Notes under the pieces: generated by a model | The model's database searches: none | What the model was told of the DNA's origin: nothing | Seen by the model: only the letters and a program-made list of their open reading frames with translations | Program-made: the position numbers and the translations under genes | Shown: positions 1 through 64,000 of the stretch, piece after piece | Layout of the letters: the number at the start of each line of letters is the position of its first letter | Numbering within the stretch: position 1 is the stretch's first letter | Assembly (NCBI GenBank): GCA_050179755.1 | Contig: JBFXEV010000001.1 | Span: 1,449,994-1,513,993 of the forward strand | DNA length: 64,000 nt | Origin: Candidatus Babeliales bacterium | Lineage (GTDB): Bacteria > Babelota > Babeliae > Babelales > JBFXEV01 | Direction of reading: 5' to 3'

Positions 1-366
1 ACCATGACAGCGCTTTTAAAACTTTATGAACCCCTAGAAGACATTGATCTTAAAGCATGGTCACTTAATATGATCGGCAAAGAGCGTAGCATTACCGATG
101 TGGGCATTATGCAGTTAGTAGAAGCAGTTTCTACTATTTCAAAACCATATATGAACGTGCAACGTTATAAAGGTCTTGGTGAAATGAACCCTGAGCAATT
201 GTGGGAAACGGCTATGGATCCTGCGCGCAGAAACATGCTTAAAGTAAACGTGCCTGATGAAGTGGAAGCTGATACCTGGTTTACCACACTTATGGGTGAT
301 GATGTGCTTGGCCGCAAATTGTTTATTGAAGATAATGGGCAGTTTGTTAAAAACTTGGATGTATAA
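1..366 (+). CDS. gyrB: DNA gyrase subunit B, C-terminal part (5' truncated by window)
   Basis: [21 protein letters not shown] motif and FTTLMGDDV...NLDV C-terminus typical of GyrB. Confidence 0.95.
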
Positions 367-368
367 GA

Positions 369-502
369 ACCGCTCGCACGAACCCTTCGATACGATTCGC
401 TTCGCGAATCACTCAGGGTGAGCGGTGTTTTAAAGTATATACATACCGCTCATACTGAGTGTTTTTTGAAGAATGAAAAAAATGTATCATAGTATAAAGC
501 GG
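369..502. repeat. Palindromic intergenic repeat (family A), two inverted units
   Basis: CCCTTCGA-hairpin-CTCAGGGTGAGCGG followed by inverted CCGCTCATACTGAGTG; same ends recur at 13609, 38559 and 59139. Confidence 0.8.
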
Positions 503-516
503 AAAATTAACATTAA

Positions 517-1494
517 ATGCAAACATTATTTACTAAAATCCAACAATTTTGTATCGACCACAATCTTATTACTCCTGGTAGTAAGATTGTGGTCGGCTTT
601 TCTGGCGGCCCAGATTCTATGCTGCTGCTTTATTTCCTTAATTCAATTAAACACACGCACAATCTTTCATTGCTAGCGGTGCATCTTGATCATGGCTGGC
701 GAGAAAGCTCTGCTTCGGAAGCAGTATTTTGTAAAGAGGTGTGTGATAAATTAGATATTGCATTTCTAAGCGCACGCTTAAACGAATTACCATTACCACC
801 AGAAAAATTAAAAGGCTCCAAAGAAGAAGTTGGGCGCCATGCGCGCAGATTCTTGCTAGAACAAGTGGCGCATGAACATAACGCAAACTCCATTGCTCTT
901 GGTCAACATTTTGATGATCAAGAAGAAACCTTCTTTATTCGTCTCATTCGCGGGAGCACGCTCTCTGGCCTTACCGGCATCAAGCCGCAGGAAGGCATGT
1001 ATATCAGACCATTACTTTCATTAATGAAAAAAGAAGTACTCACCCACCTTGATAAACAAGGTATTACCTATATTAAAGATCCAAGCAATGAGCACGATGC
1101 CTATTTACGAAATAAAATTAGAAAATATGTAATTCCTGCATTGCGCCAAGTTGATGATCGCTTTGACCATAATTTCAAGCGCACGCTTACATCTTTGCAA
1201 GAAACAGAAGATTACTTAAAGACGCATACGCAAGAAGTTTTTGATAGAATCGCGCAACATGAACATGATTGCTGGATGCTGCAAAGTGATAAACTGCTTA
1301 CGCTACACCCTTATATGCAACATCGCATTTTATTAATGTGGCTTATTAAAAACAATGTCTCATTTGTGCCAACTGAAAGCTTTTTAGATGAGATCATACG
1401 ATTCATCGAGCAATCGGGAAGTAAAACGCATACGCTCCACGAGCGGTGGTCGATTGTTAAGAAAAAGAATGTAATCTTTATAGAAAAACTATAA
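517..1494 (+). CDS. tilS: tRNA(Ile)-lysidine synthetase
   Basis: PP-loop SGGPDS, HLDHGWR, HFDDQEET, IRPLL, DPSN, RNKIR motifs. Confidence 0.95.
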   Translation: MQTLFTKIQQFCIDHNLITPGSKIVVGFSGGPDSMLLLYFLNSIKHTHNLSLLAVHLDHGWRESSASEAVFCKEVCDKLDIAFLSARLNELPLPPEKLKGSKEEVGRHARRFLLEQVAHEHNANSIALGQHFDDQEETFFIRLIRGSTLSGLTGIKPQEGMYIRPLLSLMKKEVLTHLDKQGITYIKDPSNEHDAYLRNKIRKYVIPALRQVDDRFDHNFKRTLTSLQETEDYLKTHTQEVFDRIAQHEHDCWMLQSDKLLTLHPYMQHRILLMWLIKNNVSFVPTESFLDEIIRFIEQSGSKTHTLHERWSIVKKKNVIFIEKL

Positions 1495-1514
1495 CAACAA
1501 AAAAAGGAGCAACA

Positions 1515-1934
1515 ATGAACATACCACTTTTCTTGAAATTATTTATTATAAGCTATCCAATTTTTATTCTTATGGATCTTTTTTGGGTTGCATATTTAAT
1601 GAGCGAAACATATCACAACTATATTGGCTATATGTTCCATATTATTAATGGAGAAATGCAACTTAATAAAATAGCAGCATTTTCAGCGTGGCTATTGATT
1701 GTAGCTGGCGCTATTGCACTTGTATTACCTCAAACAATGGGACGCGGTATCGCTGTTAGTTTGGCTTGGGGTGCCTTCTATGGATTGGTAATCTATGGAT
1801 TCTCTAATCTTAATAATTTAGCAATATTTAAAAACTGGCCGTTAACCATTACTCTTATTGATATTGCCTGGGGCATGTTACTCAATGCAATCTTTATGGT
1901 ATTATTAAATATGTTACATACTTATATACGTTAA
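1515..1934 (+). CDS. DUF2177-like small membrane protein
   Basis: About 4 TM segments; D-x-x-W near N-terminus and GAFYGLVIYG..NLNNLA...WP....IDIAWG pattern. Confidence 0.75.
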   Translation: MNIPLFLKLFIISYPIFILMDLFWVAYLMSETYHNYIGYMFHIINGEMQLNKIAAFSAWLLIVAGAIALVLPQTMGRGIAVSLAWGAFYGLVIYGFSNLNNLAIFKNWPLTITLIDIAWGMLLNAIFMVLLNMLHTYIR

Positions 1935-1961
1935 TAAGTTTTTAAAAACAAAAGAGGAAAA

Positions 1962-2381
1962 ATGAACGCATCTCATATCATCAAATTATTTGTAATCAGT
2001 TATCCGATATACCTACTAATAGACTTTATTTGGTTTGGTGTATTAATGCAAGACACGTATAAGCATTATCTTGAGCCTATTTCTCGCACAATTGGCCATA
2101 CACTGCAAAGTCGTTGGCCAGCTGCAATAATTGTCTGGGCATTAATTGTTCTTGGTGCAATTATCTTTGTGCTTCCGCGTGCAGTAAACACCGGCCTTGT
2201 ATACAGCTTTTGCTGGGGTGCTTTGTATGGGCTTGTAGTCTATGGCACGTATAATCTAACTAATTATGCTATTCTTGAGCAGTGGCCACTGGCTATTGTG
2301 TTTATTGATAGTGGATGGGGAATGGTGGCAAATGGCATTTTGCTCGTGCTACTAAGATGGTTGAGTAGTTATAATAGTTAG
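1962..2381 (+). CDS. DUF2177-like small membrane protein (paralog of upstream gene)
   Basis: Same 139-aa length; GALYGLVVYGTYNLTNYA...WP....IDSGWG. Confidence 0.8.
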   Translation: MNASHIIKLFVISYPIYLLIDFIWFGVLMQDTYKHYLEPISRTIGHTLQSRWPAAIIVWALIVLGAIIFVLPRAVNTGLVYSFCWGALYGLVVYGTYNLTNYAILEQWPLAIVFIDSGWGMVANGILLVLLRWLSSYNS

Positions 2382-2451
2382 AACAATAAATAGTATTTTT
2401 ACTATCAATGTTGCTTTAGAAAAAATCTTTATCTTTACCATTGATATTCAC

Positions 2452-2891
2452 GAGGCCCCTCATGCCGGGGCATGCACATACTCTTTTTTTTAGTAAAAAG
2501 AGTATGCAGAAAACCATAATTAGGGAAGCATCCGCTCCCTAAAACCCTCTCTCCCGGTGTAGACGCCTAATCTCGAATTTCCTTTAATGAAATTCTCACT
2601 CGGCTCCACCGTTTCGTGTAGGAACTACATTATTCAAAAAAATACTTGCCAGTACATCCAGCCCTTACTAACGTAATGACTGACAGGCCAATATAACACA
2701 TTCGAAATGCATAATTTTAAATTGATACAAGAACATCCTTGACCGTTTTGATTTGACTCTTAGAACTTTAAAAAAGTTCGCTGGAGGAAAAGCCAAAACG
2801 CAGGATATACAAGGATGGCTATCCTTGTATGCCCTTTTGAATCAAATGGTTTTTGGCAAAAAAAGCATTTGCCCTGCGCGGGCAGCGCCGC
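2452..2891. mobile_element. MITE-like non-coding structured element (family B, copy 1)
   Basis: GC-rich ends in AT-rich spacer; hairpins CATACTCTTTTT..AAAAAGAGTATG and TTAGGG..CCCTAA; same layout at 18497-18863. Confidence 0.55.
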
Positions 2892-2935
2892 AAAATAAAA
2901 GATAACAATATGAGTGTACGGCTTGTACAAAAAAA

Positions 2936-3760
2936 TTAATACTTCTCCAATTGCTCAAAAGAAACATACATAGGCAAAGGCATAATGATATGTTCTTTTG
3001 CAAACCGTTCTTGAATCTCAGCTATAATAGTATCTTTTAAATTTTGCCAATTCTTTTGATTAGACCAAACACCAACTTGAATTTTTAATGTTGACTCATT
3101 AAATTCTTCACAAAAAAGTAATGGTTCTTTATCTTTCAAAGAAAACTGATTCGCTTTTGCTACTGCGTGTATCACATCACACACCCTGCGCACATCTTCT
3201 TTATGTGATACCGCAATTTTAAAATCAAATCTTCGCTCTTCAAAATAACTAGTATTCACCACATTGCTTGCAATAATAGTGGCGTGGGGCACGCGCACAA
3301 AGGTGCCATTTGCTTGGCGCAATTTCACTGAAAGTAAATCTATAGAATCTACGGTGCCTGCAACGCCTGCAACTTCAATATAATCACCAATCTTAAATGA
3401 ACTTTCACTAATTAAAAAAAGACCGCTAATAATGTTAGAAACACTAGTTTGAGATGCAAAACCAATTGCGGCAGTAAAAATACCAGCAGCGCCAAGTAGT
3501 GCACCCATTTGGAAATTAAGTGCATGAAGAACTAAGAAAAGTATTATTAACACGCCAGCATAATACAATGCCCGTAATAGCAGCGTGCGCACATGCTCGG
3601 TGCCATGATGCTCTAACGCTCTGCGCGCAAAACGAATGGCAAGCTTTAAGCCAATATACCCAAGCACTAATATTAAAAGTACTTTTATGCCAGTAAATAA
3701 TACTTCTTTATTAAAGACTGTTTCTTGAATAGATGCCCACATTTCTTTTAGATCTAACAT
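2936..3760 (-). CDS. mscS: Small-conductance mechanosensitive channel
   Basis: 3 TM, IGFASQTSVSNIISG, FKIGDYIEVAGVAGTV. Confidence 0.9.
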   Translation of the reverse strand: MLDLKEMWASIQETVFNKEVLFTGIKVLLILVLGYIGLKLAIRFARRALEHHGTEHVRTLLLRALYYAGVLIILFLVLHALNFQMGALLGAAGIFTAAIGFASQTSVSNIISGLFLISESSFKIGDYIEVAGVAGTVDSIDLLSVKLRQANGTFVRVPHATIIASNVVNTSYFEERRFDFKIAVSHKEDVRRVCDVIHAVAKANQFSLKDKEPLLFCEEFNESTLKIQVGVWSNQKNWQNLKDTIIAEIQERFAKEHIIMPLPMYVSFEQLEKY

Positions 3761-3779
3761 TGCTCTCTCCTTTTTTTAA

Positions 3780-5087
3780 CTATTTTCTTTTTGTTCCTGA
3801 GCGAGATTTACCACTAGTTCGCGATTTACTTTTACCACCGCCACCAGGCTTAGTTCGCTTAAACGCTGGCTTAGTACTCACTGCGGTTGATTTTTTGCGA
3901 GGTGTTGTGGGCTTTGATCGCGTGCGCGGCTTTGTGTCAATTGCATCAAACCTTGTGCGTGACCGTGTTGGCCGTTCATCATCGCCTTCATTAAACCAAC
4001 TTTCAATATCAAAGCGTTCTGGTTTTTCTTGCCAACTTGCGCGTTCTTGGCGATCTTTATGCGATCGTGTAGGGCGCTTAGGACTATAATCATCTTTTAC
4101 ATGAGAATCTGAACGTCTAAAGCCAGCTTTTGAATCGCTACGTTCTCGCCTAGTTGGTTCTTGTGGCTTTACATCATCTTGATTAAACCACTCTTCGGTC
4201 CCAATAATACGTTCTTTCTTTTTTCTTATATCAGGACGATCAGTACGCTTAAAGCGAGATTTTTTTTCTAAACCCGCACCAAAAGAACGCCCGCTCGGTT
4301 TGCGCTGCTTGTCATTAAACGCTGGTCTTTTTGCACCAGTTCTTGGTTTTCTAGCTTTCTTTGCAGCTTCTTGTGCCATAGTTTTTAATGACGTAATTTC
4401 TTCTTCAGTTAAAGCGCGCCATTTACCAAGAGCAAGACCCTTTTTATTTAGCCCTGCATAATCAATACGATCAAGTTGCCGCACTTCATAACCAAAATGC
4501 TCAAACATGCGCCGTATAATATGCTTTTTACCACTATGAATTTCTATGATGGCAACATATTTTCTTTTACCCGGTACAAGCACCGCGCGATCAGCTCGTG
4601 CCTTACCATCTTTTAGAAAGAGACCTTTAAACATTAATTTTAAATGCTCAGGGTTCACCGGTTTATCAAGAGTAACCATGTACTCTTTTTTCATATTAAA
4701 TCTTGGGTGCGAAAGTTGTTGGGCAAGTTCACCATCATTGGTGAATACCAAAAGGCCAGTAGTATCGCGATCAAGACGCCCTATTGGGAAAATTCGCTCG
4801 CGGGTGGCACCCTTCATAAGCAAAGAAACATCTTCCCGGCCCAAATTATCTTCCATCGTGGTAATAAATCCAGTAGGCTTATTAAGTAAAAAATATACTT
4901 TTTTACCTTCAACAATCTTTTTACCCTCAAGGCGTATATCATCACCAGGTGATACTTCTAACCATGGCTCTTTAATAATTGAACCATTCACAGTTACCTT
5001 ACCTTCTTTAATAAGATCAGTCACGGTACGGCGTGAATGCCCAGCATGAGCTGCCAAATATTTTACTAATGTAGTGGCCTGGGCCAT
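3780..5087 (-). CDS. rRNA pseudouridine synthase (RluB/RsuA family) with long basic C-terminal tail
   Basis: S4 domain, LNKPTG, GRLDRDTTGLL catalytic motif; GGAG RBS before ATG 5087. Confidence 0.9.
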   Translation of the reverse strand: MAQATTLVKYLAAHAGHSRRTVTDLIKEGKVTVNGSIIKEPWLEVSPGDDIRLEGKKIVEGKKVYFLLNKPTGFITTMEDNLGREDVSLLMKGATRERIFPIGRLDRDTTGLLVFTNDGELAQQLSHPRFNMKKEYMVTLDKPVNPEHLKLMFKGLFLKDGKARADRAVLVPGKRKYVAIIEIHSGKKHIIRRMFEHFGYEVRQLDRIDYAGLNKKGLALGKWRALTEEEITSLKTMAQEAAKKARKPRTGAKRPAFNDKQRKPSGRSFGAGLEKKSRFKRTDRPDIRKKKERIIGTEEWFNQDDVKPQEPTRRERSDSKAGFRRSDSHVKDDYSPKRPTRSHKDRQERASWQEKPERFDIESWFNEGDDERPTRSRTRFDAIDTKPRTRSKPTTPRKKSTAVSTKPAFKRTKPGGGGKSKSRTSGKSRSGTKRK

Positions 5088-5269
5088 AAAAAACTCCATA
5101 AATCAGGTTATCATTTAATTATTAAAAATAGTGTCAAAACAATGCTCTCAGACAAAATTATTCAAATAGAGACAAACAAAAAGAGAATAATTCTATTAAT
5201 AGTTTACTTTATAGCCTACTGTCTATTACACTAGAGGCAGGTGCAGTACTATAGAGAGCAAGGAGCAGC

Positions 5270-6412
5270 ATGCAGCAATACAGAGAACCAGAAAACAAAA
5301 AAATGTTCTTTCTGCTTTCATTGCTTGTGCATTTATTACTGCTTTATCTGTTCTTCTTATGTATATCATATCACAATTCCAATAAAACCGTAGTAGATCC
5401 ACGCTCTGATGCTCAAAAAGACCCTAATCAAGGTTCTTCACAGCCTGCTCCGGCACCCGGCACCCAACCGGATAAACCGCAAGATCCCAAAGAAGAAGAA
5501 AAAAAAGCAAGCCAAGAATTGGCTGAGTTGAAGGCCCGGCAGTCGGCCTTTGGGGCTCCAGTAGTGTTTGAGGACATGCCCGAATCAGTACCAACGCTCG
5601 CCGTGAACAAAGATCACGATGGCCCTGGCGACGAAGAACAGGAGCTTGTGGAAGATCAGCCTGATGCTACCACAAAAAAACAGGAAGCCGTTGTGGTGGC
5701 ACAAAAAGCATCCCCCAAACAACAGGTTGAAAAAGATCTTGCGCTTGCAAAAAATAGAGCATCGCAAGCCAGCGATGGCACCTCGTTTACTGTAAGCGAA
5801 AATCTTCTTCAAGAAACTATTGAAGCACTGGAAAATAAGAACGCTCAGGAACGGCAAGAGCAGATCACCAAAAAACGGACTAGGCGGCGCCGTACGCCCT
5901 CCAAAAAAAGTGACACCACCACCGCACTTAATGAAGGCAATTCACAACGCAGCGCCGGCCCTACTAATAAAAAGTTTACATTTGCCGATCTTGCAAACGG
6001 CTTTCTAGAAAATTTACAAAGTGGCGGCAAAGATGCGATCAACCAACGCGGCAATCCAAACATACGCCCGGGCATTGAACAATTAAAGCAAGCAAGTTAT
6101 CGCGAAAAAATGGCCTGGAATTTGCAAGCTGCTTTCAAACGTGCAGCACGACGAACTAAATTTATCACACCATCCCCAGAATTTAATAGACTCGAATGTA
6201 CGTTCTATATTGCAAAAAGCGGCGAGCTTGAAAAACTTGATGTGCTTTCTGGCACTGGCCACCAAGAACTTGATTCATTTATAGTAACTACAATCAAAGA
6301 CGCGTTTCCGCTACCGCCAATTCCTGATCATTGGGCGCAAGACATGCTTGTGCAAACATGGGTATTTAGAAATATTCAACCAAATGAGAGCTCATACGTA
6401 GTCAACTTCTAA
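5270..6412 (+). CDS. TonB/TolA-like energy transducer
   Basis: N-terminal TM with SLLVH, long disordered linker, C-terminal SGTGHQELDS...AFPLPPIP TonB_C-like domain. Confidence 0.7.
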   Translation: MQQYREPENKKMFFLLSLLVHLLLLYLFFLCISYHNSNKTVVDPRSDAQKDPNQGSSQPAPAPGTQPDKPQDPKEEEKKASQELAELKARQSAFGAPVVFEDMPESVPTLAVNKDHDGPGDEEQELVEDQPDATTKKQEAVVVAQKASPKQQVEKDLALAKNRASQASDGTSFTVSENLLQETIEALENKNAQERQEQITKKRTRRRRTPSKKSDTTTALNEGNSQRSAGPTNKKFTFADLANGFLENLQSGGKDAINQRGNPNIRPGIEQLKQASYREKMAWNLQAAFKRAARRTKFITPSPEFNRLECTFYIAKSGELEKLDVLSGTGHQELDSFIVTTIKDAFPLPPIPDHWAQDMLVQTWVFRNIQPNESSYVVNF

Positions 6413-6498
6413 ATTTCACATGAACTCTTTAAGTTCCTCACACACCGTGGTACGCTTAATTAAAAATAGGCGAAGCACGCAAGGATGAGGAGAAAATC

Positions 6499-7077
6499 AT
6501 GAAGCACATGAGCATATTACTGGCACTACTTGGCATCGGCCATCTTTTTGCACAAGAGCCTATTGAAAGCATTAAAACCGTATCTAAAGATATTGAGCTT
6601 AATATTGTTCCTCAATGGCATAACCTCGATCAAAATGAAGAACGCTGTGAAGAATTTGGCGGTGCGTGGATTGAAGCTGGTGTGATTACGCTCAGGAAAA
6701 AAACTCGTGAATCCATCAATATGACACATCTTATTTTAAGTTGGCAAGGTGAAGAACTTGAGCATTTAATTGGTTCGCTCTATCAACGCAAACCTAATAA
6801 AGATTTTATGCCCATTGAACAGAATTTAATATGCGATAGCAATTGGCAACAATCTGGCCAAAAACTTATCTTTAAATTCTTGCAGCCTCTTTCTCTTGAT
6901 GTATTAACTGAATTACGTTTAGTGCTTACCGTTCCGCAAGATATGCAAGACAAACTTAAAAATGGTTCACTTAAAGTAGAAGCAGATTATTTACCGGATC
7001 AAATTAAAGAGATGCTTGAAAATCAAAGTGCTGTTTTGACGTTTAATGAATGCGCAAAAACTAGTGCTTTGTCGTAA
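6499..7077 (+). CDS. Hypothetical exported protein
   Basis: GAGGAG RBS, signal peptide (LFA/QEP), 192 aa. Confidence 0.65.
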   Translation: MKHMSILLALLGIGHLFAQEPIESIKTVSKDIELNIVPQWHNLDQNEERCEEFGGAWIEAGVITLRKKTRESINMTHLILSWQGEELEHLIGSLYQRKPNKDFMPIEQNLICDSNWQQSGQKLIFKFLQPLSLDVLTELRLVLTVPQDMQDKLKNGSLKVEADYLPDQIKEMLENQSAVLTFNECAKTSALS

Positions 7078-7202
7078 TATTAAATAACAATATGAATGTG
7101 CAGTCTCAAAACAAAGTATAATAAAACTACCAAACTGGACATTTTTCTGTTTTCGCCTAAAACTATACATAGAACAACTATGCTTATTCAAGGAGAAAGT
7201 GT

Positions 7203-8570
7203 ATGGCAAAAGTAGTTATCATCGGCGCGGGCCTCACCGGTCTTTCCGCCGCATATCACCTAGAACAACGCGGTTTTACCGATTACAAATTATTTGAAAA
7301 AGAATCTGATGTTGGTGGTTTATGTAGATCAGTCTACCAAGATGGTTTTACTTTTGATTACACTGGCCATTTACTCCACGCAAGCGATGACTATTTTAGA
7401 GAACTCCTTGGCAATGTTGTTGGATTAAATAACTTTAATTCTATCACTCGCAGATCATACATTTATTCTCATGATACCTATACTAACTATCCTTACCAAG
7501 TAAATTTATACGGTTTGCCCACAGAAGTTATTGTTGAATGCATTGAAGGCTATGCACAGCGACCACAGAGCAAAAAAAATCCTAAAAATTTTTATGAATG
7601 GGCACACGTTAACTTTGGTGCGGGCATTGCAAAACATTTCTTTTACCCCTATCAAGAAAAAATATTTGCTTATGATATTAAACAAATAAGTACCTCTTGG
7701 ATGGGCAGGTTTGTGCCAAGCACGTCACTCAAGCAAATGATAGAAGGCGCCATAAAAGCCCCAGCAGATCAAAGTATTGGCTATAATGCAAACTTTTATT
7801 ACCCCAAATTTGGTGGCATACAGTTTTGGATAGAACAATTGGCTCACGCTGTATCGCAAGAAATTTATACTGAATGTACGGTCACTCAAGTTAACGTAAA
7901 AGAAAAATATGTAGAATTTGCAAACGGCCATCGTGAATATTATGAAACATTAATCACCACTATGCCACTTGATATATTGCTTAAGATGACTAAAGATGCA
8001 CCGGACACCAATTTGAATAAAGTTGCTGATAACCTTGATTGCAATTCTGTCATTAATTTAAACTGGGGATTCACAAGACCAGACATTTCACAAAAACATT
8101 GGATCTACTTTCCTGAAGAACACTATCCCTTTTACCGCATAGGATTCCCGCACAACTTTGCCGACAACATGGCACCACAAGGCTGCAGCTCGCTCTATGC
8201 AGAATTTGCACATGTTAAAAAATCACCGCGCTATATACAGCAAAAATTGCAAGCTACCAAAGACCAAATTAAAAAATTATTTAAGGTAACTAACCAAGAA
8301 ATAGCCACCGAAGCAGTGCTCAACATACAGCATGCCTATGTGCTGTATACACCATGGCGTGAAAAGAATTTAGCAAAATTACACAAGCGGCTTCAAGAAC
8401 ATGATATACATTCAGTTGGTCGTTATGGTGAATGGAAATATTCCAGCATGCAAGAAGCGGTACTTGATGGCAAAAAAGTAGCAGAGCATATTACAATTTT
8501 GCCGGCACAAAAAACATTCTATCAAAACATACCGGTACAAAAAAAATCTGGCAGCAAGGAGCTCCAATAA
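7203..8570 (+). CDS. FAD-dependent oxidoreductase (UDP-galactopyranose mutase/amine-oxidase-like)
   Basis: GAGLTG dinucleotide motif, VGGLCRS, GFTFDYTGH, GRYGEWKY. Confidence 0.75.
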   Translation: MAKVVIIGAGLTGLSAAYHLEQRGFTDYKLFEKESDVGGLCRSVYQDGFTFDYTGHLLHASDDYFRELLGNVVGLNNFNSITRRSYIYSHDTYTNYPYQVNLYGLPTEVIVECIEGYAQRPQSKKNPKNFYEWAHVNFGAGIAKHFFYPYQEKIFAYDIKQISTSWMGRFVPSTSLKQMIEGAIKAPADQSIGYNANFYYPKFGGIQFWIEQLAHAVSQEIYTECTVTQVNVKEKYVEFANGHREYYETLITTMPLDILLKMTKDAPDTNLNKVADNLDCNSVINLNWGFTRPDISQKHWIYFPEEHYPFYRIGFPHNFADNMAPQGCSSLYAEFAHVKKSPRYIQQKLQATKDQIKKLFKVTNQEIATEAVLNIQHAYVLYTPWREKNLAKLHKRLQEHDIHSVGRYGEWKYSSMQEAVLDGKKVAEHITILPAQKTFYQNIPVQKKSGSKELQ

Positions 8571-9469
8571 TGCATTTTTATCAAGGCAAACGCGCGCTGG
8601 TGACTGGCGGTGCAGGATTTATTGGATCGTATGTGGTAGAAGCATTGCTGCAAAAAGGCGCCTATGTAACTGTGCTTGATAATTTAAGTACTGGCGCATA
8701 TGAAAACATACAACCACATCGAAATAAAATTGCATTCATCACTGGCGATATAACTAATCTTGCCACATGCCTTTCTGCATCACGAGAAAAGGATATAGTT
8801 TTTCATTTGGCTGCAGACGTAAGCGTGCCCGCATCGCTTGAAGACCCTCAACATTGCTACCTCACTAACGTTATGGGAACTGCCAACATATTAGAAGCTG
8901 CTCGCAAGAATAAAATAAACCGCGTAGTATTCTCATCATCATCGGCAGTCTATGGCGTGCAAAAAGGCGCATGTTCTGAAACTGCTCCATGCAACCCCTC
9001 ATCACCTTATGGGCACAGTAAGTTACTGGGCGAAGAACTGTGCAAGCAGTATGCACAAACCCTTGGCGTAGGCACCGTATGCTTGCGTTATTTTAATGTC
9101 TATGGCGATCGGCAAAATCCCCAAGGTGCTTATGCAGCAGTTGTTGCAAAATTTAAAGATGCGATGCAAAAAAATCAGCCCATTACACTCTTTGGCGATG
9201 GATCACAAACACGAGATTTTATTAAAGTTGAAAATGTTGCGCAAGCAAACTTACAACTTGGTGCGTTACCCATAAGTGAACTCAATGGCCAAGTATTTAA
9301 TATTGGCACTGGCACCAGTATTACCATCAATGAATTATTTAAAAGGCTTAAAGTAGAGTTTCCTGACTATACACACGAACCATGCTATCAAGCAGCACGC
9401 GCAGGCGACATCCAGCATTCTACGGCAGATTGCACCAAATTTAAAAGCGTAGCTCAGCCAGACTTTTAA
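8570..9469 (+). CDS. NAD-dependent nucleotide-sugar epimerase/dehydratase (GalE/WbpP-like)
   Basis: TGGAGFIGS, SSSAVYG, YGHSK, LRYFNVYG; TAATG-coupled to upstream gene. Confidence 0.9.
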   Translation: MHFYQGKRALVTGGAGFIGSYVVEALLQKGAYVTVLDNLSTGAYENIQPHRNKIAFITGDITNLATCLSASREKDIVFHLAADVSVPASLEDPQHCYLTNVMGTANILEAARKNKINRVVFSSSSAVYGVQKGACSETAPCNPSSPYGHSKLLGEELCKQYAQTLGVGTVCLRYFNVYGDRQNPQGAYAAVVAKFKDAMQKNQPITLFGDGSQTRDFIKVENVAQANLQLGALPISELNGQVFNIGTGTSITINELFKRLKVEFPDYTHEPCYQAARAGDIQHSTADCTKFKSVAQPDF

Positions 9470-9572
9470 AAGTCCTTATAGTAAAGCAAAAAGCCTTGTG
9501 CTATACTATTTTTGTATAGTTATCCTTAATTTCTAAATATCACTGTATCTCACTTAACTATTTCAGGCATTA

Positions 9573-10721
9573 ATGGCACAAAAAGATTTCTACCAAGTCC
9601 TTGGCGTTTCAAAAACAGCAAGCCAAGACGAGATAAAAAAAGCATATCGCAAGCTCGCAATGCAATATCACCCTGACCGGAACCCCGGCAACAAAGAAGC
9701 TGAAGAAAAATTTAAAGAGGCTTCTGCTGCCTATCAAGTTCTGTCTGATGAAAATAAACGCCGACAATATGACCAGTTTGGCCATGCAGGCGTTGGCGGC
9801 CAGGGCGGCTTTAATGCCCAAGACATTAATATGGAAGATATATTCTCTAATTTTGGGGATATATTTGAGACTATGTTCGGTGGCGGCCCGCAACGAGGCC
9901 GTGGAGGCCCTCGAGCAGAACCAAGAAAAACGCAACCTACGCCACAACGTGGGCACGACTTAGGCCGTGAACTTTTAATAACGCTCAAAGAAGCATTTCT
10001 TGGCACCAAGCACGAAATGAGCTTTTATCATTTTGTAACATGCGAGGAATGTAATGGTAAAGGGCTTGAAAAAGGTACTACGTACCAAGTGTGTGAAACA
10101 TGCAAAGGTGCGGGCCAGCAATTATTCCGCCAAGGCTTTTTCACGGTAAGCCAACCATGCCCTACGTGCCGAGGCCAAGGCTATGTGATCCCTTCACCTT
10201 GCAAAGGGTGCAGTGGCGCATCACGCGTACAAAAATATGATAAATTTACCGTTACGATCCCTAAAGGAATTACCGATGGCACAGAACTGCGCATTGCAGG
10301 AAAAGGTGATGCTGGCGTGTTTGGCGGCCCTGCAGGCGATCTTTATATAACCATTCGCGTGTCTCAAGACAAAAAGTTCCAACGCGTTGGCAACGATTTG
10401 GCAACCACGCTCATGCTTACCTACCCACAATTAGTGCTAGGTGCTCAAATGGAAATTGAAAGTATTGATGGCACTAAGCATACCATTAAGATTCCAAAAG
10501 GAACGGCGGTTGGCAGTAAGATTACCGTTGCCGGCAAAGGGTTTAAAGACCTGCGCTCAAATGCAGTGGGTAATTTAGTTGTCACTACACAATGCCATAT
10601 ACCAACCAAGCTTTCTAGCGAAGCCAAAGATGCATTGACTAAATACTCAGAGCTTATTGGAACCGGCGTGACCGATGGTGATAATTCTATTATTGGTTTC
10701 TTTAAGAAATTTTTGGGATAG
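9573..10721 (+). CDS. dnaJ: Chaperone DnaJ
   Basis: J-domain HPD, G/F region, four CxxCxGxx zinc-finger repeats. Confidence 0.97.
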
Positions 10722-10741
10722 ATTAGATTTGTAAACAAAAG

Positions 10742-10782
10742 AAAAACCCCGGTACCTTAGTGGTAAACCGGGGTTAATTTTT
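10742..10782. terminator. Intrinsic terminator between convergent genes, probably bidirectional
   Basis: AACCCCGGT...ACCGGGGTT hairpin flanked by A and T tracts. Confidence 0.75.
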
Positions 10783-10797
10783 TATAAATAGTGAAAA

Positions 10798-11640
10798 TTA
10801 TTTTCCACTAACCTGATCTTCTTCTAGCAGTTGAACTATTGTATTATCTTGTCTGGCTGCAATAAGCTGCGGATTACGTGCTTGTAGCTGCGCAAGAAGT
10901 TGCCTTACTCGTTCTTCAATTTCTTCAGTATTTTCACCACACTGACGTAATTGCTCCAGCAAGCTTTGCAAATCAGCTTTTGCAGAACCCATGTTACTTA
11001 AAAGAATAGCCGATAACTTAGTAGTTGCGCCTTGCCTTGCTACTATAACATCGGCAGAATGTTGTATTTCATTAATGCCTTGTGCTTCTTGTTGCGCTGT
11101 TTGTGCTGCATTAGACATTGCCGTCTTCAGTGCACCAAATATTGCAGATTGTTGTAAACCTAAAGCTTCTGCATTCACCAATAGGGCATAAAAAGTTTCT
11201 TGCGTTGCATTAAGATTACCTTGAGCTTTACCAATTACTGCAACAAGAGCTTCTTGGCGTTGGCCAAATTGATCGAAATTTTCTTGGGTGTCTCTATCAT
11301 GTACATCTTTTACTTCAACCACGCGCGCCATTTCAGCAGTGCGATGCTTACGCAAACGACCCGCCGTTGCATTAAGATCTCTTTGGCTTGCAAATAAATA
11401 TTTGCTTATAACAATACCACCAACTACTGCTCCAATAACTAACGTTGATTTAGGGTGGTCCCATGCAGTTTCAACTACCATAAGACTAGCATCTTTAATT
11501 TTAGCAAGTGCATAACGCGGATAAGAAACAACCGTTTTTGGCTCATTATCTAAGTCATCCATAGCACATGTCATTGCTGGCATGGCTACAAAAGATAATA
11601 CAACGAACAATCTTAACATATATTTTTTCATAAATAACAT
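10798..11640 (-). CDS. Hypothetical secreted coiled-coil protein
   Basis: GGAGG RBS, signal peptide ending TCA/MDD, internal hydrophobic segment, A/Q-rich helical body. Confidence 0.65.
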   Translation of the reverse strand: MLFMKKYMLRLFVVLSFVAMPAMTCAMDDLDNEPKTVVSYPRYALAKIKDASLMVVETAWDHPKSTLVIGAVVGGIVISKYLFASQRDLNATAGRLRKHRTAEMARVVEVKDVHDRDTQENFDQFGQRQEALVAVIGKAQGNLNATQETFYALLVNAEALGLQQSAIFGALKTAMSNAAQTAQQEAQGINEIQHSADVIVARQGATTKLSAILLSNMGSAKADLQSLLEQLRQCGENTEEIEERVRQLLAQLQARNPQLIAARQDNTIVQLLEEDQVSGK

Positions 11641-11685
11641 TTTGAAACCTCCAATTACATTCCATTTAGTACTATTTTTAGAAAA

Positions 11686-12411
11686 TTAAATTTTAGTTTC
11701 TCGCACTTGCATATCACTGGAATTTGAATGTATGTTATAATTCACCGATGATAGCATTGTATTTGCAAAACCATTTTTCTTTGGCTGCAACATTTCTTTT
11801 ATGCGACTAATTCTTTCATCGCGAGCAAGAGATTGCTTTTTGTATGTTTCTATATTCGAATTAATTTCACGCATTTCTGCATCCATTAAACCAACTTTTT
11901 GATCAAGATCTATTGTCATTTCACCAAGACGCTGTATTTTTTCCATTAATGTCGCACGGGCAAAAGTTATTAGACCTAGCTCTAGCAACATTTCTTCTAA
12001 TGTTTTTTTGACTTTGGGCAATTCAGTTTCATGGTTTTGCTTAATTTCTTCCAACTGAGTCTTAAGTTTCCGTGTTTGCTCATTTAAACTTATTGCAGTG
12101 CCTTGCATCAAAGTAGCATTTTCTGCAAGAGTATCTTGTCTTTTATTTATAGCAGTAAATTTAGCATTAATTTCTTGTTTACTTTGATTTTCACGCGCAA
12201 TCAAAGCATCAGCTGCCTGAGTCGTTTCTAATTTTTCTTTTTTTTCAAATTCAGCAAGTCCAGCTTTTGTGATAGGGCAAAATGACCAGAGGTAAGAAGC
12301 TGCAGAATATAAAGGAGCTGTAAACAAGCTAGACCAAGCCGCTTGAGCAGGTAACGCATAGCTCCCCGCAAAAAGCAGGGTAAATGCCAAAATATAATGA
12401 TTAATTTTCAT
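11686..12411 (-). CDS. Hypothetical secreted coiled-coil protein
   Basis: Signal peptide (AQA/AW), heptad-rich E/K/L body; own sigma70-like promoter. Confidence 0.65.
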   Translation of the reverse strand: MKINHYILAFTLLFAGSYALPAQAAWSSLFTAPLYSAASYLWSFCPITKAGLAEFEKKEKLETTQAADALIARENQSKQEINAKFTAINKRQDTLAENATLMQGTAISLNEQTRKLKTQLEEIKQNHETELPKVKKTLEEMLLELGLITFARATLMEKIQRLGEMTIDLDQKVGLMDAEMREINSNIETYKKQSLARDERISRIKEMLQPKKNGFANTMLSSVNYNIHSNSSDMQVRETKI

Positions 12412-12449
12412 CTTGATATCCTTTGGGATAAGACCTTCCATTCGAATCT

Positions 12450-12478
12450 AGCATACCAGGAAAAATACAGTTAGTCAA
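12450..12478 (-). promoter_or_regulatory. sigma70-type promoter
   Basis: TTGACT-17 bp-TATGCT with TG extension, upstream of the 12411 start. Confidence 0.55.
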
Positions 12479-12483
12479 ATCAA

Positions 12484-13608
12484 TTAAAAACCAACAATCC
12501 TTTTCTTAAAGCTTTTCTGCGATCCAGGCTGATGCCTACCCCTGCCAGTGCCCATATGCTCTATAACCTGATAAAAATAGTCCCTATCGGCCCCTTTTAC
12601 CACGGCCTGCTCATGAGCTTCAGCAATAACTACAGGATACCCCCTGCCTTTACGAGCCTGGTCTGCTATAATACTTGCCACCAGGTCCACAAATTCTTTT
12701 TGCTGGGCTATCCAGGCCACTATCTCTACACGGGCAATTTCTTCCCCCATGTGCATATAAAAGAAATAAGGCCTTAAATGTTCAGGATATACTCCACAAA
12801 TAGGCGTATTGCTTTGAAATACGATCGTGCGCTCAAAAGGCTGTAAAAAGCCTGCGACAAGCGTGCTATCCACCACATGATCAATATCGCTGAGCGCTAA
12901 CGCATCTTGAGCATTAAAATTAGCCATTTTCAAGCGAACCAAGCTTACAAGCTCTTTAGAACGCGGCAAACTAATATACCCTGTAAGCAGCGTTTGTTCT
13001 TTATACAGATCTTCAAACACTGCAATATGCTGCGCTGCATACTGTTCCTTAATTTCAGCTTCTTTTGCTGCCAAATGCCAAAATATAAGCGAGCCATCAA
13101 AGAGCAAAAGCATTGGAATAGCATTATGTTGTTGTTTATAAAATGCACAAAGTTCTTTGCCATGGGTAAATTCATGCGCCTGGCGCAGGCAGTTGACCGT
13201 ATCGCGCGACAAGTCCGGCATATCTTCATTTTGCTGACCAGTAAACACAAGAGGCAGTGAGCTTAACGCGATAGTTGATTCTTTGCCATAGACAATTGCC
13301 ACGGTGCCGATATTAATAAGAAAGCATGAAGTGCCTTGGTGGCGATCAGGATATACTTGAGAGCCGTCTACTGATAAGGCAGCATAATGCTCAATGGTAG
13401 GCTGCACGGGATAAACGGTGCCAAGATCTTCAAACCATGAGGGCGGATATAATGGACTGCCACTTTTTCTTACTTTTGGCTGAAAAAGCGGATCTTTTAT
13501 AATCTCTTGCCAAACAGCTCGAGCTTTTAAAATTTCGTGACTTGTATCAAAGAACAGCTCATTCTCAACTTGCTCTAATGCTTTAAAGAGTTTTGCCCTA
13601 TCTAACAT
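12484..13608 (-). CDS. nurA: NurA-family nuclease
   Basis: SVDGSQ, LLFDGSL and GYPVVIAEAHEQAVV motifs. Confidence 0.85.
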   Translation of the reverse strand: MLDRAKLFKALEQVENELFFDTSHEILKARAVWQEIIKDPLFQPKVRKSGSPLYPPSWFEDLGTVYPVQPTIEHYAALSVDGSQVYPDRHQGTSCFLINIGTVAIVYGKESTIALSSLPLVFTGQQNEDMPDLSRDTVNCLRQAHEFTHGKELCAFYKQQHNAIPMLLLFDGSLIFWHLAAKEAEIKEQYAAQHIAVFEDLYKEQTLLTGYISLPRSKELVSLVRLKMANFNAQDALALSDIDHVVDSTLVAGFLQPFERTIVFQSNTPICGVYPEHLRPYFFYMHMGEEIARVEIVAWIAQQKEFVDLVASIIADQARKGRGYPVVIAEAHEQAVVKGADRDYFYQVIEHMGTGRGRHQPGSQKSFKKRIVGF

Positions 13609-13714
13609 CGCTCATCCTGAGTAGTCCGTCGTGTATGAAGTGCATAATAAGTTTCTCGATAATAAATAGAGTATCGGTAAAAGGTCAAATGACGGATATA
13701 TCGAAGGGTTGAGC
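13609..13714. repeat. Palindromic repeat family A copy with expanded interior
   Basis: CGCTCATCCTGAGT...TCCGTC...GACGGA...ATCGAAGGG ends match family A. Confidence 0.7.
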
Positions 13715-13724
13715 ATTAATACCC

Positions 13725-14108
13725 CTAATTCTTTTTAGCAGCACACTGATAAATGCCCTTTTGCAACGCTTCAAGCGGCAGCAAAGCGCATTTAAGCCGC
13801 ACCGGGCCAAGTTCTACACCGATTAGTTTTTGCATAGCATCTGCATTAAGCGCAAGCAAATCAGCACATGATTTATTTAAAGCATACTCATAGAGCAATG
13901 AGGCTGCTGCTTGGCTGATCACGCAGCCTGAACCTTCAAAGCCGAGCTGCACTATTTTTCCGTCCGCAATTTTGCCCGAAAGCGTCACTCTATCCCCACA
14001 GGAAGGATTAAGTTCGTCAGTGAGAAAATCAGGATCAGACACTAATCCTTTATTACGGGGATTACGGTAATGATCAAGTAATTGTGCTTGATAGACAGCT
14101 TGTAACAT
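13725..14108 (-). CDS. sufU: SufU/IscU-type Fe-S scaffold or sulfur-transfer protein
   Basis: LLDHYRNPRNKG, NPSCGD, GCVISQAAAS, RLKCALL; GAGG RBS. Confidence 0.9.
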   Translation of the reverse strand: MLQAVYQAQLLDHYRNPRNKGLVSDPDFLTDELNPSCGDRVTLSGKIADGKIVQLGFEGSGCVISQAAASLLYEYALNKSCADLLALNADAMQKLIGVELGPVRLKCALLPLEALQKGIYQCAAKKN

Positions 14109-14246
14109 AGTTTTTACCTCTTGAAATACTATACCGTAATTGACCAGACTGAGCAACAAAGCGCTCTCAATCGCAAAACTCTTTTTTTCTCTCCTTCAAA
14201 TATGCTAAATTAGGTATGCTTAACCTTAACAAAAGGAGGGGAAAGT

Positions 14247-15134
14247 ATGAAAACAATACTAATGTCGATCATAATTACCATATGTCTATTATTAAGTTCA
14301 CTCAAAGCAATGGACGCAAAGCGACACGTACTAGTGCCACTGGACGGCTTTCTTTTTCAAGTAAATACCGCAGCAGCAATTTCAGAATTAGGTGTTGCAG
14401 GAGCAGTTTCAGCAGCATGGACGGCAGGATGGCGCAGCAGCTTTTCAAATATCTTAGGCGTAGCCAGTGGCAAAGGCCCCGATCAAAAAACGCTTGCTAC
14501 TAAATTGTTTGCTTTATTAAACACTATTGAATATCAACCATGTGTAGAGGCAAAGAGCGCTCCTGAAGTCTGTTGGCAAGGCCTTAAAACCCCTCATATT
14601 GTGGTGCATGGCTATTTGCAAGGCAATAATAGATGCTCTGATCTAATGCAAACAGTACTCTCACATATACAAAAAAATGCTGGTAGTGGAGAGCGAGCAA
14701 GTCTTGAAGCCTCCGCAAGAATTATGCTCGATCCTACAAAAAATGCCGCTACATTCACTCCAAACGCTGATGCCTTAAACATAGTTAAAGAACTTAAGGC
14801 GCGAGGCCATACTGTTCATGTTGTTGATAATTGGAATGGTGAGACATTCGATTGCCTTCTAGAATCGCACAAAACTTTGTTTGAAACTATTAATGGCAAA
14901 TTATTCGTCTCTGGCAAAGAAGGCGCCGTAAAATCTACTAAAACTACTGCACTTCTTGAATCTTTTCTTGAAAAAAATAATGGCATTAAACCCGAGCACT
15001 GTTTTTGTATTGAAACAGAGCCAAGTTATATTGCTCCATTAGAAAGTAAAAGACTTAAGCATGCCCTCTGCCAAGACGGCAATATTGCTGCACTGCGTGC
15101 GACATTGCAAAAGGTTGGGTTACTTGCAGAGTAA
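14247..15134 (+). CDS. Secreted hypothetical protein, degenerate HAD-like fold
   Basis: Signal peptide (LKA/MD); VKELKARGH, FVSGKEGAVK, IKPEHCFCIE resemble HAD motifs but the catalytic Asp positions look altered. Confidence 0.55.
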   Translation: MKTILMSIIITICLLLSSLKAMDAKRHVLVPLDGFLFQVNTAAAISELGVAGAVSAAWTAGWRSSFSNILGVASGKGPDQKTLATKLFALLNTIEYQPCVEAKSAPEVCWQGLKTPHIVVHGYLQGNNRCSDLMQTVLSHIQKNAGSGERASLEASARIMLDPTKNAATFTPNADALNIVKELKARGHTVHVVDNWNGETFDCLLESHKTLFETINGKLFVSGKEGAVKSTKTTALLESFLEKNNGIKPEHCFCIETEPSYIAPLESKRLKHALCQDGNIAALRATLQKVGLLAE

Positions 15135-15143
15135 GGAACTCCT

Positions 15144-16022
15144 ATGATCGCACCATGCCATTTGGCATTAGCGCTTGTTGCAGCACTTATGAGTGCAGGC
15201 ATTGCCATTGCAGGTAAATTTCTTGCTACTGATTTGCCTTCCGCAGACCTAACATTATTACGAGTAAGCCTTGCAAGTTTATGCTTTTTACCCTATGCAC
15301 GCACACTATCATTAAAAAAACTGACCAAAAAAGATTTTGGAGTTTTAGTACTTGCAGGATTCTTTGGCATTTTTCTTTCCAACGTATTGTACTTCCAAGG
15401 CCTTGCAATAAGTTCTGCTCTCCATGCAGCACTCATCAATGCTCTGACGCCTGGGCTTATGCTTATGTGCACGTGTTTTTATTTTAGAAAACTACCCACT
15501 CTTGAGCAAATGATTTCATTCTCTCTAGCCTTGCTTGGCGTATTGCTCATTACGATGGATGGCACATTTAATTGGGAAACATTATTTAATAGTACTGGTA
15601 ACTTATTAATGCTGCTTAGTATTCTTTGCTGGGTAGTGTATAGCATTTCTGCAAAACAAAAAAGTGAAACTCTTCCTTGCACTGCCTTTACCTTTGGTGC
15701 ACTTATTATCGGCACCTTATTGCTCGTTCCTATAACACTACAAGATAATAGCTTAACCACAACACTTACGCACTTAACCAACATGCAATGGCTTTTAATT
15801 GGTTATATTGCATTAATCGGAACTGGCTTAGGTTATTTTCTCTATGCAAAATCAATTGAGCAAATAGGCCCCGATATGGCAGCCTATATTATTTATAGCA
15901 TGACACCGGTTTGGGTAGTTATACTTACTTTTTTATTCTTTGATGACCCCATTACGCGTTGGGAACTTGCAGGATCACTTTGCATATTAGGCAGTTTAAT
16001 AATACATATTAAAGCAGCATAA
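15144..16022 (+). CDS. EamA/DMT family transporter
   Basis: About 10 TM, two EamA-like repeats. Confidence 0.85.
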   Translation: MIAPCHLALALVAALMSAGIAIAGKFLATDLPSADLTLLRVSLASLCFLPYARTLSLKKLTKKDFGVLVLAGFFGIFLSNVLYFQGLAISSALHAALINALTPGLMLMCTCFYFRKLPTLEQMISFSLALLGVLLITMDGTFNWETLFNSTGNLLMLLSILCWVVYSISAKQKSETLPCTAFTFGALIIGTLLLVPITLQDNSLTTTLTHLTNMQWLLIGYIALIGTGLGYFLYAKSIEQIGPDMAAYIIYSMTPVWVVILTFLFFDDPITRWELAGSLCILGSLIIHIKAA

Positions 16023-16024
16023 GA

Positions 16025-16822
16025 TTACACAGCGTCCAATCGCTTATAGGCATATCGTATTGCAAGAAAAGCAAACAAGGCACTTGCAAAGAGAATTCCG
16101 GTAATACTCACATAATATGGCATAAACGTATCACCACCAAGCATTGCTTTGCGCAATGCTTCAGTCAAATGCATCATAGGATTAAAAGCAACTAAGATGC
16201 CAAGCACAAGACTGTATTCTAAGAAAACAGAAAATGGCATACGAAGGCCGCCAAGCTGCAACATAGGAAAAATAAAACGATCAAATAAATTTCCAACCTG
16301 ATGCACTCCCTCGATATAGAAAATAAAAAACAAGGAAAACGCAGAAAAAAAGAGCATGCCAAGATACATAACCAACATGATTAACCACCACTGCGCATGT
16401 GCTGTTGCAAGATAGCTGCCAAGCAACCATTTGGCAATCACATAATATGGCCCTATAAATACAAAGGTGACAATCGAAAAAAAGAAAATACGTTCAAGAA
16501 TAATTAAAGACAGTGGCGCAAACGTCATTTGGTATTGCAGTAATTTAGTATGTTGTGTATCAAAAAACACTCCAAAGGCCAATCCAAGTGAAGGGGAAAT
16601 TAATACTTGCAAAAGCGAGCCCAAAAAGAATATAGTACCTGCCTCTGGGGTTGGATTGATCATGCCACTATTAGGCATCAAATAGCCATAATTGATTGAA
16701 TATACCAGCGGTGCCACAAGCATATAATTTATTGCAAACGATTTTATTTGTTTACGAAAAGCATATATATCACGGTATAATAATTGCCCAAAAATGCGCA
16801 CATACAACCAGATACTATTCAT
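16025..16822 (-). CDS. ABC-2 type exporter permease
   Basis: 6 TM, FNPMMHLTEALR motif. Confidence 0.8.
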   Translation of the reverse strand: MNSIWLYVRIFGQLLYRDIYAFRKQIKSFAINYMLVAPLVYSINYGYLMPNSGMINPTPEAGTIFFLGSLLQVLISPSLGLAFGVFFDTQHTKLLQYQMTFAPLSLIILERIFFFSIVTFVFIGPYYVIAKWLLGSYLATAHAQWWLIMLVMYLGMLFFSAFSLFFIFYIEGVHQVGNLFDRFIFPMLQLGGLRMPFSVFLEYSLVLGILVAFNPMMHLTEALRKAMLGGDTFMPYYVSITGILFASALFAFLAIRYAYKRLDAV

Positions 16823-17613
16823 ACTTGCCCCTCATCAATGCGACGCGCAATAGGCCCCATAACAACAAAAAGAAGAATCGTTGCCCAAATACCAAGCCCT
16901 AACATACAATAGCCAGCAGGAATAAACGTGCCACTGGAAAGTAACGTTGTGCGTAATCCTTCTGTCATATATACCACCGGACTTATTAAAAATATTCGGC
17001 CTATCATAGGGTTAAAGGCATATACTTTGTACCAAGAATATAAATTGCACCCTAATACAATAGAGGGAGTAAGTATACGCTGCCATAAATTAAAACGAAG
17101 CCAATCAAATGATGCTATAAAAATAAAGGATACAAATGCAACACTCAAAAACAGCAAGCTTAACAAAAGTACACCAATAAATGCAAACGGGTTAATGGCA
17201 GAAAATTGAATCTGTTCACTGCCTAGCACTATACGTGCAGTGAGAATTAAAGGAATTACACTCACAGCAATATACATCATATACCTAAGTATATATGAAA
17301 GAAGTAGCCCGCGTGTGGAAATAGGCAATAAGCGTCTGTAGTCAATAAAACGAGAAAATCGACGATCGTAACTATCGGCAATTGAAGCATTAAACCCACG
17401 ATTTAAATACACAGAGACCATGGCTCCAGTGACCACATCGGCAGAAATAGAAAACTCAAAACCCATTAAATATCCAAGCATACCCATGCCTAAATAGACT
17501 GAAAGAACTCGCAGCATTGCATTAATAATGGGATCGCGGGCATTTTTTTTTAGGATCATGCACTCACGCCTGAGCATAACTAGGATAACACGGAGAGTAT
17601 GTAGAAAATGCAT
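16819..17613 (-). CDS. ABC-2 type exporter permease
   Basis: 6 TM, SPVVYMTEGLR motif; coupled to neighbours. Confidence 0.8.
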   Translation of the reverse strand: MHFLHTLRVILVMLRRECMILKKNARDPIINAMLRVLSVYLGMGMLGYLMGFEFSISADVVTGAMVSVYLNRGFNASIADSYDRRFSRFIDYRRLLPISTRGLLLSYILRYMMYIAVSVIPLILTARIVLGSEQIQFSAINPFAFIGVLLLSLLFLSVAFVSFIFIASFDWLRFNLWQRILTPSIVLGCNLYSWYKVYAFNPMIGRIFLISPVVYMTEGLRTTLLSSGTFIPAGYCMLGLGIWATILLFVVMGPIARRIDEGQV

Positions 17614-18362
17614 TATCCTTCCTGTTCTTTAAGCAATTCTAGAAACACTTCTTCCAGCGATTCTTTTTTATGTTTCTGTTTTAAGTCTTGCACCGTTGCC
17701 ATCATCACAATCTTACCTCTGCCTAAAATACACACACGATCAGCTAATATTTCAGCTTCTTCAAGGTAATGAGTTGTAAGCAAAATGGTCATGCCCTGTT
17801 TATTAAGCCCTTTAATAACTTCCCACATGTTATGGCGAATATCAGGATCAAGGCCAACGGTAGGTTCATCTAAAATGAGCAACTTAGGATTATGCACAAT
17901 GGCACGGGCTATTAATAAACGTTGCTTATATCCACCTGAAAGAGCGTTAACAGAAAAATCTTTATAGCGGGTCAAATTAAACTGCTCAAGCAAGGTGTCA
18001 GTACGTTCTTGCACGTATACTTCTGGCATTAAAAAATAACGACCAGCAAAAACTAAATTATCCCGCACCGATAAATCAGGATCCAAATTGGGTGATTGTG
18101 GGCAAAAACCAAGTGATTGCCGATAGGAAATAATATTATCGTAAATAGACTTATTTTTATAAAGAACGGTGCCAGATGTTAAAGGATGCAACGTAGCAAT
18201 AATAGAAGATAATGTTGTTTTGCCTGCACCGTTTACGCCAAGTAATGAAAGTATTTCGCCTTCGTAGATATCAAGACTGACTCCGTCAAGTGCGTTGACT
18301 AAGCGTTTTTTATCTTTATAAATTTTATAGACGTCACGAATACTAAGTAATATGGTGGACAT
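17613..18362 (-). CDS. ABC exporter ATP-binding subunit (DrrA/NodI-like)
   Basis: GVNGAGKT, LSGG, LDEPTVGLD, TTHYLEEAE. Confidence 0.93.
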   Translation of the reverse strand: MSTILLSIRDVYKIYKDKKRLVNALDGVSLDIYEGEILSLLGVNGAGKTTLSSIIATLHPLTSGTVLYKNKSIYDNIISYRQSLGFCPQSPNLDPDLSVRDNLVFAGRYFLMPEVYVQERTDTLLEQFNLTRYKDFSVNALSGGYKQRLLIARAIVHNPKLLILDEPTVGLDPDIRHNMWEVIKGLNKQGMTILLTTHYLEEAEILADRVCILGRGKIVMMATVQDLKQKHKKESLEEVFLELLKEQEG

Positions 18363-18496
18363 TAATGTTCCTTGAATATGAGCGAAGAGTATTATTATAA
18401 TATACGTTAAATATATGTATTTGAAAATAGTAAATAGTTATTTTACCATGTTATAAAATTGAGAAGTTCCACTGAATATTTATAGGCATTATCTTT

Positions 18497-18863
18497 CGGC
18501 CGCTCCCGCCGCGGCTGGCGCACGCCTTTTTGGTGCCAAAAAGGGTGCAAAAACCAGTTAGGGCATGCTATCCCTAACAACCCCATACCTTATCAAACAG
18601 ATTATGATATCAACTCGGTTAAATCTCGCCGTCCATATTTTCTATTTTCTATGCATGTTTCTGTGTGGGGGGATGAATACCCACTGGCTCACAATTAAAT
18701 CTTATTAATAGCTCCTATGCGCGCATCATGTATACCTCGTCGTGAAACGACGCGAGGTATAACATTAGGCGATCGAGCGGAATGGTCCAGCAGAATGCTG
18801 GTGCTTTTTTGCGTCCTTTTTTTGCACAAAAAAAGGCATGCGCCGCCCTGCGTAAGGGCACCA
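18497..18863. mobile_element. MITE-like non-coding element with imperfect terminal inverted repeats (family B, copy 2)
   Basis: Left GGCGCACGCCTTTTTGGTGCCAAAAAGGGTGCAAAAA vs right TTTTTGCGTCCTTTTTTTGCACAAAAAAAGGCATGCGCC; internal hairpins. Confidence 0.6.
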
Positions 18864-18920
18864 GTAATAATGCTTGTAAATATTAAATGGAACTTCTACA
18901 ATACCTTGAAACAAAAAAAA

Positions 18921-19403
18921 CTAATTTCCACCACCACCATGACCATGCATCTCTTTTGTTTTCCACCAACCATATATAACCCCGCTATAAAAAATTGCTG
19001 CAACACCAACTCCAACAAGCGCTAGTTTCCCCATACCTGCCATATTTTGATAAGTTCTTTTTCCTTGCTGCAGCAGAACACCTACAATAGAACCTTTTAA
19101 ATCTAATTGTTCAGCTGGTAAAGCAGCCCCAGTACTTATAAGCAAACGCCTAAAATCTTTTACATTAACGTTAAAATTACCATCCTCGCGAGGTGTAATT
19201 ACTTCCGGCAATGATTTTGCAAAACTTTGTATTGCATTTCGTTGCATAGAAGGTGAACCTGCATCAGCTAATGTATCAACTAACTGTATTGATTCTGGTC
19301 TTGCTGCAGCAAATATTACTAAATCTAATTTCTTCCCCGGTTCCATTGCCCCTACTAAAAAACTATATCCACAAACAACAATAGCTAATATATATTTTTT
19401 CAT
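18921..19403 (-). CDS. Hypothetical secreted protein with C-terminal TM helix
   Basis: Signal peptide VGA/MEP; C-terminal LALVGVGVAAIFYSGVIYGWW. Confidence 0.6.
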   Translation of the reverse strand: MKKYILAIVVCGYSFLVGAMEPGKKLDLVIFAAARPESIQLVDTLADAGSPSMQRNAIQSFAKSLPEVITPREDGNFNVNVKDFRRLLISTGAALPAEQLDLKGSIVGVLLQQGKRTYQNMAGMGKLALVGVGVAAIFYSGVIYGWWKTKEMHGHGGGGN

Positions 19404-19527
19404 AAATTCCCTTTCCATGATTAAATTCTTTGCTTAGATGATACGCCTTATTGACCTACTAAAGCAAGAAAATTAAAAAATATGATATACTTTTAAGAAA
19501 ATTACGATATCACCATATTGGAGATGA

Positions 19528-20022
19528 ATGAACACACAACAACCAATTCCTTCTAACATTATTTTTGATATCTTTGGCGTACTTTTTCATTGGGATCCGC
19601 TGCAACCGCGCATAAACGGCGAAAGCCAATTTATTCCAATAGAAGAAAATATCGCATTACTGGCCGAATGCGCAAGCCTTATCAATGAATTAGGAAAACC
19701 AATTCATCGATTATTTGTTCTCTCCAATTGTAAATTAAACTTGCTTGAAGAACTCTATGTTGCGTATCCACACGTCTTTGAGCCATTTGAAGGAATAGTT
19801 ATCCCCACGCATGCAGGATATGCAAAGCCTGATAAACGTATGTTTGAACATTTGCTTGCCTTGCATATGTTGCACCCGAGTAATTCAATTTTTATTGATG
19901 ATGCACCAGAAAATACTAAAGCTGCCGTTCAACTGGGTATTACCGCTATAACATATGGTCCAGGCATACAGTTAAAACGAGCATTCATTACTCACGGCGT
20001 TATACCTTATACTCACGCCTAA
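19528..20022 (+). CDS. HAD-superfamily phosphatase
   Basis: IIFDIFGVL, LSN, KPD, FIDD motifs. Confidence 0.85.
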   Translation: MNTQQPIPSNIIFDIFGVLFHWDPLQPRINGESQFIPIEENIALLAECASLINELGKPIHRLFVLSNCKLNLLEELYVAYPHVFEPFEGIVIPTHAGYAKPDKRMFEHLLALHMLHPSNSIFIDDAPENTKAAVQLGITAITYGPGIQLKRAFITHGVIPYTHA

Positions 20023-20704
20023 TTGCAAGTACGTGCTGCACGGCAAATGGCAAGAGTATCATGCGCAATCCCACGCTGCCTGCAAAGGCTAGTACTGGCG
20101 GAGAAAACCATCCTTGATCGGCAGTAACATTATTTAATTGCATCCCAGCAAACGTATATAAGAAAATATACGGCAACATGCCAAACAGAGTTGTGAGTAA
20201 AAATGTTGTTGGCCTTACAAGAGTTATGCCAGAAAGTGCATTAATCATACCAAAAGGTAATAATGCAAGTAAGCGCACGAACAATAAATAGTAAACACCT
20301 CGCTGCTCAAAGGCATGGTTAAATTTTGCAAGCTTATGAACATATTTTTTTTGTACCCAAGCACCTATCAAATACCGTGACACAAAAAAAAGTACCATCG
20401 CACCAAGTGTTGCTCCCACAATGGCATACAAAAAACCTATTTTGCCAAACAATAGCCCACTAGCTGTTATAAACAAGGTGGAACCAGGAATTGATAATGC
20501 AGAAACGGTTACGTAACTTGCAATAAACGCACCCACTGAAAGTGCATAATGCGCATCAATATACGTATGTAATTCATGCAAATGTTCTTGAAGCCATGTA
20601 AGCGATAGATAATCAGTTAACCCTAATCCTTTAACAACACCAATAAGCGCTAGAAAAACTATTGCTATGCAAACACGCATAAAATGCCGTTTAGTTATTT
20701 TCAT
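20000..20704 (-). CDS. TVP38/TMEM64 (VTT/DedA) membrane protein
   Basis: SIPG...SGLLFG, GATLGA, FVRLL...PFGMIN. Confidence 0.85.
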   Translation of the reverse strand: MKITKRHFMRVCIAIVFLALIGVVKGLGLTDYLSLTWLQEHLHELHTYIDAHYALSVGAFIASYVTVSALSIPGSTLFITASGLLFGKIGFLYAIVGATLGAMVLFFVSRYLIGAWVQKKYVHKLAKFNHAFEQRGVYYLLFVRLLALLPFGMINALSGITLVRPTTFLLTTLFGMLPYIFLYTFAGMQLNNVTADQGWFSPPVLAFAGSVGLRMILLPFAVQHVLAIRREYKV

Positions 20705-20716
20705 TGCCAGACCTTC

Positions 20717-21397
20717 TTACCACAATTTTTTTATTAATACCGGTATCAAGACTAGCAAGCTCAAAAGAAAAAAAGCAAGAATTATAGGGAAACTAAGTAT
20801 ATCAGAAGCTGAACGTATATACATCAATTGTTTTCCTGCATAAGCAAAAACAAGTGAACCCGGAATAATCCCGAGCGAAGTTGTCCATATAAACGTGCTG
20901 AGCTTTACTCGCGTGAGCCCCGCCAAAAGATTAACTAAAAAAAAGGGGAAAATTGCTGCAAGCCTTGCAAATAATAAATAATAAAAACCATTTTCTTTTA
21001 TGGCTTGATTTATAGCCCGCAATTGCACTTGATACGTACGCTGCACCCACATACCAACCAAATAACGTGCTGCAATAAAAGCAATTGTTGCACCCAGCGT
21101 TGCACCAATGTTAATATATATCACGCCCGGAAATACATTAAAAAGATATCCTCCTAACATGGTAATAATAAATGCCCCTGGTAGAGCAAGAGCTACTGCT
21201 AGGATATACAAAGCTATATAACAGAACACCGTATACCAGTAATGATCACGCACTAATGCAAGCAAATAACCTTGGTGTGTTTGCACCCATTCAAGATTAA
21301 GATATTTCATAAAATTGAAATACCAACTCACGGCGACTATAAGTAATAAAAAGAATAGAATAATAAGACGTTTTTTAAATATGTGCATAAGATACAT
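20717..21397 (-). CDS. TVP38/TMEM64 (VTT/DedA) membrane protein
   Basis: LPGA...GGYLF, GATLGA, ARL..IFPFFLVN, GIIPGS. Confidence 0.9.
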   Translation of the reverse strand: MYLMHIFKKRLIILFFLLLIVAVSWYFNFMKYLNLEWVQTHQGYLLALVRDHYWYTVFCYIALYILAVALALPGAFIITMLGGYLFNVFPGVIYINIGATLGATIAFIAARYLVGMWVQRTYQVQLRAINQAIKENGFYYLLFARLAAIFPFFLVNLLAGLTRVKLSTFIWTTSLGIIPGSLVFAYAGKQLMYIRSASDILSFPIILAFFLLSLLVLIPVLIKKLW

Positions 21398-21471
21398 TCA
21401 ACTCACCATCTACCGCGATACATTTTTTCGTTACTCGAAAAAATACGCAATAGGAACAGTAAGTAATTAAT

Positions 21472-22152
21472 TCACTTTATGATTTTAAAATGGCGCAAGA
21501 TGATCGGTACAAGCGCAAGTAACGCAAGAAGCACCAACGGAATCACAAACTTTGGTGCAAAAATACCTGCAAAAGAATCAAGACTGCCAAGTTCTTGCCC
21601 TGCATATGCATAAATAAATGAGCCCGGTAAAATACCAACCGCCGTTGCCCAAATAAAAGTCCAGCTCGCAATTCCTGCTAAACTTGCAGCAATTACGATA
21701 AACCCAAACGGGGTAATTGGCAAGAGCTGCAAAAATAAAATGTAATTTGAACCATGTTGCGTAATATTTTTGGTAAGCGGTTCAAGTTGCTTGCCATATT
21801 TTGCTTGCATAGTGTCATACAGCAAATAACGAAACACTAAAAATGAAATAAATGCGCCAACTGTTGCGCTAAACACGGTAAAAAGAGTTGCCTGTATTGC
21901 ACCAAAAAAATAACCGCCGACTACGGTAAGAATAATAGAAATAGGAATGGCAAATGCAACAACGAGTATGTATGCCAGCATATATATAAGGCGAGAACCA
22001 ATTGGCCACGACGCAATAAAATCAGCCACATGTTGTTTATGCTGCAAGAAAAAATCAAAATTAATATAGTCACCAATATGCATAAAACGGAGCAGTATCA
22101 TAAACAAAATTAGTCCAACCGCAATAACAACACGCTTGATGGAGACATTCAT
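21472..22152 (-). CDS. TVP38/TMEM64 (VTT/DedA) membrane protein
   Basis: GGYFFG, SATVGA, GILPGS; TAATG-coupled to the oxidoreductase. Confidence 0.85.
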   Translation of the reverse strand: MNVSIKRVVIAVGLILFMILLRFMHIGDYINFDFFLQHKQHVADFIASWPIGSRLIYMLAYILVVAFAIPISIILTVVGGYFFGAIQATLFTVFSATVGAFISFLVFRYLLYDTMQAKYGKQLEPLTKNITQHGSNYILFLQLLPITPFGFIVIAASLAGIASWTFIWATAVGILPGSFIYAYAGQELGSLDSFAGIFAPKFVIPLVLLALLALVPIILRHFKIIK

Positions 22153-23594
22153 TAGATTTTTCCTTTCAAACCCAATAACCACTTACCAAAACGCACAAAG
22201 GGATTATGTTGTATGTTATCAATGTACGCATCTTTTGCCGTATGCCAAATAACTTCTGAATAGGCTGGATATGCGTGCATAACTTTAAAAAGATCTGTCA
22301 GTTTTTTACCAAATACTTTAGCAACTTGCATTTCATGTATAATATCGCCAGCTCGTGCACCCAAAATTTGTGCCCCTAAAATAGAGCCATGTTTATCGCA
22401 AATAATTTTACAAAGACCATGTTTTTCACGATCAATTACGGCACGATCAAATGTATATTCTCTGCGATAAATGCGGATAGCGTCACCATATTTTTTGCGT
22501 GCTTCTGGCTCTGTCATACCACAATTTGCAAGCTCTGGTTCAGTAAAGGTAACCCACATTACATTAGTATATGAAATCTTTTTACGCCAGAACGGTAACA
22601 AAGCATTCTGTGTTGCAAGATTTGCTTGAAAGAATGCCACGTGACTAAATAGATAGGGGCCCACCACGTCACCTGCCGCCCAAATATTTTTGGCAGTAGT
22701 GCGCAACGTGCTATCTACCGTAATTGATTTATTAGTGTAGTGCACGCCAGCTTTTTCAAGATCAAGACCTTCCACGTTGGGGCGCCTACCAACGGCAATA
22801 AGTATTGCTTTTGCAGCCAACGTATGGGGTTTGCCCTGAGCGTCGGTACAATCAAACGTGATAGTATCCCCAATGCGAGAAACAGAATTGGCACGCCAGC
22901 TCGTGTGAATAATCACCCCTTCTTCACGCAAAATATGCTGTATGCGCTCAACAAGTTCAGGGTCTTCTTGCACAAGCAAACGCTCATGCGATTCTATAAG
23001 TGTGATTTTAACGCCCAAGCGATTAAGCGATGATGCCATTTCACAACCAATTGGGCCACCACCCACAATTATGAGTGATTCGGGTAGTGTGTGCAGTGCA
23101 AATAATGATTTATTAGTAAGATAGGGCACATCTTTGAGCCCTTCAATGGGCGGAATAAAAGCGTGAGTACCCGTGGTAATGATAGCTTTATTAAATGAAA
23201 TAGCTTTGCCATCTAAGATAATATGATGATTATCAAGAAACTTTGGCAACCCAAATTGCACGTCTATACCTAAAGCACGTAACGTTTCTGGGGTATGAGT
23301 TTGATATATTTCTTGCACTACCGCACGCACATGTGGCATAACGTTTGAAGTATCAAAAGTAATTGGCTCTTGCGTTGCCACGCCATAGCACGAAAGTCTT
23401 TTGGCAATAAGCGCTGCATAACCTGATTTTATAATTGCTTTACTGGGCACACAACCAGTCCATGTACACTCGCCACCCAACTTATCTTTTTCAACAAGTA
23501 AAACCTTTTTGCCCAATCCCCGCGCTAATTTAGCAGATACAAGCCCAGCGCCCCCGCCACCAATAACCAAGAAATCATAATCATAGTGCGCCAT
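22152..23594 (-). CDS. Pyridine nucleotide-disulfide oxidoreductase (LpdA/MerA-like)
   Basis: GGGGAG, GGECTWTGCVPSK redox disulfide, GGGPIG, HAYPAYSE; no MerA C-terminal Cys pair. Confidence 0.88.
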   Translation of the reverse strand: MAHYDYDFLVIGGGGAGLVSAKLARGLGKKVLLVEKDKLGGECTWTGCVPSKAIIKSGYAALIAKRLSCYGVATQEPITFDTSNVMPHVRAVVQEIYQTHTPETLRALGIDVQFGLPKFLDNHHIILDGKAISFNKAIITTGTHAFIPPIEGLKDVPYLTNKSLFALHTLPESLIIVGGGPIGCEMASSLNRLGVKITLIESHERLLVQEDPELVERIQHILREEGVIIHTSWRANSVSRIGDTITFDCTDAQGKPHTLAAKAILIAVGRRPNVEGLDLEKAGVHYTNKSITVDSTLRTTAKNIWAAGDVVGPYLFSHVAFFQANLATQNALLPFWRKKISYTNVMWVTFTEPELANCGMTEPEARKKYGDAIRIYRREYTFDRAVIDREKHGLCKIICDKHGSILGAQILGARAGDIIHEMQVAKVFGKKLTDLFKVMHAYPAYSEVIWHTAKDAYIDNIQHNPFVRFGKWLLGLKGKI

Positions 23595-23836
23595 GCTGCC
23601 CCCTTGTCTTTACTTTACTGTACCGTTTTACAGCATAAAGGCGCAAGAGTTTACAAAGCGAATCCTCAATGAATGGGCAAAAGATGACCTCTTCTTATCT
23701 GATTATTTCAAATATAAAATATATATATAAAAAGATTGTATTTTAAACACTTTTAATATATACAGTTGTGCCGATATTTAGTAGTATGAATATATTGATG
23801 GATTGGTTTAATTTAAAAATGAAGGTTCTTTTCAAA

Positions 23837-24562
23837 ATGAATTCTCGTTACATATTTAGTTTTTGCCTTATTGGCCTTATGGCAATTTTAGTTGGCTGTG
23901 GCGGCGCAACCCCGTTACCTGATAAAACACGCAGATCTGTGGATTGCAGATATTTTGAAGAACAAAACAACATTGGACTTACCGTCAAAACGCTCAACAG
24001 AATTGAATGTAAACGCCTTTTTGGTTCAGACGCATTGTTAGCAAGTAACAAGCCAATTTACCCTGTATTGTTTGTTATTGATAATAATTGCAGCAAAAAT
24101 GTGGTTATATCTCCTGATTCCATCGCATTGCCAACAGTAAAGCGCCAAGTCATTACTAAACGATTACATCAAGACACTACTTGGAATAACATTGGCATCT
24201 TTTTAAATGAATTTTCCGCAGCTGACTCGTTGCATACTGCAAGAAATAGCGTCTATACAAAAGATGCTGTTAACGAAACGATTAATGCATTACAAGCTAA
24301 ACAATTTTCTAATATATTGCAGGAAGAAGCTCATCAAAAAACTCATCACAATATAGCAATTAATGAACTACTTGATTCATTACTCTTAAGCGAACCGGTT
24401 ATTATTAGTGCTCATAGCAGAGCAATGTATTGCTTGTTTGTTGCTGAAGATGATTATCGATCAGTATTTCCTGTTACTATTAAAGTGCCTGATGCACACG
24501 ACACGCTCACGTACCATGTTAACATGAAAAAATATGCACCTGCTTGGCAATCAACCAAATAG
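23837..24562 (+). CDS. Hypothetical lipoprotein
   Basis: Signal peptide with lipobox LVG-C. Confidence 0.65.
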   Translation: MNSRYIFSFCLIGLMAILVGCGGATPLPDKTRRSVDCRYFEEQNNIGLTVKTLNRIECKRLFGSDALLASNKPIYPVLFVIDNNCSKNVVISPDSIALPTVKRQVITKRLHQDTTWNNIGIFLNEFSAADSLHTARNSVYTKDAVNETINALQAKQFSNILQEEAHQKTHHNIAINELLDSLLLSEPVIISAHSRAMYCLFVAEDDYRSVFPVTIKVPDAHDTLTYHVNMKKYAPAWQSTK

Positions 24563-24577
24563 CTACTTCTAAAAAAT

Positions 24578-24613
24578 AAAGGCCAGCAAGTTAGTTAACT
24601 TGCTGGCTTTTTT
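24578..24613. terminator. Intrinsic terminator between convergent genes, probably bidirectional
   Basis: GCCAGCAAGTTA...TAACTTGCTGGC hairpin plus T tract. Confidence 0.8.
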
Positions 24614-24630
24614 AATGCTTTCTATTTTTT

Positions 24631-25599
24631 TTATTGATGCTTAAGCGCACCCGTAATAAATTGAGCTCGCCAATCATATTCTGCAGACAAAACAGGATTA
24701 TTTGCTTTCAATGTAGCTTGGTGTTTATTATAGGAAACAAGAAACTTCTTAGCAACTTCAGGTTCTGCAGCTATCACTTCTTGCTCTGCTGACGTATCAA
24801 GCTGCCTCCAAAATGGCCTTGTAACAATACTATGCATAATGCCGCGTAATTGATCGCCAATTATTGAGGAAAGCGTCAGAGATCCTGCAAATTTTAACAA
24901 CCCTGGAATGCATACTGCAGAGCACGCGCTAGCCAGCGCAGGAGCTGCATTACAGACTGCTTGCGTAACACCAAGAGATTGATCTTGCTGTGCTGCAAAA
25001 TCAGTCACGTGTGCCATTGTTTTATGCACGATCACGGCAAGTACTGCGCCAACAATAAGCTTTGATGCTACTTTTGTGCGGTACGTTCCATTATTAAAAT
25101 GAGTAATCGCTCGTTTAAGAATATACTTTTTAATAGTACGTACTGGATCCGCAACATACCGCCCTTGTTCTTGAGCTATATTTTCAAAGTGCGCACGCAT
25201 TTCTGGCGTATTCAATGTAAGCCATTCAGCTTCATCAATAAAAATACAAGAGTTGGTTATAAGCACCGACGTGGCATTGCCTGAAACTTGAGGGTTTAAT
25301 TTTAAAATATAGATTGAACTATCTTCAAAATTAAGTTCTTTCAAGAGAGACTTAACTTCTTGATACACAGGATTTGAAAGTTGTGCAAATTCATAGCCAG
25401 TGCCATCTTGTTTTGCAATACCATATTTTGCCATTTGATGCCGTACTGAAAGCAAACTTGGTATATAGGCAATATCAAAAGGAATATAATCTGAATAGCC
25501 ACGATGCGCTTCATGTATGGGCGTATATCCTTGTTGATCCATGGCAGCAAGCGGCGCGCTTGCGCCAATTAATGCTAAAAATAATACTATTCTTTTCAT
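24631..25599 (-). CDS. Secreted hypothetical protein, degenerate M48-peptidase-like
   Basis: Signal peptide LAA/MD; CIFIDE...KKYILKRAITH where M48 has HExxH. Confidence 0.55.
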   Translation of the reverse strand: MKRIVLFLALIGASAPLAAMDQQGYTPIHEAHRGYSDYIPFDIAYIPSLLSVRHQMAKYGIAKQDGTGYEFAQLSNPVYQEVKSLLKELNFEDSSIYILKLNPQVSGNATSVLITNSCIFIDEAEWLTLNTPEMRAHFENIAQEQGRYVADPVRTIKKYILKRAITHFNNGTYRTKVASKLIVGAVLAVIVHKTMAHVTDFAAQQDQSLGVTQAVCNAAPALASACSAVCIPGLLKFAGSLTLSSIIGDQLRGIMHSIVTRPFWRQLDTSAEQEVIAAEPEVAKKFLVSYNKHQATLKANNPVLSAEYDWRAQFITGALKHQ

Positions 25600-25613
25600 A
25601 AGATTCTCCATTT

Positions 25614-26492
25614 TTATTCAATAACTTCAGTTTCACTGGAATGATCGCCTTCATCACTTTCTGTATCAGATAAATGCGATAAACTTATTTTTTCTAATGC
25701 TTTTGCACGTGCTTGCTCGGCCAAATAACGCGCTACCGGTGCAGTAATAACCGCATTCACCAAAGGTCCCACGCCCGGCGTAAGCAATGACGACCAGGCA
25801 GTTTTGCCAGCCATTATACACAACGACGGCGAATAAAATTGATCACATGTTTGATTAGCTGTTGTTGCAATACCTGTTGAAATGGTTTCAAGCCATGCAG
25901 TTCCTGGCACCGATTCTGCCATCCACGAGCATAATGATGGTGCAAGCGTGTAGCTTACAATACCAATCACCGTGCTTACTAAGATGCCATCAACCACCAT
26001 TTTGACGGCCAACTTCTTGCGATATTGACCTTGTGCATACTGCTCAACCATAAGAGCACTAAAAAATTTTTTAATTTCTAAAGCATTTTCATGCGTTTTA
26101 AGAGAAAGCCACCATGCTTGATCTATAAAAATACCACCGTTGGTTACTATAAATCCTGGTGCTTCTTGCGCTTTTTCTTTATCTAATTGCAGCATAAAAA
26201 TATCTGCAGGATCAAGATCCGCTTCTTTAAGGAGTGGCGCTATTTCTGCGTATACTGCAGGGTCAAGTTCTAAATAACCTTCGGTAGCAGTAGGTATGCC
26301 GTAGGCTGCAAGTTGCTGCTTTACCGAGAAAAATTCAGGCAAGCCATAAAGATACCCTGCAATTTGCTTGGGAATACGATCAAAAATGCTTGATTTCACC
26401 TGTAAGGCAGGGATAGATACCCGCTCATTCTCCATCCCATAAAGAGGAGAAATAGCCAAAACTAGGAATAAGATTGAAAATAATCGTTTCAT
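25614..26492 (-). CDS. Secreted hypothetical protein, paralog of 24631-25599
   Basis: Shared SV..Q.A.YGI, P.VY.E...LLKE, ITN/VTN..IFID.A.WL.L, IKK, Y.GxYRxK blocks. Confidence 0.6.
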   Translation of the reverse strand: MKRLFSILFLVLAISPLYGMENERVSIPALQVKSSIFDRIPKQIAGYLYGLPEFFSVKQQLAAYGIPTATEGYLELDPAVYAEIAPLLKEADLDPADIFMLQLDKEKAQEAPGFIVTNGGIFIDQAWWLSLKTHENALEIKKFFSALMVEQYAQGQYRKKLAVKMVVDGILVSTVIGIVSYTLAPSLCSWMAESVPGTAWLETISTGIATTANQTCDQFYSPSLCIMAGKTAWSSLLTPGVGPLVNAVITAPVARYLAEQARAKALEKISLSHLSDTESDEGDHSSETEVIE

Positions 26493-26536
26493 CTTTATAA
26501 CCTCCAGATAACGATTTCTTATCTATTTGTATTAAT

Positions 26537-26565
26537 AGAGTACCATAAAGCGCTCTTTTGGTCAA
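26537..26565 (-). promoter_or_regulatory. sigma70-type promoter
   Basis: TTGACC-17 bp-TACTCT with TG extension upstream of 26492. Confidence 0.5.
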
Positions 26566-26589
26566 ATACAGGCAAATACAGGGGACAAA

Positions 26590-29500
26590 TCACTTTGCGC
26601 CAGTTATGCTTTTTTGGAAAGTAGCCTCTGGCACCACCATATAATACTGAATATTGGCCTTTTGCAATGAATGCGTAATCTTACTAACAGCTTTTATTAT
26701 GTCGTGTGATCGCTGCGGATTAGTTGTTTTACATGCCTGAGCGTCTTCATGAAGGCGGGATACTACCAGACTAATTGCATTACCTATAAAACCACAATAC
26801 GATTTCATATTTTTTACATTAGTTAGAAGCAAAAACAATGGTTCATAATGCTGCAATAAAAGCGGGTAATCACTGCCGTTGATGCAATGCATTGTTGCTA
26901 TCATGAGGCGCCATTCAACCGAATGAGACTGATAAAAATTATGCTGCTTCATACAATCAATTAATTGTTCAAACACTTTATTAGCCTGTTCTCTCTGTTC
27001 AAGTTTTTGCGTCAATAAACAGTCAAGCATAAACTTTATTAAGCGCATACCAAAAGTTTGAACAGTACCAATTGCAATATCTTTGCTAAATTGTTTTGCA
27101 ACAGTAGCTTCTATGCCACGCTCTATATGCTCAAGGGCTTTTAAAACATTAGAATCTTTGCTAATATGCACAAAAGCCATTTCAAGATGTGCAAGTGCAC
27201 TTAACCTACCCCCATCTGCTATCACTCTATCAAATAACTTTATTGCTTCATCATATTTTTTTTGCACCGCTTTCAAACCTCCAAGTGCTTGCATAGCAGC
27301 AATATGGCCATTTTTCGCTTTATGCTCTAAAAACAAAATAAGATCATCTGGATACATATAACCGCCAGCGCAAAGTTGTGATAGCTCTAGATAAAGATCA
27401 TCTGACGCATTATGAGTGCGTTGTATTAGTTCAAATTTATAGGCGATCGCTTTTTTAAAATCACCGTCCTCACGCGCAAAAGAAACTAAACGCTTAAGCG
27501 CACAAGTACTTCTATCTTTTAAGCTTAAAGCAAGTTTTTTTGACCGTTTCCTATCAGGGATTACTTCTTTCCCACATGGCAACGTGCTACCACCATATAA
27601 TCTGAGTAATAATTCTCCTGCAGCGGCTTCTTGCTCGGCAATACCTTCAAGTGCTTTAAGCGCTGCACTGAACATTTGATCGCTCATCTGCGCATTGCAA
27701 TATAATCTATCTTTCCACCAATGATAAATCCCGGTGCTATAACCAGAATCTTTAGCTTTATCGCCATAGCTCATTACAGCAGCTAAGTCCTCATTAGATG
27801 CATCCGCGCCCCCATAGTGCGCAGAACACCAGAGCATCATTATACACGCTGCACGGCCATTATTCGTGGTATCTGCAAGACGCTTAATATACTCAATATG
27901 TTTAGTAATGACATCATAAAAACCGCTTGCTTGTAAATCGCTCAGAGTAAGCTCGTGAAAAGACATACATCTAATAATGGCCTCGAGAGCGTCATTCATC
28001 TCTTTTTTATTTTTGCTCAATAGATTTTTTTCTACAAAATTATCAAGTGCCGGCACACACCCATTGAAGGCTAATATGCGTACCGATTGAAGCGCTAATG
28101 ACCGTAATTTATCACTATTAATACCTGGTATCGTGCCCGCATTAGTATGTTCCAAAGTTGGTTGCAACTCATGAAACACAACTGCCAGCGCTTCTCTGTT
28201 ACCTTGAACGTAAGGAATATATATAGTTTGATCAAACAAAAACAAGGATTCAAAGTTTCTTTCAAATTGTGCAACATGCCGCGCTTGCTCAGGCTCACTT
28301 GTTGCAGCCTCACCACTACACTTAAGAGCCTGTTGCAAATGCCTTCGTTTTGATTCCCTATCAGCTTGAAGAGCTTTATCATGCTCTGCTTCATAACTTA
28401 ACATTTTGCTCAGCAAAAATTGTGCCTGCGCACTACCTTGAGCTGCTGCTGCATCCAGGGTTCGCATCAAAAGCGCATCTTTGCAAATGGCCTGCGCTTT
28501 TTCACTTGCCATATCTTCAAAAACTACATCAATAAGGCAAAGATTCTTCAAAAATTCTTCTGTGGCCAGCGTTGGCTCTTTTACCAGCGTTCTAAAAGTC
28601 ACGCAAGCGCCTTGCTCATTTTGAAATTCACCCCCATTAAGCACGCGCCACTTCTTCATTTCCTCAGTTTCTTCTTCCTTTTTTACTACTTCTGTTGATG
28701 CTACAATGCCCAATGTACGTAATGCAACAACTAGTTCATCATAATGAGTGGCAGCTTCAGTTTTATAATCTGCATCTGCATCAACAAGATCAAGTAAGGG
28801 AAGTACTTGCAATACAAAGGGTAAGCCATGCGATTCTATATTTTCTAAATGCGTAATATCATGTACAAGCAATAAGCAAAGATCCGCGGCGAAAAATAAG
28901 TTATTGCCGCATAAGTGAACTTCAGGTGTTTTACAAAATATTTCAAGTAATTCATACACACCATGTTTGCCATCACTCAATTCAATGGCTTCTTTAAAAC
29001 ACTCAATTGCCTGCGCAGTTGATTCAGGATAACGTGCATGCAAAGTACCTAACGCTCGTAATGCAGACGGTAATTTAACTTTCGCTTTTTGCTTTATAAA
29101 TTCATATATTTCTTCTACTTGAGCAGATGAACAAAGAGGTGAATCTATCAATCGCGCCAATTGCGCACAAGATTCTTCACAGCCTGCTGATACAGCTTCT
29201 TGCAAAAGCGTCACAGCGTTACGCACGTGCATCTCTTCATGTGCGCGATCATTGCTTGCTTTATCAAGTTCTTCTTGCGCAAGAATACGCTTTGTTTCTT
29301 TAAACTCCTTCAATTTTTGCGCAAGATAATAAGCTGTTTTCCTATCTTGACCTAGAGAATAACCACAAGCAAACGTCCTTTCAGAACCATCAAAATAATG
29401 CTGTGCAAGGATAACGCCTGCGTAAGAATCGCCCATGTTATATGCACGTAATAATCTTTTCATATGCGCTTCAAATTCTTGTTTACTCATCGGTTTTAGT

Positions 29501-32073
29501 TTGCGCGGAACATCCACCGCGTTAAGCACTATTGCTCGCATGCAATTGGGGTGATCTAACTGAGCACCTTTTTCTAAAGCTGCCTCGGATTCTTCTTCTC
29601 GATCTTCATATAATAGGTATCTACTTAAATAAAAATACGCGCTTGAAAGCGTTGCTTTACATAATCTCTGTAAATCCGCCAACTCTTTATGTGCGCAAGA
29701 AAGATCATATGCTTGTTGCGCATACTGTACAGCTGTTTGCAAATGTGCTTCTTGCGTATCAGTTTGATCAGAAAGTAATTTGCACGGCGTGAGAACATGC
29801 ACCATATGAATCATACATTTAATAAAAGCAAGTTGTGTTTGTGCCCGTAGTGAATAATCAGCTCCATTCAACGAGAAAATACGAGTAAGAGTCGTAGGCT
29901 CTTTAAATACACTTAAAATACGCTCCCACGTTGCAATTGGTTCAGTATCATAATCAAATTTTAAACATTCAATACAGAGCGTAGTAGTTAAGTGCAGTGC
30001 TCGCTGATACCCTTGAATTGAACTCGAAGAGCTCAGAAACAAACGCGCACCCCAATTAATCGCTCTTATGTCGCCTGCTCCTGTTGCCAAACCCATACCA
30101 TACTCAACAAATCTTATTAAAAGATCTCTTTCTTGCACTGGTAGCGATAGAGATTCAAGCTCTATAAATTTATCAACAGCCTCAGTATATTTTTTTTGGT
30201 CGATAAAACTCAGAATCCCGCGATAAAGCACCAGCGCCTTGCAAAAAGGCTCAGCCTCTTTAATACCGCCTTTAAAAGCTAACATTGCATTTTTGAATGA
30301 CTGTTCCAATAAATCACGTTGCGCCACGGGAATATTTTGTTGCTCTTGGCCTGTATAGGCTAAACGAAACAACAACCTGCTCAAAAGATATTTTGCTTTG
30401 GGATCATTTTGTTGCGTACTTAATTTTGTGAGTGCATCCGATATGCACTGACATTTGTCTTTTTGAGTAAATACATCTGCGGATGCTTCCAAAAATCGAG
30501 TTGCAATTTCGCAACAATACGCTGCAGTTTCTGCGGTTAGCGCATCGCCATCTTTTTTAATACGCTCTTGAACGTTCCATATGCAAGCATCTAATTGGCC
30601 ATCCCGCGCAAGATGTTCCAGCAAGTCTTTTGCTCGCTCACCAATCAAACGCTCCACATAAGATTCCTGCCGATTAGCAACCAGAAGCTCACCGCATTTT
30701 TTGATAACCAATGCCAAATTGCCCTGATGATAACTATCAATAATATCCGCAAAACTACTGATTGCTTGCATCAGTTCTTTTTCTATACACGTTTGCGTAT
30801 TACCCGTTTGCGCACATTTTTTAAGGTCTTCAAAAGCCATTTTGGCATCGGGCGCTAGTAAAAAGCTGGTCATTCGTCGCAGTAATTCAATGCTTGTCAG
30901 ATGCGCCCAAATACAGCAGGCAAGTGTATTATTATTTTTAACCATGCCTGCAACAAGATCTTGAATCCCAAATTCAGCGAACGCATGCTTTACCGCATCT
31001 GTTTCTGAAGCTCGTTGTTCATGGAGAATAGCAACAATAGCTTGCAAACCTTTTGTTCTCTCTCTCTTATCACTATTTTTTAAATCCTGTGCTACCAAAT
31101 AAGCACGCGCTCTTAACGCGCCATTCTGACCAATTCGTTCAAGTACCGCATGAGCAAGTTGTTTTACCTGCACAAGAGAATTATCTTGCGAGCTTTGAGT
31201 AAGTAATCCTAAAAGATTTGTTATTGTTTCTTGATCATAGGTTCTTTTACATGCTTCAACACCCTGCATGTAAACAGAAACGGCTTCAACCAGGGGTCTA
31301 AACTCCGGATGCACGTCAAGAGCCGTAAAATATTTTTGACATCGCTCAAATTGAGCACTTTGACTATCGAGCGTTTTTTCAAGGACTGCTCGCTTGCACG
31401 CTTCTTGAAGCAGGCGATATTGCGCATCAACAGAACCTTCTTGGGCCAACTGTTCCAGTAAAGGCATATAATGTACATCCACAAGCATCGTACGCTCTAA
31501 ATGCGCTAAATCTTTAAAGGAGGGATAATAGGAAACCAGTTTTTGCAAAGCTTGTAATTGATCATAGGCAAGACAATGTTGACCTTCAAGCATAAATCGA
31601 GCAAATGAAGCTGCATGTTCATAAGGGACTTCATGTGGCTTATACAACACCGCACGTTCTGTGGCTTTAAAAAATTCAATTGCTTCTTCTTTATTGCCAT
31701 CTTCCATCGCCAATGCACCAAGCGCATACAGTGATCGCGCATCACGATACAAACTTTTGCGTGTAATGACTTTACCATCTTTAATATCTTGCCGCAGCAA
31801 TGCAACTGGCTTTGCAAGTTCTTCTAATGCACCATTAACATCTTCACCTAAAAATGCAGACTTAAACTTTACTTCATGCAGTGCATCAAGATAACTTGTG
31901 CCGCTATGCATGCCATATTTTGGAAAAGGTCGCTGAACATTAGTAGTAAGTTGTGGCAAAACCCTATAAAACGCATCACGGTGCTGCACCGTAGCGTCTG
32001 TTTGCTGATCCATACCAAAACTATTATTACATAGTACCAAGAGAAGTGTTAAATACCAAGATGTGTTGTTCAT
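26590..32073 (-). CDS. Giant secreted alpha-helical repeat protein (Sel1/TPR-like), 1827 aa
   Basis: Signal peptide SFG/MD; recurring LAQEGSVDAQYRL, AAAQGSAQAQFLL, AKNGHIAAMQALG Sel1-like motifs. Confidence 0.75.
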   Translation of the reverse strand: MNNTSWYLTLLLVLCNNSFGMDQQTDATVQHRDAFYRVLPQLTTNVQRPFPKYGMHSGTSYLDALHEVKFKSAFLGEDVNGALEELAKPVALLRQDIKDGKVITRKSLYRDARSLYALGALAMEDGNKEEAIEFFKATERAVLYKPHEVPYEHAASFARFMLEGQHCLAYDQLQALQKLVSYYPSFKDLAHLERTMLVDVHYMPLLEQLAQEGSVDAQYRLLQEACKRAVLEKTLDSQSAQFERCQKYFTALDVHPEFRPLVEAVSVYMQGVEACKRTYDQETITNLLGLLTQSSQDNSLVQVKQLAHAVLERIGQNGALRARAYLVAQDLKNSDKRERTKGLQAIVAILHEQRASETDAVKHAFAEFGIQDLVAGMVKNNNTLACCIWAHLTSIELLRRMTSFLLAPDAKMAFEDLKKCAQTGNTQTCIEKELMQAISSFADIIDSYHQGNLALVIKKCGELLVANRQESYVERLIGERAKDLLEHLARDGQLDACIWNVQERIKKDGDALTAETAAYCCEIATRFLEASADVFTQKDKCQCISDALTKLSTQQNDPKAKYLLSRLLFRLAYTGQEQQNIPVAQRDLLEQSFKNAMLAFKGGIKEAEPFCKALVLYRGILSFIDQKKYTEAVDKFIELESLSLPVQERDLLIRFVEYGMGLATGAGDIRAINWGARLFLSSSSSIQGYQRALHLTTTLCIECLKFDYDTEPIATWERILSVFKEPTTLTRIFSLNGADYSLRAQTQLAFIKCMIHMVHVLTPCKLLSDQTDTQEAHLQTAVQYAQQAYDLSCAHKELADLQRLCKATLSSAYFYLSRYLLYEDREEESEAALEKGAQLDHPNCMRAIVLNAVDVPRKLKPMSKQEFEAHMKRLLRAYNMGDSYAGVILAQHYFDGSERTFACGYSLGQDRKTAYYLAQKLKEFKETKRILAQEELDKASNDRAHEEMHVRNAVTLLQEAVSAGCEESCAQLARLIDSPLCSSAQVEEIYEFIKQKAKVKLPSALRALGTLHARYPESTAQAIECFKEAIELSDGKHGVYELLEIFCKTPEVHLCGNNLFFAADLCLLLVHDITHLENIESHGLPFVLQVLPLLDLVDADADYKTEAATHYDELVVALRTLGIVASTEVVKKEEETEEMKKWRVLNGGEFQNEQGACVTFRTLVKEPTLATEEFLKNLCLIDVVFEDMASEKAQAICKDALLMRTLDAAAAQGSAQAQFLLSKMLSYEAEHDKALQADRESKRRHLQQALKCSGEAATSEPEQARHVAQFERNFESLFLFDQTIYIPYVQGNREALAVVFHELQPTLEHTNAGTIPGINSDKLRSLALQSVRILAFNGCVPALDNFVEKNLLSKNKKEMNDALEAIIRCMSFHELTLSDLQASGFYDVITKHIEYIKRLADTTNNGRAACIMMLWCSAHYGGADASNEDLAAVMSYGDKAKDSGYSTGIYHWWKDRLYCNAQMSDQMFSAALKALEGIAEQEAAAGELLLRLYGGSTLPCGKEVIPDRKRSKKLALSLKDRSTCALKRLVSFAREDGDFKKAIAYKFELIQRTHNASDDLYLELSQLCAGGYMYPDDLILFLEHKAKNGHIAAMQALGGLKAVQKKYDEAIKLFDRVIADGGRLSALAHLEMAFVHISKDSNVLKALEHIERGIEATVAKQFSKDIAIGTVQTFGMRLIKFMLDCLLTQKLEQREQANKVFEQLIDCMKQHNFYQSHSVEWRLMIATMHCINGSDYPLLLQHYEPLFLLLTNVKNMKSYCGFIGNAISLVVSRLHEDAQACKTTNPQRSHDIIKAVSKITHSLQKANIQYYMVVPEATFQKSITGAK

Positions 32074-32105
32074 GTAATTCTTTTAAATAAAATGTTGAAA
32101 ATATA

Positions 32106-33269
32106 TTAGCGACCTACTAACATAAAAAGTGCTTGCACAAATTGTTCAACTTGTGCCATAGTATTACCATAATAAAAACTTACACGCACTGCGCCAGCAA
32201 TGCCCCATTTGCGCCACATTGGTTGCAAGCAAAAATCTCCTGCGCGCACACAAATATTTTTCGTATCAAGAAATGCCGCAATGTCATGAGGATGAAAGCC
32301 ATCAATGTTAAAACTGACCAAATGACCGTGCTGTGCAAGTTCTTGGTGGGGTCCATATATATGAACGCCAGGGATCTTTTTAAGGCCTTCAAGTGTTGCA
32401 CGGCACAACGATGCTTCAAGTTGCTGCTGCACACTACGATCTGTTGATTCTATAAGCGTTATTGCTGCACCCAAGCCAATCACTTGCGCAATGGGTGGCG
32501 TTCCGGCTTCAAACTTGCGTGGTGCGGGCAAATACGTTGCGCTGTGCCAATCAGCACGGTATACCATGCCACCACCAAGTTCATAGGGTGGCGTTTCATC
32601 ATGCAATTCTTTTTTAATATAAAGTATACCAACACCTGTAGGCCCCAGCATTTTATGCGCTGAAAACACTAAAAAGTCACATTGTAGCTTTTGTACGTTT
32701 ATTTGCTGATGTGGCACCGATTGGCATGCATCAATCAGCATTTTAGCACCAACACGCTGAGCATGCTTGGTAATTTGCCCTATATCATTGCGCGTACCCA
32801 AGCCGTTAGAAACATGTACCACCGCAATTAATTTAGTACGCTCAGTAACGAGAGTTTCAAGCGCTTTATATTCAAGCGTGCCATCAGATAAAATGGGTAT
32901 AAATTTTAGAATCGCACCCGTACGCTCAGCAACACGCTGCCAAGGGAGCAAATTCGAGTGATGCTCCATTTCTGTCAATAAAATCTCATCGCCCTTTTTA
33001 AGATGTGCCATTGCCCACGTGCTAGCTACTAAATTAATTGATTCAGTAGCTCCCTGTGTAAACACAATTTCAGCAACATGTCGTGCATGCAAAAACCGCG
33101 CTATCTGCGCGCGCACGCCTTCGTAGCGCGCGGTTGCTTGCTCGGCAAGTTGATAAATACCACGATGCACCGGCGCATATTCATGCAGATAAAAGTGGGA
33201 AATGGCATCCACCACCGGTTTTGGCGTTGGGCTAGATGCTGCATTATCAAAATAAATAGAGTGTTTCAT
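32106..33269 (-). CDS. sufS: SufS-type cysteine desulfurase
   Basis: YFDNAAS, VHRG, MEHHSN, SAHKMLGPTG (PLP Lys), FEAGTP, VRAGDFC. Confidence 0.93.
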   Translation of the reverse strand: MKHSIYFDNAASSPTPKPVVDAISHFYLHEYAPVHRGIYQLAEQATARYEGVRAQIARFLHARHVAEIVFTQGATESINLVASTWAMAHLKKGDEILLTEMEHHSNLLPWQRVAERTGAILKFIPILSDGTLEYKALETLVTERTKLIAVVHVSNGLGTRNDIGQITKHAQRVGAKMLIDACQSVPHQQINVQKLQCDFLVFSAHKMLGPTGVGILYIKKELHDETPPYELGGGMVYRADWHSATYLPAPRKFEAGTPPIAQVIGLGAAITLIESTDRSVQQQLEASLCRATLEGLKKIPGVHIYGPHQELAQHGHLVSFNIDGFHPHDIAAFLDTKNICVRAGDFCLQPMWRKWGIAGAVRVSFYYGNTMAQVEQFVQALFMLVGR

Positions 33270-36200
33270 TTTTTCTTTTTATCGGTAAATAACGTCATTT
33301 TTAATTTAATATCTGAGCCTAGTACTAATGTATTGAGTCGCTTCATTTGCAGATTACTTTCTGCTATTTGCGCGCGTTCTGAAGGATCCAACCCTTGTAA
33401 TACACTTGTATGTTTTGCCAATAATAATTTAAGAGCATTTGTTATATAATATACATCGCCTTCATGAGGCTGTATTTTGTGGAACTCAAAAACCCGCTCA
33501 AACGTATCTACTATTTTTTTAAAATCAAAAGTACTCATTGCACATTGATTAATTATGTGAATGCAAAGGAATTCAACCGATTCATAACCATCTGTAATAA
33601 ATTCTTCTCCATATCTTACCAACGTATCCATTGCCCTACTCACCTGTATTTTAAGCTTTTCATGACGTTGTGATTGGGCAAATTTTTCAAGTTCAAGCAA
33701 TCGATGGGTACATTGGTTAACAACATTTGCAACAGTTTGTATCTCAAACCGCATTTCCTTTATATGGTTCATACATATTGCAAGATATGTTAATGCGCGT
33801 TCTATATCAAGCCCTGCAAATTGAGGATTCAAATAAATTTCTACCAATTCCATACTTGCCTGCGCAAAACCATCTGCCAAAAGATCTGTACACCAGGCTA
33901 TAGCTTTTTCATATTCTTGACGCGCTACCCACACACCACACAAAGCACGCAGCATGGTGACTTTGCCCTTTTTAGATTCAACTTGTGCGTATTCTTCTAG
34001 TTTTTTCGGAAATCGTTTATATTCCACACAAAATTTCAACATATCATCAAGCGTAAATAAACCAATCTGATACAGCCTAAACGCATAATCAAAAAATGCA
34101 TCCAAGTCATTTTCTTCTTGAGCAAGAGTAGCAAGCGTCATTAATGCAGCGCCACTATTATTTTTCCATCTGAGCGCTAATTCTTTTGCACGCGCCATGT
34201 CTTTACTAACCCTAAATCTACAAGGTAACACCATGCCATCTCTATACATTTTTATCACAAAATGAATCACTCCGTAGCTAGGACTATCTGTAAGACCGTG
34301 ATTGCGCACATAACATTCAAGCTGCGCAATGAGTTCAGCACACTGCTTTGCTGATAATGTGGAGTCTCTTAAAAGATACGTCATATGCAATATCGGTTGT
34401 GCTTCAATGCAACCTTGCCGCACCGATTGCTCAAGGTAAACCAACGAATATCTTTGATTATTATTTTTATCTAGTTTTTTTGCTTTATGTTCCATCCAAC
34501 ATGCCACAATAAAAGAAGCATGGCCGTTGCCTGTAGTTGCAATTTTGTTAATATCTTCAATATGAGAATCCAAACACGCTTCCACACCGCTACTTTCCCA
34601 TTCTTCTTCGCGCATTTGTGATAGCGCATGGCAGCCTCTAAAGACTACTTGCACTGATTCTTGTTGCACTTCTGGCACAACATCTTTAAATTGCGTTGCA
34701 AGCACTAATTTCATTGCTTGCACGCACCCACAAGAGGCCAAATTGCGAATGCAATGCGCCGCTTCTTGTTTAATACTCATTATTTCTTGTTCTGGTAAAT
34801 TACATACAAGTAAGACTTCAAGAGTTTTATTTATAACTCCCAAACCACCATTCAAAGATTCTTGATCAAACGCTACTTGTGGTATTAATACGGTTCTATA
34901 ATAGTGATATAATTCATAATAACTTGCAATAAGTTGATTCTTATAATTTTCATTCTTTACATCGGCCGTTAGTGCTCGCGAAGCATAGTGAATTGCTTGT
35001 AAAAAATCATCACAGCGTTGTTGTTGCGCTTCGGGTTGTGCTGATCCATTCTTAGCTTTTTTTAAATAAAATAAACTAAGCGTATGCTGCGCATATGGAT
35101 TACTTTCTGCAAAATCCTGCATACGAGAAAATGCATTTGGATCAGTTTCCATAGCTTGTGCAATATCAACAGTCATCGATAAAGCAGTAGCTTCAAGTGC
35201 GGCCGGGCTTTCTGCTGCTGCTTGCACACTTGTTGTAATCTCAATACCAAGGCGCGCTAATTTTGTAATAATTTCTTCTCGCAACGTATCTGCCACAGCT
35301 TTATCATCCTGAGCTCCCTGATAGCCCAAAAGCGCACCCAGCACATTACCTATCACCTGCGATTGTTCCATAGGAGCACCTCCATCTCGTGCGCCTAGTT
35401 CAATCATGGCAAGGCAATGTTGTGCTGCTTTGCACGCGTTGCGTCTACAATATAAATTCGCAAGCTCCATATGGCCTAAACGACCGTCACTATAGCGTAT
35501 TGCATCTTCATAACTTTGAATTGCATATTCAATACGTCTTTGGTCTCGATCTGCAAGAAATATGCCAGCAAGAGCACATAACGCTTCCGGTATATGTTCT
35601 GCCGCTTTTTCTACTATAAAATCGTTTGCTATTTGGGCAACTTCTTGCGTAATCCATTCAGATAATACTATTTCTTCTAAATGGCGATATGCATGTTTTT
35701 GCCCATCACGTGCTGATTGCATTAAAAGCGTTACCGCACGAGAAAGATCAACTCTTCTCCCTTTATTTTTTGGATTTTGCACCACTTTATAAAATTCTAA
35801 AAATCCTAAAATGCGCGCCGTTTGGGGATATACGTCACCCAGTGCAACTGCTAGTTCAAGTGCTCGCTTTAAATCTTTTTCAATATGATTACCACACGCA
35901 AAACGAGTCAAGCGGCCATCATAATAATGTTCTGCTAAAATTGCACCAGCTTGCTTATCACCCAATTCATAGGCACGTTCAAGCATGAGAACATGAGCAT
36001 CGAATGTTTGCTTATCTAAGCAAACAGCAGCTTCTCGAGGTTGTTCTAACGCTAGCATTGCACATGCACGCATACAGGTAGGGTATTCCAAACCTGCGCT
36101 TTCAGCTAACAACGATTTCGCTTTTTCTATTTGGCCATTGCGCAAATACGCTTGACTGCGCACATAATTTATCTTATCTAATAATTTCCAAGCTCTCACA

Positions 36201-38761
36201 GCCCTTGGAGCAGGAACACCATCTTGAAAAGCTTTTTTACAATAAGCAGTCGCTTTTTCAAGCAACTGAGTTTCAGTACTTTGATTATCGTCAATAAAGC
36301 GACAGGGCACCAATGCTTGCACCACATAACAATGTGCTAATAAATAAGCTATAGGATTATGCAAACCTTTATATTTACTGTTTTCTAATGTTTTTTCAAT
36401 TTTGGCAACAATAGAAAATTGCCTGAAAGGTTCAAATGATGTTTTAAAATCACGTATTTGAGAATAATCTACACCAAGAAAAGCTTCAAACAGTTCTGTA
36501 CATATATGAACAGCATGATCAACTTTTTGTTTGTCATCTGAACATAACAAATCTGCTATATACCAAGGCCCTGCAATTTGATGATTCGCTTGCACATAGT
36601 GCATCATCTGATATTTTGCAAAAGCCTGCACTAATTTTCTTTCAGCAGATGGCAATTGAACCGTCAATAAATCCAATAATTGTTTTACTATAACATCAGC
36701 TTTTTTTGGAGCATCAGCTTGTTCAAGTAATGCCAAAATACCACGATACAACATCACTGCTCTAGTGAATTCCTGTACTTGCTTTTTTTCAGACCCTTGC
36801 TGTGCTGCATTTGGATCTTGGTTACTTTTTATAACTTCACCTGCCAATTTCACTACATCATCTAAAAGACTTCTATTCTCTACAGCCAACCCAGTTTGTT
36901 CACACCCTTCATGATATAATCTAAACAAAAGCCTACTTAATAAATATTTGGCTTGTGCATTGTTACTCCGCCTTGCAATATCATCGAGCGCCGTGCGTAT
37001 GCGCAAACAGGTATCATCTGCTGCACTGGGCGTTCGTTGTGCCAAATAAAGTTCACCTATTTGTATACCATATGCGATCGTTTCTTCTGAAAGCACTTCT
37101 TGTTCTGTATGCATGCGCTGCACTTTAACACAGCAAGCATCAACCTGTTTTTGTTCAACTAGTCTTTCAAGCAGTTGCTCGGCACGATCACGCATTGCAC
37201 AAGTTAATTGATCACCACCAAAAACTAAATTAACAATATCAATAAGTTGGCGCGCCGCTGTTGGTTTTTGTGCATAAAAATCAAAGACCGCTTGAGCAAA
37301 ACTTTGTATAATTTGCAAGGTATTTTTAAATTCGCTTTCTACCATCAAACCACTTTTTGCATAGCGCAGTATACGCTTATATGCTTCTCTTTGCTGAGTA
37401 TCATCTACCAATGCTTCATCGCTCAGCGCATTTTTGCAGGCCCATTCTGCCCAAAATGTGCATACAGTGGGCTGATTTTGCTCGGCCATGCGAACAAGGC
37501 TATCAAGCAGGCCAAATTCTTTGAGTTGTTGCTCCATACATCTATCATTTTGCTGCATGCATGTACGGACCAGAGCTTCTGCTTGTACAACAGCTTGCGC
37601 TTTTCTAGTCTTATTTTTGGAAGATAGTTGCTGTTGGACTCCAAAGCATGTTGCGCGTAAATCGCCAATTGTTGCAAGTTTATCCAGCAACTGCCTACCC
37701 AATTGCTGCACGTGCAAAATTACGGGTACATTAGAAGAGCTTGCTAATAACTCAATTAAACAAGCTGATGCAAGATCAAGGTTTTGTTCTTCGTATGCAC
37801 CTATAGCTGCCATATAACAGGTAAGTGCTTTGCCTAAATCACTATGCGTTGGATCTTGTACTAACGATGCACAATATGCCGCGAGCGGCCTTATGGCAGC
37901 CAGTTGCTTTTTTATTTTCTTTTCAAGTGCTTGTTCAAACAATGCGTTCACCATAGCCTGCTGCGCTTCAACATCACCTGCATCTGCAAGCTGTTTAATT
38001 GCAGGCAAATGCCCATCAGCTGCAAGTGCCGTACACAATAGGTGCGCTACAGGCTGCCAACAGGGATATAATAGTGCTTTATTTTGTAACAAGAGTAAAT
38101 TACTAAACGCTTGTTGATATTGCTCTTGCGACCAATAACGTGTGCATTGCGAAGCATAGAAAATAGGTTCTTCATGAGATCTATATTCATTGCATGTAAG
38201 TACTGCTTGACGTAATGCATTTTCAGCTTCAAAAACCTGACTTGCCTCAAGCAATTTTATGCCACGTGCAAAATCAATAAGAGGGAAATATTGCGTGCCC
38301 TTTTTTGTTACTAAAGAACCTGCAATTAATTCCGTACGTTGTGACGCTAAAGGCTCTGCAGCTTTTTCTAAAGCGATTATAGGATCATCACTTTGCAATG
38401 CTGCCTGGAATTTACATTCAAAGAGCGCATCATGAACACTTGTACCACTATGCATGCCATAACAAGGAATAGGCCGTTGTATAACCGTAGTAAGCTGCGG
38501 TAATAAAGGAGCCACTTCACTACCAAACAAAGAAGGGGTCATTTTTGTGCCAAAGGATCCTTCGACTCGCTTCGCTTGCTCCCAGCCTGCGCATAAAGGC
38601 CGCCCATCCTGAGCAGGTCGAAGGACGGCGGGCATAGCAGTATGAGCGGACTCAGGCAACATTGCAAGAACATCACTTGTGCATGTTAATAAGCCCAAAG
38701 TAAGACATGTTACATATGTAAAATGTGACATACTATAAGCATATTTCTTTATACCAGCCAC
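33266..38761 (-). CDS. Giant secreted alpha-helical repeat protein (Sel1/TPR-like), 1831 aa, paralog of 26590-32073
   Basis: Signal peptide VLA/ML; collinear shared blocks LPQLTT..QRP.P.YGMHSGTS, AKYLLSRLLFRL, CMRA, FACG. Confidence 0.75.
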   Translation of the reverse strand: MAGIKKYAYSMSHFTYVTCLTLGLLTCTSDVLAMLPESAHTAMPAVLRPAQDGRPLCAGWEQAKRVEGSFGTKMTPSLFGSEVAPLLPQLTTVIQRPIPCYGMHSGTSVHDALFECKFQAALQSDDPIIALEKAAEPLASQRTELIAGSLVTKKGTQYFPLIDFARGIKLLEASQVFEAENALRQAVLTCNEYRSHEEPIFYASQCTRYWSQEQYQQAFSNLLLLQNKALLYPCWQPVAHLLCTALAADGHLPAIKQLADAGDVEAQQAMVNALFEQALEKKIKKQLAAIRPLAAYCASLVQDPTHSDLGKALTCYMAAIGAYEEQNLDLASACLIELLASSSNVPVILHVQQLGRQLLDKLATIGDLRATCFGVQQQLSSKNKTRKAQAVVQAEALVRTCMQQNDRCMEQQLKEFGLLDSLVRMAEQNQPTVCTFWAEWACKNALSDEALVDDTQQREAYKRILRYAKSGLMVESEFKNTLQIIQSFAQAVFDFYAQKPTAARQLIDIVNLVFGGDQLTCAMRDRAEQLLERLVEQKQVDACCVKVQRMHTEQEVLSEETIAYGIQIGELYLAQRTPSAADDTCLRIRTALDDIARRSNNAQAKYLLSRLLFRLYHEGCEQTGLAVENRSLLDDVVKLAGEVIKSNQDPNAAQQGSEKKQVQEFTRAVMLYRGILALLEQADAPKKADVIVKQLLDLLTVQLPSAERKLVQAFAKYQMMHYVQANHQIAGPWYIADLLCSDDKQKVDHAVHICTELFEAFLGVDYSQIRDFKTSFEPFRQFSIVAKIEKTLENSKYKGLHNPIAYLLAHCYVVQALVPCRFIDDNQSTETQLLEKATAYCKKAFQDGVPAPRAVRAWKLLDKINYVRSQAYLRNGQIEKAKSLLAESAGLEYPTCMRACAMLALEQPREAAVCLDKQTFDAHVLMLERAYELGDKQAGAILAEHYYDGRLTRFACGNHIEKDLKRALELAVALGDVYPQTARILGFLEFYKVVQNPKNKGRRVDLSRAVTLLMQSARDGQKHAYRHLEEIVLSEWITQEVAQIANDFIVEKAAEHIPEALCALAGIFLADRDQRRIEYAIQSYEDAIRYSDGRLGHMELANLYCRRNACKAAQHCLAMIELGARDGGAPMEQSQVIGNVLGALLGYQGAQDDKAVADTLREEIITKLARLGIEITTSVQAAAESPAALEATALSMTVDIAQAMETDPNAFSRMQDFAESNPYAQHTLSLFYLKKAKNGSAQPEAQQQRCDDFLQAIHYASRALTADVKNENYKNQLIASYYELYHYYRTVLIPQVAFDQESLNGGLGVINKTLEVLLVCNLPEQEIMSIKQEAAHCIRNLASCGCVQAMKLVLATQFKDVVPEVQQESVQVVFRGCHALSQMREEEWESSGVEACLDSHIEDINKIATTGNGHASFIVACWMEHKAKKLDKNNNQRYSLVYLEQSVRQGCIEAQPILHMTYLLRDSTLSAKQCAELIAQLECYVRNHGLTDSPSYGVIHFVIKMYRDGMVLPCRFRVSKDMARAKELALRWKNNSGAALMTLATLAQEENDLDAFFDYAFRLYQIGLFTLDDMLKFCVEYKRFPKKLEEYAQVESKKGKVTMLRALCGVWVARQEYEKAIAWCTDLLADGFAQASMELVEIYLNPQFAGLDIERALTYLAICMNHIKEMRFEIQTVANVVNQCTHRLLELEKFAQSQRHEKLKIQVSRAMDTLVRYGEEFITDGYESVEFLCIHIINQCAMSTFDFKKIVDTFERVFEFHKIQPHEGDVYYITNALKLLLAKHTSVLQGLDPSERAQIAESNLQMKRLNTLVLGSDIKLKMTLFTDKKKK
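38559..38649. repeat. Composite family A palindromic repeat inside a coding sequence
   Basis: CCTTCGACTCGCTTCGC...CCGCCCATCCTGAGC..GTCGAAGGACGGCGGGC...ATGAGCGG; near-identical core at 59139-59258. Confidence 0.85.
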
Positions 38762-38769
38762 AGTATCCT

Positions 38770-41700
38770 TTATTGCGCTCTACGTAATTTATTTTGTAAA
38801 AGAGTAAGCACCTGTTGTTGTCTCTTTATTATGTTTTTATCTTCTTCTGAACAAGAACTTACTTGCAACGCTTCTAAAGCCGTATTGGTAGTCTGTACTA
38901 TAGAATACAATAAATTAGAAATATTTGCTTCTTTAGAATTTTTAGCAACATTTGCGCATATAAAAACAAGCTTGGTGGCCATATGAGCTCGTACTGCTAA
39001 AGTTTGGCCATATTGACCGTTCAGCCAATAGATAACTTGATCTTGCGCTACTTTCATTATTCTTTCTTTACACACTAAATCATCGACTGCTTGAACATTT
39101 TCTGCAGCTTTTGTTAAAATGGTGACCACATTATCAAAGTTGGCATTTTTTGTTCCTAACCATAATAACGTTAGCTTAACACTAAAATAACTATGATACG
39201 CAAGAGCTCGTTTCATCACATCAATATCCTCACTCTGCATTATTACTACGTGCAGTAATGCAAGCATTTTTTCAAGTTGTTCAAGTGAAGGTTGCTTCAT
39301 ATTATTTGCTAATGGAACAACCTCTCCTGCACCCGCTGCTTGTATTAGATTGACAATTGTTTGTACGCGATCGACTTCTTGCCGAACGAATAATCTATCA
39401 AAAGCGTCAAACGCTCTTTGGCAATGTTCTACCACTTCAGTAAGCTGCAAGAAACCTTGTTGATCCAACAATGCTCGTGCTTTATATGATTCATGTATAC
39501 ATTCCATATCCGCGCCTTTATAAGTGGCAATTTCTTGGGATAATTGAGCATAGTGTTTATCTGCAAATAACACAGAAAGCAATAATCTATGCGCTTCCTC
39601 TGAACTATCTTTAATACGTTCCAGCAGCTCCAGACCGCGTTCTCGCAACTTTTTTGAAAGTTTATTTTTAAAAGTACGGTTTGTACTGTAATTAATGTAC
39701 ATTCGTGCAACTTCTAAAATCTCCTCAACTGTTGCTTGCTCACGCAGAACATACTGCGTTACTTCATGAAAAATTTCTTGTGACTTATCTTGAAGCACAA
39801 GTATATCAATATACATGCAATGAATTGCAGGCTCAGTATCTTTATATGATTTAATCAGATCTCTTGCCTTTGCAAGCAATAAGTTTCTCTCATGGCCCAT
39901 CACTGCCCGAGCCTGAGCCATATAAATATTTGCAAGTTTTGCGCGATTATTTGGGAAATCTTTAGAATCATCTATAATCAATTTTTGCAAGTAATCAACT
40001 GCCTTTGCAAGATCTTCTTTCATAAGATGAATTTTAAAACCAGCATAACAGTCTGCCATAAACTGCAATGAAGGGCGATGCTTGCCTGAACGTGATAATT
40101 GCTCCATCAAAGCAACCCCCTCTTGCCGCAATGCACTTTGCCCACTATCCATAAGAACCCGAGCAAATTCATATTTCACATCAATAGTAGGATTCAATTC
40201 CAACGCTCGTTTATAAAGCAATCGTACTTGTTCCATGTTTACTTCTTTATCAAGAGCGCGGGCTTGCGTTACTTTAACCAATGCAAGTTGTTTTTGGCGC
40301 TCAGCAGTTTTGCCGCCCTGTTCTTGCAATGCTCTTGTTAATAAGGGATCCGCTTCAATCGTTAGATCTAAAAAATCTTGATTCATCCCTGCCTCTCTAT
40401 AGCAACAACCCACCATTAAAAGATGTTCTCCTGATTGAGCAGTTCGAGCAGCTTTTAATATGGTAGGAAAGAGTGCCCTATATTTCCCGTGATGCAAATT
40501 TTTTAAATGCATATCTTTGGTGCTACGCAATGCCTGATCCACTAGTGAAAATAATTTGCATACATAATCAGCATTTTGCTGCGTAAGATGTTCTTGTTGC
40601 ACCCAATGTTCAATTACTCCAAGCAAAGCATCCAAATAAATAATACGATGCTGCTCTGGCAAACTATCTATAGCTATTTCTTTAAGCAACAAATCATCTT
40701 TAACCGGATCATCAAACGCATCATTACCAGCTTGCACAGGATATAAAATAAATTGTAAAGCCTTCTTTTGATGTGCTAATGCGGTTCTTTCTTTAAGCAA
40801 AAATCCACGGCCAAGATGAGCCCTTAATCCAAATACGTTGATCAATACATTTTGAATGCTTATATCTTTCCTAAAACGCTCCATATAGCGCAAAACGCCA
40901 GACGTATTAAGAAATTCTAAATAGAAAGTATCAATCGTATGCTTATTACTCACAAAATATTTTTCGAGACTATGCACTGTACCTGCCAATGCAGCAATGT
41001 ATTTTTTATACTCGTCATCGTTATATACTTCAATTTCAAAAGCAGCTTCTTTACCACATGCAAGAGCATGTTGATACATAACAACACCATTAGATGAATG
41101 AACTTTACTCATATCTTGTGAAAGTACGTGTAAATTCCACTCAAGTGCACTTAGCTTAAAACAACCTGCAAGTCTATACAAAGAATTAGGAGGAGCATTT
41201 CTAAATTTTTCTAAAGCCATAGTATAAAACACAAATGCAAGATCAGGTTCAATTTCTCGTAGTTCGTCTCCAACTCGTTCTGCCGCAAATGGATTGCCCA
41301 ATCGTGCCGCGTGTTTAAGACACTCTAGCCCTTCAAAGTATAATTCATCATCTTCCTCTACTATTAATTTTTTACCCTTCAAATACAGATCTTGCACCTT
41401 TTGATAATCAACTTGTACTGCAACTGATTGATCAGCAGCTGCTTCCATTTCTAGGGCACTTGAAACTAAAACGCTCTCTTGATCAGCCAGGCACGGGCCA
41501 AGAAGCACCTGCGCTTGAATATCTTCTTGAGACCTCTGTTTAGGCTCATATGCTGCTAAGTTTTTTTGAATCTCTTCAAACAATGCTTTGCTTGGTTCAT
41601 ATGATCCTACAACAGATTTTTCAGCGTAAGCAAGAGCTCGTTTTAATTCATGAGAAGGATCTGCAGCATTCTCTTCTTGATCACTAATTGCTAAAAAGAA

Positions 41701-42366
41701 ATGATGTTTTGCCAGAACATACTGCGCATGCGCATTATTATTTGCCTGCGCAAGCCGTTCTATATCATCTAAAATCTCACTATTTTCATTAAATACCAGG
41801 GAATGCTCTCTATAGTTTTTTTCCTTTTGATCAGTTTCTTTAAGTGTAATGAGATCCTCAAAGCGTTCAAGCCCTTGATCAACATTGGACAATAAGGGAC
41901 TGTTAATTAATTGCTTCACCAGATAAAATTTAGAAAGTGGATGATCCTTTTCGTCAGCAAGAATCCTTACACGGCCAATTGCTTCTTGCCGCATTCTTAG
42001 TAAAAGAGGGGTGTCTCTAGGACCTTTTATAACGTCATCAAGATATTTAAAAACGAGATCTGACTCTTTCAATGCAATGTCTGCCTGTAAACCCATAATA
42101 AAAGCTTTAAATGAAGCAAGTTCTGCAGTAGAACCATTTGGATTATCATTAAGTGCTCGTTTTGTTGCTCGCAAAGCAATTTTTAAATGCTTATCTAAGG
42201 CCGGACCTGTTGTAATTAAAACATTTTCTAAAGCCGAGCGCGCCGTCAGTAGATCTTTGCTCGGACTATGAGAATTAGGCACAACAAGCGCCTTACTTTT
42301 TTTCATACCATGTACTGGCAGCGTACACATCAAACATAACAAAGCTGGATAGAGCGATCTCATCAT
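38770..42366 (-). CDS. Large secreted Sel1/TPR-like repeat protein, about 1200 aa
   Basis: Signal peptide VHG/MK; HAARLGNPFAAERVG, AHAQYVLAK, LYKRALELNP repeats; alternative start 42381. Confidence 0.7.
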   Translation of the reverse strand: MMRSLYPALLCLMCTLPVHGMKKSKALVVPNSHSPSKDLLTARSALENVLITTGPALDKHLKIALRATKRALNDNPNGSTAELASFKAFIMGLQADIALKESDLVFKYLDDVIKGPRDTPLLLRMRQEAIGRVRILADEKDHPLSKFYLVKQLINSPLLSNVDQGLERFEDLITLKETDQKEKNYREHSLVFNENSEILDDIERLAQANNNAHAQYVLAKHHFFLAISDQEENAADPSHELKRALAYAEKSVVGSYEPSKALFEEIQKNLAAYEPKQRSQEDIQAQVLLGPCLADQESVLVSSALEMEAAADQSVAVQVDYQKVQDLYLKGKKLIVEEDDELYFEGLECLKHAARLGNPFAAERVGDELREIEPDLAFVFYTMALEKFRNAPPNSLYRLAGCFKLSALEWNLHVLSQDMSKVHSSNGVVMYQHALACGKEAAFEIEVYNDDEYKKYIAALAGTVHSLEKYFVSNKHTIDTFYLEFLNTSGVLRYMERFRKDISIQNVLINVFGLRAHLGRGFLLKERTALAHQKKALQFILYPVQAGNDAFDDPVKDDLLLKEIAIDSLPEQHRIIYLDALLGVIEHWVQQEHLTQQNADYVCKLFSLVDQALRSTKDMHLKNLHHGKYRALFPTILKAARTAQSGEHLLMVGCCYREAGMNQDFLDLTIEADPLLTRALQEQGGKTAERQKQLALVKVTQARALDKEVNMEQVRLLYKRALELNPTIDVKYEFARVLMDSGQSALRQEGVALMEQLSRSGKHRPSLQFMADCYAGFKIHLMKEDLAKAVDYLQKLIIDDSKDFPNNRAKLANIYMAQARAVMGHERNLLLAKARDLIKSYKDTEPAIHCMYIDILVLQDKSQEIFHEVTQYVLREQATVEEILEVARMYINYSTNRTFKNKLSKKLRERGLELLERIKDSSEEAHRLLLSVLFADKHYAQLSQEIATYKGADMECIHESYKARALLDQQGFLQLTEVVEHCQRAFDAFDRLFVRQEVDRVQTIVNLIQAAGAGEVVPLANNMKQPSLEQLEKMLALLHVVIMQSEDIDVMKRALAYHSYFSVKLTLLWLGTKNANFDNVVTILTKAAENVQAVDDLVCKERIMKVAQDQVIYWLNGQYGQTLAVRAHMATKLVFICANVAKNSKEANISNLLYSIVQTTNTALEALQVSSCSEEDKNIIKRQQQVLTLLQNKLRRAQ

Positions 42367-42371
42367 GAACC

Positions 42372-43085
42372 TTACTGGCATATTAGTAATTCATGCGTAA
42401 TACGCGCAAACTGTTCTTGAGTCAAATTAAATTCATCACTAAAAAAACCCCTGATTAATAATTCTTTTGCTTTTTGTTCGTCTATACCGCGTGATTTCAG
42501 ATACACTACTTGATCGTCGTTAAAACTACTGGTGGCTGTACCATGTTTACATTGCACTGAATTAGTATGCACTTCTAAGCTTGGCATAGCTACTGCTCGC
42601 GCAGTATGTGAAAGCAATACATTTTTATTATAAAGTGCAGCATCAGTTCCGTGTGCACGTTGAGCAATGTTAATAATGCCATGATAGTTAAATAGCGCTT
42701 CGCCTGCCAAAGCACATTGCACCATGCTATAACTTTTTGTATGCGGAGCTTGATGATCTTGCACAAGAGTAATGTGATGTTGCATGGTACCATTTAGTGC
42801 ATAGCAACCGTGAATAGTTGCTTGTGCCCCTTCCTCTTCTAAAATAACTTCTATACTAATTTCACGCGCGCACGGACCTATTGCAATAAACGTGAGTTTG
42901 AGATTACCATCTCGTTTACACACAAAACGATATCTAGAAGAAGTATGCGCGCGAGCGGAATCTAACGTAAGCACATAGTCAAGGCGCTCACAATCACGCA
43001 CAATTATTTCTACCAATGGAACTTCCAAAAGGGAAGGCTCTAATTCGGTTGCGTTATCCAATTGAATTCTCCATTTCAAGCGCAA
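42372..43085 (-). CDS. sufD: Fe-S cluster assembly protein SufD (short form; start uncertain)
   Basis: [22 protein letters not shown] motifs; follows sufB. Confidence 0.85.
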
Positions 43086-44409
43086 TCAATCGATTAATCT
43101 CTACGGCATATTCCATAGGCAAGAATTTAACAAATGCTTCAATAAAACCATTTACAATAAGAGTGCTTGCTTGTGTTTGCGTCAAACCTCGGCTCATTAC
43201 ATACACAAGCTGTTCATCAGAAATTTTGCTTACAGACGCCTCGTGGCCAATATCTACCTGTTCTTCCCGCACATCAACCGTAGGATAGGTATCAGAGCGC
43301 GAACGATCATCCATTATAAGCGCATCGCATTGCACACGTGCCTTCACGTGATGCGCGCCTTTAATAACTTTTAATAAGCCACGGTAACTAGATCTGCCAC
43401 CATTTTTTGAAATAGATTTTGCAACCACCGTAGAGCTAGTGTGCGGTGCCAAATGAATCATTTTTGCACCAGAATCTTGATGCTGCCCTTTGCCGGCAAC
43501 AGCAATAGACGTGACATGCCCTTTGGCGCCACGCTCTTTAAGAATAATAGCAGGATATTTCATAGTAACTTTGCTGCCAAAATTACCATCGATCCATTCA
43601 ACTTTAGCATCCTGATAGGCAACAGCTCGTTTGGTTACTAAATTATATACGTTGGTTGACCAATTTTGTATGGTGGTATAACGCACATGCGCACCTTCAA
43701 GTGCTATAATTTCTACCACTGCGCTATGCAGGGAGCTTGTTCGATACACAGGCGCACTACAGCCTTCTACATAGTGCACAAAGCTACCTTTATCAGCAAT
43801 AATAAGAGTGCGCTCAAATTGCCCCATTTCTTGTTGATTCATTCTAAAGTATGCTTGCAAAGGCAAATCTATATGCACACCTTCAGGTACATATACAAAG
43901 CTTCCTCCACTCCAAACAGCCGAATTTAACGCAGCAAATTTATTATCATGCGCAGGCACCACGCTTGCAAAATATTTTTTAACTAAATCAGGGCAACGCT
44001 CTAAAGCTTGAGTAATATCACAAAATATAACACCCTTTTGCTCCCATTCGTCTTTTAATTTTTTATAGATCAATTCTGATTCAAGTTGTGCGCCAACACC
44101 AGCCAAATAAGCACGCTCGGCTTGCGGAATGCCCAACTTTTCAAACGTATTCTTCATAGAATCAGGCACATCATCCCATGATGTTCTTGTTTCTTGAACC
44201 GGCTTAACATAATAATGAATATCATGATGATTAAGCTCAGATAAATCTGCACCCCACGCTGGCATTGGCATGCTTAAAAATCGTTCAAATGCTTTTGCGC
44301 GAAACTCACGCATCCATAGTGGTTCATTTTTTTGTTCACCAATCAGACTAATCATAGATGCATCCAGGCCTTTACGGCTCTTATATGCATAATTAACCGA
44401 TTGCATCAT
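43054..44409 (-). CDS. sufB: Fe-S cluster assembly protein SufB
   Basis: [46 protein letters not shown]. Confidence 0.97.
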
Positions 44410-45121
44410 AACCCCGTTCTTTAATAATAGAAAGTAATGAAACATTGCCAGCACACACAATCTTGCCTTGTTTTAATATATGCACCACATCAGGCGAGAG
44501 AGTTTCTAAAAATGGCTGATAATGAGTAATACAAATAAGTGCCATTGTGGGATTTTGCTCCCGCACGATATGCAATGCACGCGTTACTACTTTTATAGCA
44601 TCAACATCAAGCCCTGAATCTAACTCATCAAGAATAGCTATTTTTGGTTTTAAAACTAAAAGTTGCAACAATTCAAGCTTTTTCTTTTGCCCGCCAGAAA
44701 ATCCATCATGTACATGACGCTCTGCAAATTCATACGGAATTTCAAGAAGATCCATGGCCTCGATGAGTTGTGCATAGAAATCACCAATCGTAGAATCAGA
44801 GTTGCATAGTGCACGATACGCTTCATGTAAAAACTGCAAAACGGTAACACCTTGAACAAGCATAGGATGCTGAAATGCCAAGAAAAGGCCCAATCTTGCT
44901 CGTTTTTCAACTGAAAGATCTAAAATGTTCTGATTATTAATAACAACGCTGCCCTTTATTGCCTGATACTGTGGATGGCCAATAAGTGTAAGGGCAAGAG
45001 AACTTTTGCCCGATCCGTTAGGGCCCAGAAGCGCATGTACGGTGCCCGGCTGCACTACAAGATTAATATCTTCTAACACTAGCTTTTCTTGTATCGTGAC
45101 AGAAAGCGAACTAATTTCCAT
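44393..45121 (-). CDS. sufC: Fe-S cluster assembly ATPase SufC
   Basis: [32 protein letters not shown]. Confidence 0.95.
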
Positions 45122-45235
45122 ATTCAAAAGTTCCTTGAGTGTTATACTATACTTATTACATTGCTACCTAGCGTAGCAGAAATGGCGCAAAGCCGCTACT
45201 AGAAGCACATGGAGCAATACCAAAGGAGTATAGCT

Positions 45236-46027
45236 ATGAACAAAAAATCTCTGTATCTTTCCTCATTTTTTTTATTTTGCGTGGGAACTTTTACTACCAC
45301 GCAAGCACGAGCGGCCAAACTAATATGCCTTAATGATCGCGCAGTGCAGCCTACTACCGTTTTTTTATTTGCACATGGTATCACCCGGAGCTCAGACACG
45401 GCAATAAAACAAGCTCAAACATATATTGAGAGCAATATTATCATGAACACTTGTTACACATTTGACTTTGGTGATGGGCTCAGAACCATTAACTTGGGTC
45501 AAGAGCCAGACTGCGCCTTATTTGCAAGCGCCTATGCTCAAGTACTTGAAAAACATCATGATGCACACATTATACTTATTGGTCTTTCAAGAGGTGCCGT
45601 GACCATTTTAAATACCATGGCATTACACCCTGAGCTTGATTGGCAACGAACAAAAGGAGTTATTCTTGAATCGCCCTACGCCAATGTGAGTGCCATGGCA
45701 GAACAAATTGCAAGTTCTTATATGTTCTTTGTGCCATTTAAAGCAACTATTATGCGCAAATTAATTGATTGGTTACCTTCATATAAACCAGATGGCATAC
45801 AGCCTATTGAAATGATTTCAAAAATTAAAGTAGATGTTCCGTTCTTAATTGCATATTCAGAAGCTGATAAAACGGTGCCTGCTGCCGGCACGCGCATGCT
45901 TATTGATAAGTTGCAATCTGCCGGTCATCGAGTCACAAGTTGGTCTTGCCAAAAAGGTAAGCATAGCACGTTAGGATCGAATGCAGCGTTTTCACAGGCT
46001 GCACGAGAATTTTTAAGTAAGCAGTAA
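45236..46027 (+). CDS. Secreted alpha/beta hydrolase
   Basis: AAGGAG RBS, signal peptide, AHG, GLSRG nucleophile elbow, ILESP, D..VP, GKH. Confidence 0.8.
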   Translation: MNKKSLYLSSFFLFCVGTFTTTQARAAKLICLNDRAVQPTTVFLFAHGITRSSDTAIKQAQTYIESNIIMNTCYTFDFGDGLRTINLGQEPDCALFASAYAQVLEKHHDAHIILIGLSRGAVTILNTMALHPELDWQRTKGVILESPYANVSAMAEQIASSYMFFVPFKATIMRKLIDWLPSYKPDGIQPIEMISKIKVDVPFLIAYSEADKTVPAAGTRMLIDKLQSAGHRVTSWSCQKGKHSTLGSNAAFSQAAREFLSKQ

Positions 46028-46079
46028 GATATTCCAAAACAACCTATGTTTTAGTTGAATTATTATGATTATTCAATTC

Positions 46080-46364
46080 TTAACCACCAGTACAAAGATT
46101 ATATGTATCAGGAAATCCTTGCTGTTTCTTGCTAAATCTTTTTAAATGAGCCTCTATCATTAAGGGTTCATTTATGCGTTCAAAAAAAAATGTATCCGTT
46201 TTTTCAGGATCAAATTTTATTTTTTGTTCAATTTTATCAAATATGCAAAGTGCTTTTACTAACTTTTTTGTAACTCCTGTAGTTATTTTTTCATATGATT
46301 TTGTTTCTATCAAGTAGTTTACAGTTGTTGCATCCTCAAATACTTTATAAAAATCTATATTCAT
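46080..46364 (-). CDS. Putative immunity protein, copy 3 (94 aa)
   Basis: VKALCIFDK, FD.EKTD.FF, EP.MIEAHLK, FP..Y...TGG shared with copies 1 and 2. Confidence 0.7.
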   Translation of the reverse strand: MNIDFYKVFEDATTVNYLIETKSYEKITTGVTKKLVKALCIFDKIEQKIKFDPEKTDTFFFERINEPLMIEAHLKRFSKKQQGFPDTYNLCTGG

Positions 46365-46370
46365 TAATTT

Positions 46371-46424
46371 TCCTTTCCATAATCTATCCCATGCAACGGC
46401 AATTTCAACATCAGCAGGAAGGCG
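46371..46424 (-). pseudogene. Relic of a toxin C-terminal tip
   Basis: RLPADVEIAVAWDRLWKG aligns with RFDPNIEIAAAWNRLYKG of the 600-aa toxin. Confidence 0.6.
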
Positions 46425-46514
46425 TCCGTTTGTCGTCAAAAATTGAAAACATAATACACTAGGGTAAATTGTAGGCTTTTTTATAGCCAACACCCAAATT
46501 TTTGAGATAAAACA

Positions 46515-46802
46515 TTATCCCCCAGTAGCAATATGATACTCCTCTGGAAATCCATTTTGCTTTTTATCAATTTTTTTCAAATGAGCTTCTATCATTAAAG
46601 GTTCCCAAGAACGATCAACAAAAAAAGAATCTGTTTGTTCAGAATCAAAAGATATGGTTTTTGTATTTTTATCAAATATACAAAGTCCTTTAACTTTTAC
46701 CCATTTTATTTCCGGCATAAAACTTTGATCCCAATAATCTGTCTCAACCCAGTAGCACACCCTTGCTTCATCTTCTGAGGCTATATGTAAATCCAAAAAC
46801 AT
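46515..46802 (-). CDS. Putative immunity protein, copy 2 (95 aa)
   Basis: VKGLCIFDK...WEPLMIEAHLKK...FPEEYHIATGG. Confidence 0.7.
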   Translation of the reverse strand: MFLDLHIASEDEARVCYWVETDYWDQSFMPEIKWVKVKGLCIFDKNTKTISFDSEQTDSFFVDRSWEPLMIEAHLKKIDKKQNGFPEEYHIATGG

Positions 46803-46817
46803 AATATTACTTTCAAA

Positions 46818-47102
46818 TTACCCACCTGTTACTATATCATACATATCTGGAAAAGGCTCTCCAATTCTATTGAGCTTTTTTAAATGGTGCAATATATATA
46901 TCGGTTCCCATTGGCAATTAAAATAATAAGCATCAGTCTTTTCATTATCGAAAGTTATAGTTTCCAATTTCTTATCAAATATGCACAGGGCTTTTACAAC
47001 TGTCTTTATAATCTTTGTTGGAGTTTCCTCATATATAGTACTTTCTATCCTATAACTAACAGATTCAGCATCTTCAGATATCTTATCAAGTTTTAAATAC
47101 AT
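46818..47102 (-). CDS. Putative immunity protein, copy 1 (94 aa)
   Basis: TAATG-coupled to the toxin gene; VKALCIFDK...FPDMYDIVTGG. Confidence 0.7.
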   Translation of the reverse strand: MYLKLDKISEDAESVSYRIESTIYEETPTKIIKTVVKALCIFDKKLETITFDNEKTDAYYFNCQWEPIYILHHLKKLNRIGEPFPDMYDIVTGG

Positions 47103-48904
47103 TATTTCTCCAAAAATTTAGGTTCGTTCCAGTACCATCTTGTTTGAATTCTATCATGAGCTGTATCATAGTTGGTTTTAAAAATTTTTTCATATTTGGA
47201 TTCTGCATATTCATGTTGCAATAATTGAATATCATTTTTTATGTAATCACCCTTATACAGCCTATTCCACGCTGCTGCGATTTCTATGTTAGGATCAAAT
47301 CGAGAAATTTTTGTGCGTAAGACATGCATGTCTTTAAATAGATGATCTTTTATAGTTTGAATTTTCGATAAAGACATCCCTGTATTTTTAGATATTTTTT
47401 CAACATCATCTAGTAGCCCCTGTATTCTGACATACTCTTTCTCAGCCCATTCAAAAGCTTTATAATCATCCAATGGCCTTACAATTCTACACTTTTCTCC
47501 AGTGCCCTTTACTACTTTATAAATATCTTTTGGCTCTGGTTTAAACATTTTTACAAACTCTTTATCTTCTTTTTTTTGCCGTCCCTTCACTTTACATGCT
47601 CTTCTATCAGCTGCTCGTTGCATGCGATTTGTCTTAACATCTTTAAGTGTAGACACGGACACAGAATTATTGTTAAGTATGACTTTATCAATTGTATGTG
47701 TGCCCGCACCAACAAGTTTAATTGCGTATTTATCAACTTTACCATTAAAATACATACTTGCTGCAATTGAGCTTGCTGCCCTCAAACAACCATGCACCGT
47801 GACATTTGCCATTGCTGCTTCAAGTTCTTTTTGCTTCTCTTCAAATTTTTCGTTATTCCCTGCTAATTTTGCAACCCCAGCTGCTGCATAATCCAAGACA
47901 ACCAATCCAACATTAAGCGCAAACTTAGCAGTATAATATTTACCCATAACTACTGGAAACAACCCAAACAAAACCATCTCAGTTTTATGATTTAGAGCAT
48001 ATTCAGCTACATTAATTGCAGCATCTTGAATACCTTCAAGCACTGCTTGCCCACAATCCATTAGTCCCCAACAAAAATCAGCAATATGAACCGTGGCAAT
48101 AATATCACCAATTTTATTAAATTGAGCGCCGCGTGCTGCCATACTTACAATGTAATTTGTAGAAGATCGATATTCTTTGATATAGGCAGAATGTTTCAAT
48201 AGCTTCGATGTTTGCTCAAGAATATCTATAAGTTCAATATGCAATTGATGCTGCAGTGGATTATACAAACCATTGCGAAATAATTGTGTATCTACTTTAT
48301 TGGAATATAATAATGCATCTACATCATGAGATAATTGATACTTACGCTCTATAAAAAAAGATGCATTATCTTTGGTTGATTCATATGCCAGCTTACGCGC
48401 ATTATAACGCGCATAAGCGTCGTTTTGAGATCCCTTCAAGAACAACTCAACTTCTTCCTGCCAAAGATCAAATTGATCTGCCAAGGCAAGAGTATCAGGC
48501 CATATTTCTTTAAATGTATCTAACTGCTTATTTGCTGAACTTATATTATCAATTATCTCAGGAATGTGCACCCTACTAGTTGCATTTTCATTTGATCTGC
48601 GTTCATCCGGATAATACGCTGCAGACTCCGACGCATGCCCGCGTGGATCTCTGTCAATATTATCATATGGATCATAGTAAGAAGAAGATTCCCAAGAAGG
48701 TCTTATTGAATGTGAAGAATGTTCTCGAGAAGTATCTACAGAAGATGGCTCAGATGGTACATCCCGCTCAAAATAAGATATCGGAGGACTAAAATATTCT
48801 GGCAATAATCTATTGAGTTCACATCTTATAGTGGAACATACAAACAATGCAAAAAATGCAAAAATAGATGCAACCGCAACACCCAATGCTTTAACATACT
48901 GCAT
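47102..48904 (-). CDS. Putative secreted polymorphic toxin, 600 aa
   Basis: N-terminal hydrophobic signal, helical trunk, basic linker, C-terminal domain ISKNTG...IKDHLF...RFDP...W.RL...LLQHEYAE...AH; followed by small paralogous genes. Confidence 0.65.
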   Translation of the reverse strand: MQYVKALGVAVASIFAFFALFVCSTIRCELNRLLPEYFSPPISYFERDVPSEPSSVDTSREHSSHSIRPSWESSSYYDPYDNIDRDPRGHASESAAYYPDERRSNENATSRVHIPEIIDNISSANKQLDTFKEIWPDTLALADQFDLWQEEVELFLKGSQNDAYARYNARKLAYESTKDNASFFIERKYQLSHDVDALLYSNKVDTQLFRNGLYNPLQHQLHIELIDILEQTSKLLKHSAYIKEYRSSTNYIVSMAARGAQFNKIGDIIATVHIADFCWGLMDCGQAVLEGIQDAAINVAEYALNHKTEMVLFGLFPVVMGKYYTAKFALNVGLVVLDYAAAGVAKLAGNNEKFEEKQKELEAAMANVTVHGCLRAASSIAASMYFNGKVDKYAIKLVGAGTHTIDKVILNNNSVSVSTLKDVKTNRMQRAADRRACKVKGRQKKEDKEFVKMFKPEPKDIYKVVKGTGEKCRIVRPLDDYKAFEWAEKEYVRIQGLLDDVEKISKNTGMSLSKIQTIKDHLFKDMHVLRTKISRFDPNIEIAAAWNRLYKGDYIKNDIQLLQHEYAESKYEKIFKTNYDTAHDRIQTRWYWNEPKFLEK

Positions 48905-49095
48905 AGTCGCTCCTTATCGCTTATTGCAAATAAGTTATACTACATTTACATTAAAAAGCAAAAAAACATAAAGTATGATACATGAGACGCAAATTTTTAA
49001 TATCCATTGTTTGACAGCCTGAAAAAAGATATTCAAAATATAGGTGAATGCTCATCTAGAAGCATATATCATACTACTGTTGATTGGAAACTCTT

Positions 49096-49656
49096 ATGCT
49101 TACACACTCTATTACGTTACTGATTTTAATTCTGTCATCAGTGAATATGTCCTTAAAGGCAATGGAAACGACTCCAGGGACTGGTAAATTAATTTTACAA
49201 AGTGGTAACTATCAAACGACTCTGAAAGCTAATGCTTTTAAACCCAATTATTTAATTATTCCAAAAGTCACTTCTAGTATTACTGAAGAAGATGGCTATA
49301 AGAGCAGTGTCGTACAAACCATTACAACCTTGCAAATAACACAAGTTAGTCATGCTAACGCTGATAATCCAACTGATATAACATCAAATTTCAGTGAATT
49401 TCCTGTACTTGATATTGGTCCTCTTGAAACTGTCATAAAAGCCGAATTATACAAAAAGTGGGAGGCACAAAAGAAACTTGATGATCATGCGGCTAAAGTT
49501 GCACAAGGACAAGCCATTCATGCTGCACGAAAAGAAGATAGTGAAAAACTATCAATAACACAACGCAATCCCAAAACAACTATTTTTGTTTCTCTTGCAC
49601 TTGGTGCGAGTCTAACATTGTTGTTGTCTCAATGGATTAATAAAGCAGAACTATGA
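49096..49656 (+). CDS. Hypothetical secreted protein with C-terminal TM helix
   Basis: Signal peptide LKA/MET; C-terminal IFVSLALGASLTLLLSQW. Confidence 0.6.
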   Translation: MLTHSITLLILILSSVNMSLKAMETTPGTGKLILQSGNYQTTLKANAFKPNYLIIPKVTSSITEEDGYKSSVVQTITTLQITQVSHANADNPTDITSNFSEFPVLDIGPLETVIKAELYKKWEAQKKLDDHAAKVAQGQAIHAARKEDSEKLSITQRNPKTTIFVSLALGASLTLLLSQWINKAEL

Positions 49657-50808
49657 CACTGCTTTAATAACTTCTTGCAAACTCACCAAGCCCATTGAAA
49701 CTTTATGCATGCCATCGCTCACCATGGGGCGCATGCCATCTTTACATGCTTGATCATATAACGTATCACGTATGGCACGTTGCATTAAAAGCTCCCGCAT
49801 GGCATTAGACATTTCAAGTAATTCAAAAATACCGGTTCGCCCTTTATGCCCTAAGCCATGGCACTCTTTGCAGCCAACGCCACGATACAGCATATCGCAC
49901 GAAAGATGTAATTTTTCAAGCATGCGGTGCTCATGAGTATCGGGAGCATAACTTTCTTTGCAGTGCTCACAAATTTTTCTTACTAATCGTTGTGCCATAA
50001 TCCCGCTCACGGCAGCATTGAGTAAAAACGGTTCAATACCCATATCAACAAGGCGCGTGAGCGCGCCAGGTGCATGAGCAGTATGCAATGTGCTAAACAT
50101 CATATGTCCTGCAAGCGCTGCTTCAATTGCCACTTGCGCAGTTTGTGCATCACGAATTTCACCCACCATAACAATATCAGGGTCTTGGCGTAAAATAGCA
50201 CGCACGCCTTTTTCAAACGTAAACCCGGCCTCGGGGTGAATATTTCCTTGCACTAAACCTTCAATTTGATATTCAACCGGATCCTCAAGTGTTACAATAT
50301 GTTGTTCAGTATTATTGAGTGTTGCAAGCGCTGCATATAACGTGCTTGTTTTGCCAGAGCCTGTAGGGCCAGTTACCAGAATGAAACCACTGGCGCGTTG
50401 AATAAGATCGTTAAATTTTTCAAATAATTGTGGCGACATGCCAAGTTGATCAAATGTATGAAACTGATTATTGCGCTGAAGTAACCGCAAGACCACTTTT
50501 TCGCCTTCTATAGAAGGGAATGTAGAAACACGCACATCAAGAGGCGGATGACCTGCCACTTGTATGGTAAATTTGCCATCTTGAGGAATTCGTTTTTGCG
50601 CAATGTTAATATGGGCTAAAATTTTAAGACGAGTGATCAAAGAATCTGCAAGATTTTCGGGAATATAGGTATGATGATATAAAAGCCCATCAATGCGAAA
50701 TCGCACGCGCAGTCCACGAGCATCTGGCTCAATATGAATGTCTGACGCGTTTTTCTCAAGTGCTTGTGCAATAATGGTATCTACTAATGTGACTGCCGAA
50801 TGACTCAT
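49651..50808 (-). CDS. GspE/PilB family secretion or pilus ATPase (ATPase part only)
   Basis: ASDIHIEP, RIPQDG, GPTGSGKT, LRQDPD..MVGEIRD, STLH, tetracysteine motif. Confidence 0.92.
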   Translation of the reverse strand: MSHSAVTLVDTIIAQALEKNASDIHIEPDARGLRVRFRIDGLLYHHTYIPENLADSLITRLKILAHINIAQKRIPQDGKFTIQVAGHPPLDVRVSTFPSIEGEKVVLRLLQRNNQFHTFDQLGMSPQLFEKFNDLIQRASGFILVTGPTGSGKTSTLYAALATLNNTEQHIVTLEDPVEYQIEGLVQGNIHPEAGFTFEKGVRAILRQDPDIVMVGEIRDAQTAQVAIEAALAGHMMFSTLHTAHAPGALTRLVDMGIEPFLLNAAVSGIMAQRLVRKICEHCKESYAPDTHEHRMLEKLHLSCDMLYRGVGCKECHGLGHKGRTGIFELLEMSNAMRELLMQRAIRDTLYDQACKDGMRPMVSDGMHKVSMGLVSLQEVIKAVS

Positions 50809-50867
50809 GAGCTATTCTCCTACTTACACCTAAGTAGTAGCATAATCATGAAATGAAAAAAAAGAGT

Positions 50868-51428
50868 TTATGAGTTTTCATCTTTATTTGTTTTATAGAA
50901 GTTAGGCTCTTGTTCATGTTCCTGGCCATATTCCTCTTCGGGAGTTTCTTCCGGTTCATTAGGATCACGAACATCTGCAGGCGATTTATCATAAAACTCT
51001 GATATTGCATCGGTAATATCTTGGTCAAGGCCAACATTAAACACAATATCATAAGAAACATACTCACCAATGCGCGGTAGCAACTCAGGATCTTGCGGAT
51101 TACCTGCAATCATAAGCATAATATTATCATCATGCTCAAGAGGAATAATCACATTTCTGTGCAAGAAATCTTTAGGGAACATATGCAAAGCTTGATGATC
51201 AAAAAAATGACCTAATACGTCAAATGATGGCACATTATAATAGGTGCTTAATGCATTTAATAAATCAGTACGAGAAACAAGGCCTTCATCAAGCAAAAAT
51301 TGATCAAAATTTGCTTTGCCACTTTCTTTAAACCCTTTTACAAGAGCTTGTGCTTCATCTTCTTTAATAACATTATGCAACATAAGGATTCGTGTTAATC
51401 CTTCTACAAATGTTTCTCCTTGTTTCAT
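50868..51428 (-). CDS. Stand-alone GspE/PilB N-terminal domain protein
   Basis: FLLDEGLVSRTDLLNALSTYYNVP...FPKDF...IIPL...AGNPQD resembles the N-terminus of PilB/GspE; acidic tail. Confidence 0.75.
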   Translation of the reverse strand: MKQGETFVEGLTRILMLHNVIKEDEAQALVKGFKESGKANFDQFLLDEGLVSRTDLLNALSTYYNVPSFDVLGHFFDHQALHMFPKDFLHRNVIIPLEHDDNIMLMIAGNPQDPELLPRIGEYVSYDIVFNVGLDQDITDAISEFYDKSPADVRDPNEPEETPEEEYGQEHEQEPNFYKTNKDENS

Positions 51429-51442
51429 GGCGCTTCCTTTTT

Positions 51443-51841
51443 TTAACCTATTTTAGAACCAAGCCATACACCTAGAATACCGGCAATTACTTGGGCTACA
51501 TGTTCTTTAACCCATGCACCAAACATTTCAAAAACATTACCAACGGTATCATGAGTTGAAAACCCAAATAATTGTTTGAAATTATCAGTATGAACGGTTA
51601 CTAAATCAAAATATGATAATATGCTTAAGGCTACCACGCTAATAAGCACAGCATAAATAAATTGCCTACCAATACGCTTATATAAAAAACCAGTGATCAA
51701 GCCAATGCCAAAAAAAAGTAAGGTTTGACCAAGAGTATCTACTGAAATATTTAATTTTTGTGCAAGTTCATCAAGATGTAATATATCTTTAAGTGATTCT
51801 AACCAACCTTTTACAGTAGATTGTGTTTCTGGTGACACCAT
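51443..51841 (-). CDS. Small membrane protein (FUN14-like)
   Basis: FGIGLITGFLYKRIG..., C-terminal GILGVWLG pattern. Confidence 0.55.
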   Translation of the reverse strand: MVSPETQSTVKGWLESLKDILHLDELAQKLNISVDTLGQTLLFFGIGLITGFLYKRIGRQFIYAVLISVVALSILSYFDLVTVHTDNFKQLFGFSTHDTVGNVFEMFGAWVKEHVAQVIAGILGVWLGSKIG

Positions 51842-51978
51842 GCTCTCTTCCCTTTCCGCCTTTGCACCTAAAAGTGTTATGACGTAATTTTAAAATTGAT
51901 TTAATATTCCATCTTCTTACTTATAAGTATACCGAATCAAGCAGAGAAAAGGCAATATTACAGGTGTGACTCTCTAAA

Positions 51979-52010
51979 TAGAAAGAGGTCCACTACGGGA
52001 CCTCTTTCTA
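51979..52010 (-). terminator. Intrinsic terminator downstream of the HU gene
   Basis: TAGAAAGAGGTCC...GGACCTCTTTCTA 13-bp stem. Confidence 0.8.
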
Positions 52011-52028
52011 ATAGCTTTAGAAGCTTTC

Positions 52029-52301
52029 TTAGGCAACTAATTCGCGAAGTGCTTTACCAGGTTTAAACTTAGGAACCTTTTTAGCAGCGATTTGCATTTT
52101 TTTGCCAGTAGCTGGGTTTACACCAGTACGAGCTTTGCGTTTCATTACTGAAAAAGTACCAAAGCCAGTTAACACAACTTGCTTATTTTTTTTCATAGCA
52201 TCGCCAACTACATCCATAAACGCTTCAAGCACACGCTTGCAAGTCGCTTTTGATTCTTTTGTTGATTTTGCCATTTGTTCTACTAAGATCGATTTGTTCA
52301 T
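52029..52301 (-). CDS. hup: HU family DNA-binding protein
   Basis: MNKS.L, GFGTF, ARTGVNPATG, VPKFKPGKAL. Confidence 0.95.
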   Translation of the reverse strand: MNKSILVEQMAKSTKESKATCKRVLEAFMDVVGDAMKKNKQVVLTGFGTFSVMKRKARTGVNPATGKKMQIAAKKVPKFKPGKALRELVA

Positions 52302-52553
52302 GGGTTATCCTTCATTAAGTCCTTCAAATTACTCACCCAAACCAAACCTGCTAATAAAACCCGTACTATAGGTAACACTAGATTTTTCTGAATTTTTGTC
52401 AAGCATTTTCTTGGACGATAATTATTGTTATTTTCAATTTCTGTGTAATCAATATACTCAAAAAGAAGCTGACAATCAACTATACCGTACAGAAAAATAT
52501 TTTTAGACTTACAAAAAAATATTTTAAAATATTTTTATTTTTTTTTACTTTGT

Positions 52554-53822
52554 TCACAATTTTATTATAAGCAACTCATCCCACTTAGTGGTAAATGACG
52601 GAGATTTATGTGCTCGTTTTGAGCACCATTCTTTTGTGCTCCCTTGCGCTGCAAACCCAACCGTGCCAGATCCCCATTTATGATTAAGCAAATCAATTTC
52701 TTGCATAATCACACGTTGCTTATCTTGTTGTTCTTGCGAAAGAAACGCATGAATTTGTTCTTGATCTTCAGGAAGTAATTCTGTTGCAATAATACCAGCT
52801 CGTTTATATGAATAACCAGCATAAAAAATTTCTTCTAGCGCCGAGCTTGCAGCAGTAATAATATCTGGCGTATAGGAAGTTGGTTTTAAAAGTTCTATTG
52901 CTCTACTATTATAATATTTATATTCAGTATGATAGCTTGTCATAATAAATACGTAGAGTGAACAGGCAAGCATTTTTTCTTCTCGCAATTTACGCGCTAA
53001 CTGCACGGCATAATTTGCAATCGCTTCTTTTAATTCTTGAAGCTCCGTTACTTTTTTACCAAATGAACGCGTATGCGCAATTGATTGCTTATCTTGTGGT
53101 TGTGTGACAATACTCAAGCATGGAATTCCACGCAGTTCATGCACGGTACGCAAGCCCACAATAGTCATATTCTTTTTAATCCAAGCATCTTGTGCATATT
53201 TTAATTGCCGCGCACTTGTAATGCGGTACCGTTTTAATTTTTTTGTATATTGCCTACCAACGCCCCAGATATCTTCAACTTTAAATTGCTCCAAAATTTC
53301 ATCTATATTTGGTGCACGCGTAATATCAAATACGCCTTTATGCTGAATTTGCTTTTTGGCAATGTGATTTGCTACTTTTGCAAGTGTTTTAGTTGGCGCA
53401 ATACCAATAGAAATAGGAATACCCGTACATTGCAAAACACGCTTGCGCAACAGCCTTCCAAGCTCTAAAGGATCACAAGCCATGCTATCAAAACGTAAAA
53501 ATGCTTCATCAATAGAATATACTTCAATTTCTGGCACATGCTCATGGAGCACGCTCATAACACGCGCTGACATATCGCCATATAAATTAAAGTTAGATGA
53601 GAACACGCGAATGTTATGGCGCTTAATTAACGCTTCACATTTAAACACAGGAATGCCCATGGCAATACCAAGATCTTTTACTTCTTGAGAGCGTGCCACC
53701 ACACAACCATCATTATTAGAGAGCACCATTACCGGCACGCCACGCAGCCTAGGATTAAAAACACGCTCACATGAAACAAAGAAATTATTACAATCAATAA
53801 GCGCAAAAAGTTTATTGGTCAT
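52554..53822 (-). CDS. umuC: Y-family DNA polymerase V catalytic subunit
   Basis: DCNNFFVSCE, LSNNDGCVVARS, YSIDEAF, SPSFTTKWDEL; ATGA-coupled to umuD. Confidence 0.93.
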   Translation of the reverse strand: MTNKLFALIDCNNFFVSCERVFNPRLRGVPVMVLSNNDGCVVARSQEVKDLGIAMGIPVFKCEALIKRHNIRVFSSNFNLYGDMSARVMSVLHEHVPEIEVYSIDEAFLRFDSMACDPLELGRLLRKRVLQCTGIPISIGIAPTKTLAKVANHIAKKQIQHKGVFDITRAPNIDEILEQFKVEDIWGVGRQYTKKLKRYRITSARQLKYAQDAWIKKNMTIVGLRTVHELRGIPCLSIVTQPQDKQSIAHTRSFGKKVTELQELKEAIANYAVQLARKLREEKMLACSLYVFIMTSYHTEYKYYNSRAIELLKPTSYTPDIITAASSALEEIFYAGYSYKRAGIIATELLPEDQEQIHAFLSQEQQDKQRVIMQEIDLLNHKWGSGTVGFAAQGSTKEWCSKRAHKSPSFTTKWDELLIIKL

Positions 53823-54310
53823 GAAACAGAATGAATTGCATGCGTCACTACGCCCCAAATTTCAAAATCCATGTCTTCTGTAATTTTGATAGGCGCAAAT
53901 GATGCATTTTCAGAAACTAAATATAAAGAACCTAAACGATTTTTTACACGCTTAACCGTAAATTCTCCATTAATTGCAGCAACCACAATGCTGCCATCTT
54001 TTGGTTCAAGCGCACGATCTACAATAAGCAAATCACCAGAATTAATACCGGCATCTACCATAGAAGTTCCTTCAACACGCACAAAATACGTTGCAGCAGG
54101 ATGCTTAATCAAATATTCATTTAAATCGAGTGATTTGCCAGGATTTTCATGCGCAAGCGATGGAAACCCAGCAGGAACTTTTTCTTGCAAAAGTGGCACC
54201 TTTATATGTGTGTGTGGCGCGAATGCATAAAAAGTCAGTGTGCTCTCTTTTTGTTGGAGCGTTTTAATAATGCTAAATTTGTTATGAGTTTTATTGTGTG
54301 AATGTTCCAT
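53819..54310 (-). CDS. umuD: DNA polymerase V accessory subunit (S24 peptidase)
   Basis: VPAGFPS cleavage site, VEGTSM, FTVKR, IWGVVT. Confidence 0.93.
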   Translation of the reverse strand: MEHSHNKTHNKFSIIKTLQQKESTLTFYAFAPHTHIKVPLLQEKVPAGFPSLAHENPGKSLDLNEYLIKHPAATYFVRVEGTSMVDAGINSGDLLIVDRALEPKDGSIVVAAINGEFTVKRVKNRLGSLYLVSENASFAPIKITEDMDFEIWGVVTHAIHSVS

Positions 54311-54380
54311 GAGTATTCCGCCTACACTAAATTAATTTATTTATAGTCTACCAGAATTTTATGCAAAACTTAAACAAATA

Positions 54381-55460
54381 TTAATTTACTAAATAACGCA
54401 TCACATCTTTTGCCGCTTTCATGCCATCACCTGCAGCAATAGCGCCCTCTGCATATAAAGCACTAGTGATATCGCCTGCTGCAAAAACGCCTGGTCGGCT
54501 TGTTTGCTGTGAATGATTTTTGAGCATAATATAACCATCGGCATCAAGATCTAATTGTATTTTAAATAATTCAGTATTGGGCACCCTGCCAATACCAACA
54601 GCCACACAATCAGCAGATATAATGTCACCTGTTGATAAGCGTACCCCCGTAAGCTTGCTGCCATCTCCAATAAATTCAGCAACTTCGCTGTTAAATAAAA
54701 TGGTAAGTTTTCCTTGAGCACTATAATCATCTAATAATTTCGCACGATCTTTGCCACCATACAGTGAAAACCATTTTAATACAATACCTTCGCCAAGACG
54801 ATTGCCTCGTACCACCAGAACAACCCGCGCACCAGCATTTAAACGGAACACTGCCTTACGTAACGCATCAACACCGCCACCAATAACCACGCACGTGCCA
54901 CTTTTTTGTGCACTATCAGGCTTTTGATCATATGAAATAAATGACGCATACTCTTGAGCCCCTGGAACAGTAAGCCAACGTAAACGAGTTCCCATTGCAA
55001 TCACAACTGTTTGTGCCTGAATAGTTTCACCATTATCCAAATGCAAAATATGTATTGGCCCAGAAAAATCAAATGAATCTACTGAACGCGCAATAAACCT
55101 TACTTCTTTATGTGCAGCCACTTCTGCACGTAAGTCAGATAGAATAAGCGTACCAGAAGTGGTCGAAAGACCAGGCCAATTAGCAACTGGGGTAAAGATA
55201 TTCAATGCTCCGCCTGCTTGTTTGCCCTCAAGCACAACAACGGGAATATCTTCTTCTAAAATTGTTTTTGCTGCAGCTAGCCCTGCAGAACCTGAACCTA
55301 TTATTACTACAGGATGTACTTTTTGGGAACTTACTGAGAGTTCAGCCGACGGAGTCATTTGTGTACGTACAGTGCGTCGGATCAATTGAACCGCTGTAAC
55401 AAATCCTAAGATTGCAAAAATGCAAAATATGCCTTTTAATAGTGCACGAATGTATCTCAC
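54381..55460 (-). CDS. Thioredoxin-reductase-like flavoprotein lacking CxxC, with N-terminal TM
   Basis: IIGSGSAGLAAA, NWPG, VIGGG, TSRPGVFAAGD; CxxC position reads SYDQKPD. Confidence 0.75.
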   Translation of the reverse strand: MRYIRALLKGIFCIFAILGFVTAVQLIRRTVRTQMTPSAELSVSSQKVHPVVIIGSGSAGLAAAKTILEEDIPVVVLEGKQAGGALNIFTPVANWPGLSTTSGTLILSDLRAEVAAHKEVRFIARSVDSFDFSGPIHILHLDNGETIQAQTVVIAMGTRLRWLTVPGAQEYASFISYDQKPDSAQKSGTCVVIGGGVDALRKAVFRLNAGARVVLVVRGNRLGEGIVLKWFSLYGGKDRAKLLDDYSAQGKLTILFNSEVAEFIGDGSKLTGVRLSTGDIISADCVAVGIGRVPNTELFKIQLDLDADGYIMLKNHSQQTSRPGVFAAGDITSALYAEGAIAAGDGMKAAKDVMRYLVN

Positions 55461-55600
55461 ACTTTCCTTTAAGTGATTTTGGAGTATTAAATTTAATTAA
55501 GCGTTAAACATGGTATTTAGTGTAACAAAATATGAAGAGAAACTCGAATGGGAAGGGAAGTGACTGGCTTGCCAGAATTTGCGACGTAGGAGCAAAGACT

Positions 55601-55745
55601 GCCCTCCTACGCTAATCCAGGCTCACTAAACGTTCGCTTGGCTAGCTCCGAAGCGCAACCTGCGCTTTCGTGTAGTAATTTTCTTTCCTAATAATGAAAA
55701 ATTCCGTGAAGAAGATGGCCTGCCAACCGGAGCTTTAGCGCAGGT
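55601..55745. repeat. tRNA-3'-associated repeat (family C), copy 1
   Basis: CCTACGCTAATCCAGGCTCACT..CGTTCGCTTGGCTAGCTCCGA and TGGCCTGCCAACCGGAGC..GCGCAGGT blocks duplicated at 55905-56050. Confidence 0.8.
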
Positions 55746-55832
55746 TGGTGCCGAGGGCCGGACTCGAACCGGCACGGGGAAAACCCCGAAGGATTTTAAG
55801 TCCTTTGCGTCTACCTATTTCGCCACCTCGGC
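55746..55832 (-). tRNA. tRNA-Leu (anticodon TAA)
   Basis: Reverse complement GCCGAGG...GGACTTAAAATCC...GGTTCGAGTCC...CTCGGCACCA; long variable arm, encoded CCA. Confidence 0.95.
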
Positions 55833-55904
55833 AGAGATGATGCGCCCTTTTTGAGAGAAAGAGCGGGTATGAAAATTTCGATTTTTATATTTGACTTGCT
55901 TGCG

Positions 55905-56050
55905 GCCCGCCTACGCTAATCCAGGCTCACTACGTTCGCTTGGCTAGCTCCGACACGCAACCCGCACCTTACCGTGAAGGTAAACAACCATAATTATTAA
56001 GGATATTTCCTTAAAGAGGCTGGCCTGCCAACCGGAGCCTTGGCGCAGGT
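55905..56050. repeat. tRNA-3'-associated repeat (family C), copy 2
   Basis: Same two blocks as 55601-55745, abutting the tRNA-Cys CCA end. Confidence 0.8.
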
Positions 56051-56124
56051 TGGAGGCGGCACCCGGATTTGAACCGGGGGTCAAGGATTTGCAGTCCCAT
56101 GCCTTACCACTTGGCTATGCCGCC
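56051..56124 (-). tRNA. tRNA-Cys (anticodon GCA)
   Basis: Reverse complement GGCGGCATAGCCAAGTGGTAAGGC..GACTGCAAATC..GGTTCAAATCC..GCCGCCTCCA. Confidence 0.95.
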
Positions 56125-56145
56125 CTCTTATTAAGCACTATATTA

Positions 56146-56649
56146 CTATTTTGTTGCAGATTCGGCAATCTTTTTTTGCAAATCGTCAAAAGAAATTATG
56201 ATATCTGCATCATGAGCCATTCTTTCTGCATATCCTTCGGGAACTTCAAAGTTCTTCAGAAAGCCTGATTCACATTTGCCTACTATAGGAGCACCCTTAT
56301 GTTGCCATTCTGCAGTGCCGCCCTCATATGCCCACACATTCTTATAACCACGGTCTTTTAATTGGCGAGCTCCTGCTCCAGAAGAGGTGCATGCATAATT
56401 GCCGCAATAAAGCACTATATGTGTTTTTTCTTTATCCCAATTTTTTTCTGCATACTCCATTAAGTTATCAAATGGCACGTTAATAGAACCTTTGATTGCG
56501 CAATCTTCATGGTATTTTGGTTCAAGCACGTTCACAATCACCAAACCTTCAGCGCGCTGTGTGGAGGCTCCATCTTTTTTCTCTGGACCAAAACATCCTG
56601 CTAATAAAACACCTAATGCACATGTTGCCACTACAATAAACTTATTCAT
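56146..56649 (-). CDS. Rhodanese-like lipoprotein
   Basis: Lipobox LAG-C; IKGSINVP, VLYCGNYAC, YEGGTAEW. Confidence 0.8.
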   Translation of the reverse strand: MNKFIVVATCALGVLLAGCFGPEKKDGASTQRAEGLVIVNVLEPKYHEDCAIKGSINVPFDNLMEYAEKNWDKEKTHIVLYCGNYACTSSGAGARQLKDRGYKNVWAYEGGTAEWQHKGAPIVGKCESGFLKNFEVPEGYAERMAHDADIIISFDDLQKKIAESATK

Positions 56650-56723
56650 TTTTACCCTAACACTCTACTATCCCTCAACTTACATTCCCCAGGAACTTCG
56701 ATCAGGATCAATTAAATTCTTTT

Positions 56724-57584
56724 CTATAAGGTTTGAAAAAACCGTGACCAACGTACTCTTTTCCAAAAATCAATGGGGTGTTTAATGAAATCCCAAAACC
56801 ACCATGATTCATAACTATCGAGAGACCATAGGCGAAAGATTATTTTTCCATGTATAAATGACGCATCAAGCGGTCCGTAAAAACGAGAATCGGCACTTCC
56901 TAATCTATTATCACCCATTACCCAATATTGCGTAGGCCCTAAATATACATCAAATTCATCTACTAATCGCTCTCCTATGCGTGCTTGCACAGGCGTTCCT
57001 GGCAATAAAATATTTGGTTTACCAATATGAGCAAATTTTTGTTTTGCATGTTGCACATCATTGGGATTCATGTGATAGAATGGTTGATCTTCAAATGAAA
57101 CTTTTGGATCATATGAACGCATACAATAACGATCACTATCAATACTGCTTGCCGCAGTATAAACTGCAATAAGTGGGTAGGGATTTATATATGGCTCATT
57201 CAATTTTTCACCATTTAAATAAATTACCGGACTGCCATCTTCAATAATACCTTGCACATGATCACCAGGCTTTCCGATAACACGTTTTGTCCAATTACTC
57301 GGGCCCCATACATAATGCTCAAACAAACGTATTACTGGGTTATTAGAATAGGTATGCTGCCAAGCATCATTAAATGTTATAATATCACCGCGCTCTGGGC
57401 CATAAAACCACATTGTCAATTTCTCAGCCAGAAATCGATCGCCAACAAGCATAGTTTTTTCCATGGAACCGGTTGGCACTTGATATAAGCCAAACAAAAA
57501 AGTTCGCACAAAAAAAATGAGCGGTACAAAAATAATAAGTGTTTTTATTAATTCATATATTTTATTTTTTAAATTTAGTAACAA
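56724..57584 (-). CDS. lepB: Signal peptidase I
   Basis: VPTGSM, TKRVIGKPGD, MGDNR..SADSRFYG. Confidence 0.93.
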   Translation of the reverse strand: MLLNLKNKIYELIKTLIIFVPLIFFVRTFLFGLYQVPTGSMEKTMLVGDRFLAEKLTMWFYGPERGDIITFNDAWQHTYSNNPVIRLFEHYVWGPSNWTKRVIGKPGDHVQGIIEDGSPVIYLNGEKLNEPYINPYPLIAVYTAASSIDSDRYCMRSYDPKVSFEDQPFYHMNPNDVQHAKQKFAHIGKPNILLPGTPVQARIGERLVDEFDVYLGPTQYWVMGDNRLGSADSRFYGPLDASFIHGKIIFRLWSLDSYESWWFWDFIKHPIDFWKRVRWSRFFQTL

Positions 57585-57602
57585 TCGCGTACTTCCTTAG
57601 TA

Positions 57603-58400
57603 TTATCCTAACACATAGAGTGGGTCCACATGCTTGCCGCTTGCCATAACCTCTAAATGTAAATGTGATGCATTTTTACCACGCACATGACCAGTAGACC
57701 CTACGCACCCAATGCAATCACCTGATTTTATCATTTGCCCACGCTTAACATACATCTTATCCAAATGTGCATATCGCGTGGTAATGCCATCTGCATGTGC
57801 AATCACAATAGATTTGCCATATCCTTTAGGAGAAAACGACGCTTCAATAATTTTGCCAGATGCCACTGCATGCACGGGCGTGCCTTTTAATGCTGCCAGA
57901 TCAAGGCCATAATGAAAACCTAATGAACCATTTTTCTTTTTGCGCGGGCCAAACGGTGAACTTATCCAAAATTGCGAACGATCAATCGGCCAGGCTGCTT
58001 TAAACTTTTGCGCAAGCGGATGATCTTTTTTACGCTGACGCCTTTTGGTTGGTGCGGTTGCCATGAGCGTTGGCGCAGTAACTTCTTCTTTTGGTTTTGG
58101 CGGCATAAACTGCTGCAAACACTCTTGGCAAAATAGCCCATCTTCAAATTCGCCTGCCATTTCTTTGCAAGCAGATTGCTCCATCTCTTCTTGCGCAAGA
58201 ATTCTAAAATAGTAATATGCGGCACAATGAGATTGATACTCAGATTTTATTTGATCCAACTGTTTTACTTCATTCAAGAAATAGTTATATGTCCTATACA
58301 ATTGTATGGTCATTATGAACATTGCACACACCAATGCAATTTGCATATAGTACATTAAATTTTTCACTGCACTCCTGCCAAATATACCATACGGTACCAA
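57603..58400 (-). CDS. M23 family peptidoglycan endopeptidase (start uncertain)
   Basis: HYGLD, YAHL, HLHLEV zinc motifs; N-terminal TM. Confidence 0.9.
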   Translation of the reverse strand: MVPYGIFGRSAVKNLMYYMQIALVCAMFIMTIQLYRTYNYFLNEVKQLDQIKSEYQSHCAAYYYFRILAQEEMEQSACKEMAGEFEDGLFCQECLQQFMPPKPKEEVTAPTLMATAPTKRRQRKKDHPLAQKFKAAWPIDRSQFWISSPFGPRKKKNGSLGFHYGLDLAALKGTPVHAVASGKIIEASFSPKGYGKSIVIAHADGITTRYAHLDKMYVKRGQMIKSGDCIGCVGSTGHVRGKNASHLHLEVMASGKHVDPLYVLG

Positions 58401-58416
58401 TTATCACATTAATTAA

Positions 58417-59292
58417 TCACACAAGCTGCACATCATTGCCCAGCAACCAACCGGTGACACTACCATCGGTAACAAGATACCAAGTATCATGAATTGCACG
58501 AATCTCAACTTCTTGGCCTCTTTGCAAGGCGGCCTTCACTCGTGCTTGAGAATTTTTATTTACGAATACCGCTGTATCACGCAGAACAAAACCCATTAAG
58601 CGATTTTGCTCTGTATAGCGTACCATCAAAAGGGCTGCTACCACAAGTAGCAAAACGGACCAAGCCATAATAAATATCCAATTGCGCCGCTTATACCAGG
58701 TAACTAAGAATAGTCCCAACGCAAGCACCACAAAAAATACTAGTTGCCAAATTTTGAAAGGAATAAAACGCATATATAAATCAATACGTTTAAGAAAAGC
58801 GTATACTCTTGTTTCATGGAAAACTCCGCCATGCTCTTGCTGCACGCTAGCAACACGCTCTTGAAGCATAGTATAATCACGCAATGTAACAAAACGCTGC
58901 GCACGGCGCCAATTCACTAACGCTTCAGGAAATAATCCAAGCGCATATGCTGCATTACCTTTATTAATAAGTAGCTCTGGATTACGCGTTGAAATACTTT
59001 TATATAACTCATATGCTTTTTTAATATCACCTTGTTCATATAATTTATTTGCTTGCAGGTATCGTTCTTGAGCAGGAGGTTCACCAAATAACGATCCAAT
59101 AAAAACAATAGAAATAAATAGCACTATCAGCTCATAGACCCTTCGATTCATTCTACTTAGCTGAAGCTTGGTAGAACACTCCCAGCTTACGCATAAAGTC
59201 CGCTCATCCTGAGCGAGCATAGCGAGTTGAAGGACGGCGGGCGCGGCAGGGTGAGCGGGATATATTCTTCTTACCATAAACCAGTTCATCAT
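58417..59292 (-). CDS. BatE-like TPR/SH3 membrane protein, with in-frame repeat in its N-terminus
   Basis: TPR (NKGNAAYALG), 2 TM, C-terminal SH3-like domain (WYLV...GW); ATGA-coupled to batD; alternative start at 59151. Confidence 0.75.
   Translation of the reverse strand: MMNWFMVRRIYPAHPAAPAVLQLAMLAQDERTLCVSWECSTKLQLSRMNRRVYELIVLFISIVFIGSLFGEPPAQERYLQANKLYEQGDIKKAYELYKSISTRNPELLINKGNAAYALGLFPEALVNWRRAQRFVTLRDYTMLQERVASVQQEHGGVFHETRVYAFLKRIDLYMRFIPFKIWQLVFFVVLALGLFLVTWYKRRNWIFIMAWSVLLLVVAALLMVRYTEQNRLMGFVLRDTAVFVNKNSQARVKAALQRGQEVEIRAIHDTWYLVTDGSVTGWLLGNDVQLV
59139..59258. repeat. Composite family A palindromic repeat inside a coding sequence
   Basis: CCCTTCGA..CACTCCCAGCTTACGCATAAAGTCCGCTCATCCTGAGC..TTGAAGGACGGCGGGC..CAGGGTGAGCGG. 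Confidence 0.85.
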
Positions 59293-61031
59293 AACGTTTT
59301 CTCAAATAGTGCAAGCCATCGTTCAGCTTGATTAAAAATATCGGCAGGTGGAATTTGCGCCGCATCAAAAAAAGCATATGTCTGTAAAGTAGTACTATAC
59401 TGTTGCCATTGTCTAACCGTATCTTCTGGAATGTGTGTTTCTTTTAACCAAACTTGCATATCAGAATCCAACACTTGCGAAGATGCAATACCACGGCGAT
59501 CAGCAAATAAATCAATAAAAATACTATAAAGCTCACGTGCATTGCGTTCCCGCCGTGCCATAATTAATCTTTTTTGCGCTCTATGAAATGATGCTCGCGA
59601 ACGCAAATAATTTTGATTACGTAGTTTATAATTACGCCACCAATATAATCCCCATTGCATTGCAATGCCTAACAGTATCAATAAAATAACCATCCAGAAT
59701 ACAAAATCAGAAAAACCAGTATCCACGCGAAACTCGGCAGATCCTTGCGCATAAAGCGGAAATAGTGCTGCGGGCACAGCATTATTAAGTTGTGCTGGTT
59801 GGTCTACACGTGCAGCTGGTTTTTGAGCTCCGTTTGCAGCATTGTCAGACATAATAGTAAGCGTAATCGGTTCTGATGTTAACTCTTTAAATTGCTTATC
59901 GTGTGGATCATAAAAGGTAAATGTTTGGGCAGGAATTGTAAGCGTGCCGGGCTCGCGTGATTGTATAATATACTCAAAACTTTTACGCTGCGTGCTCACC
60001 AATTGATTTTTATTCTGTGCTAACGTGCTTTTTGAATCATATGAGGTCAGCGAGGGTGGCAACTTAAGTGCTGGATGAGCAAGTTCCTTAAGAGCAGCAT
60101 TACCATCAAGTGCCAACGTATAGACTATGCCCTCACCCTGTTTTGCCGTTGTTTGATTAACCGATGCTTCAAGTTGTGTAAATGTGCCTACCGCATTAAC
60201 TTCGCCTTTGTGTAACGGCAAGTCGGTTACTTTAAGCTTTACTGCATTTGAATCAGTTTCATATTGTTGCATGCCAAACGCAAAATGATCCGATAATAAT
60301 TGAAAAATATGCGTGCGTTCTCGCGCTTTCATAGTATAAACGGCATGCGCAGGACCTATAGTAAACGTGCCTACTTCTTTTGCAAGCATATCTCCTTGCC
60401 ATTCAATATACTCGTAGAGTGCACCCTCAATCTCCTGTGATCCTCGTGTGGGTCCAACTAATGGGCTTACCAAAAAGCCTTCAATTTTTGGCGGTTCAAT
60501 TGAAGAAAGCTGAGATAAACCCAGATGATAAAATCGAAGCGTAAGAGCAATTGTTTGCCCAACAACTATTTGCTCTTCTGGCATGCGTAATTCAAGCCAT
60601 GGTTCTGTGCGAGTAACTCGCTCTACTGGCTCTTGCTCCACTTTTATTTGCACAGCATTAGAAGAATACAAATCACCATTAATGGTAACTGTTGCAGGGC
60701 CAAGCGTAAAAGTTCCTACTTCTTTCGCTCGAACAACATATTGAAAACTTGTTTGCTGCGACGTAACGCCATTAATTGAATTCATGCTCGTTGTAGTGCC
60801 TTGATTGCGCACATCAAATACCGATGGAGATTCAAGAAACACTTTACCTGCTGAAGTATTTGTATTAATTGTGACCGTGGCAATAAAAGGCTTGTTAAGC
60901 GCCGCTTCATGAAGAGGCAGTCCTTGCCCAGTTTTTATACTTAATTGTACTGACACAGGATCTTGACCAAACACATAATAACTAGTCAAACAGCATGCTA
61001 TTAAAAATATAAGGTTACCAATTTTTTTCAC
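59289..61031 (-). CDS. BatD-like oxygen tolerance protein
   Basis: Signal peptide, repeated beta domains (GTFTLGPA, AVGTF, GTLTIPA..F.FYDP), C-terminal TM; operon context. Confidence 0.8.
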   Translation of the reverse strand: MKKIGNLIFLIACCLTSYYVFGQDPVSVQLSIKTGQGLPLHEAALNKPFIATVTINTNTSAGKVFLESPSVFDVRNQGTTTSMNSINGVTSQQTSFQYVVRAKEVGTFTLGPATVTINGDLYSSNAVQIKVEQEPVERVTRTEPWLELRMPEEQIVVGQTIALTLRFYHLGLSQLSSIEPPKIEGFLVSPLVGPTRGSQEIEGALYEYIEWQGDMLAKEVGTFTIGPAHAVYTMKARERTHIFQLLSDHFAFGMQQYETDSNAVKLKVTDLPLHKGEVNAVGTFTQLEASVNQTTAKQGEGIVYTLALDGNAALKELAHPALKLPPSLTSYDSKSTLAQNKNQLVSTQRKSFEYIIQSREPGTLTIPAQTFTFYDPHDKQFKELTSEPITLTIMSDNAANGAQKPAARVDQPAQLNNAVPAALFPLYAQGSAEFRVDTGFSDFVFWMVILLILLGIAMQWGLYWWRNYKLRNQNYLRSRASFHRAQKRLIMARRERNARELYSIFIDLFADRRGIASSQVLDSDMQVWLKETHIPEDTVRQWQQYSTTLQTYAFFDAAQIPPADIFNQAERWLALFEKTL

Positions 61032-62202
61032 CAGGCTTCCTTTGCGCTTGAACGTTCATTTTTAGTAATTGTTGTGCAGCTTGTGCATCACGCGCTTCAA
61101 TAAACTGTAATATTTTACCTTCCCGACTATTCTTATCTATGCCATCATCCACAGCAAACGGGTCAGCTTTAACGCCTTGTGCTTTGCCACTAACAGGAGT
61201 ATCTTGTTTAGTAGAGTTTGATTGCTTTTGATTTGGAGAAGCAGCATGATCGAGGCCACCATCTTTTCGTTCGTGATCTTGTATCTCGGGTATCGAGTTT
61301 TCAAGATCATCCCCTCCACGTTGCTCAGAGTTTTTATCAGCATTATCGGGCTTACTTTCTTGCCCTACTTCTTGCCCACCTTGTTTAGTCTTTTTATTGT
61401 TAAAGTCTTGTTTTTTTCTATCATTTTGACTGGATTTTCCATCTTGTGCATTCTTATCTGATTCGGATTCATTATCTTGCTCACCTTGCTCCTGTTGCTC
61501 ACTCGATTGAGAAGCATCTTTGCTTTTTTTACTATCTTTTGATGAATCATTTTGTTGCGCTGACGAATCTTGCTGATTTTCATTTTGCTCGTTATCAGCA
61601 CCATTTTCTTGTTGTTCCTGCGATTCACTAGCGTCTGACTTATTCTTTTCTTGATTCTGGTTATTTTTTTCGTTTGATTGTTTATCTTGTTTGTTTTGAT
61701 TGTTATTCTTTTTTTGATCTTGCTGTTCTTGAGTATCTTGATCTTGTTTTTGCTCTTGATCTTGCTTTTGATTTTGCTGTTGTTCAAGTAGCTTTTTAAT
61801 TTTTTCAATCATTTGGCGAGCTTCTTTATGCTCAGGATCATATTTCAATACTTGTTCATAGCTTTCTATTGCTTCTTGCCACTTTTTTTGTTTAACGTAT
61901 GTATTGCCTAAATCAAACCATGCTTGCAATGCAAGCGATGGGTCAACATCCTGAGCCTTTGCAGCTTGAGTAAAATAAGATGCTGCAGCTTGATATTCGT
62001 GTTGTTGATATGCTGCTTTGCCGGCATTATAATTAAGCTCACCATCATCGGGGTTTTCAGTAAGCAATGCTTCAAACTGCTCAAGAGCACTCGCATAATC
62101 TTGCGTTCGATACGTACCAACTGCCTTGTAAAAATCAAAAAATGCTTCAAGAAAAGCACAATAACTTAAGCACAGCCCTAAGAATAATAATGAAAATCTC
62201 AT
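61015..62202 (-). CDS. BatC-like TPR protein with long Q/N/D/K-rich linker
   Basis: TPRs (YNAGKAAY, FDLGNTY), low-complexity region, C-terminal EKNW. Confidence 0.8.
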   Translation of the reverse strand: MRFSLLFLGLCLSYCAFLEAFFDFYKAVGTYRTQDYASALEQFEALLTENPDDGELNYNAGKAAYQQHEYQAAASYFTQAAKAQDVDPSLALQAWFDLGNTYVKQKKWQEAIESYEQVLKYDPEHKEARQMIEKIKKLLEQQQNQKQDQEQKQDQDTQEQQDQKKNNNQNKQDKQSNEKNNQNQEKNKSDASESQEQQENGADNEQNENQQDSSAQQNDSSKDSKKSKDASQSSEQQEQGEQDNESESDKNAQDGKSSQNDRKKQDFNNKKTKQGGQEVGQESKPDNADKNSEQRGGDDLENSIPEIQDHERKDGGLDHAASPNQKQSNSTKQDTPVSGKAQGVKADPFAVDDGIDKNSREGKILQFIEARDAQAAQQLLKMNVQAQRKPGEKNW

Positions 62203-63203
62203 AACAACCATTCAAGTAAAAAGCACATAAAGCTCATTGCCACAAAATAATAATATTTTTCTTCTAAGCTTGCAACGCGCGTTTGATCAAACGCCTCTTT
62301 TTCAAATTGCACAACGTGATGCACTATTTTTTGTATGTCAGCATCAGAACCGGGCGTCGCATGTACGTATACGCCACCCACATCGCGAGCAAGTGTTTCC
62401 AGAATGCCTTCATTCAAGCGAGACATTACTACTTGCCCACTAGTTTCTTTTTCATACCCATTTTTTTTGCCCTCTTTATCAACTATGGGGACTGGCGCAC
62501 CTTCAAGCGAGCCTACACCCACGGTAAACACGTGCATACCTAAATTACTTGCGCGTGCTTTTATAGCAGAAAGATTAGACGAATAATCTTCACCATCAGT
62601 AAACGCTACAACAAGTCCATGCTTACGGTTTGGCATAGACTCATATACTTGTATTGCTTTAGATAAGGCTTTATCAATAGCGGTGGTTCCTGATGAAATA
62701 GTATTGGCATCTACTTGATCTAAAAATTGACCAAACGCATGTATGTCGTGAGTTAAAGGACAATGCACAAAAGCATCACCCGCAAATAAAATAAGCCCTA
62801 CACGTTCAGTTTTTAATTGCGTAATAAGTTGTTTAATTTTTTCTTTGGCAAAGCTGAGCCGATTTGGTTTAATGTCTTCTGCAAGCATACTGCGTGAAAC
62901 ATCAAGCGCAATAAGCACGTCTCGCCCTTGCTGGTCAATCAGTTCTTCTTTTTCATTCCATTGCGGGCCAAGAAGCGCTATAAAGAGAAACAGCAAGGCA
63001 AGAACCCACAATGCTAATTTTACCAAGCGCAACCAGGGTTGCGCGCCAGAAAGCAATAATGAACGCCGCACAGGGATAACGAGCTGAGTAATACGCTGGC
63101 TTGTTCTATAATAACTATATACCAAAAGCATTGTTGCTATAAAAAAAGCGGCAAACCATACTATATTATGCCAGGCAGCCCACGTAATTCCCGCCATAAT
63201 CAT
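62199..63203 (-). CDS. BatB-like VWA protein
   Basis: DVSRSMLAEDIKPNRL MIDAS, CPLT, TDGED. Confidence 0.9.
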   Translation of the reverse strand: MIMAGITWAAWHNIVWFAAFFIATMLLVYSYYRTSQRITQLVIPVRRSLLLSGAQPWLRLVKLALWVLALLFLFIALLGPQWNEKEELIDQQGRDVLIALDVSRSMLAEDIKPNRLSFAKEKIKQLITQLKTERVGLILFAGDAFVHCPLTHDIHAFGQFLDQVDANTISSGTTAIDKALSKAIQVYESMPNRKHGLVVAFTDGEDYSSNLSAIKARASNLGMHVFTVGVGSLEGAPVPIVDKEGKKNGYEKETSGQVVMSRLNEGILETLARDVGGVYVHATPGSDADIQKIVHHVVQFEKEAFDQTRVASLEEKYYYFVAMSFMCFLLEWLL

Positions 63204-64000
63204 GCCGATACTCCAGACCACACAAACGTACGAACAAAAAGCTCAATAAAGCATAGTGCAAGCAAAAGCCATATAAAAGGAAACAACAAATCATGATATT
63301 TGGTAAATATGGTGGCTTCTACATCAGTCTTTTCAAGTTGATCAATAGTTTCATATACGCGTGCCATATCTTCTGGCTTTTGTGCTTGAAAAAATGCGCC
63401 ACCCGTTTTTTGGGCAATCATGGTAAGCAATCGTTTGTTAATTGCTGAACCAAATTTACCGATACCAAATCGCGGATCTTGCACAAAACCACCATCTTCT
63501 GAACCAATACCTACCGTATATACTTTAATGCCAAGCTTATTGGCAATCGCAACTGCTTCTTCTGGATCTGTATCATATCCTGGTGTAGGTTCACCATCAG
63601 TTAATAAAATAATAATTTTACTCTTTGCCTTAGAACTGCGCAAACGATTTGCCGCAGTAATAAGGGCCACGGAAAGAGCAGTACCACTTGCATCAATAGT
63701 GTCAATTTTTAAATCATTAATAATATTTTTAAGCATCTTTTTATCGAGCGTAAGTGGGCAACGAGACACTGCATATGCGCCAAAAATAACAAGCCCCATA
63801 GGATCATGCTGACGTTTATCCACAAATTTAATTGCTTCTTCTTTGGCAACTTCTATGCGAGATCTTTGATCTTGCAAGTCATCAAATAATCGCATGCTAC
63901 CAGAAACATCCAATACTATCATGATATCAATCCCCTCAACAGTTACTTGCGAATTGGTATCAACCAACTGCGGGCGCGCAATTAAGAATAAACACCCTGC
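63200..64000 (-). CDS. BatA-like VWA protein (5' truncated by window)
   Basis: IARPQ, GIDIMIVLDVSGSM, CPLTLD, LLTDG, IKVYTVGIG; frame open to the window edge. Confidence 0.9.
   Translation of the reverse strand, partial: AGCLFLIARPQLVDTNSQVTVEGIDIMIVLDVSGSMRLFDDLQDQRSRIEVAKEEAIKFVDKRQHDPMGLVIFGAYAVSRCPLTLDKKMLKNIINDLKIDTIDASGTALSVALITAANRLRSSKAKSKIIILLTDGEPTPGYDTDPEEAVAIANKLGIKVYTVGIGSEDGGFVQDPRFGIGKFGSAINKRLLTMIAQKTGGAFFQAQKPEDMARVYETIDQLEKTDVEATIFTKYHDLLFPFIWLLLALCFIELFVRTFVWSGVSA

Follow-up and report, generated by a model that had tools for sequence, protein, structure and literature searches.

Giant genes for predicted TPR/Sel1-type solenoid proteins are interleaved with the suf operon of a Babeliales bacterium

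Introduction

Operons for the SUF system of Fe-S cluster assembly, such as sufABCDSE of E. coli and the sufCDSUB-type operons of Gram-positive bacteria, are normally contiguous, and SufBC2D and SufS act in the cytoplasm. Sel1-like repeat and TPR proteins are known from intracellular bacteria, with LpnE, EnhC and LceB of Legionella and the Hcp proteins of Helicobacter as examples. The Dependentiae, which parasitize protists, are widespread and for the most part uncultured. Published genome descriptions, as far as their main texts go, assign a large share of genes in this group to signal-peptide-bearing ankyrin, WD40 and TPR proteins (PMC6561590, PMC4776705): signal peptides occur in 44% of the coding sequences of Chromulinavorax, which also encodes 98 ankyrin proteins (PMC6561590), and TM6 genomes encode ankyrin, WD40, F-box, LRR and TPR proteins (PMC4776705). 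Neither main text contains the terms 'suf', 'Fe-S' or 'iron-sulfur' or describes a placement of repeat genes in a suf operon, and among the papers listed by a literature search none combined Dependentiae/Babeliales with suf terms.

Here we analyze a window (the whole stretch of DNA under study) of 64,000 nucleotides from G000, the single-contig genome of a reduced-genome Babeliales (Dependentiae) bacterium. Its suf locus shares SufC, SufB, SufD and SufS in their usual order with the operons named above, but differs from them in that 14.6 kb of unrelated giant genes are interleaved, that SufD is a core-only protein of 237 aa and that neither SufE/SufA nor regulators of the Fur/IscR families were found. 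The giant proteins have a signal-peptide-like N-terminus, predicted paired antiparallel helices and a host-associated lifestyle in common with the Sel1/TPR proteins of Legionella and Helicobacter, but are far larger (1200–1830 aa), score below Pfam cut-offs and are confined to one genus among the species genomes searched; a regular disulfide-pair pattern was not seen in them. With the repeat proteins of Dependentiae/TM6 they share the organism group and the class of putatively secreted protein-interaction repeats. What is new here is the recurrence of giant same-strand ORFs behind sufD across Babeliales.

Results

Three giant genes lie within the suf gene string

The ORF list and Pfam matches give the order sufC-sufB-sufD-[1203 aa]-[1831 aa]-sufS-[1827 aa] on the minus strand, so that SufC, SufB, SufD and SufS are all present, on one strand and in C-B-D...S order. 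The features are as follows.

45122..45208, minus strand: divergent intergenic region of 81–87 nt upstream of sufC, presumed suf promoter
44393..45127, minus strand: sufC (ABC ATPase), likely start ATG 45121; PF00005 (ABC_tran), 2.6e-23, 83.6 bits against a cut-off of 25
43054..44460, minus strand: sufB; PF01458 (SUFBD_core), 8.9e-82, 274.5 bits; PF19295, 9e-12
42372..43085, minus strand: sufD, short form of 237 aa; PF01458, 1.3e-44, 152.9 bits, profile positions 37–232, core only
38770..42381, minus strand: giant A (P0001), 1203 aa as longest ORF, likely start ATG 42366 or 42363
33266..38761, minus strand: giant B1 (P0002), 1831 aa, GTG start with AAGGA upstream; family B, predicted alpha-solenoid
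32106..33269, minus strand: sufS (class-V aminotransferase, putative cysteine desulfurase); PF00266 (Aminotran_5), 1.1e-133
26590..32073, minus strand: giant B2 (P0003), 1827 aa; family B, predicted alpha-solenoid
24631..26492, minus strand: two paralogous genes of 292 and 326 aa with signal-peptide-like N-termini and no Pfam match

SufD lacks the N-terminal domain by Pfam, and the PF00266 match of SufS (446.3 bits, covering 5–377 of 387 aa) is consistent with a cysteine desulfurase. The junctions are tight throughout. The sufD stop lies at 42372, followed by a start at ATG 42381, which would overlap sufD by 10 nt, or at ATG 42366, 5 nt beyond it; an 8-nt gap leads from giant A to the GTG of B1 at 38761, with AAGGA 4 nt upstream of the GTG; B1 and sufS share an ATGA stop/start overlap (33266–33269); and 32 nt separate sufS from the ATG of B2 at 32073. 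Beyond B2, a 97-nt gap that holds a Shine-Dalgarno sequence (GGAGG) leads to the 292- and 326-aa genes, which are 28% identical to each other and possibly form the tail of the same transcription unit.

Together, the giants amount to 14,592 nt. They include the second and third largest ORFs of the genome and make up three of its only 16 ORFs of at least 1000 aa (1345 ORFs in total), and with a GC content of 0.38–0.41, against 0.391 for the genome, they resemble the rest of it in base composition. Pfam searches of the ORFs from 21.4 to 50.8 kb gave no match to a transposase or integrase family; several of these ORFs matched none of its families. An earlier note on this DNA had described the same gene order and junction sizes, about 14.5 kb of repeat-protein DNA embedded in the operon and no transposase or integrase nearby, and our measurements bear it out on each of these points. 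Most genes in the window lie on the minus strand, and the cumulative GC skew drops steadily.

The arrangement is conserved in a sister species

In each of three DNA runs, which come from one study and are possibly source samples of the G000 genome, one contig of 36.6–36.9 kb spans positions 26000–45600 with 0 differences. In addition, G001, a Babeliales MAG of a sister species, shows this gene order with one paralog more, and synteny extends from the flanking hydrolase gene to a VTT-domain gene. Misassembly, a concern raised in the earlier note, is excluded by the spanning contigs together with the G001 gene order, and the suf/giant layout is conserved in a second species.

Between the two species, SufB is 89%, SufS 75%, SufC 69% and SufD 49% identical (SufD of G001 has 227 aa), and the 292- and 326-aa genes are 58% and 50% identical to genes of 315 and 351 aa at the same position in G001. 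The giant orthologs are 32–38% identical (A to P0005 38%, B1 33%, B2 32%), compared to 69–89% for SufC, SufB and SufS, and are thus fast-evolving. They are nevertheless real genes, as ORFs of 3.6–5.5 kb have stayed open in both species at this level of identity. The G001 string holds one gap of 187 nt, between P0004 and P0005, which could provide room for a promoter ahead of P0005. By eye, the regions 5' of sufC have the stretches GGTAGCA..ATGT and TA.AGTATA.AACACT.A.GGAAC ahead of the ATG in common.

The giants belong to two genus-restricted families

The giants represent two families, A (1203 aa) and B (the 1831- and 1827-aa paralogs). B1 and B2 are 30% identical over 1120 aligned positions (E 9e-106), and G001 encodes an ortholog (P0005) and a paralog (P0004) of A. 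We rejected a single family comprising A and B: BLASTP of A against B returned nothing significant, and hhalign gave a probability of 57.5% in one comparison and 28% in another, each for one stretch, taken as repeat-level similarity only. B1 and B2 of G001 share 59–74% identity over their first ~400 residues and about 30% over the remainder, a pattern that points to an exchange of modules by gene conversion.

Each family was found in two of 261 Babeliales species genomes and is restricted to one genus. Family B had only 10 matches at E<1e-30 among 1.84 billion representatives, P0003 as query in a word-indexed search among 5.8 billion proteins returned only the two proteins of its own genome, and a scan of JGI metagenomes with an 11-sequence family-B alignment gave 74 pattern matches, with 0 confirmed. 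Further representatives of family B (P0011–P0015) are encoded on Logan contigs of 9.5–43 kb, and the gene for a distant relative, P0017, is located between murD and ftsW, away from suf genes.

The giants are predicted alpha-solenoids and probably exported

Giant A matched no Pfam family at E≤0.01. Sel1 (PF08238, gathering score 30.7 bits) did not match P0001, P0002 or P0003 even at E≤10, and the best Sel1 score in the families (14.5 bits, P0007 of G001) remained under the 30.7-bit cut-off. Likewise, no repeat of the TPR clan (PF00515, PF07719 and others) exceeded its gathering score in the three giants, the best being TPR_1 with 24.3 bits against a cut-off of 27.8 at residues 112–136 of P0003. 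At the profile level, family A matches designed consensus TPR proteins (E 2.6e-5) and family B matches one such design, CTPR-rv4, at positions 1518–1654 (E 1.1e-5), and the nearest Atlas clusters of the giants are Sel1/TPR (0.90–0.91).

AF2 models, of moderate confidence and built from alignments of only 3–4 sequences, point in the same direction. The model of A (mean pLDDT 69.6) contains 58 helices and 0 strands; that of B2 (residues 21–1200, pLDDT 74.8) is all-alpha to about model residue 1100, with helices throughout residues 92–1100, and the fold result for B covers its N-terminal 1180 residues. Foldseek top hits of A were 4buj (Ski2-3-8), 7dkh (Ctr9/Paf1) and 8fgw (IFT-A), with E about 1e-8 and TM 0.15–0.2; B2 hit entries of the Paf1 (Ctr9), Ski and IFT-A complexes, the Sel1-repeat protein 6ok3_B (TMt 0.44) and SEL1L complex entries. 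For the two models, E ranged from 1e-8 to 1e-6 and the TM-scores of the top hits from 0.15 to 0.27, and because these TM-scores are low, as is usual for long solenoids, they support the fold class alone. The models thus predict that A and the N-terminal 1180 residues of B are TPR/Sel1-type alpha-solenoids.

By inspection, all three giants start with a signal-peptide-like N-terminus, a hydrophobic run ending ...VHG|M, ...VLA|M or ...SFG|M. The same pattern, in which G/A closes the hydrophobic run and M plus an acidic or polar residue comes next, occurs at 105 of the 755 such N-termini in the genome. Judging from these N-termini, the giants are probably exported by the Sec pathway, and they may act in host interaction, as would fit an intracellular Babeliales bacterium. 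The earlier note's 'three Sel1/TPR-like proteins' therefore stand at the level of predicted fold, for which structure prediction gave all-alpha solenoids for A and N-terminal B, but neither by Pfam thresholds nor as one family, A being separate from the two B proteins; 'secreted' holds in the sense of the signal-peptide-like N-termini.

Read-through is probable and suf may be constitutive

A consensus scan placed no terminator-like or strong promoter-like site at any suf/giant junction. Promoter-like sites were fewer than in shuffled sequence (36 versus 56.9) and terminator-like sites near expectation (20 versus 17.7); promoter-like hexamer pairs do occur inside ORFs, for example at 42710–42681 within sufD (10/12 matches). 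The tightness of the junctions carries only mild information, given that 52% of same-strand neighbor pairs in G000 are at most 40 nt apart (median 33 nt). We suggest that suf and the giants are probably co-transcribed by read-through.

A match to SufE or to an A-type carrier (SufA) was not found in the G000 genome. A NifU_N match (80.1 bits), which fits SufU and IscU alike, lies outside the operon at window positions 13725–14159. The SufS query returned a single cysteine-desulfurase-like match, and genes of the Fur and Rrf2/IscR families were not found in the single-contig genome; suf may therefore be a constitutive housekeeping operon in this organism. Of the earlier note's proposals on expression, the same-strand embedding with tiny or overlapping junctions was confirmed, with tight spacing a mild sign of an operon, and signals isolating the giants from suf, which it had named as contrary evidence, did not appear at the junctions. 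Its idea of effectors under SUF regulation by iron or oxidative stress is weakened, as neither a Fur nor an IscR homolog was found.

Unrelated giants recur behind sufD in other Babeliales

SufB was detected at E≤1e-40 in 220 of 261 Babeliales genomes. In 15 of the 94 Babeliales genomes examined, the 15 representing six families, one of the first two ORFs behind sufD, a position we refer to as the slot, is on the same strand and 1000 aa or longer (f1 2/2, f11 7/7, f2 1/3, f12 2/11, f19 2/23, f3 1/15, others 0/33). By BLAST, these slot ORFs make up at least 10 mutually unrelated clusters. Some match Sel1/TPR, ankyrin, or tectonin plus Methyltransf_FA families of Pfam, and others match none. Sel1 exceeded the Pfam cut-off in occupants of G029, G080 and G203 (69.3, 55.4 and 38.6 bits). 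The same slot has thus been filled repeatedly by unrelated giant repeat proteins in other Babeliales.

A second survey covered 50 loci, a non-random sample of genomes with long contigs among the 150 SufB matches listed. Here, 9 of 50 slot ORFs reached at least 1000 aa, as opposed to 8 of 556 other ORFs at the same loci, an about 15-fold enrichment (odds ratio 15, Fisher p 1.3e-6) whose significance is overstated because related genomes are not independent. In most genomes the slot is empty, with sufD and sufS within 2 kb of each other in 16 of 48 cases in the first survey and immediate neighbors in 19 of the 50 loci of the second. Within genus g22, G038 carries three ankyrin giants in the slot, while sufD adjoins sufS in G022. 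Inserted genes lie on the opposite strand in G039, G033, G136, G197 and G110. The overlap or near-overlap of the sufS start by the preceding gene recurs in G059, G029 and G038.

We do not claim common ancestry of the G000 giants and the slot occupants of other families, because hmmsearch and hhalign gave only local matches of Sel1/TPR type. A rule that giants sit in housekeeping operons was not borne out within G000 either: in nine other regions checked, giants were mostly among secreted or unknown genes, and the only other example was the 1289-aa ankyrin ORF behind mreC.

Discussion

Starting from the observed gene order, junctions, G001 conservation, genus restriction and slot recurrence and from the predicted fold class, we consider it fairly probable that Babeliales have recurrently used the position behind sufD as a slot for genes of secreted host-interaction proteins, which are probably transcribed by read-through and have no functional link to Fe-S cluster assembly. 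Lineage-specific genes for giant TPR/Sel1-type solenoids would have settled in the single suf operon and then duplicated, with the sufCBD block staying intact and the position behind it tolerating additional genes. Lacking terminators and almost any spacer, the slot genes would be read from the promoter upstream of sufC, and translation of sufS may be coupled to that of the preceding giant via the ATGA overlap. The giants would in this way borrow the expression of an indispensable housekeeping operon, and their products would leave the cytoplasm to act as scaffolds that bind proteins, either at the envelope or inside the host cell. The giants evolve fast, apparently swap modules by gene conversion and would take no part in Fe-S chemistry.

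A different history, unlikely in our estimate, is a single ancient insertion of one giant Sel1/TPR gene between sufD and sufS in an early Babeliales ancestor, with later divergence, duplication and frequent loss or replacement; if so, its long persistence would hint at selection for a link to suf expression. Of the 15 genomes with a filled slot, 11 fit this history: in those of f1 and f11, G203 of f19 (Sel1 1.3e-9) and G080 of f3 (Sel1 6.9e-15), the occupants have Sel1/TPR Pfam matches, part of them above cut-off and the rest weaker, or, in f1, a TPR/Sel1 fold, and all have signal-peptide-like N-termini. Orthology between families could be invisible, given identities of 32–38% even within one genus. 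Moreover, the family-B HMM, run against a set of 15 sequences, matches an 1857-aa protein of G029 at a comparable relative position (profile 1440–1590, residues 1491–1646, i-E 3.7e-10), and the overlapped or nearly overlapped sufS starts of G059, G029 and G038 would also fit. However, profile-profile comparison reached only the repeat level: B versus the f11 cluster scored 84.7% probability over 76 columns, others less than 30%, and the f11 score is no better than the 28–85% obtained with the generic Sel1 giants P0021–P0026, controls that were picked as family-B profile matches. The ankyrin and tectonin/Methyltransf_FA occupants cannot be homologs, G038 and G022 of genus g22 differ in having three ankyrin giants or none between sufD and sufS, and most f19 and f3 genomes have no occupant. 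With similar caution, we hold it possible, on the low side, that across Babeliales either a selected 'expression slot' behind sufD repeatedly captures giant secreted host-interaction proteins of any repeat class, because read-through from the promoter of the only Fe-S assembly operon guarantees their expression and may time it to a stage of infection, or one ancient, ultra-fast-evolving giant Sel1/TPR gene has been kept in synteny with sufD and sufS from early Babeliales onward; either way, an essential operon would serve as an effector chassis in an entire order of protist parasites.

That the giants are mere neighbors, with promoters of their own inside preceding coding sequences and brought there by leading-strand packing and a permissive site, seems to us decidedly unlikely. 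The close spacing of same-strand pairs genome-wide (52% at most 40 nt apart), the falling GC skew with most window genes on the minus strand, the hexamer pairs inside ORFs such as that at 42710–42681, the 187-nt gap ahead of P0005 in G001 and the opposite-strand inserts of five genomes, by which the site accepts genes beyond read-through, are all consistent with it. On the other hand, the ATGA overlap means that any promoter dedicated to sufS would have to lie within B1, and sufS, the sole match of the SufS query, lies behind 9.1 kb of giants, so that transcription must cross the giants or start within them; promoter-like sites are depleted relative to shuffled sequence and same-strand giants are enriched in the slot. 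We regard it as very improbable that the giants belong to the SUF system itself, acquiring iron or sulfur from the host, as the earlier note had also considered, or scaffolding or delivering clusters. Their interleaving with sufD and sufS is kept in two species, some cysteines of family B are invariant (C903, for example, in 11 sequences), SufD is truncated and SufE and an A-type carrier were not found. Against this stand the signal-peptide-like N-termini, given the cytoplasmic SUF machinery of the textbooks, and the ankyrin and tectonin proteins that occupy the slot elsewhere. No Pfam domain or Cys motif for binding a metal or a cluster was detected in the giants, 259 of the 261 Babeliales genomes lack both families while 220 have SufB (E≤1e-40), the family-B relative P0017 is encoded between murD and ftsW, and the giants evolve far faster than the Suf proteins. 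An artefact, be it misassembly or decayed non-coding remnants, is a negligible prospect in view of the three runs with one spanning contig each and 0 differences (possibly source samples), the independent synteny of G001 and the uninterrupted ORFs of 1203–1831 codons that are conserved at the protein level.

The locus gives no pointer to new Fe-S biochemistry. A and B are two new, very fast-evolving protein families and candidate host-interaction factors. If giants systematically hitch-hike on suf, as the slot reading that we favor would have it, there would be a concrete rule for the placement and expression of host-interaction genes in these bacteria. An essential operon would then accommodate 9–14 kb of foreign coding DNA that separates the scaffold genes from the desulfurase gene, which would affect the ratio of sufS to sufBCD expression.

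Layout of the suf gene string

Nine successive ORFs occupy the minus strand from 45127 to 24631; four are named by Pfam, and three giant ORFs are placed between and behind the four suf genes. The giants are referred to here as A (family A) and as B1 and B2 (family B).

Genes of the suf string (window coordinates)
44393-45127, minus strand: sufC (Pfam), with an in-frame ATG at 45121 and AAGGAA 9 nt upstream of this ATG
43054-44460, minus strand: sufB (Pfam)
42372-43085, minus strand: sufD (Pfam), short form of 237 aa, core domain only
38770-42381, minus strand: giant A (P0001), ORF of 1203 aa
33266-38761, minus strand: giant B1 (P0002), ORF of 1831 aa
32106-33269, minus strand: sufS (Pfam)
26590-32073, minus strand: giant B2 (P0003), ORF of 1827 aa
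24631-26492, minus strand: paralogous gene pair (292 and 326 aa) directly behind B2; both N-termini look like signal peptides, and Pfam matches neither gene

Between the sufD stop and an ATG of A at 42366 there are 5 nt; the alternative ATG at 42381 gives a 10-nt overlap with sufD. The stop of A is 8 nt from the GTG start of B1, which is preceded by AAGGA; the B1 stop and the sufS start have ATGA in common; 32 nt separate sufS from B2; and B2 is followed by a 97-nt gap with GGAGG and then by the 292- and 326-aa genes on the same strand. When 26000-45600 was scanned for consensus motifs, none of the junctions showed a terminator-like site; over the whole stretch, promoter-like sites were rarer than in shuffled sequence (36 versus 56.9), and the number of terminator-like sites was close to expectation (20 versus 17.7). 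Tight spacing is by itself weak evidence of co-transcription, because 52% of same-strand neighbor pairs in this genome (G000) lie at most 40 nt apart. At 46001-48000, GC falls to 0.321 versus about 0.39 elsewhere, and none of the minus-strand ORFs there (137, 95, 94 and 600 aa) is matched by Pfam.

The layout is not an assembly artefact. For each of three DNA runs, all from one study that may be the source of the window's genome, a single independently built contig of 36.6-36.9 kb covered 26000-45600 without any difference, and G000 is a single-contig genome of 1,525,295 bp. A second species of the genus, the Babeliales MAG G001, carries the string sufC-sufB-sufD(227 aa)-P0004(944 aa)-P0005(1185 aa)-P0006(1792 aa)-sufS-P0007(1823 aa)-315 aa-351 aa, with one internal gap of 187 nt. 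P0005 is the ortholog of A, P0004 an additional family A paralog, and P0006 and P0007 are the counterparts of B1 and B2. The 292- and 326-aa genes are kept at the same place (58% and 50% identical), and both genomes share the flanking genes for a hydrolase, a pyridine-nucleotide oxidoreductase and a VTT-domain protein. The earlier note had described giants interleaved with suf genes on one strand across overlapping or tiny junctions; ORFs, Pfam matches, the junctions as read from the sequence and the G001 string all bear this out, and, of the checks that it proposed, those on misassembly and on synteny with G001 came out in its favor.

Fold class and predicted export of the giants

B1 and B2 are paralogs (30% identity over 1120 aligned positions, E 9e-106), while BLASTP detected no relationship between A and either of them. 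All three count among the 16 ORFs of at least 1000 aa within the 1345 ORFs of G000, B1 and B2 being the second and third largest, and their GC content resembles that of the genome. Pfam gave nothing above threshold for the three giants (the best match, TPR_1, has 24.3 bits and so falls short of the 27.8-bit cut-off), and no Sel1 match even at E<=10. Profiles of families A and B did match PDB entries of designed consensus TPR proteins (E about 1e-5). AlphaFold2, with alignments of only 3-4 sequences, modeled family A minus its signal-like N-terminus (pLDDT 69.6) and residues 21-1200 of family B, the C-terminal third lying outside the model (pLDDT 74.8), as all-helical arrays. Foldseek neighbors of both families were entries of the Ski, Paf1/Ctr9 and IFT-A complexes holding long TPR scaffolds (E about 1e-8, with low TM-scores) and, for family B, also the Sel1-repeat protein 6ok3_B (TMt 0.44) and SEL1L complex entries; the closest ESM Atlas clusters were Sel1/TPR proteins (0.90-0.91). 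The models and structural neighbors thus support a predicted TPR/Sel1-type α-solenoid, so that the label "Sel1/TPR-like" in the earlier note holds as a fold class; membership in the Pfam Sel1/TPR families is not supported.

By inspection, each giant begins with a hydrophobic run whose last residue is G or A; Met comes next, and then an acidic or polar residue. From this we infer that the giants are probably exported. A run ending in [AGSC]-M-[DEQNHKST] (for example ...AFG|MDP or ...AHA|MDS) occurs in 105 of 755 G000 ORFs with an N-terminal hydrophobic run, versus 1.0% of 8-residue windows elsewhere; examples in the window are the N-termini of the minus-strand genes at 42381, 38761, 32073, 26492 and 25611, and the pattern recurs among secreted repeat proteins from other Babeliales. 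It may be a cleavage-site motif typical of the lineage or mark an internal alternative start.

Divergence and distribution of families A and B

The giants diverge faster than the suf proteins around them.

Identity between G000 and G001
SufB: 89%
SufS: 75%
SufC: 69%
SufD: 49%
A: 38%
B1: 33%
B2: 32%

Positional orthology of B1 and B2 holds, because cross-pairs between the two genomes have 27% identity. In G001, the first approximately 400 residues of B1 (L007:12629-18007) and B2 (L008:2199-7670), which flank sufS, are 59-74% identical and the rest about 30%, which points to a putative gene-conversion tract between the two copies; in the G000 pair, the first 200 residues are just 46% and 39% identical.

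Among 261 Babeliales species genomes, the profiles of families A and B each matched two, G000 and G001. Exhaustive searching of 1.84 billion representatives with an HMM profile of the family-B N-terminal part returned 10 strong matches at E<1e-30 (1215-1847 aa, plus one fragment), four weaker matches of about 650 aa (E about 1e-12) and otherwise generic Sel1-type matches at profile positions of about 927-1030. Within each of two pairs of strong matches, the longest contigs on record are equal in length (31,220 and 43,411 nt), which suggests that each pair lies on one contig. One of the weaker matches of about 650 aa, P0017 (L037:4373-6406, plus strand; 652 aa), is a distant relative of the family-B middle (E 1.7e-12) and another repeat protein within a conserved gene cluster: its metagenome contig, which carries an ankyrin gene as well, has it between murD and ftsW. 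Families A and B are two new genus-restricted protein families.

Occupants of the position behind sufD across Babeliales

SufB, SufD and SufS were located in 61 Babeliales genomes, 48 of which had SufB; the other 13 lack a SufB match, yet keep a SufS-like gene. In the 48, sufD (or sufB) and sufS lay within 2 kb in 16, separated by 4-12 kb on a single strand in 8, more than 30 kb apart in 6 and on different contigs in 18. ORFs behind sufD were read in 28 genomes, the 16 short-gap genomes being counted from coordinates alone and 4 left out. About 16 kb downstream of sufB was read in 50 further genomes with long contigs, a non-random draw from listed rows. Among the resulting 94 genomes, in which a few loci ended soon after sufD, 15 had a same-strand ORF of at least 1000 aa among the first two ORFs behind sufD, the position termed the slot here. 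ORFs labelled sufD range from 167 to 564 aa across Babeliales.

Genomes with a same-strand slot ORF of at least 1000 aa, by family
f1 (family of the window): G000, G001
f11 (7 of 7): G059, G029, G011, G045, G132, G133, G134
f2 (1 of 3): G038
f12 (2 of 11): G030, G149
f19 (2 of 23): G203, G246
f3 (1 of 15): G080
Other families: 0 of 33 genomes examined

In the second survey, 9 of 50 slot ORFs versus 8 of 556 other ORFs at the same loci were same-strand and at least 1000 aa long (odds ratio 15, Fisher p 1.3e-6), values that overstate the enrichment, given the non-independence of related genomes; counted fairly, there are about 7-8 separate slot-positive lineages. Near misses comprise G244, whose slot carries two TPR proteins (900 and 839 aa), G110, with three opposite-strand ORFs of at least 1000 aa, and G039, G033, G136 and G197, with opposite-strand inserts; according to Pfam, those of G039 and G033 encode a glycoside hydrolase as well as proteins of ankyrin and WD40-like type.

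The occupants fall into at least 10 clusters without BLAST relationship. Those of f11, G203 and G080 have Sel1 and/or TPR Pfam matches, part above cut-off (Sel1 69.3 bits in G029, 55.4 bits in G080) and part weaker. G038 has three paralogs (L014:2223-12382, minus strand) with ankyrin repeats, each with a ParE_toxin-like stretch (E 6.5e-6 to 2.7e-4, two of three just above the 23-bit cut-off), and the G030 and G149 occupants combine tectonin and Methyltransf_FA. G246 (L060, G246:C1:353600-371000) has the gene order sufB-[1747 aa]-sufD-[1750 aa]-sufS, with paralogous giants without Pfam match on both sides of sufD, so that the sufB|sufD junction is also split. The Sel1/TPR occupants may go back to a single ancient insertion or to more than one: profile-profile comparison gave no support for common ancestry across occupant families beyond repeat type, and family B matched other families' occupants no better than generic Sel1 giants from elsewhere. 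Away from suf, an ORF of 1289 aa in G000 with ankyrin repeats and a signal-like N-terminus (G000:C1:1023923-1027792; L045:3924-7793, plus strand) lies on the same strand behind dus and mreC, after a 110-nt gap.

Discussion

The suf operon is of a known kind, from which the window's version differs by its interleaved giants, and the giants resemble the known secreted repeat proteins of intracellular bacteria. Dependentiae (TM6), which include Babeliales, have many genes for signal-peptide-bearing ankyrin, WD40 and TPR proteins, viewed as host-manipulation factors by the authors of PMC6561590 and PMC4776705, whose main texts do not mention suf or Fe-S. The order-wide pattern behind sufD appears to be new here, as no description was met in these two texts or in literature listings.

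The earlier note had also suggested, as one of two options, a system that connects host iron/sulfur acquisition with cluster assembly. A functional tie to Fe-S assembly is unlikely, because the giants look exported, have no metal-related domain and are missing from 259 of 261 Babeliales genomes, while 220 have SufB, and because ankyrin/tectonin proteins take their place elsewhere. Of its other proposal, effectors placed under SUF control, the structural part (probable co-transcription) stands, and support for the regulatory part is lost: G000 has no Pfam match to the Fur or Rrf2/IscR families, to SufE or to Fe-S_biosyn (A-type carrier), there is one SufS-like match only, and a SufU/IscU-type NifU_N gene (13725-14159, minus strand; 80.1 bits) is 12.4 kb away from the suf genes; on these grounds, suf in G000 may be an always-on housekeeping operon.

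In the best-supported reading, sufCBD would be a protected block and the position behind sufD a permissive slot, used repeatedly, whose same-strand genes, without terminators and with a stop/start overlap into sufS, would be transcribed with the suf operon. In the genus of G000 and G001, the slot holds two fast-evolving families of exported-looking TPR/Sel1-type solenoids, duplicated around sufS.

What the first reader, a model, noticed from the sequence alone, without database searches (positions are those of the whole stretch)
38559..38649. Palindromic repeat inserted in frame into the 1831-aa protein (RPE-like)
Seen: a GC-rich family A copy encodes SAHTAMPAVLRPAQDGRPLCAGWEQAKRVEG just after the signal peptide. 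The paralog has about 17 residues between the mature Met and LPQLTT, this protein about 52, and the excess roughly matches the repeat length. Established: Rickettsia palindromic elements create new peptide segments this way. I know of no description for this repeat family, but cannot search.
Basis: partly seen in the sequence, partly recalled or inferred. Interest (0 to 1): 0.75.

Follow-up and report, generated by a model that had tools for sequence, protein, structure and literature searches.

The report
Repeat DNA translated behind signal peptide
A 93-base copy of a GC-rich dispersed repeat sits in frame just behind the export signal of a giant secreted protein, and related repeats occupy the same spot in about a dozen other secreted-protein genes of this genus, much as Rickettsia palindromic elements do.

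Summary
Window 38558-38650 (93 nt, 62% GC in a 39% GC genome) is a copy of a dispersed repeat. It is read as exactly 31 codons (SAHTAMPAVLRPAQDGRPLCAGWEQAKRVEG) inside the 1821/1831-aa ORF, just after a signal-peptide-like segment. Three homologues lack it: the paralogue in the window and two genes of the sister species. "Palindromic" is weak for this decayed copy, whose fold is no better than shuffles.

The RPE-like reading is supported by comparison, but translation itself is inferred. A RING-type gene carries the core hairpin mid-gene, at the start of a 28-residue insertion that its orthologue lacks. A related 64-nt element (E0), flanked by ATGGA on both sides, lies in frame exactly between signal peptide and the following Met. 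This is so at 5 independent loci here and at 7 of 7 examined in the sister genome. Tandem paralogues give a clean filled/empty comparison.

The mobilising enzyme was not identified. Links to the GIY-YIG (Ssn-like) and IS200-like Y1 genes failed the tests I could run. The 17-nt core occurs in many phyla.

Earlier notes of this scan report similar in-frame hairpin repeats on other DNA.

Verdict: a new variant of a known kind, of moderately high interest.

The parts
38558..38650 (-). Family A repeat copy: 93 nt, 31 codons, read as SAHTAMPAVLRPAQDGRPLCAGWEQAKRVEG.
   Evidence: GC is 0.62. On the mRNA strand all 3 frames are open; on the other strand all 3 carry a stop.
38605..38625 (+). Core motif CATCCTGAGCAGGTCGAAGGA, with 2 mismatches to the family's CATCCTGAGCTTGTCGAAGGA.
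   Evidence: 24 hits in the genome with up to 4 substitutions; 17-mer with up to 1 mismatch: 21 hits, reversed control 0.
38558..38566 (+). Inverted-repeat arm TCCTTCGAC, which pairs with 38617-38625 (GTCGAAGGA).
   Evidence: Read directly. This pairing appears in the centroid. The fold as a whole is not better than shuffles.
38543..38662 (-). Whole extra block relative to the homologues: 120 nt, 40 codons (MLPE + repeat + SFGTK), running from the Met after the signal peptide to just before the next Met.
   Evidence: With this block removed, the distance from the start to LPQLTT is 36 aa, against 37 and 38 in the G001 orthologue and the paralogue.
38663..38731 (-). Signal-peptide-like segment MSHFTYVTCLTLGLLTCTSDVLA, with the likely true start ATG at 38731.
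   Evidence: The public gene call P0002 (1821 aa) starts here. The homologues have the same architecture. No signal-peptide predictor was available; the call rests on hydrophobicity only.
38540..38542 (-). ATG of MTPSLFG. It is probably the ancestral Met at +1 of the cleavage site, and it is the rival start codon.
   Evidence: No Shine-Dalgarno-like sequence lies directly upstream, and no promoter-like site was found in 38300-39000.
33266..38731 (-). Gene for the 1821-aa secreted helical-repeat protein (P0001/P0002). It has no Pfam family.
   Evidence: Homologues were found in only 2 of 41 related genomes, G000 included.
26590..32073 (-). Paralogue of 1827 aa without the repeat (an empty site).
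59140..59262 (+). Second family A copy in the window. It lies at the 5' end of the longest ORF of a 291-aa gene (58417..59292, minus strand). It is probably a 5' leader, because a Met followed by a membrane segment comes after it.
   Evidence: (D5).

Best explanation
The segment is a decayed copy of a modular, GC-rich, hairpin-forming dispersed repeat that behaves like a MITE or REP element. It inserted into the 5' coding part of a gene for a large secreted protein, at or next to the junction between signal peptide and mature protein.

The insert is a whole number of codons and its sense frame is open. The gene therefore stays intact, and the repeat is translated as a 31-residue stretch (40 with its flanks) at the N-terminus of the exported protein. 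It is tolerated there because that stretch is unconstrained.

In this genus the junction is a hot spot. A related 64-nt element (E0), bounded by ATGGA on both sides, sits exactly between the signal peptide's last residue and the Met-Asp/Glu that follows it in many secreted-protein genes. E0 often carries the family A/hairpin modules nested inside it.

Shown: repeat identity, insertion, frame, and recurrence at the junction. Inferred: translation, and mobility by transposition. Unknown: the enzyme.
For: 1. Repeat family.

2. Empty sites in 3 of 3 homologues, with synteny kept.

3. Exactly 31 codons, starting on a codon boundary; the sense strand is open in all three frames and the antisense strand is closed in all three.

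4. The same family is tolerated inside another gene. The RING-type protein (382 aa) has 28 extra residues, beginning with the core hairpin, where the G001 orthologue (353-aa open frame) is contiguous.

5. A clean filled/empty comparison among five near-identical tandem paralogues. Three read GGAATGGA|AAGTC, and two read ATGGA + 64 nt + ATGGA, which is 69 nt or 23 codons.

6. E0 in G000, 9 nhmmer hits:
- 6 (5 independent loci) lie in frame between a signal-peptide-like segment and a Met.
- 1 lies just 5' of a start codon.
- 2 were not examined further.

7. E0 in G001: 7 of 7 examined loci, out of 9 matches, have the same in-frame arrangement. Five of the seven were found by DNA similarity, not by frame.

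8. The inserts differ in length (23 to 53 codons) yet all keep the frame. This argues that the signal peptide must stay joined to the mature part, so the insert is read.

9. The public gene call starts upstream of the repeat.
Against: - There is no direct evidence of translation: no RNA run is listed and no proteome exists.
- The frame argument is weaker than it looks for this copy. All three sense frames are open, so only the length (a 1 in 3 chance) and the orientation count.
- E0 plus ATGGA is 69 nt by construction, so a simple E0 insertion keeps the frame without any selection.
- The signal peptide of P0001 is only moderately hydrophobic. It passes my 1.6 cut-off but not the 2.0 cut-off, and no dedicated predictor was run.
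- An ATG (38542) directly follows the block and could serve as a start.
- For this copy only a 3-nt direct repeat (TCC) flanks the 93 nt. It lacks the E0 ends, so its exact insertion boundaries and mechanism are uncertain.
- No active transposase or nuclease could be tied to the family.
Confidence: 0.7

Rival explanations
1. The repeat is untranslated. After the insertion, translation starts at ATG 38542 (MTPSLFG). The repeat and the old signal-peptide codons form a 5' leader, and the protein is no longer exported, or the gene is on its way to decay.
For: An in-frame ATG lies directly after the block. The Met at that position is the ancestral +1 Met by alignment length. Two other copies, upstream of the 275-aa and 291-aa ORFs, do look like 5' leader insertions, with the hydrophobic segment after the repeat. 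This copy is decayed.
Against: 3 of 3 homologues keep a signal peptide. The upstream 23 codons are still an intact signal-peptide-like ORF in frame. No promoter-like site was found in 38300-39000, and I saw no Shine-Dalgarno-like sequence before 38542. Twelve other loci keep signal peptide, insert and mature part in one frame despite different insert lengths.
Confidence: 0.2
2. The modules are not selfish DNA. They are a functional, conserved N-terminal pro-region of secreted proteins (consensus MDPTSP...RDTNHAI..APEEQRR|MD), spread by duplication or recombination. The P0001 segment is a divergent member.
For: The peptide is conserved across unrelated proteins and across both species. It always begins with Met-Asp and in 11 of the 12 E0 loci ends in a dibasic pair before the next residue, usually Met (ank309 ends RRL-M, orf203 ends RR-V).
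Against: The same DNA modules also occur outside genes and in both orientations. Paralogues that are near-identical at the 5' end (about 260 nt aligned) differ at that end mainly by presence or absence of the block, with ATGGA at both ends, which looks like an insertion event. The P0001 copy lacks the MDPTSP and APEEQRR parts. Conservation is at the DNA level, including hairpins.
Confidence: 0.1
3. There was no insertion. The segment is ancestral and was lost in the other three genes, or the resemblance to the repeat is a chance effect of GC-rich composition.
For: The homologues are distant (30-35% identity), so boundaries cannot be read at the DNA level.
Against: Similarity to other copies is significant (E 2e-9 and 1.6e-7 for single-sequence nhmmer). 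A 62% GC island sits in a 39% GC gene. Loss would need three independent deletions.
Confidence: 0.02

Closest known systems
Rickettsia palindromic elements (RPEs). I read passages of the MITE review PMC10969869; the original Ogata et al. papers are recalled, not read.
   Same: Short dispersed repeats in a small genome of a host-dependent type of bacterium. Many copies are inserted in frame in protein genes, each adding a peptide without breaking the ORF, and orthologous or paralogous empty sites are available.
   Different: - Different phylum (the Babeliales/Dependentiae label comes from an earlier scan note and was not verified here).
- Shorter and modular: a hairpin of about 35 nt, the 64-nt E0, and 93-150-nt composites, against about 150 bp for RPEs.
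- Strong preference for one position, the signal-peptide/Met junction.
- The core 17-mer is shared with many phyla.
- Sequence relation to RPE families was not tested, as no RPE sequence was at hand.
MITEs, and palindrome-associated elements derived from IS200/IS605 (IS200/IS605 details recalled).
   Same: Small, non-autonomous and hairpin-forming. E0 is bounded by the same 5 nt (ATGGA) on both sides. This fits either a 5-bp target duplication or insertion 3' of a fixed pentanucleotide.
   Different: No autonomous partner with the same ends was found. The only IS200-like gene is a single, syntenic copy that is probably inactive. The terminal inverted repeats of E0 are poor (about 9 of 13 by eye).
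Ssn GIY-YIG single-strand nucleases with NTS/SRM hairpin repeats (Chenal et al. 2025, PMC11893778; abstract and sections 6, 7, 10 and 17 read).
   Same: Small hairpin repeats spread over many phyla. A small single-domain GIY-YIG gene is present in this genome and in 29 of 41 relatives.
   Different: The published SRM search pattern matches none of the elements. It matches once in the whole genome, against 3-7 matches in shuffles. The GIY-YIG gene's flanks lack the core. There is no co-occurrence signal: 14 of 15 motif-positive genomes carry the gene, against 15 of 26 motif-negative ones.
REP sequences with RAYT transposases (recalled).
   Same: A single-copy Y1 (IS200-like) gene in conserved synteny, with a repeat copy next to it in G000.
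   Different: The repeat lies on one side only and is absent beside the G001 orthologue. The first His of the HUH motif aligns to Leu, and the C-terminal tail has no Tyr. The GTAG-type REP head (recalled) was not looked for.

Membership tests
Rickettsia palindromic elements (behavioural class: in-frame coding repeats) | Multi-copy dispersed repeat family | tested here: met
Rickettsia palindromic elements (behavioural class: in-frame coding repeats) | Copies inserted in frame in ORFs, with empty sites in homologues | tested here: met
   P0001; the RING gene; the tandem paralogues.
Rickettsia palindromic elements (behavioural class: in-frame coding repeats) | Palindromic, hairpin-forming sequence | tested here: inconclusive
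   This copy gives z +0.5 and -0.3. Small hairpin copies with both arms give z -1.9 to -4.3, and E0 gives -1.5 to -2.7.
Rickettsia palindromic elements (the RPE sequence families themselves) | Sequence similarity to RPE-1..10 of Rickettsia | not tested
Membership is not claimed.
Rickettsia palindromic elements (behavioural class: in-frame coding repeats) | The inserted peptide is actually made | not testable with these tools
   No RNA holder is listed, and there are no proteomic data.
MITE | Target-site duplication | tested here: inconclusive
   E0 has ATGGA on both sides at 8 sites, in a few with one base changed (ank309, orf203, the site 5' of the RING gene), and a single ATGGA at the empty sites. 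This copy has only TCC on both sides.
MITE | Terminal inverted repeats matching an autonomous element in the genome | tested here: not met
   No longer partner appears among the E0 or family A hits. One DDE fragment and one Y1 gene exist, neither bounded by the ends on both sides.
Ssn / SRM system | The repeat matches the published SRM search pattern | tested here: not met
Ssn / SRM system | Repeats flank the small GIY-YIG gene | tested here: not met
   (600 nt each side read); the core hits include none near 562 kb.
REP / RAYT | Y1 gene flanked by the repeats, with intact HUH and catalytic Tyr | tested here: not met
   The motif positions are recalled from IS608/ISDra2 TnpA.

The most novel reading that the evidence does not exclude
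E0 and its nested hairpin modules (family A included) form a mobile element adapted to live inside genes.
- It homes to ATGGA at the signal-peptidase junction (Ala|Met-Asp/Glu) shared by about a hundred secreted-protein genes of this lineage.
- It is always a whole number of codons with an open sense frame.
- It usually ends in Arg-Arg-Met, so the original N-terminus is recreated behind a dibasic site.

In effect it would be a translated, mobile N-terminal pro-peptide cassette that diversifies the exported proteins of an intracellular bacterium.
Probability: 0.25. Interest if true: 0.85.

Novelty: new variant of a known kind. Interest (0 to 1): 0.6.

Why it matters
In-frame repeat insertions are textbook only for Rickettsia. 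Here the same behaviour appears in an unrelated lineage of small genomes, and with a property RPEs are not known for. One precise landing place, the signal-peptide/mature-protein junction, is used again and again in two species.

If the inserts are translated, selfish DNA is adding new N-terminal segments to exported, ankyrin- and RING-type proteins that presumably face the host. That is a direct route to protein novelty.

The filled/empty paralogues give a ready test system. The 17-nt core, shared across many phyla without a known enzyme, points to an undescribed DNA-protein partnership.

Tried and rejected
- **Expression:** no RNA holder is listed for the stretch.
- **Population variants:** three runs (possible sources of this DNA) carry the identical filled form with no variant. 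A fourth run from another study has only two 151-nt pieces, either side of the repeat, with no cover of it.
- **Closer orthologues:** a word-indexed search of 5.8 billion proteins with residues 1-420 returned only the protein itself.
- **Pfam:** nothing for P0001. The paralogue has TPR hits below cut-off.
- **Rfam:** one hit, below threshold and outside the element.
- **Promoter/terminator scan:** none found.
- **Ssn link:** rejected on the tests run.
- **IS200-like Y1 link:** a family A copy lies beside the single Y1 gene. However, the G001 orthologue, in the same synteny, has none. The protein looks inactive. Y1 genes occur in 7 of 15 motif-positive and 13 of 26 motif-negative relatives.
- **Conserved loop, covarying stem across phyla:** not supported. 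8 of 136 rows had 4 or more pairs next to the core, against a permuted mean of 3.3 and a maximum of 8.
- **Cross-phylum count of the 17-mer:** About 70 chance matches are expected in 596 Gb by my arithmetic, so the count proves little by itself. The recurring ccgttcgc flank and the in-order counts with zero controls carry the argument.
- **Literature:** peptide and DNA motif strings gave no relevant paper. 'Dependentiae' + 'palindromic' listed 5 of 6 papers, none relevant by title or abstract.
- **Earlier mnmE note:** I could not locate that site with a simple GC scan, so it is not checked here.
- **Not run:** no signal-peptide predictor and no structure prediction.
Full report
**What is at the coordinates**

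The window is G000:C1:1449994-1513993 of a single-contig 1.525-Mb genome with 39.1% GC. An earlier scan note calls the organism an uncultured Babeliales (Dependentiae) bacterium. I could not verify the name. The relatives offered are all small genomes of 0.8-1.9 Mb.

The longest ORF over the finding is 33266..38761 on the minus strand, 1831 aa from a GTG. The first ATG, at 38731, gives 1821 aa, and that is where the public gene call P0002 starts.

Its N-terminus reads MSHFTYVTCLTLGLLTCTSDVLA-MLPE-SAHTAMPAVLRPAQDGRPLCAGWEQAKRVEG-SFGTK-MTPSLFGSEVAPL-LPQLTT. The quoted peptile is exactly 38650..38558, which is 93 nt or 31 codons beginning on a codon boundary. GC there is 0.62-0.65, against 0.28-0.47 around it.

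**It is a repeat**

- A second copy lies in the window at 59140-59262.
- BLAST finds 9 places in the genome at E<=0.001, itself included.
- Single-sequence nhmmer finds 7 above inclusion.
- A profile of six copies finds three full-length copies (this one, 286314-286400, and window 59172-59262). It also finds three partial ones, and about 16 further sites that share only the core region.
- The core is CCGCTCAT-CCTGAGCTTGTCGAAGG-A. The 21-mer occurs 24 times with up to 4 substitutions (no shuffle control was run there).
- The 17-mer with up to 1 mismatch occurs 21 times, against 0 for the reversed pattern.

**Anatomy**

The smallest unit is a hairpin of about 35 nt: arms CCGCTCAT/ATGAGCGG around the 17-mer. 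Copies with both arms fold well as single-stranded DNA (z -1.9 to -4.3).

It contains this core plus CCTTCGAC..CCCAGCCTGCGC on one side and CGGCGGGCGCGGCAGGATGAGCGGA on the other.

The P0001 copy is decayed:
- It has 2 changes in the 21-nt core.
- CCGCTCAT has become CCGCCCAT.
- CAGGATGAGCGG has become CAGTATGAGCGG.
- Its fold is not better than shuffles (z +0.52 as RNA, +0.47 as DNA, -0.30 with my own shuffles).

So 'palindromic' holds for the family and only weakly for this copy.

**It is an insertion**

The paralogue 26590..32073 (30% identity) reads MNNTSWYLTLLLVLCNNSFG-MDQQTDATVQHRDAFYRV-LPQLTT.

Homologues exist in only 2 of 41 related genomes searched, G000 and the same-genus G001. The G001 orthologue reads MNKTTWLTLFLFVCACNIAFA-MDKKVVSKRWQEMAMV-LPDLVG, and the G001 paralogue is alike. 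Gene order is kept: an upstream gene, this gene, a roughly 400-aa gene, then the paralogue.

In the four-way alignment the three homologues have a gap of 37-39 columns opposite P0001 residues about 20-58. Removing the 120-nt block 38543-38662 (ATG to just before the next ATG) leaves 36 residues from the start to LPQLTT. The homologues have 37 and 38. Removing only the 93 nt leaves 45. I therefore think the whole 120-nt block is extra and the recognisable repeat is its middle.

**Is it translated?**

This is not shown directly.

For translation:
- The frame is kept.
- The upstream 23 codons are still an intact signal-peptide-like ORF.
- All homologues have such a segment.
- No promoter-like site or obvious ribosome-binding sequence precedes ATG 38542.
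- The gene follows the upstream 1203-aa gene by 38 nt.

Against over-reading the frame: on the mRNA strand all three frames of the element are open, while on the other strand all three are closed. For this copy, only the length (a 1 in 3 chance) and the orientation are informative.

**The same family inside other genes**

I looked at 26 sites (24 core hits plus 2 copies without a strict core). Twelve had a spanning ORF of at least 70 aa, and 7 had one of at least 150 aa. Of those 7 I read:
- Four as true coding insertions: P0001, a 309-aa and a 601-aa ankyrin-repeat-like protein, and a 382-aa RING-type protein.
- Two as 5' leaders, where a Met plus a hydrophobic segment follows the repeat (the 275-aa and 291-aa ORFs).
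- One, a 182-aa ORF, as doubtful and not followed up.

The RING case is mid-gene, so no alternative start can explain it. The G001 orthologue (353-aa open frame, 51% identity) matches residues 2-249 and 278-382 on directly adjoining DNA. The alignment shows 28 extra residues, APILRQAQDERQVNKASKQPQSIVQHPK, beginning with the core hairpin. That hairpin is well formed (z -2.3).

**A hot spot at the signal-peptide junction**

The two ankyrin-like proteins carry the modules directly after a signal-peptide-like segment and a Met, in the same SAHP... frame as P0001.

Five near-identical tandem paralogues (G000 405328-412752) give a clean comparison. Three read ...GGAATGGA|AAGTCAA.... Two read ...ATGGA-TCCGACTTCGCC...GGAGCAACGGCGG-ATGGA-GCCAGTT.... 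That is a 64-nt element (E0) plus a second ATGGA, 69 nt or 23 codons, read as MDPTSPLLCRDTNHAIAPEEQRR.

nhmmer with E0 gives 9 hits in G000:
- Six of them (5 independent loci) lie in frame between a signal-peptide-like segment and a Met.
- One lies just 5' of the RING gene's start codon, again next to ATGGA.
- Two variant copies were not examined.

In the 601-aa and 309-aa genes, E0 carries family A or core-hairpin modules nested inside it.

By DNA similarity E0 is found in G000 (11 matches), G001 (9) and weakly G037 (2), and in none of the other 38 genomes. I examined 7 of the 9 G001 matches. All 7 are in frame between a signal-peptide-like segment and a Met, and five of them were found by DNA rather than by frame.

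Insert lengths range from 23 to 53 codons. Twelve independent inserts of different length that all keep the frame argue that the signal peptide must remain joined to the mature protein, so the inserts are read. The caveat is that E0+ATGGA is 69 nt by construction and the nested modules may be multiples of three by nature.

**Why that junction?**

ATGGA is Met-Asp/Glu. In this genome [AGS]-Met-[DEQN] at residues 16-34 occurs in:
- 113 of 572 ORFs (at least 150 aa) with a hydrophobic N-terminus;
- 17 of 571 other ORFs;
- 5 of 572 at control positions 61-79 (examples).

So the sequence that E0 sits beside is the standard end of the export signal in this lineage. I cannot tell whether E0 targets ATGGA, as a 5-bp target duplication or as insertion 3' of a fixed pentanucleotide in the IS200/IS605 manner (recalled), or whether selection simply leaves this site. 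The P0001 block starts with ATG and is followed by ATG, but it lacks the E0 ends. Only TCC is repeated at the edges of the 93 nt.

**Who moves it?**

Unknown.

The lead from the earlier scan note was Ssn GIY-YIG nucleases with SRM hairpins (Chenal 2025, paper read). It failed the tests I could run:
- The published SRM pattern matches none of the elements. It matches once in the whole genome, against 3-7 in shuffles.
- The 80-aa GIY-YIG gene's flanks lack the core.
- Its homologues are in 14 of 15 motif-positive and 15 of 26 motif-negative relatives.

The single IS200-like Y1 gene (143 aa; Pfam 63 bits, NCBIfam 62 bits) does have a family A copy within about 200 nt of its 5' side. Against a link:
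- Its G001 orthologue, in the same synteny, has no repeat beside it.
- The first His of the HUH motif aligns to Leu, and the C-terminal tail has no Tyr (motif roles recalled).
- Y1 genes are in 7 of 15 motif-positive and 13 of 26 motif-negative relatives.

**Distribution**

The 17-mer is patchy in the order. It is found in 15 of 41 genomes, with up to 117 copies in G023, where copies form inverted pairs about 72 nt apart. Reversed controls are 0 everywhere.

Chance alone would give roughly 70 in that much DNA by my arithmetic. However, many loci share the flank ccgttcgc/ccgttcgt or a nearby inverted copy (19 of 136 rows), so a widespread related repeat is likely. A short-hairpin covariation test across these loci was not significant.

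**Comparison with the known**

The behaviour is that of Rickettsia palindromic elements: short repeats inserted in frame in many genes (review PMC10969869, passages). It is not a member of those families by any test I could run.

It differs in three ways:
- It is modular.
- It uses one landing site repeatedly.
- It shares its core with many phyla.

I found no paper holding the motif strings and none on palindromic repeats in Dependentiae. Deeg et al. 2019 (PMC6561590, passages) report signal peptides on 44% of genes of a cultivated Dependentiae. None of my search words for repeats, palindromes or cleavage sites occurs in it; I did not read the whole paper.

Earlier notes of this scan describe in-frame hairpin repeats in other genomes and one in this genome, so the general phenomenon has been met before on other DNA.

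**Verdict**

- Observation: confirmed.
- RPE-like reading: supported, with translation inferred at about 0.7.
- Novelty: a new variant of a known kind.

Noticed in passing
Genome-wide (G000); in the window, for example 38663-38731, 32014-32073 and the start of 38770..42381: Export signals in this genome end in a fixed way. [AGS]-Met-[DEQN] at residues 16-34 occurs in 113 of 572 ORFs with a hydrophobic N-terminus, 17 of 571 other ORFs, and 5 of 572 at control positions. After cleavage, the proteins would start Met-Glu/Asp/Gln/Asn. Those are the N-termini that eukaryotic NatB acetylates (recalled), so mimicry of host N-termini is a speculation. I found no description in the papers searched.
   Followed up: partly
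G000:C1:405328-412752 (outside the window): Five tandem paralogues, of which two carry the 64-nt E0 element plus a second ATGGA and three are empty. This gives a clean filled/empty pair.
   Followed up: yes
G000:C1:488397-489545 (L143:398-1543): A RING-type secreted protein has a 28-residue mid-gene insertion starting with the core hairpin, which is absent from the G001 orthologue. An E0 copy also sits just 5' of its start codon.
   Followed up: yes
window 59140-59262, within the longest ORF 58417..59292 (-): The second family A copy lies at the very start of the longest ORF of a 291-aa membrane-anchored protein. A Met followed by a membrane segment comes after it, so it is probably leader DNA, but the frame is open through it.
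   Followed up: partly
G000:C1:216970-217401 (L004:973-1401:-) and G001:C1:1128822-1129250 (L170): A single IS200-like Y1 gene is kept in the same gene order in both species. Its HUH motif is degenerate (Leu-Val-His) and its C-terminal tail has no Tyr, so it looks domesticated or dead.
   Followed up: partly
window 55630-56077: Two direct-repeat families (D2, D4) next to what look like tRNA gene ends. Similar sequence lies upstream of the small GIY-YIG gene at G000 562 kb. I did not run the tRNA finder.
   Followed up: no
G023 (for example L144:260-375): A relative with 117 copies of the 17-mer, mostly as inverted pairs about 72 nt apart, with arms CCGCACAC/GTGTGCGG instead of CCGCTCAT/ATGAGCGG.
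   Followed up: no
window 46177-46998: Three diverged direct copies of an 84-nt AT-rich unit at spacings of 435 and 303 nt (D1).
   Followed up: no
L016-L140 (public genomes of many phyla): The exact 17-mer CCTGAGCTTGTCGAAGG recurs with the flank ccgttcgc/t in Proteobacteria, Chloroflexota, Bacteroidota, Actinomycetota, candidate phyla and others. No paper with the string was found.
   Followed up: partly

Follow-up and report, generated by a model that had tools for sequence, protein, structure and literature searches.

The window, i.e., the whole 64-kb stretch of DNA that was analyzed, carries a gene encoding a 600-aa protein and three genes encoding paralogous proteins of 94 to 95 aa. All four open reading frames described in the original prediction are present, and all are located on the minus strand. 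The features of the locus, together with one neighboring gene, are the following.

47102..48904, minus strand: 600-aa putative polymorphic-toxin precursor (signal or anchor, low-complexity linker, trunk, and tip), from ORF calling
48821..48904, minus strand: N-terminal hydrophobic segment (residues 1 to 28), a putative Sec-type signal or membrane anchor, from hydropathy
47645..48547, minus strand: conserved trunk (residues about 120 to 420), a presumed delivery/translocation module, from profile matches
47105..47542, minus strand: C-terminal putative toxin tip (residues 455 to 600; core about residues 478 to 590, corresponding to 47135..47473), from profile matches and an AF2 model
46818..47102, minus strand: immunity-like gene 1 (94 aa, pI 5.1), from ORF calling and the family profile
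46515..46802, minus strand: immunity-like gene 2 (95 aa, pI 4.8), putative orphan immunity, from ORF calling and paralogy
46353..46430, minus strand: relic of a second tip (26 residues) that matches positions 102 to 127 of the tip profile, from hmmsearch
46080..46364, minus strand: immunity-like gene 3 (94 aa from the ATG at 46364, pI 7.7), from ORF calling and paralogy
49651..50808: neighboring gene for a T2SSE-family ATPase

The large gene and gene 1 overlap at the stop codon of the former and the start codon of the latter (GAGAAATAATG), which confirms the predicted TAATG coupling of the two genes. The 3′ region had been described as more AT-rich than its flanks, and indeed no other 1.5-kb stretch of the window is as AT-rich as that of the tip and the array. 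The GC content is 0.303 in the array, 0.322 in the tip, 0.368 in the trunk, and approximately 0.40 in the flanks, compared to 0.392 for the 64-kb window. The 1,500-bp stretch with the lowest GC content of the whole 64 kb starts at position 46001 (0.305; mean, 0.392; standard deviation, 0.024). By its appearance, the AT-rich block of tip and array looks like an acquired cassette. Scanning for promoters and terminators revealed 15 promoter-like sites (17.2 were expected from shuffled sequence) and 0 terminators, which is not above expectation. The T2SSE-family ATPase gene named in the original prediction is present, but proximity is its only link to the toxin gene. Annotation of 26 further ORFs returned housekeeping families only.

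The first 30 residues of the 600-aa protein form a strongly hydrophobic stretch beyond a Lys at position 5. This is the sole such stretch in the protein, judged by a 19-residue Kyte-Doolittle hydropathy above 1.5. Two full-length relatives with 52 to 53% identity were found, and residues L20, C23, R27, and C28 are invariant across the three full-length orthologues (including the window protein). The relatives of the trunk likewise start with hydrophobic leaders. The presence of this leader suggests that the 600-aa protein may be exported by the Sec pathway.

A profile built from the three full-length proteins recovered trunk-only and tip-only relatives separately. The trunk matched six proteins that lack the tip (P0016, P0017, P0018, P0021, P0022, and P0029), with E values of 1e-47 to 1e-71. 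Behind the trunk, P0016 carries Ntox35 (Pfam), P0022 carries a tip like that of P0016, and P0021 carries a third kind of tip. A search for the same trunk with different tips had been proposed as a refutation test of the original prediction, and the trunk was found with alternative C termini, including Ntox35. All three full-length orthologues bear one and the same tip, so polymorphism is seen only among the trunk relatives, which align with the window trunk at 29 to 36% identity. Because the same trunk bears different tips in other proteins, it may represent a delivery or anchoring module. A protein from a Babeliales metagenome-assembled genome (MAG) (locus L039) matches part of the trunk. Searches of the 600-aa protein against Pfam and NCBIfam gave no match for trunk or tip and no known trafficking domain; a Pfam scan at an E value of ≤1 returned only TssO and Choline_sulf_C, both of which are subthreshold chance matches. 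The trunk had no match among PDB sequences.

The C-terminal tip was modeled by AF2 with a pLDDT of 94.8 and consists of two short hairpins and six helices. Residues D500, I504, K519, H521, W546, D558, H564, and E565 are invariant, and H527, D539, R548, E568, E572, Y579, and H583 are nearly so. The full-length profile of the three orthologues matched 1,813 representative proteins (E value of ≤1e-3), and most of the best 150 of these match in the tip only. The tip ends no more than 30 aa from the C terminus in 144 of 146 stored carriers. Pfam analysis of 44 profile matches identified LXG (2 proteins), RHS (4), PT-TG, Phage_GPD/VgrG, and LysM (1 each); Ntox35 was present in one trunk-only relative, and 34 of the 44 had no Pfam match. 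Among 11 tip-bearing proteins from genomic loci, 5 contain RHS and 1 contains PT-HINT. The tip was also detected on the phage “minor head protein” gp4 of Clostridium phage CDMH1 (18 phage records) and on “pre-toxin TG” and “hemagglutinin repeat” proteins among 5 plasmid records, and it occurs as a standalone protein without the trunk. The distinct C-terminal domain that had been proposed is a discrete, confidently folded tip that is reused at the C terminus of many toxin scaffolds.

The three small proteins share the motifs CIFDK, EP..I..HLK, and FP..Y and a terminal TGG, and their alignment agrees with the earlier description of three diverged paralogs. The products of genes 2 and 3 are 45 to 46% identical to the gene 1 protein in this alignment, and an 84-nt DNA block is present in three copies across the array (69 to 77% identity). 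Of the 619 ORFs of the window (stop to stop, at least 40 aa), the immunity-family profile matches only these three (E values of 1e-22 to 1e-23). The gene 1 protein, itself matched by the family at an E value of 4e-23, is modeled as a four-stranded sheet with helices (AF2 pLDDT of 91.9), and its sequence has no visible N-terminal hydrophobic leader. The closest proteins to each paralog come from outside the array: in a separate comparison, the gene 2 protein is 43% identical to the gene 1 protein, whereas its identity to members of the family found elsewhere is 56 to 64%, and the gene 3 protein is 78% identical to P0007. The longest contig is 4,412 bp for both P0007 and the orthologue P0003. 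An AAGGA sequence is positioned 6 nt upstream of the gene 3 ATG at 46364.

The analysis also revealed a feature absent from the original prediction, namely, the tip relic upstream of gene 3. The reading frame of gene 3 is open upstream to position 46514, and the relic lies in this frame and extends into the beginning of gene 3. The relic was matched with an E value of 5.5e-6 when pieces of the region from 45900 to 47110 were searched with the tip profile and with an E value of 5e-5 among all 619 window ORFs, where it was the only match besides the toxin itself. It does not include the HE..E helix. As marked by this relic, gene 3 may be the immunity gene of a displaced orphan module.

A genome scan for tip relatives with 11 closer sequences gave a best match of 54% and did not recover the window itself. 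Members of the small-protein family were identified by jackhmmer, seeded with a small ORF from Lachnospiraceae, over 4,572 ORFs; this search also recovered the three genes of the window. In 39 of 41 genomic loci, which represent several phyla, the gene that directly follows the tip encodes a member of this family. The two other loci, L038 and L039, had no significant family member downstream in this search; the downstream gene of L038 reached only an E value of 2e-3 in a later family search, and the L039 locus ends at the contig end. Two of three annotated phage or plasmid loci have a small-family member after the tip. The gene following the PT-TG toxin on a Priestia plasmid belongs to the family (E value of 2e-21), gp5 of Clostridium phage CDMH1, downstream of the tip gene, is a weak match (E value of 7e-4), and no family member was found downstream of the tip at the Rhizobium locus. 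Comparison of window-type with cyanobacterial small proteins by hhalign gave a probability of 72% over 38 columns. This direct agreement is modest, and it is the Lachnospiraceae intermediates that link the two groups. For tip, trunk, and small protein alike, the closest relatives come from Dependentiae/Babeliales MAGs.

The original prediction had referred to an immunity family that could not be named, and neither sequence nor fold searches of the small proteins gave a usable match. For the tip and the small proteins of the window and of its relatives, there was no Pfam or NCBIfam match at the curated cutoff and no PHROGs or PADLOC match at an E value of ≤0.01; four small downstream ORFs from related loci also had no Pfam match. 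Fold searches against the PDB gave a best E value of 0.44 for the tip (TM score of about 0.2) and of 0.058 for the small protein, and a fold search against BFVD gave a best E value of 0.25; none of these matches is usable. Two matches from PDB profile searches were taken as chance, i.e., a goose-type lysozyme (E value of 0.1) and designed TPR proteins, in which the similarity is confined to a short DP..A.AW..L string that is repeated. No named enzyme emerged for the tip, as 49 family members gave only weak matches to DUF5798 (4 of 49) and HTH_Tnp_ISL3 (2 of 49). The validated toxins PT1 and PT7, described in the Nachmias preprint, have crystal structures; the tip is neither of them, since the PDB sequence and fold searches did not return them. 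In the available part of the text of PMC13483458, which covers 24 W10XG toxins, none of six 9-nt codings of H-E-Y was found. Tip, immunity, and trunk are unnamed in the copies of Pfam, NCBIfam, PHROGs, and PADLOC searched.

With respect to the chemistry of the tip, the cluster of H521, H527, D539, D558, H564, E565, E568, E572, and H583 points to a metal-dependent hydrolase, perhaps a nuclease, which we offer as a guess of low confidence. Like the zincin toxins (Tox-MPTase), the tip has a His-Glu pair on a helix with conserved acidic and histidine residues nearby. However, its motif is HEYAE (family consensus HE[YFLI]xE), i.e., H-E-x-x-E rather than HExxH; there was no usable fold match in the PDB, and no peptidase family (Pfam) was detected in the window protein or in the 49 tip-family members. 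The leaderless immunity proteins might point to a cytoplasmic target, and the basic tip (pI of 9.0) together with acidic immunity proteins might point to nucleic acid as the target, both with low confidence; the near-neutral pI of the gene 3 protein (7.7) weakens the argument for an acidic nucleic acid mimic. Several of the weak fold matches of the tip were helix-turn-helix (HTH)/DNA-binding proteins (Noc, MntR, and DtxR). Such HTH-type matches, together with the pattern I..NTG.S...I..IK, provide a faint lead toward nucleic acid binding.

Taken together, the locus probably represents a polymorphic toxin-immunity locus (a probability of roughly three in four) composed of a leader, a linker, a trunk of approximately 300 residues, a toxic tip of approximately 110 to 145 residues, a cognate immunity gene, and orphan immunity genes. 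The same arrangement of trunk, tip, immunity, and orphan immunity had been read from the DNA before, and it gains support from the reuse of the tip, the occurrence of the trunk with other tips, the downstream partners in 39 of 41 loci, and the relic. According to the definition taken from the available sections of Zhang et al. 2012 (PMC3482391) and Jamet et al. 2017 (PMC5576092), polymorphic toxins have an N-terminal signal for secretion or trafficking, for which the hydrophobic leader is a candidate; a conserved N-terminal region that occurs with different C-terminal toxins, as found for the trunk; a C-terminal domain shared with other toxin families, as found for the tip; an immunity gene immediately downstream, as is putatively the case for gene 1 by its position; and cassettes of orphan immunity genes or toxin fragments, as represented by genes 2 and 3 and the relic. 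In the proposed mechanism, the leader would direct Sec export and the trunk would deliver or anchor the protein, and the tip would be a toxic enzyme of a widespread, unannotated toxin-domain family. The gene 1 protein would be the cognate immunity protein, as suggested by the conserved adjacency of such a gene to the tip, and would bind and block the tip inside the producer. Genes 2 and 3 would provide orphan immunity against variant tips of relatives, and the former tip of gene 3 may have been lost by C-terminal displacement or deletion, leaving the relic behind.

Systems in which a polymorphic toxin is accompanied by immunity genes, including orphan ones, are well known. The MafB/MafI system of Neisseria, studied by Jamet and co-workers, reportedly combines a leader, a conserved N terminus, a variable C-terminal toxin, downstream immunity, and orphan cassettes. 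The window locus resembles it in having a leader, a conserved N terminus, a C-terminal tip, putative downstream immunity, and orphans, with a toxin that lacks a dedicated secretion-system domain. However, the window trunk has no DUF1020 (PF06255) or other Pfam match, neither the tip family nor the immunity family has a name, and the locus holds one full toxin gene and one relic rather than several alternative C-terminal cassettes. MafB is named as a polymorphic-toxin family with an N-terminal DUF1020 (PMC5576092). The locus is also similar to Rhs and CdiA-CT/CdiI loci, as the toxin is followed by an immunity array in which one copy has a piece of a toxin C terminus upstream, and RHS proteins and a hemagglutinin-repeat protein bear the same tip family. 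In contrast to these systems, RHS/YD repeats, filamentous-hemagglutinin repeats, and a TPS domain are all absent from the window protein, and the relic, at just 26 residues, continues in frame into the immunity ORF. LXG (T7SS) and MuF (phage) toxins share the C-terminal domain family (Atlas structure entries with TM scores of 0.85 to 0.92) and, where checked, the downstream small-protein family, but their N-terminal trafficking parts are wholly different, and LXG, WXG, and MuF domains are absent from the window.

The tip could alternatively belong to a toxin aimed at a eukaryotic host, in exploitation or “addiction,” with the small proteins shielding only the producer. The small size of the contig (1.53 Mb) and the fact that tip, trunk, and small protein all have their closest relatives in Dependentiae/Babeliales MAGs are consistent with this explanation. 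Toxin loci with orphan modules are also described, in the available part of PMC8163844, for a protist endosymbiont (that of Bodo saltans), where a host-addiction device was proposed. That small-genome endosymbiont resembles the present case in its toxin-immunity-orphan loci but differs, as compared by description only, in having other domains, e.g., Metallopeptidase toxin 5 and colicin-like immunity, and a T6SS. A host-directed role is nevertheless unlikely. The same tip is found on T6SS, T7SS, RHS, and phage scaffolds of free-living bacteria, and a diverged immunity array is what competition among relatives predicts. According to the sections of Zhang et al. 2012 (PMC3482391) available, the host-directed toxins of intracellular bacteria are usually without immunity genes. 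Literature that treats Dependentiae or Rhabdochlamydia together with the term “polymorphic toxin” was not found.

Approximately 25 of the 41 loci consist of a standalone tip of 115 to 153 aa and a partner of 79 to 93 aa, without a trunk. These loci resemble a toxin-antitoxin pair more than a secreted weapon. The Nostocales relatives include such a standalone two-gene form, and a Nostoc cassette (L027) is flanked by genes on the opposite strand. These cassettes would agree with an addiction or abortive-infection module, in which the tip acts in the producer upon loss of a labile small protein. The N-terminal 450 residues would then be a membrane tether and not a delivery device. We give this reading very little weight. 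A type II module pairs a small cytoplasmic toxin, which lacks a domain for export or delivery, with an adjacent antitoxin, whereas in the window the tip is preceded by a hydrophobic leader and by a 450-aa trunk that bears other toxin tips elsewhere. The presence of a tip relic and of three diverged copies of the antidote gene is as expected for displacement in a polymorphic locus. None of the PADLOC defense models matches, and searches of the small proteins gave no DNA-binding antitoxin domain. That the tip is no toxin at all but, e.g., a binding or regulatory domain, with the small proteins as chaperones or adaptors (e.g., secretion chaperones), would suit two families without known activity and fold searches that recognized no catalytic fold, but it is scarcely credible given the position of the tip in the toxin slot at the extreme C terminus of LXG, RHS, VgrG, PT-TG, PT-HINT, and MuF-type proteins, its invariant His/Asp/Glu cluster, and a downstream partner kept across phyla with different secretion systems.

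The tip might tentatively be regarded as a structurally new, widespread superfamily of enzyme toxins with its own immunity fold and the trunk as a new class of polymorphic toxin in endosymbiont-type lineages, although we consider this reading doubtful. Its scope would be approximately 1,800 or more clusters at 50% identity, with T6SS, T7SS, RHS, CDI-like, and MuF carriers as well as standalone cassettes. If it holds, the leader-dependent trunk of this small-genome bacterium and its Dependentiae-like relatives would serve competition inside the host or host addiction. The tip counts among the more frequent C-terminal domains of LXG, RHS, VgrG, and phage head toxins, so characterization of the tip-immunity pair would annotate many hundreds of protein families and could reveal new toxic chemistry. 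With an intact toxin and an array of three immunity genes in a genome of 1.5 Mb, the locus suggests that conflict with relatives persists in reduced and possibly host-associated bacteria, a situation that the available part of Zhang et al. 2012 (PMC3482391) regards as an exception for intracellular bacteria.

Analysis of the putative toxin locus (46080-48904, minus strand) revealed a large toxin-like gene followed by three small paralogous genes. ORF calls and the Pfam scan gave the following features, including two opposite-strand ORFs that bracket the locus.

47102..48904, minus strand: large ORF, 600 aa, toxin-like
46818..47102, minus strand: gene 1, 94 aa (Imm1)
46515..46802, minus strand: gene 2, 95 aa (Imm2)
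46080..46364, minus strand: gene 3, 94 aa from its own ATG (Imm3)
45209-46027, plus strand: alpha/beta hydrolase, 272 aa, with a hydrophobic leader (Hydrolase_4, E 2.5e-9)
49084-49656, plus strand: 190-aa protein without a Pfam family, hydrophobic at its N- and C-terminal segments

The stop of the 600-aa gene and the start of gene 1 overlap (GAGAAATAATG), and the two genes are translationally coupled. The small proteins are 45-46% identical to the gene 1 product and have CIFDK, EP..I..HLK, FP..Y, and a terminal TGG in common; at the DNA level, an 84-nt block occurs in three copies of 69-77% identity. ORF coordinates, sequence, and alignment bore out the original prediction of a large gene, a TAATG coupling, three paralogs, and shared motifs. 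The predicted AT richness of the 3' region was also found, and the composition is anomalous: the 1.5 kb of tip (the C-terminal domain of the large protein, residues 455-600) plus array has a GC content of 0.305, the lowest in the 64-kb window (mean 0.392, sd 0.024). GC content is 0.303 in the array, 0.322 in the tip, 0.368 in the trunk (residues about 120-420), and about 0.40 in the flanks.

A word-based search with the 600-aa protein returned only two full-length relatives, P0002 and P0003, which are 52-53% identical to it and end in the same tip. A profile of these three proteins was used for an exhaustive search of the representative proteins and gave 1813 matches at E<=1e-3, 854 at E<=1e-10, and 49 at E<=1e-30. 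Six of the 150 matches listed (P0016, P0017, P0018, P0021, P0022, and P0029) matched the trunk only, and nearly all others aligned solely with the last 110-145 profile positions. The tip was carried by 146 of 164 collected proteins, 123 to 3939 aa in length, and ended within 30 residues of the C terminus in 144 of the carriers. Pfam analysis of 44 matches revealed LXG (two), PT-TG (one), RHS repeats (four), Phage_GPD (VgrG; one), LysM (one), and, in one trunk-only protein, Ntox35; 34 had no Pfam match. Tblastn found the tip in 18 annotated phage records, including Clostridium phage CDMH1 gp4 ("putative minor head protein") and Streptococcus suis prophages, and in five plasmid records, including a "pre-toxin TG domain-containing protein" and a "hemagglutinin repeat-containing protein." In a protein atlas, residues 470-600 resembled structures (TM 0.85-0.92) that end Phage_Mu_F, Phage_min_cap2, and WXG100-type proteins. 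Judged from these sequences, a polymorphic-toxin warhead would be expected to show just such a distribution. The short motif TGEKCRIVRP (residues 467-476; 47476-47505, minus strand), which directly precedes the tip, is kept in many carriers that are otherwise unrelated (consensus TGExCRxVRP; QTGGRQI in others). By analogy to other polymorphic toxins, it may be a site of processing or demarcation.

The architecture is modular on the trunk side as well. Over residues about 120-420, P0016, P0021, and P0022 are 29-33% identical to the window protein, and beyond this stretch they diverge: P0016 ends in Ntox35, P0022 in a sequence similar to that of P0016, and P0021 in a third sequence. A trunk that never occurred with alternative C termini would have spoken against the original prediction; this trunk does occur with them. 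The tip-bearing protein of L039, a locus of a Babeliales MAG, matches part of the trunk. P0017, a trunk-only relative of 405 aa, stops short of any tip, and P0011 (94 aa) belongs to the immunity family. The longest contig given for each is the same, at 1,865,056 bp; in this related genome, a toxin gene may have been truncated and an immunity gene may have survived.

Scanning genomes with a tip alignment of 11 sequences yielded 41 loci in Cyanobacteria, Lachnospiraceae, Myxococcota, Proteobacteria, and Dependentiae/Babeliales MAGs, with a best identity of 54% in a Babeliaceae MAG. Pfam domains in 11 tip-bearing locus proteins were RHS (5/11) and PT-HINT (1/11); four small downstream ORFs scanned with them had no Pfam match. 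At nearly every locus, an ORF of 72-114 aa begins no more than a few dozen bases from the tip stop. The profile of the window small proteins gave direct matches to the ORFs that follow the tip in L021 and L001 and weak matches to those in three Lachnospiraceae loci. A jackhmmer search of 4572 ORFs, seeded with a Lachnospiraceae small ORF, converged on 54 hits: for 39 of the 41 loci, the ORF that immediately follows the tip, window genes 1 to 3 (E 1e-23 to 1e-25), 11 family proteins, and an extra fragment in L011. The two loci missed were L038 (later only E 2e-3) and L039 (cut at a contig end). The gene after a Priestia PT-TG toxin is also a member (E 2e-21), and CDMH1 gp5 is a weak match (E 7e-4); profile searches found no member at a Rhizobium tip locus. 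Profile-profile comparison of window-type and cyanobacterial small proteins gave a moderate probability of only 72%. This adjacency, read from sequence, identifies the small proteins as the conserved partner of the tip; the original prediction had proposed them as an immunity family. The small-protein model (pLDDT 91.9) has a four-stranded sheet with helices, a fold without a PDB match; the family, already described as nameless, has no Pfam, NCBIfam, PHROGs, or PADLOC model.

In L001 (6447-8603, plus strand; Babeliaceae MAG), an 827-aa tip-bearing protein and a 101-aa family member are followed by five further small ORFs on that strand (79, 95, 71, 121, and 114 aa), which may form a longer immunity or orphan array; those of 79, 95, 121, and 114 aa had no Pfam match. 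In L021, L028, and L041, the tip frame is broken or truncated into pieces of 45-59 matched residues next to an intact small gene; the toxins there appear to be decaying, with immunity kept.

The gene 3 frame is open upstream to 46514, and 26 in-frame residues correspond to tip-profile positions 102-127, the "..D.EIA.AW.RL.KG" helix (E 5.5e-6 among local pieces; E 5e-5 among all 619 window ORFs). This tip relic is the only tip-profile match among the 619 ORFs besides the toxin; it runs directly into the gene 3 ATG, and the HE..E helix is therefore gone. Each paralog is closer to proteins of other sources than to its neighbors: gene 1 product to P0008, P0012, P0013, and P0014 (54-59% identity), gene 2 product to P0008, P0009, and P0010 (56-64%), and gene 3 product to P0007 (78%). 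On these sequence comparisons, the array appears to consist of a cognate immunity gene and two orphans, one left when an older tip was displaced. P0007 and the orthologue P0003 both list a longest contig of 4412 bp, a hint that the P0003 toxin may be followed by an Imm3-type gene.

The AlphaFold2 tip model (49-sequence alignment; pLDDT 94.8, pTM 0.88) has two short hairpins and six helices. Residues D500, I504, K519, H521, W546, D558, H564, and E565 are invariant, and Y491, N507-T508-G509, F523, H527, F536, D539, R548, E568, E572, Y579, and H583 are nearly so. The His/Asp/Glu cluster may form a metal site, with H564, E568, and E572 predicted on one helix face. The tip motif is HE..E, not the HExxH of zincins, and the tip is not PT1 or PT7, whose crystal structures the PDB searches would have found. 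No Pfam, NCBIfam, PHROGs, or PADLOC model matched the tip in the window protein or its relatives, none being consistent across the 49 members, and the PDB sequence search gave chance matches only. Foldseek against PDB and BFVD returned nothing usable (best E 0.25-0.44, TM about 0.2). The tip may be one of the unnamed new families in 10.1101/2021.10.19.465003, PMC13483458, and PMC12994826.

The layout works like that of MafB/MafI, Rhs, or CdiA loci with orphan modules, but the Pfam scan detected none of their defining domains in the window protein. The copies of Pfam, NCBIfam, PHROGs, and PADLOC that were searched contain no model for the trunk, the tip, or the immunity family, and a literature search joining polymorphic toxins with Dependentiae or Rhabdochlamydia found nothing.

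Other genes on the minus strand of the window are as follows.

49651..50808: T2SSE core, 385 aa (PF00437, E 2.5e-125)
within 49651-51428: separate 186-aa ORF before the core, MshEN N-terminal domain (PF05157)
44393-45127: SufC-like, read from sequence
43054-44460: SufB
42372-43085: SufD
32106-33269: class-V aminotransferase (SufS-like)
53819-54310: Peptidase_S24 (UmuD/LexA-like) ORF, family scan
52554-53858: adjoining 434-aa ORF, read from sequence

The T2SS/T4P-type ATPase region (49651-51428) may represent either a gene that was split or a naturally two-part form. Its predicted closeness to the toxin locus holds as proximity only. Giant ORFs of 1203, 1831, and 1827 aa, without Pfam families except weak TPR matches, are interleaved with the Suf iron-sulfur cluster genes (26590-45127). 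The 434-aa ORF looks, by sequence, like a Y-family (UmuC/ImpB-type) polymerase. BatB/BatA-like VWA and BatC-like TPR proteins at 61015-63221 (minus strand; NCBIfam, E 6e-45 and 4e-21, under curated cut-offs) suggest a Bat-type operon.

A toxin aimed at a eukaryotic host is possible, provided that the organism is an endosymbiont, and PMC8163844 offers a precedent; however, the immunity array (compare PMC3482391) and the occurrence of the tip on antibacterial scaffolds favor bacterial targets. About 25 of the 41 loci, mostly Nostocales, fit a pure toxin-antitoxin role, with a standalone tip of 115-153 aa before a 79-93-aa partner (L004, L006, L007, L010, L014-L017, L019, L020, L022-L027, and L029-L037; in L027, between genes on the other strand). 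These cassettes are a toxin-antitoxin-like form of the same pair, but that role does not fit the leader-trunk fusion in the window. A nontoxic role is unlikely given the position and invariant residues of the tip.

As a polymorphic toxin with immunity, the 600-aa protein would be exported through Sec by its N-terminal leader; strong hydrophobicity is confined to the first 30 residues, and Cys23 is kept after the hydrophobic core, in an atypical lipobox. The trunk would serve delivery or anchoring, and the tip (pI 9.0) would hydrolyze a cytoplasmic target, perhaps nucleic acid, in a metal-dependent manner. The small protein (pI 4.8-5.1 for Imm1 and Imm2, 7.7 for Imm3) would neutralize the tip through direct binding, and its lack of a hydrophobic leader points to protection in the cytoplasm.
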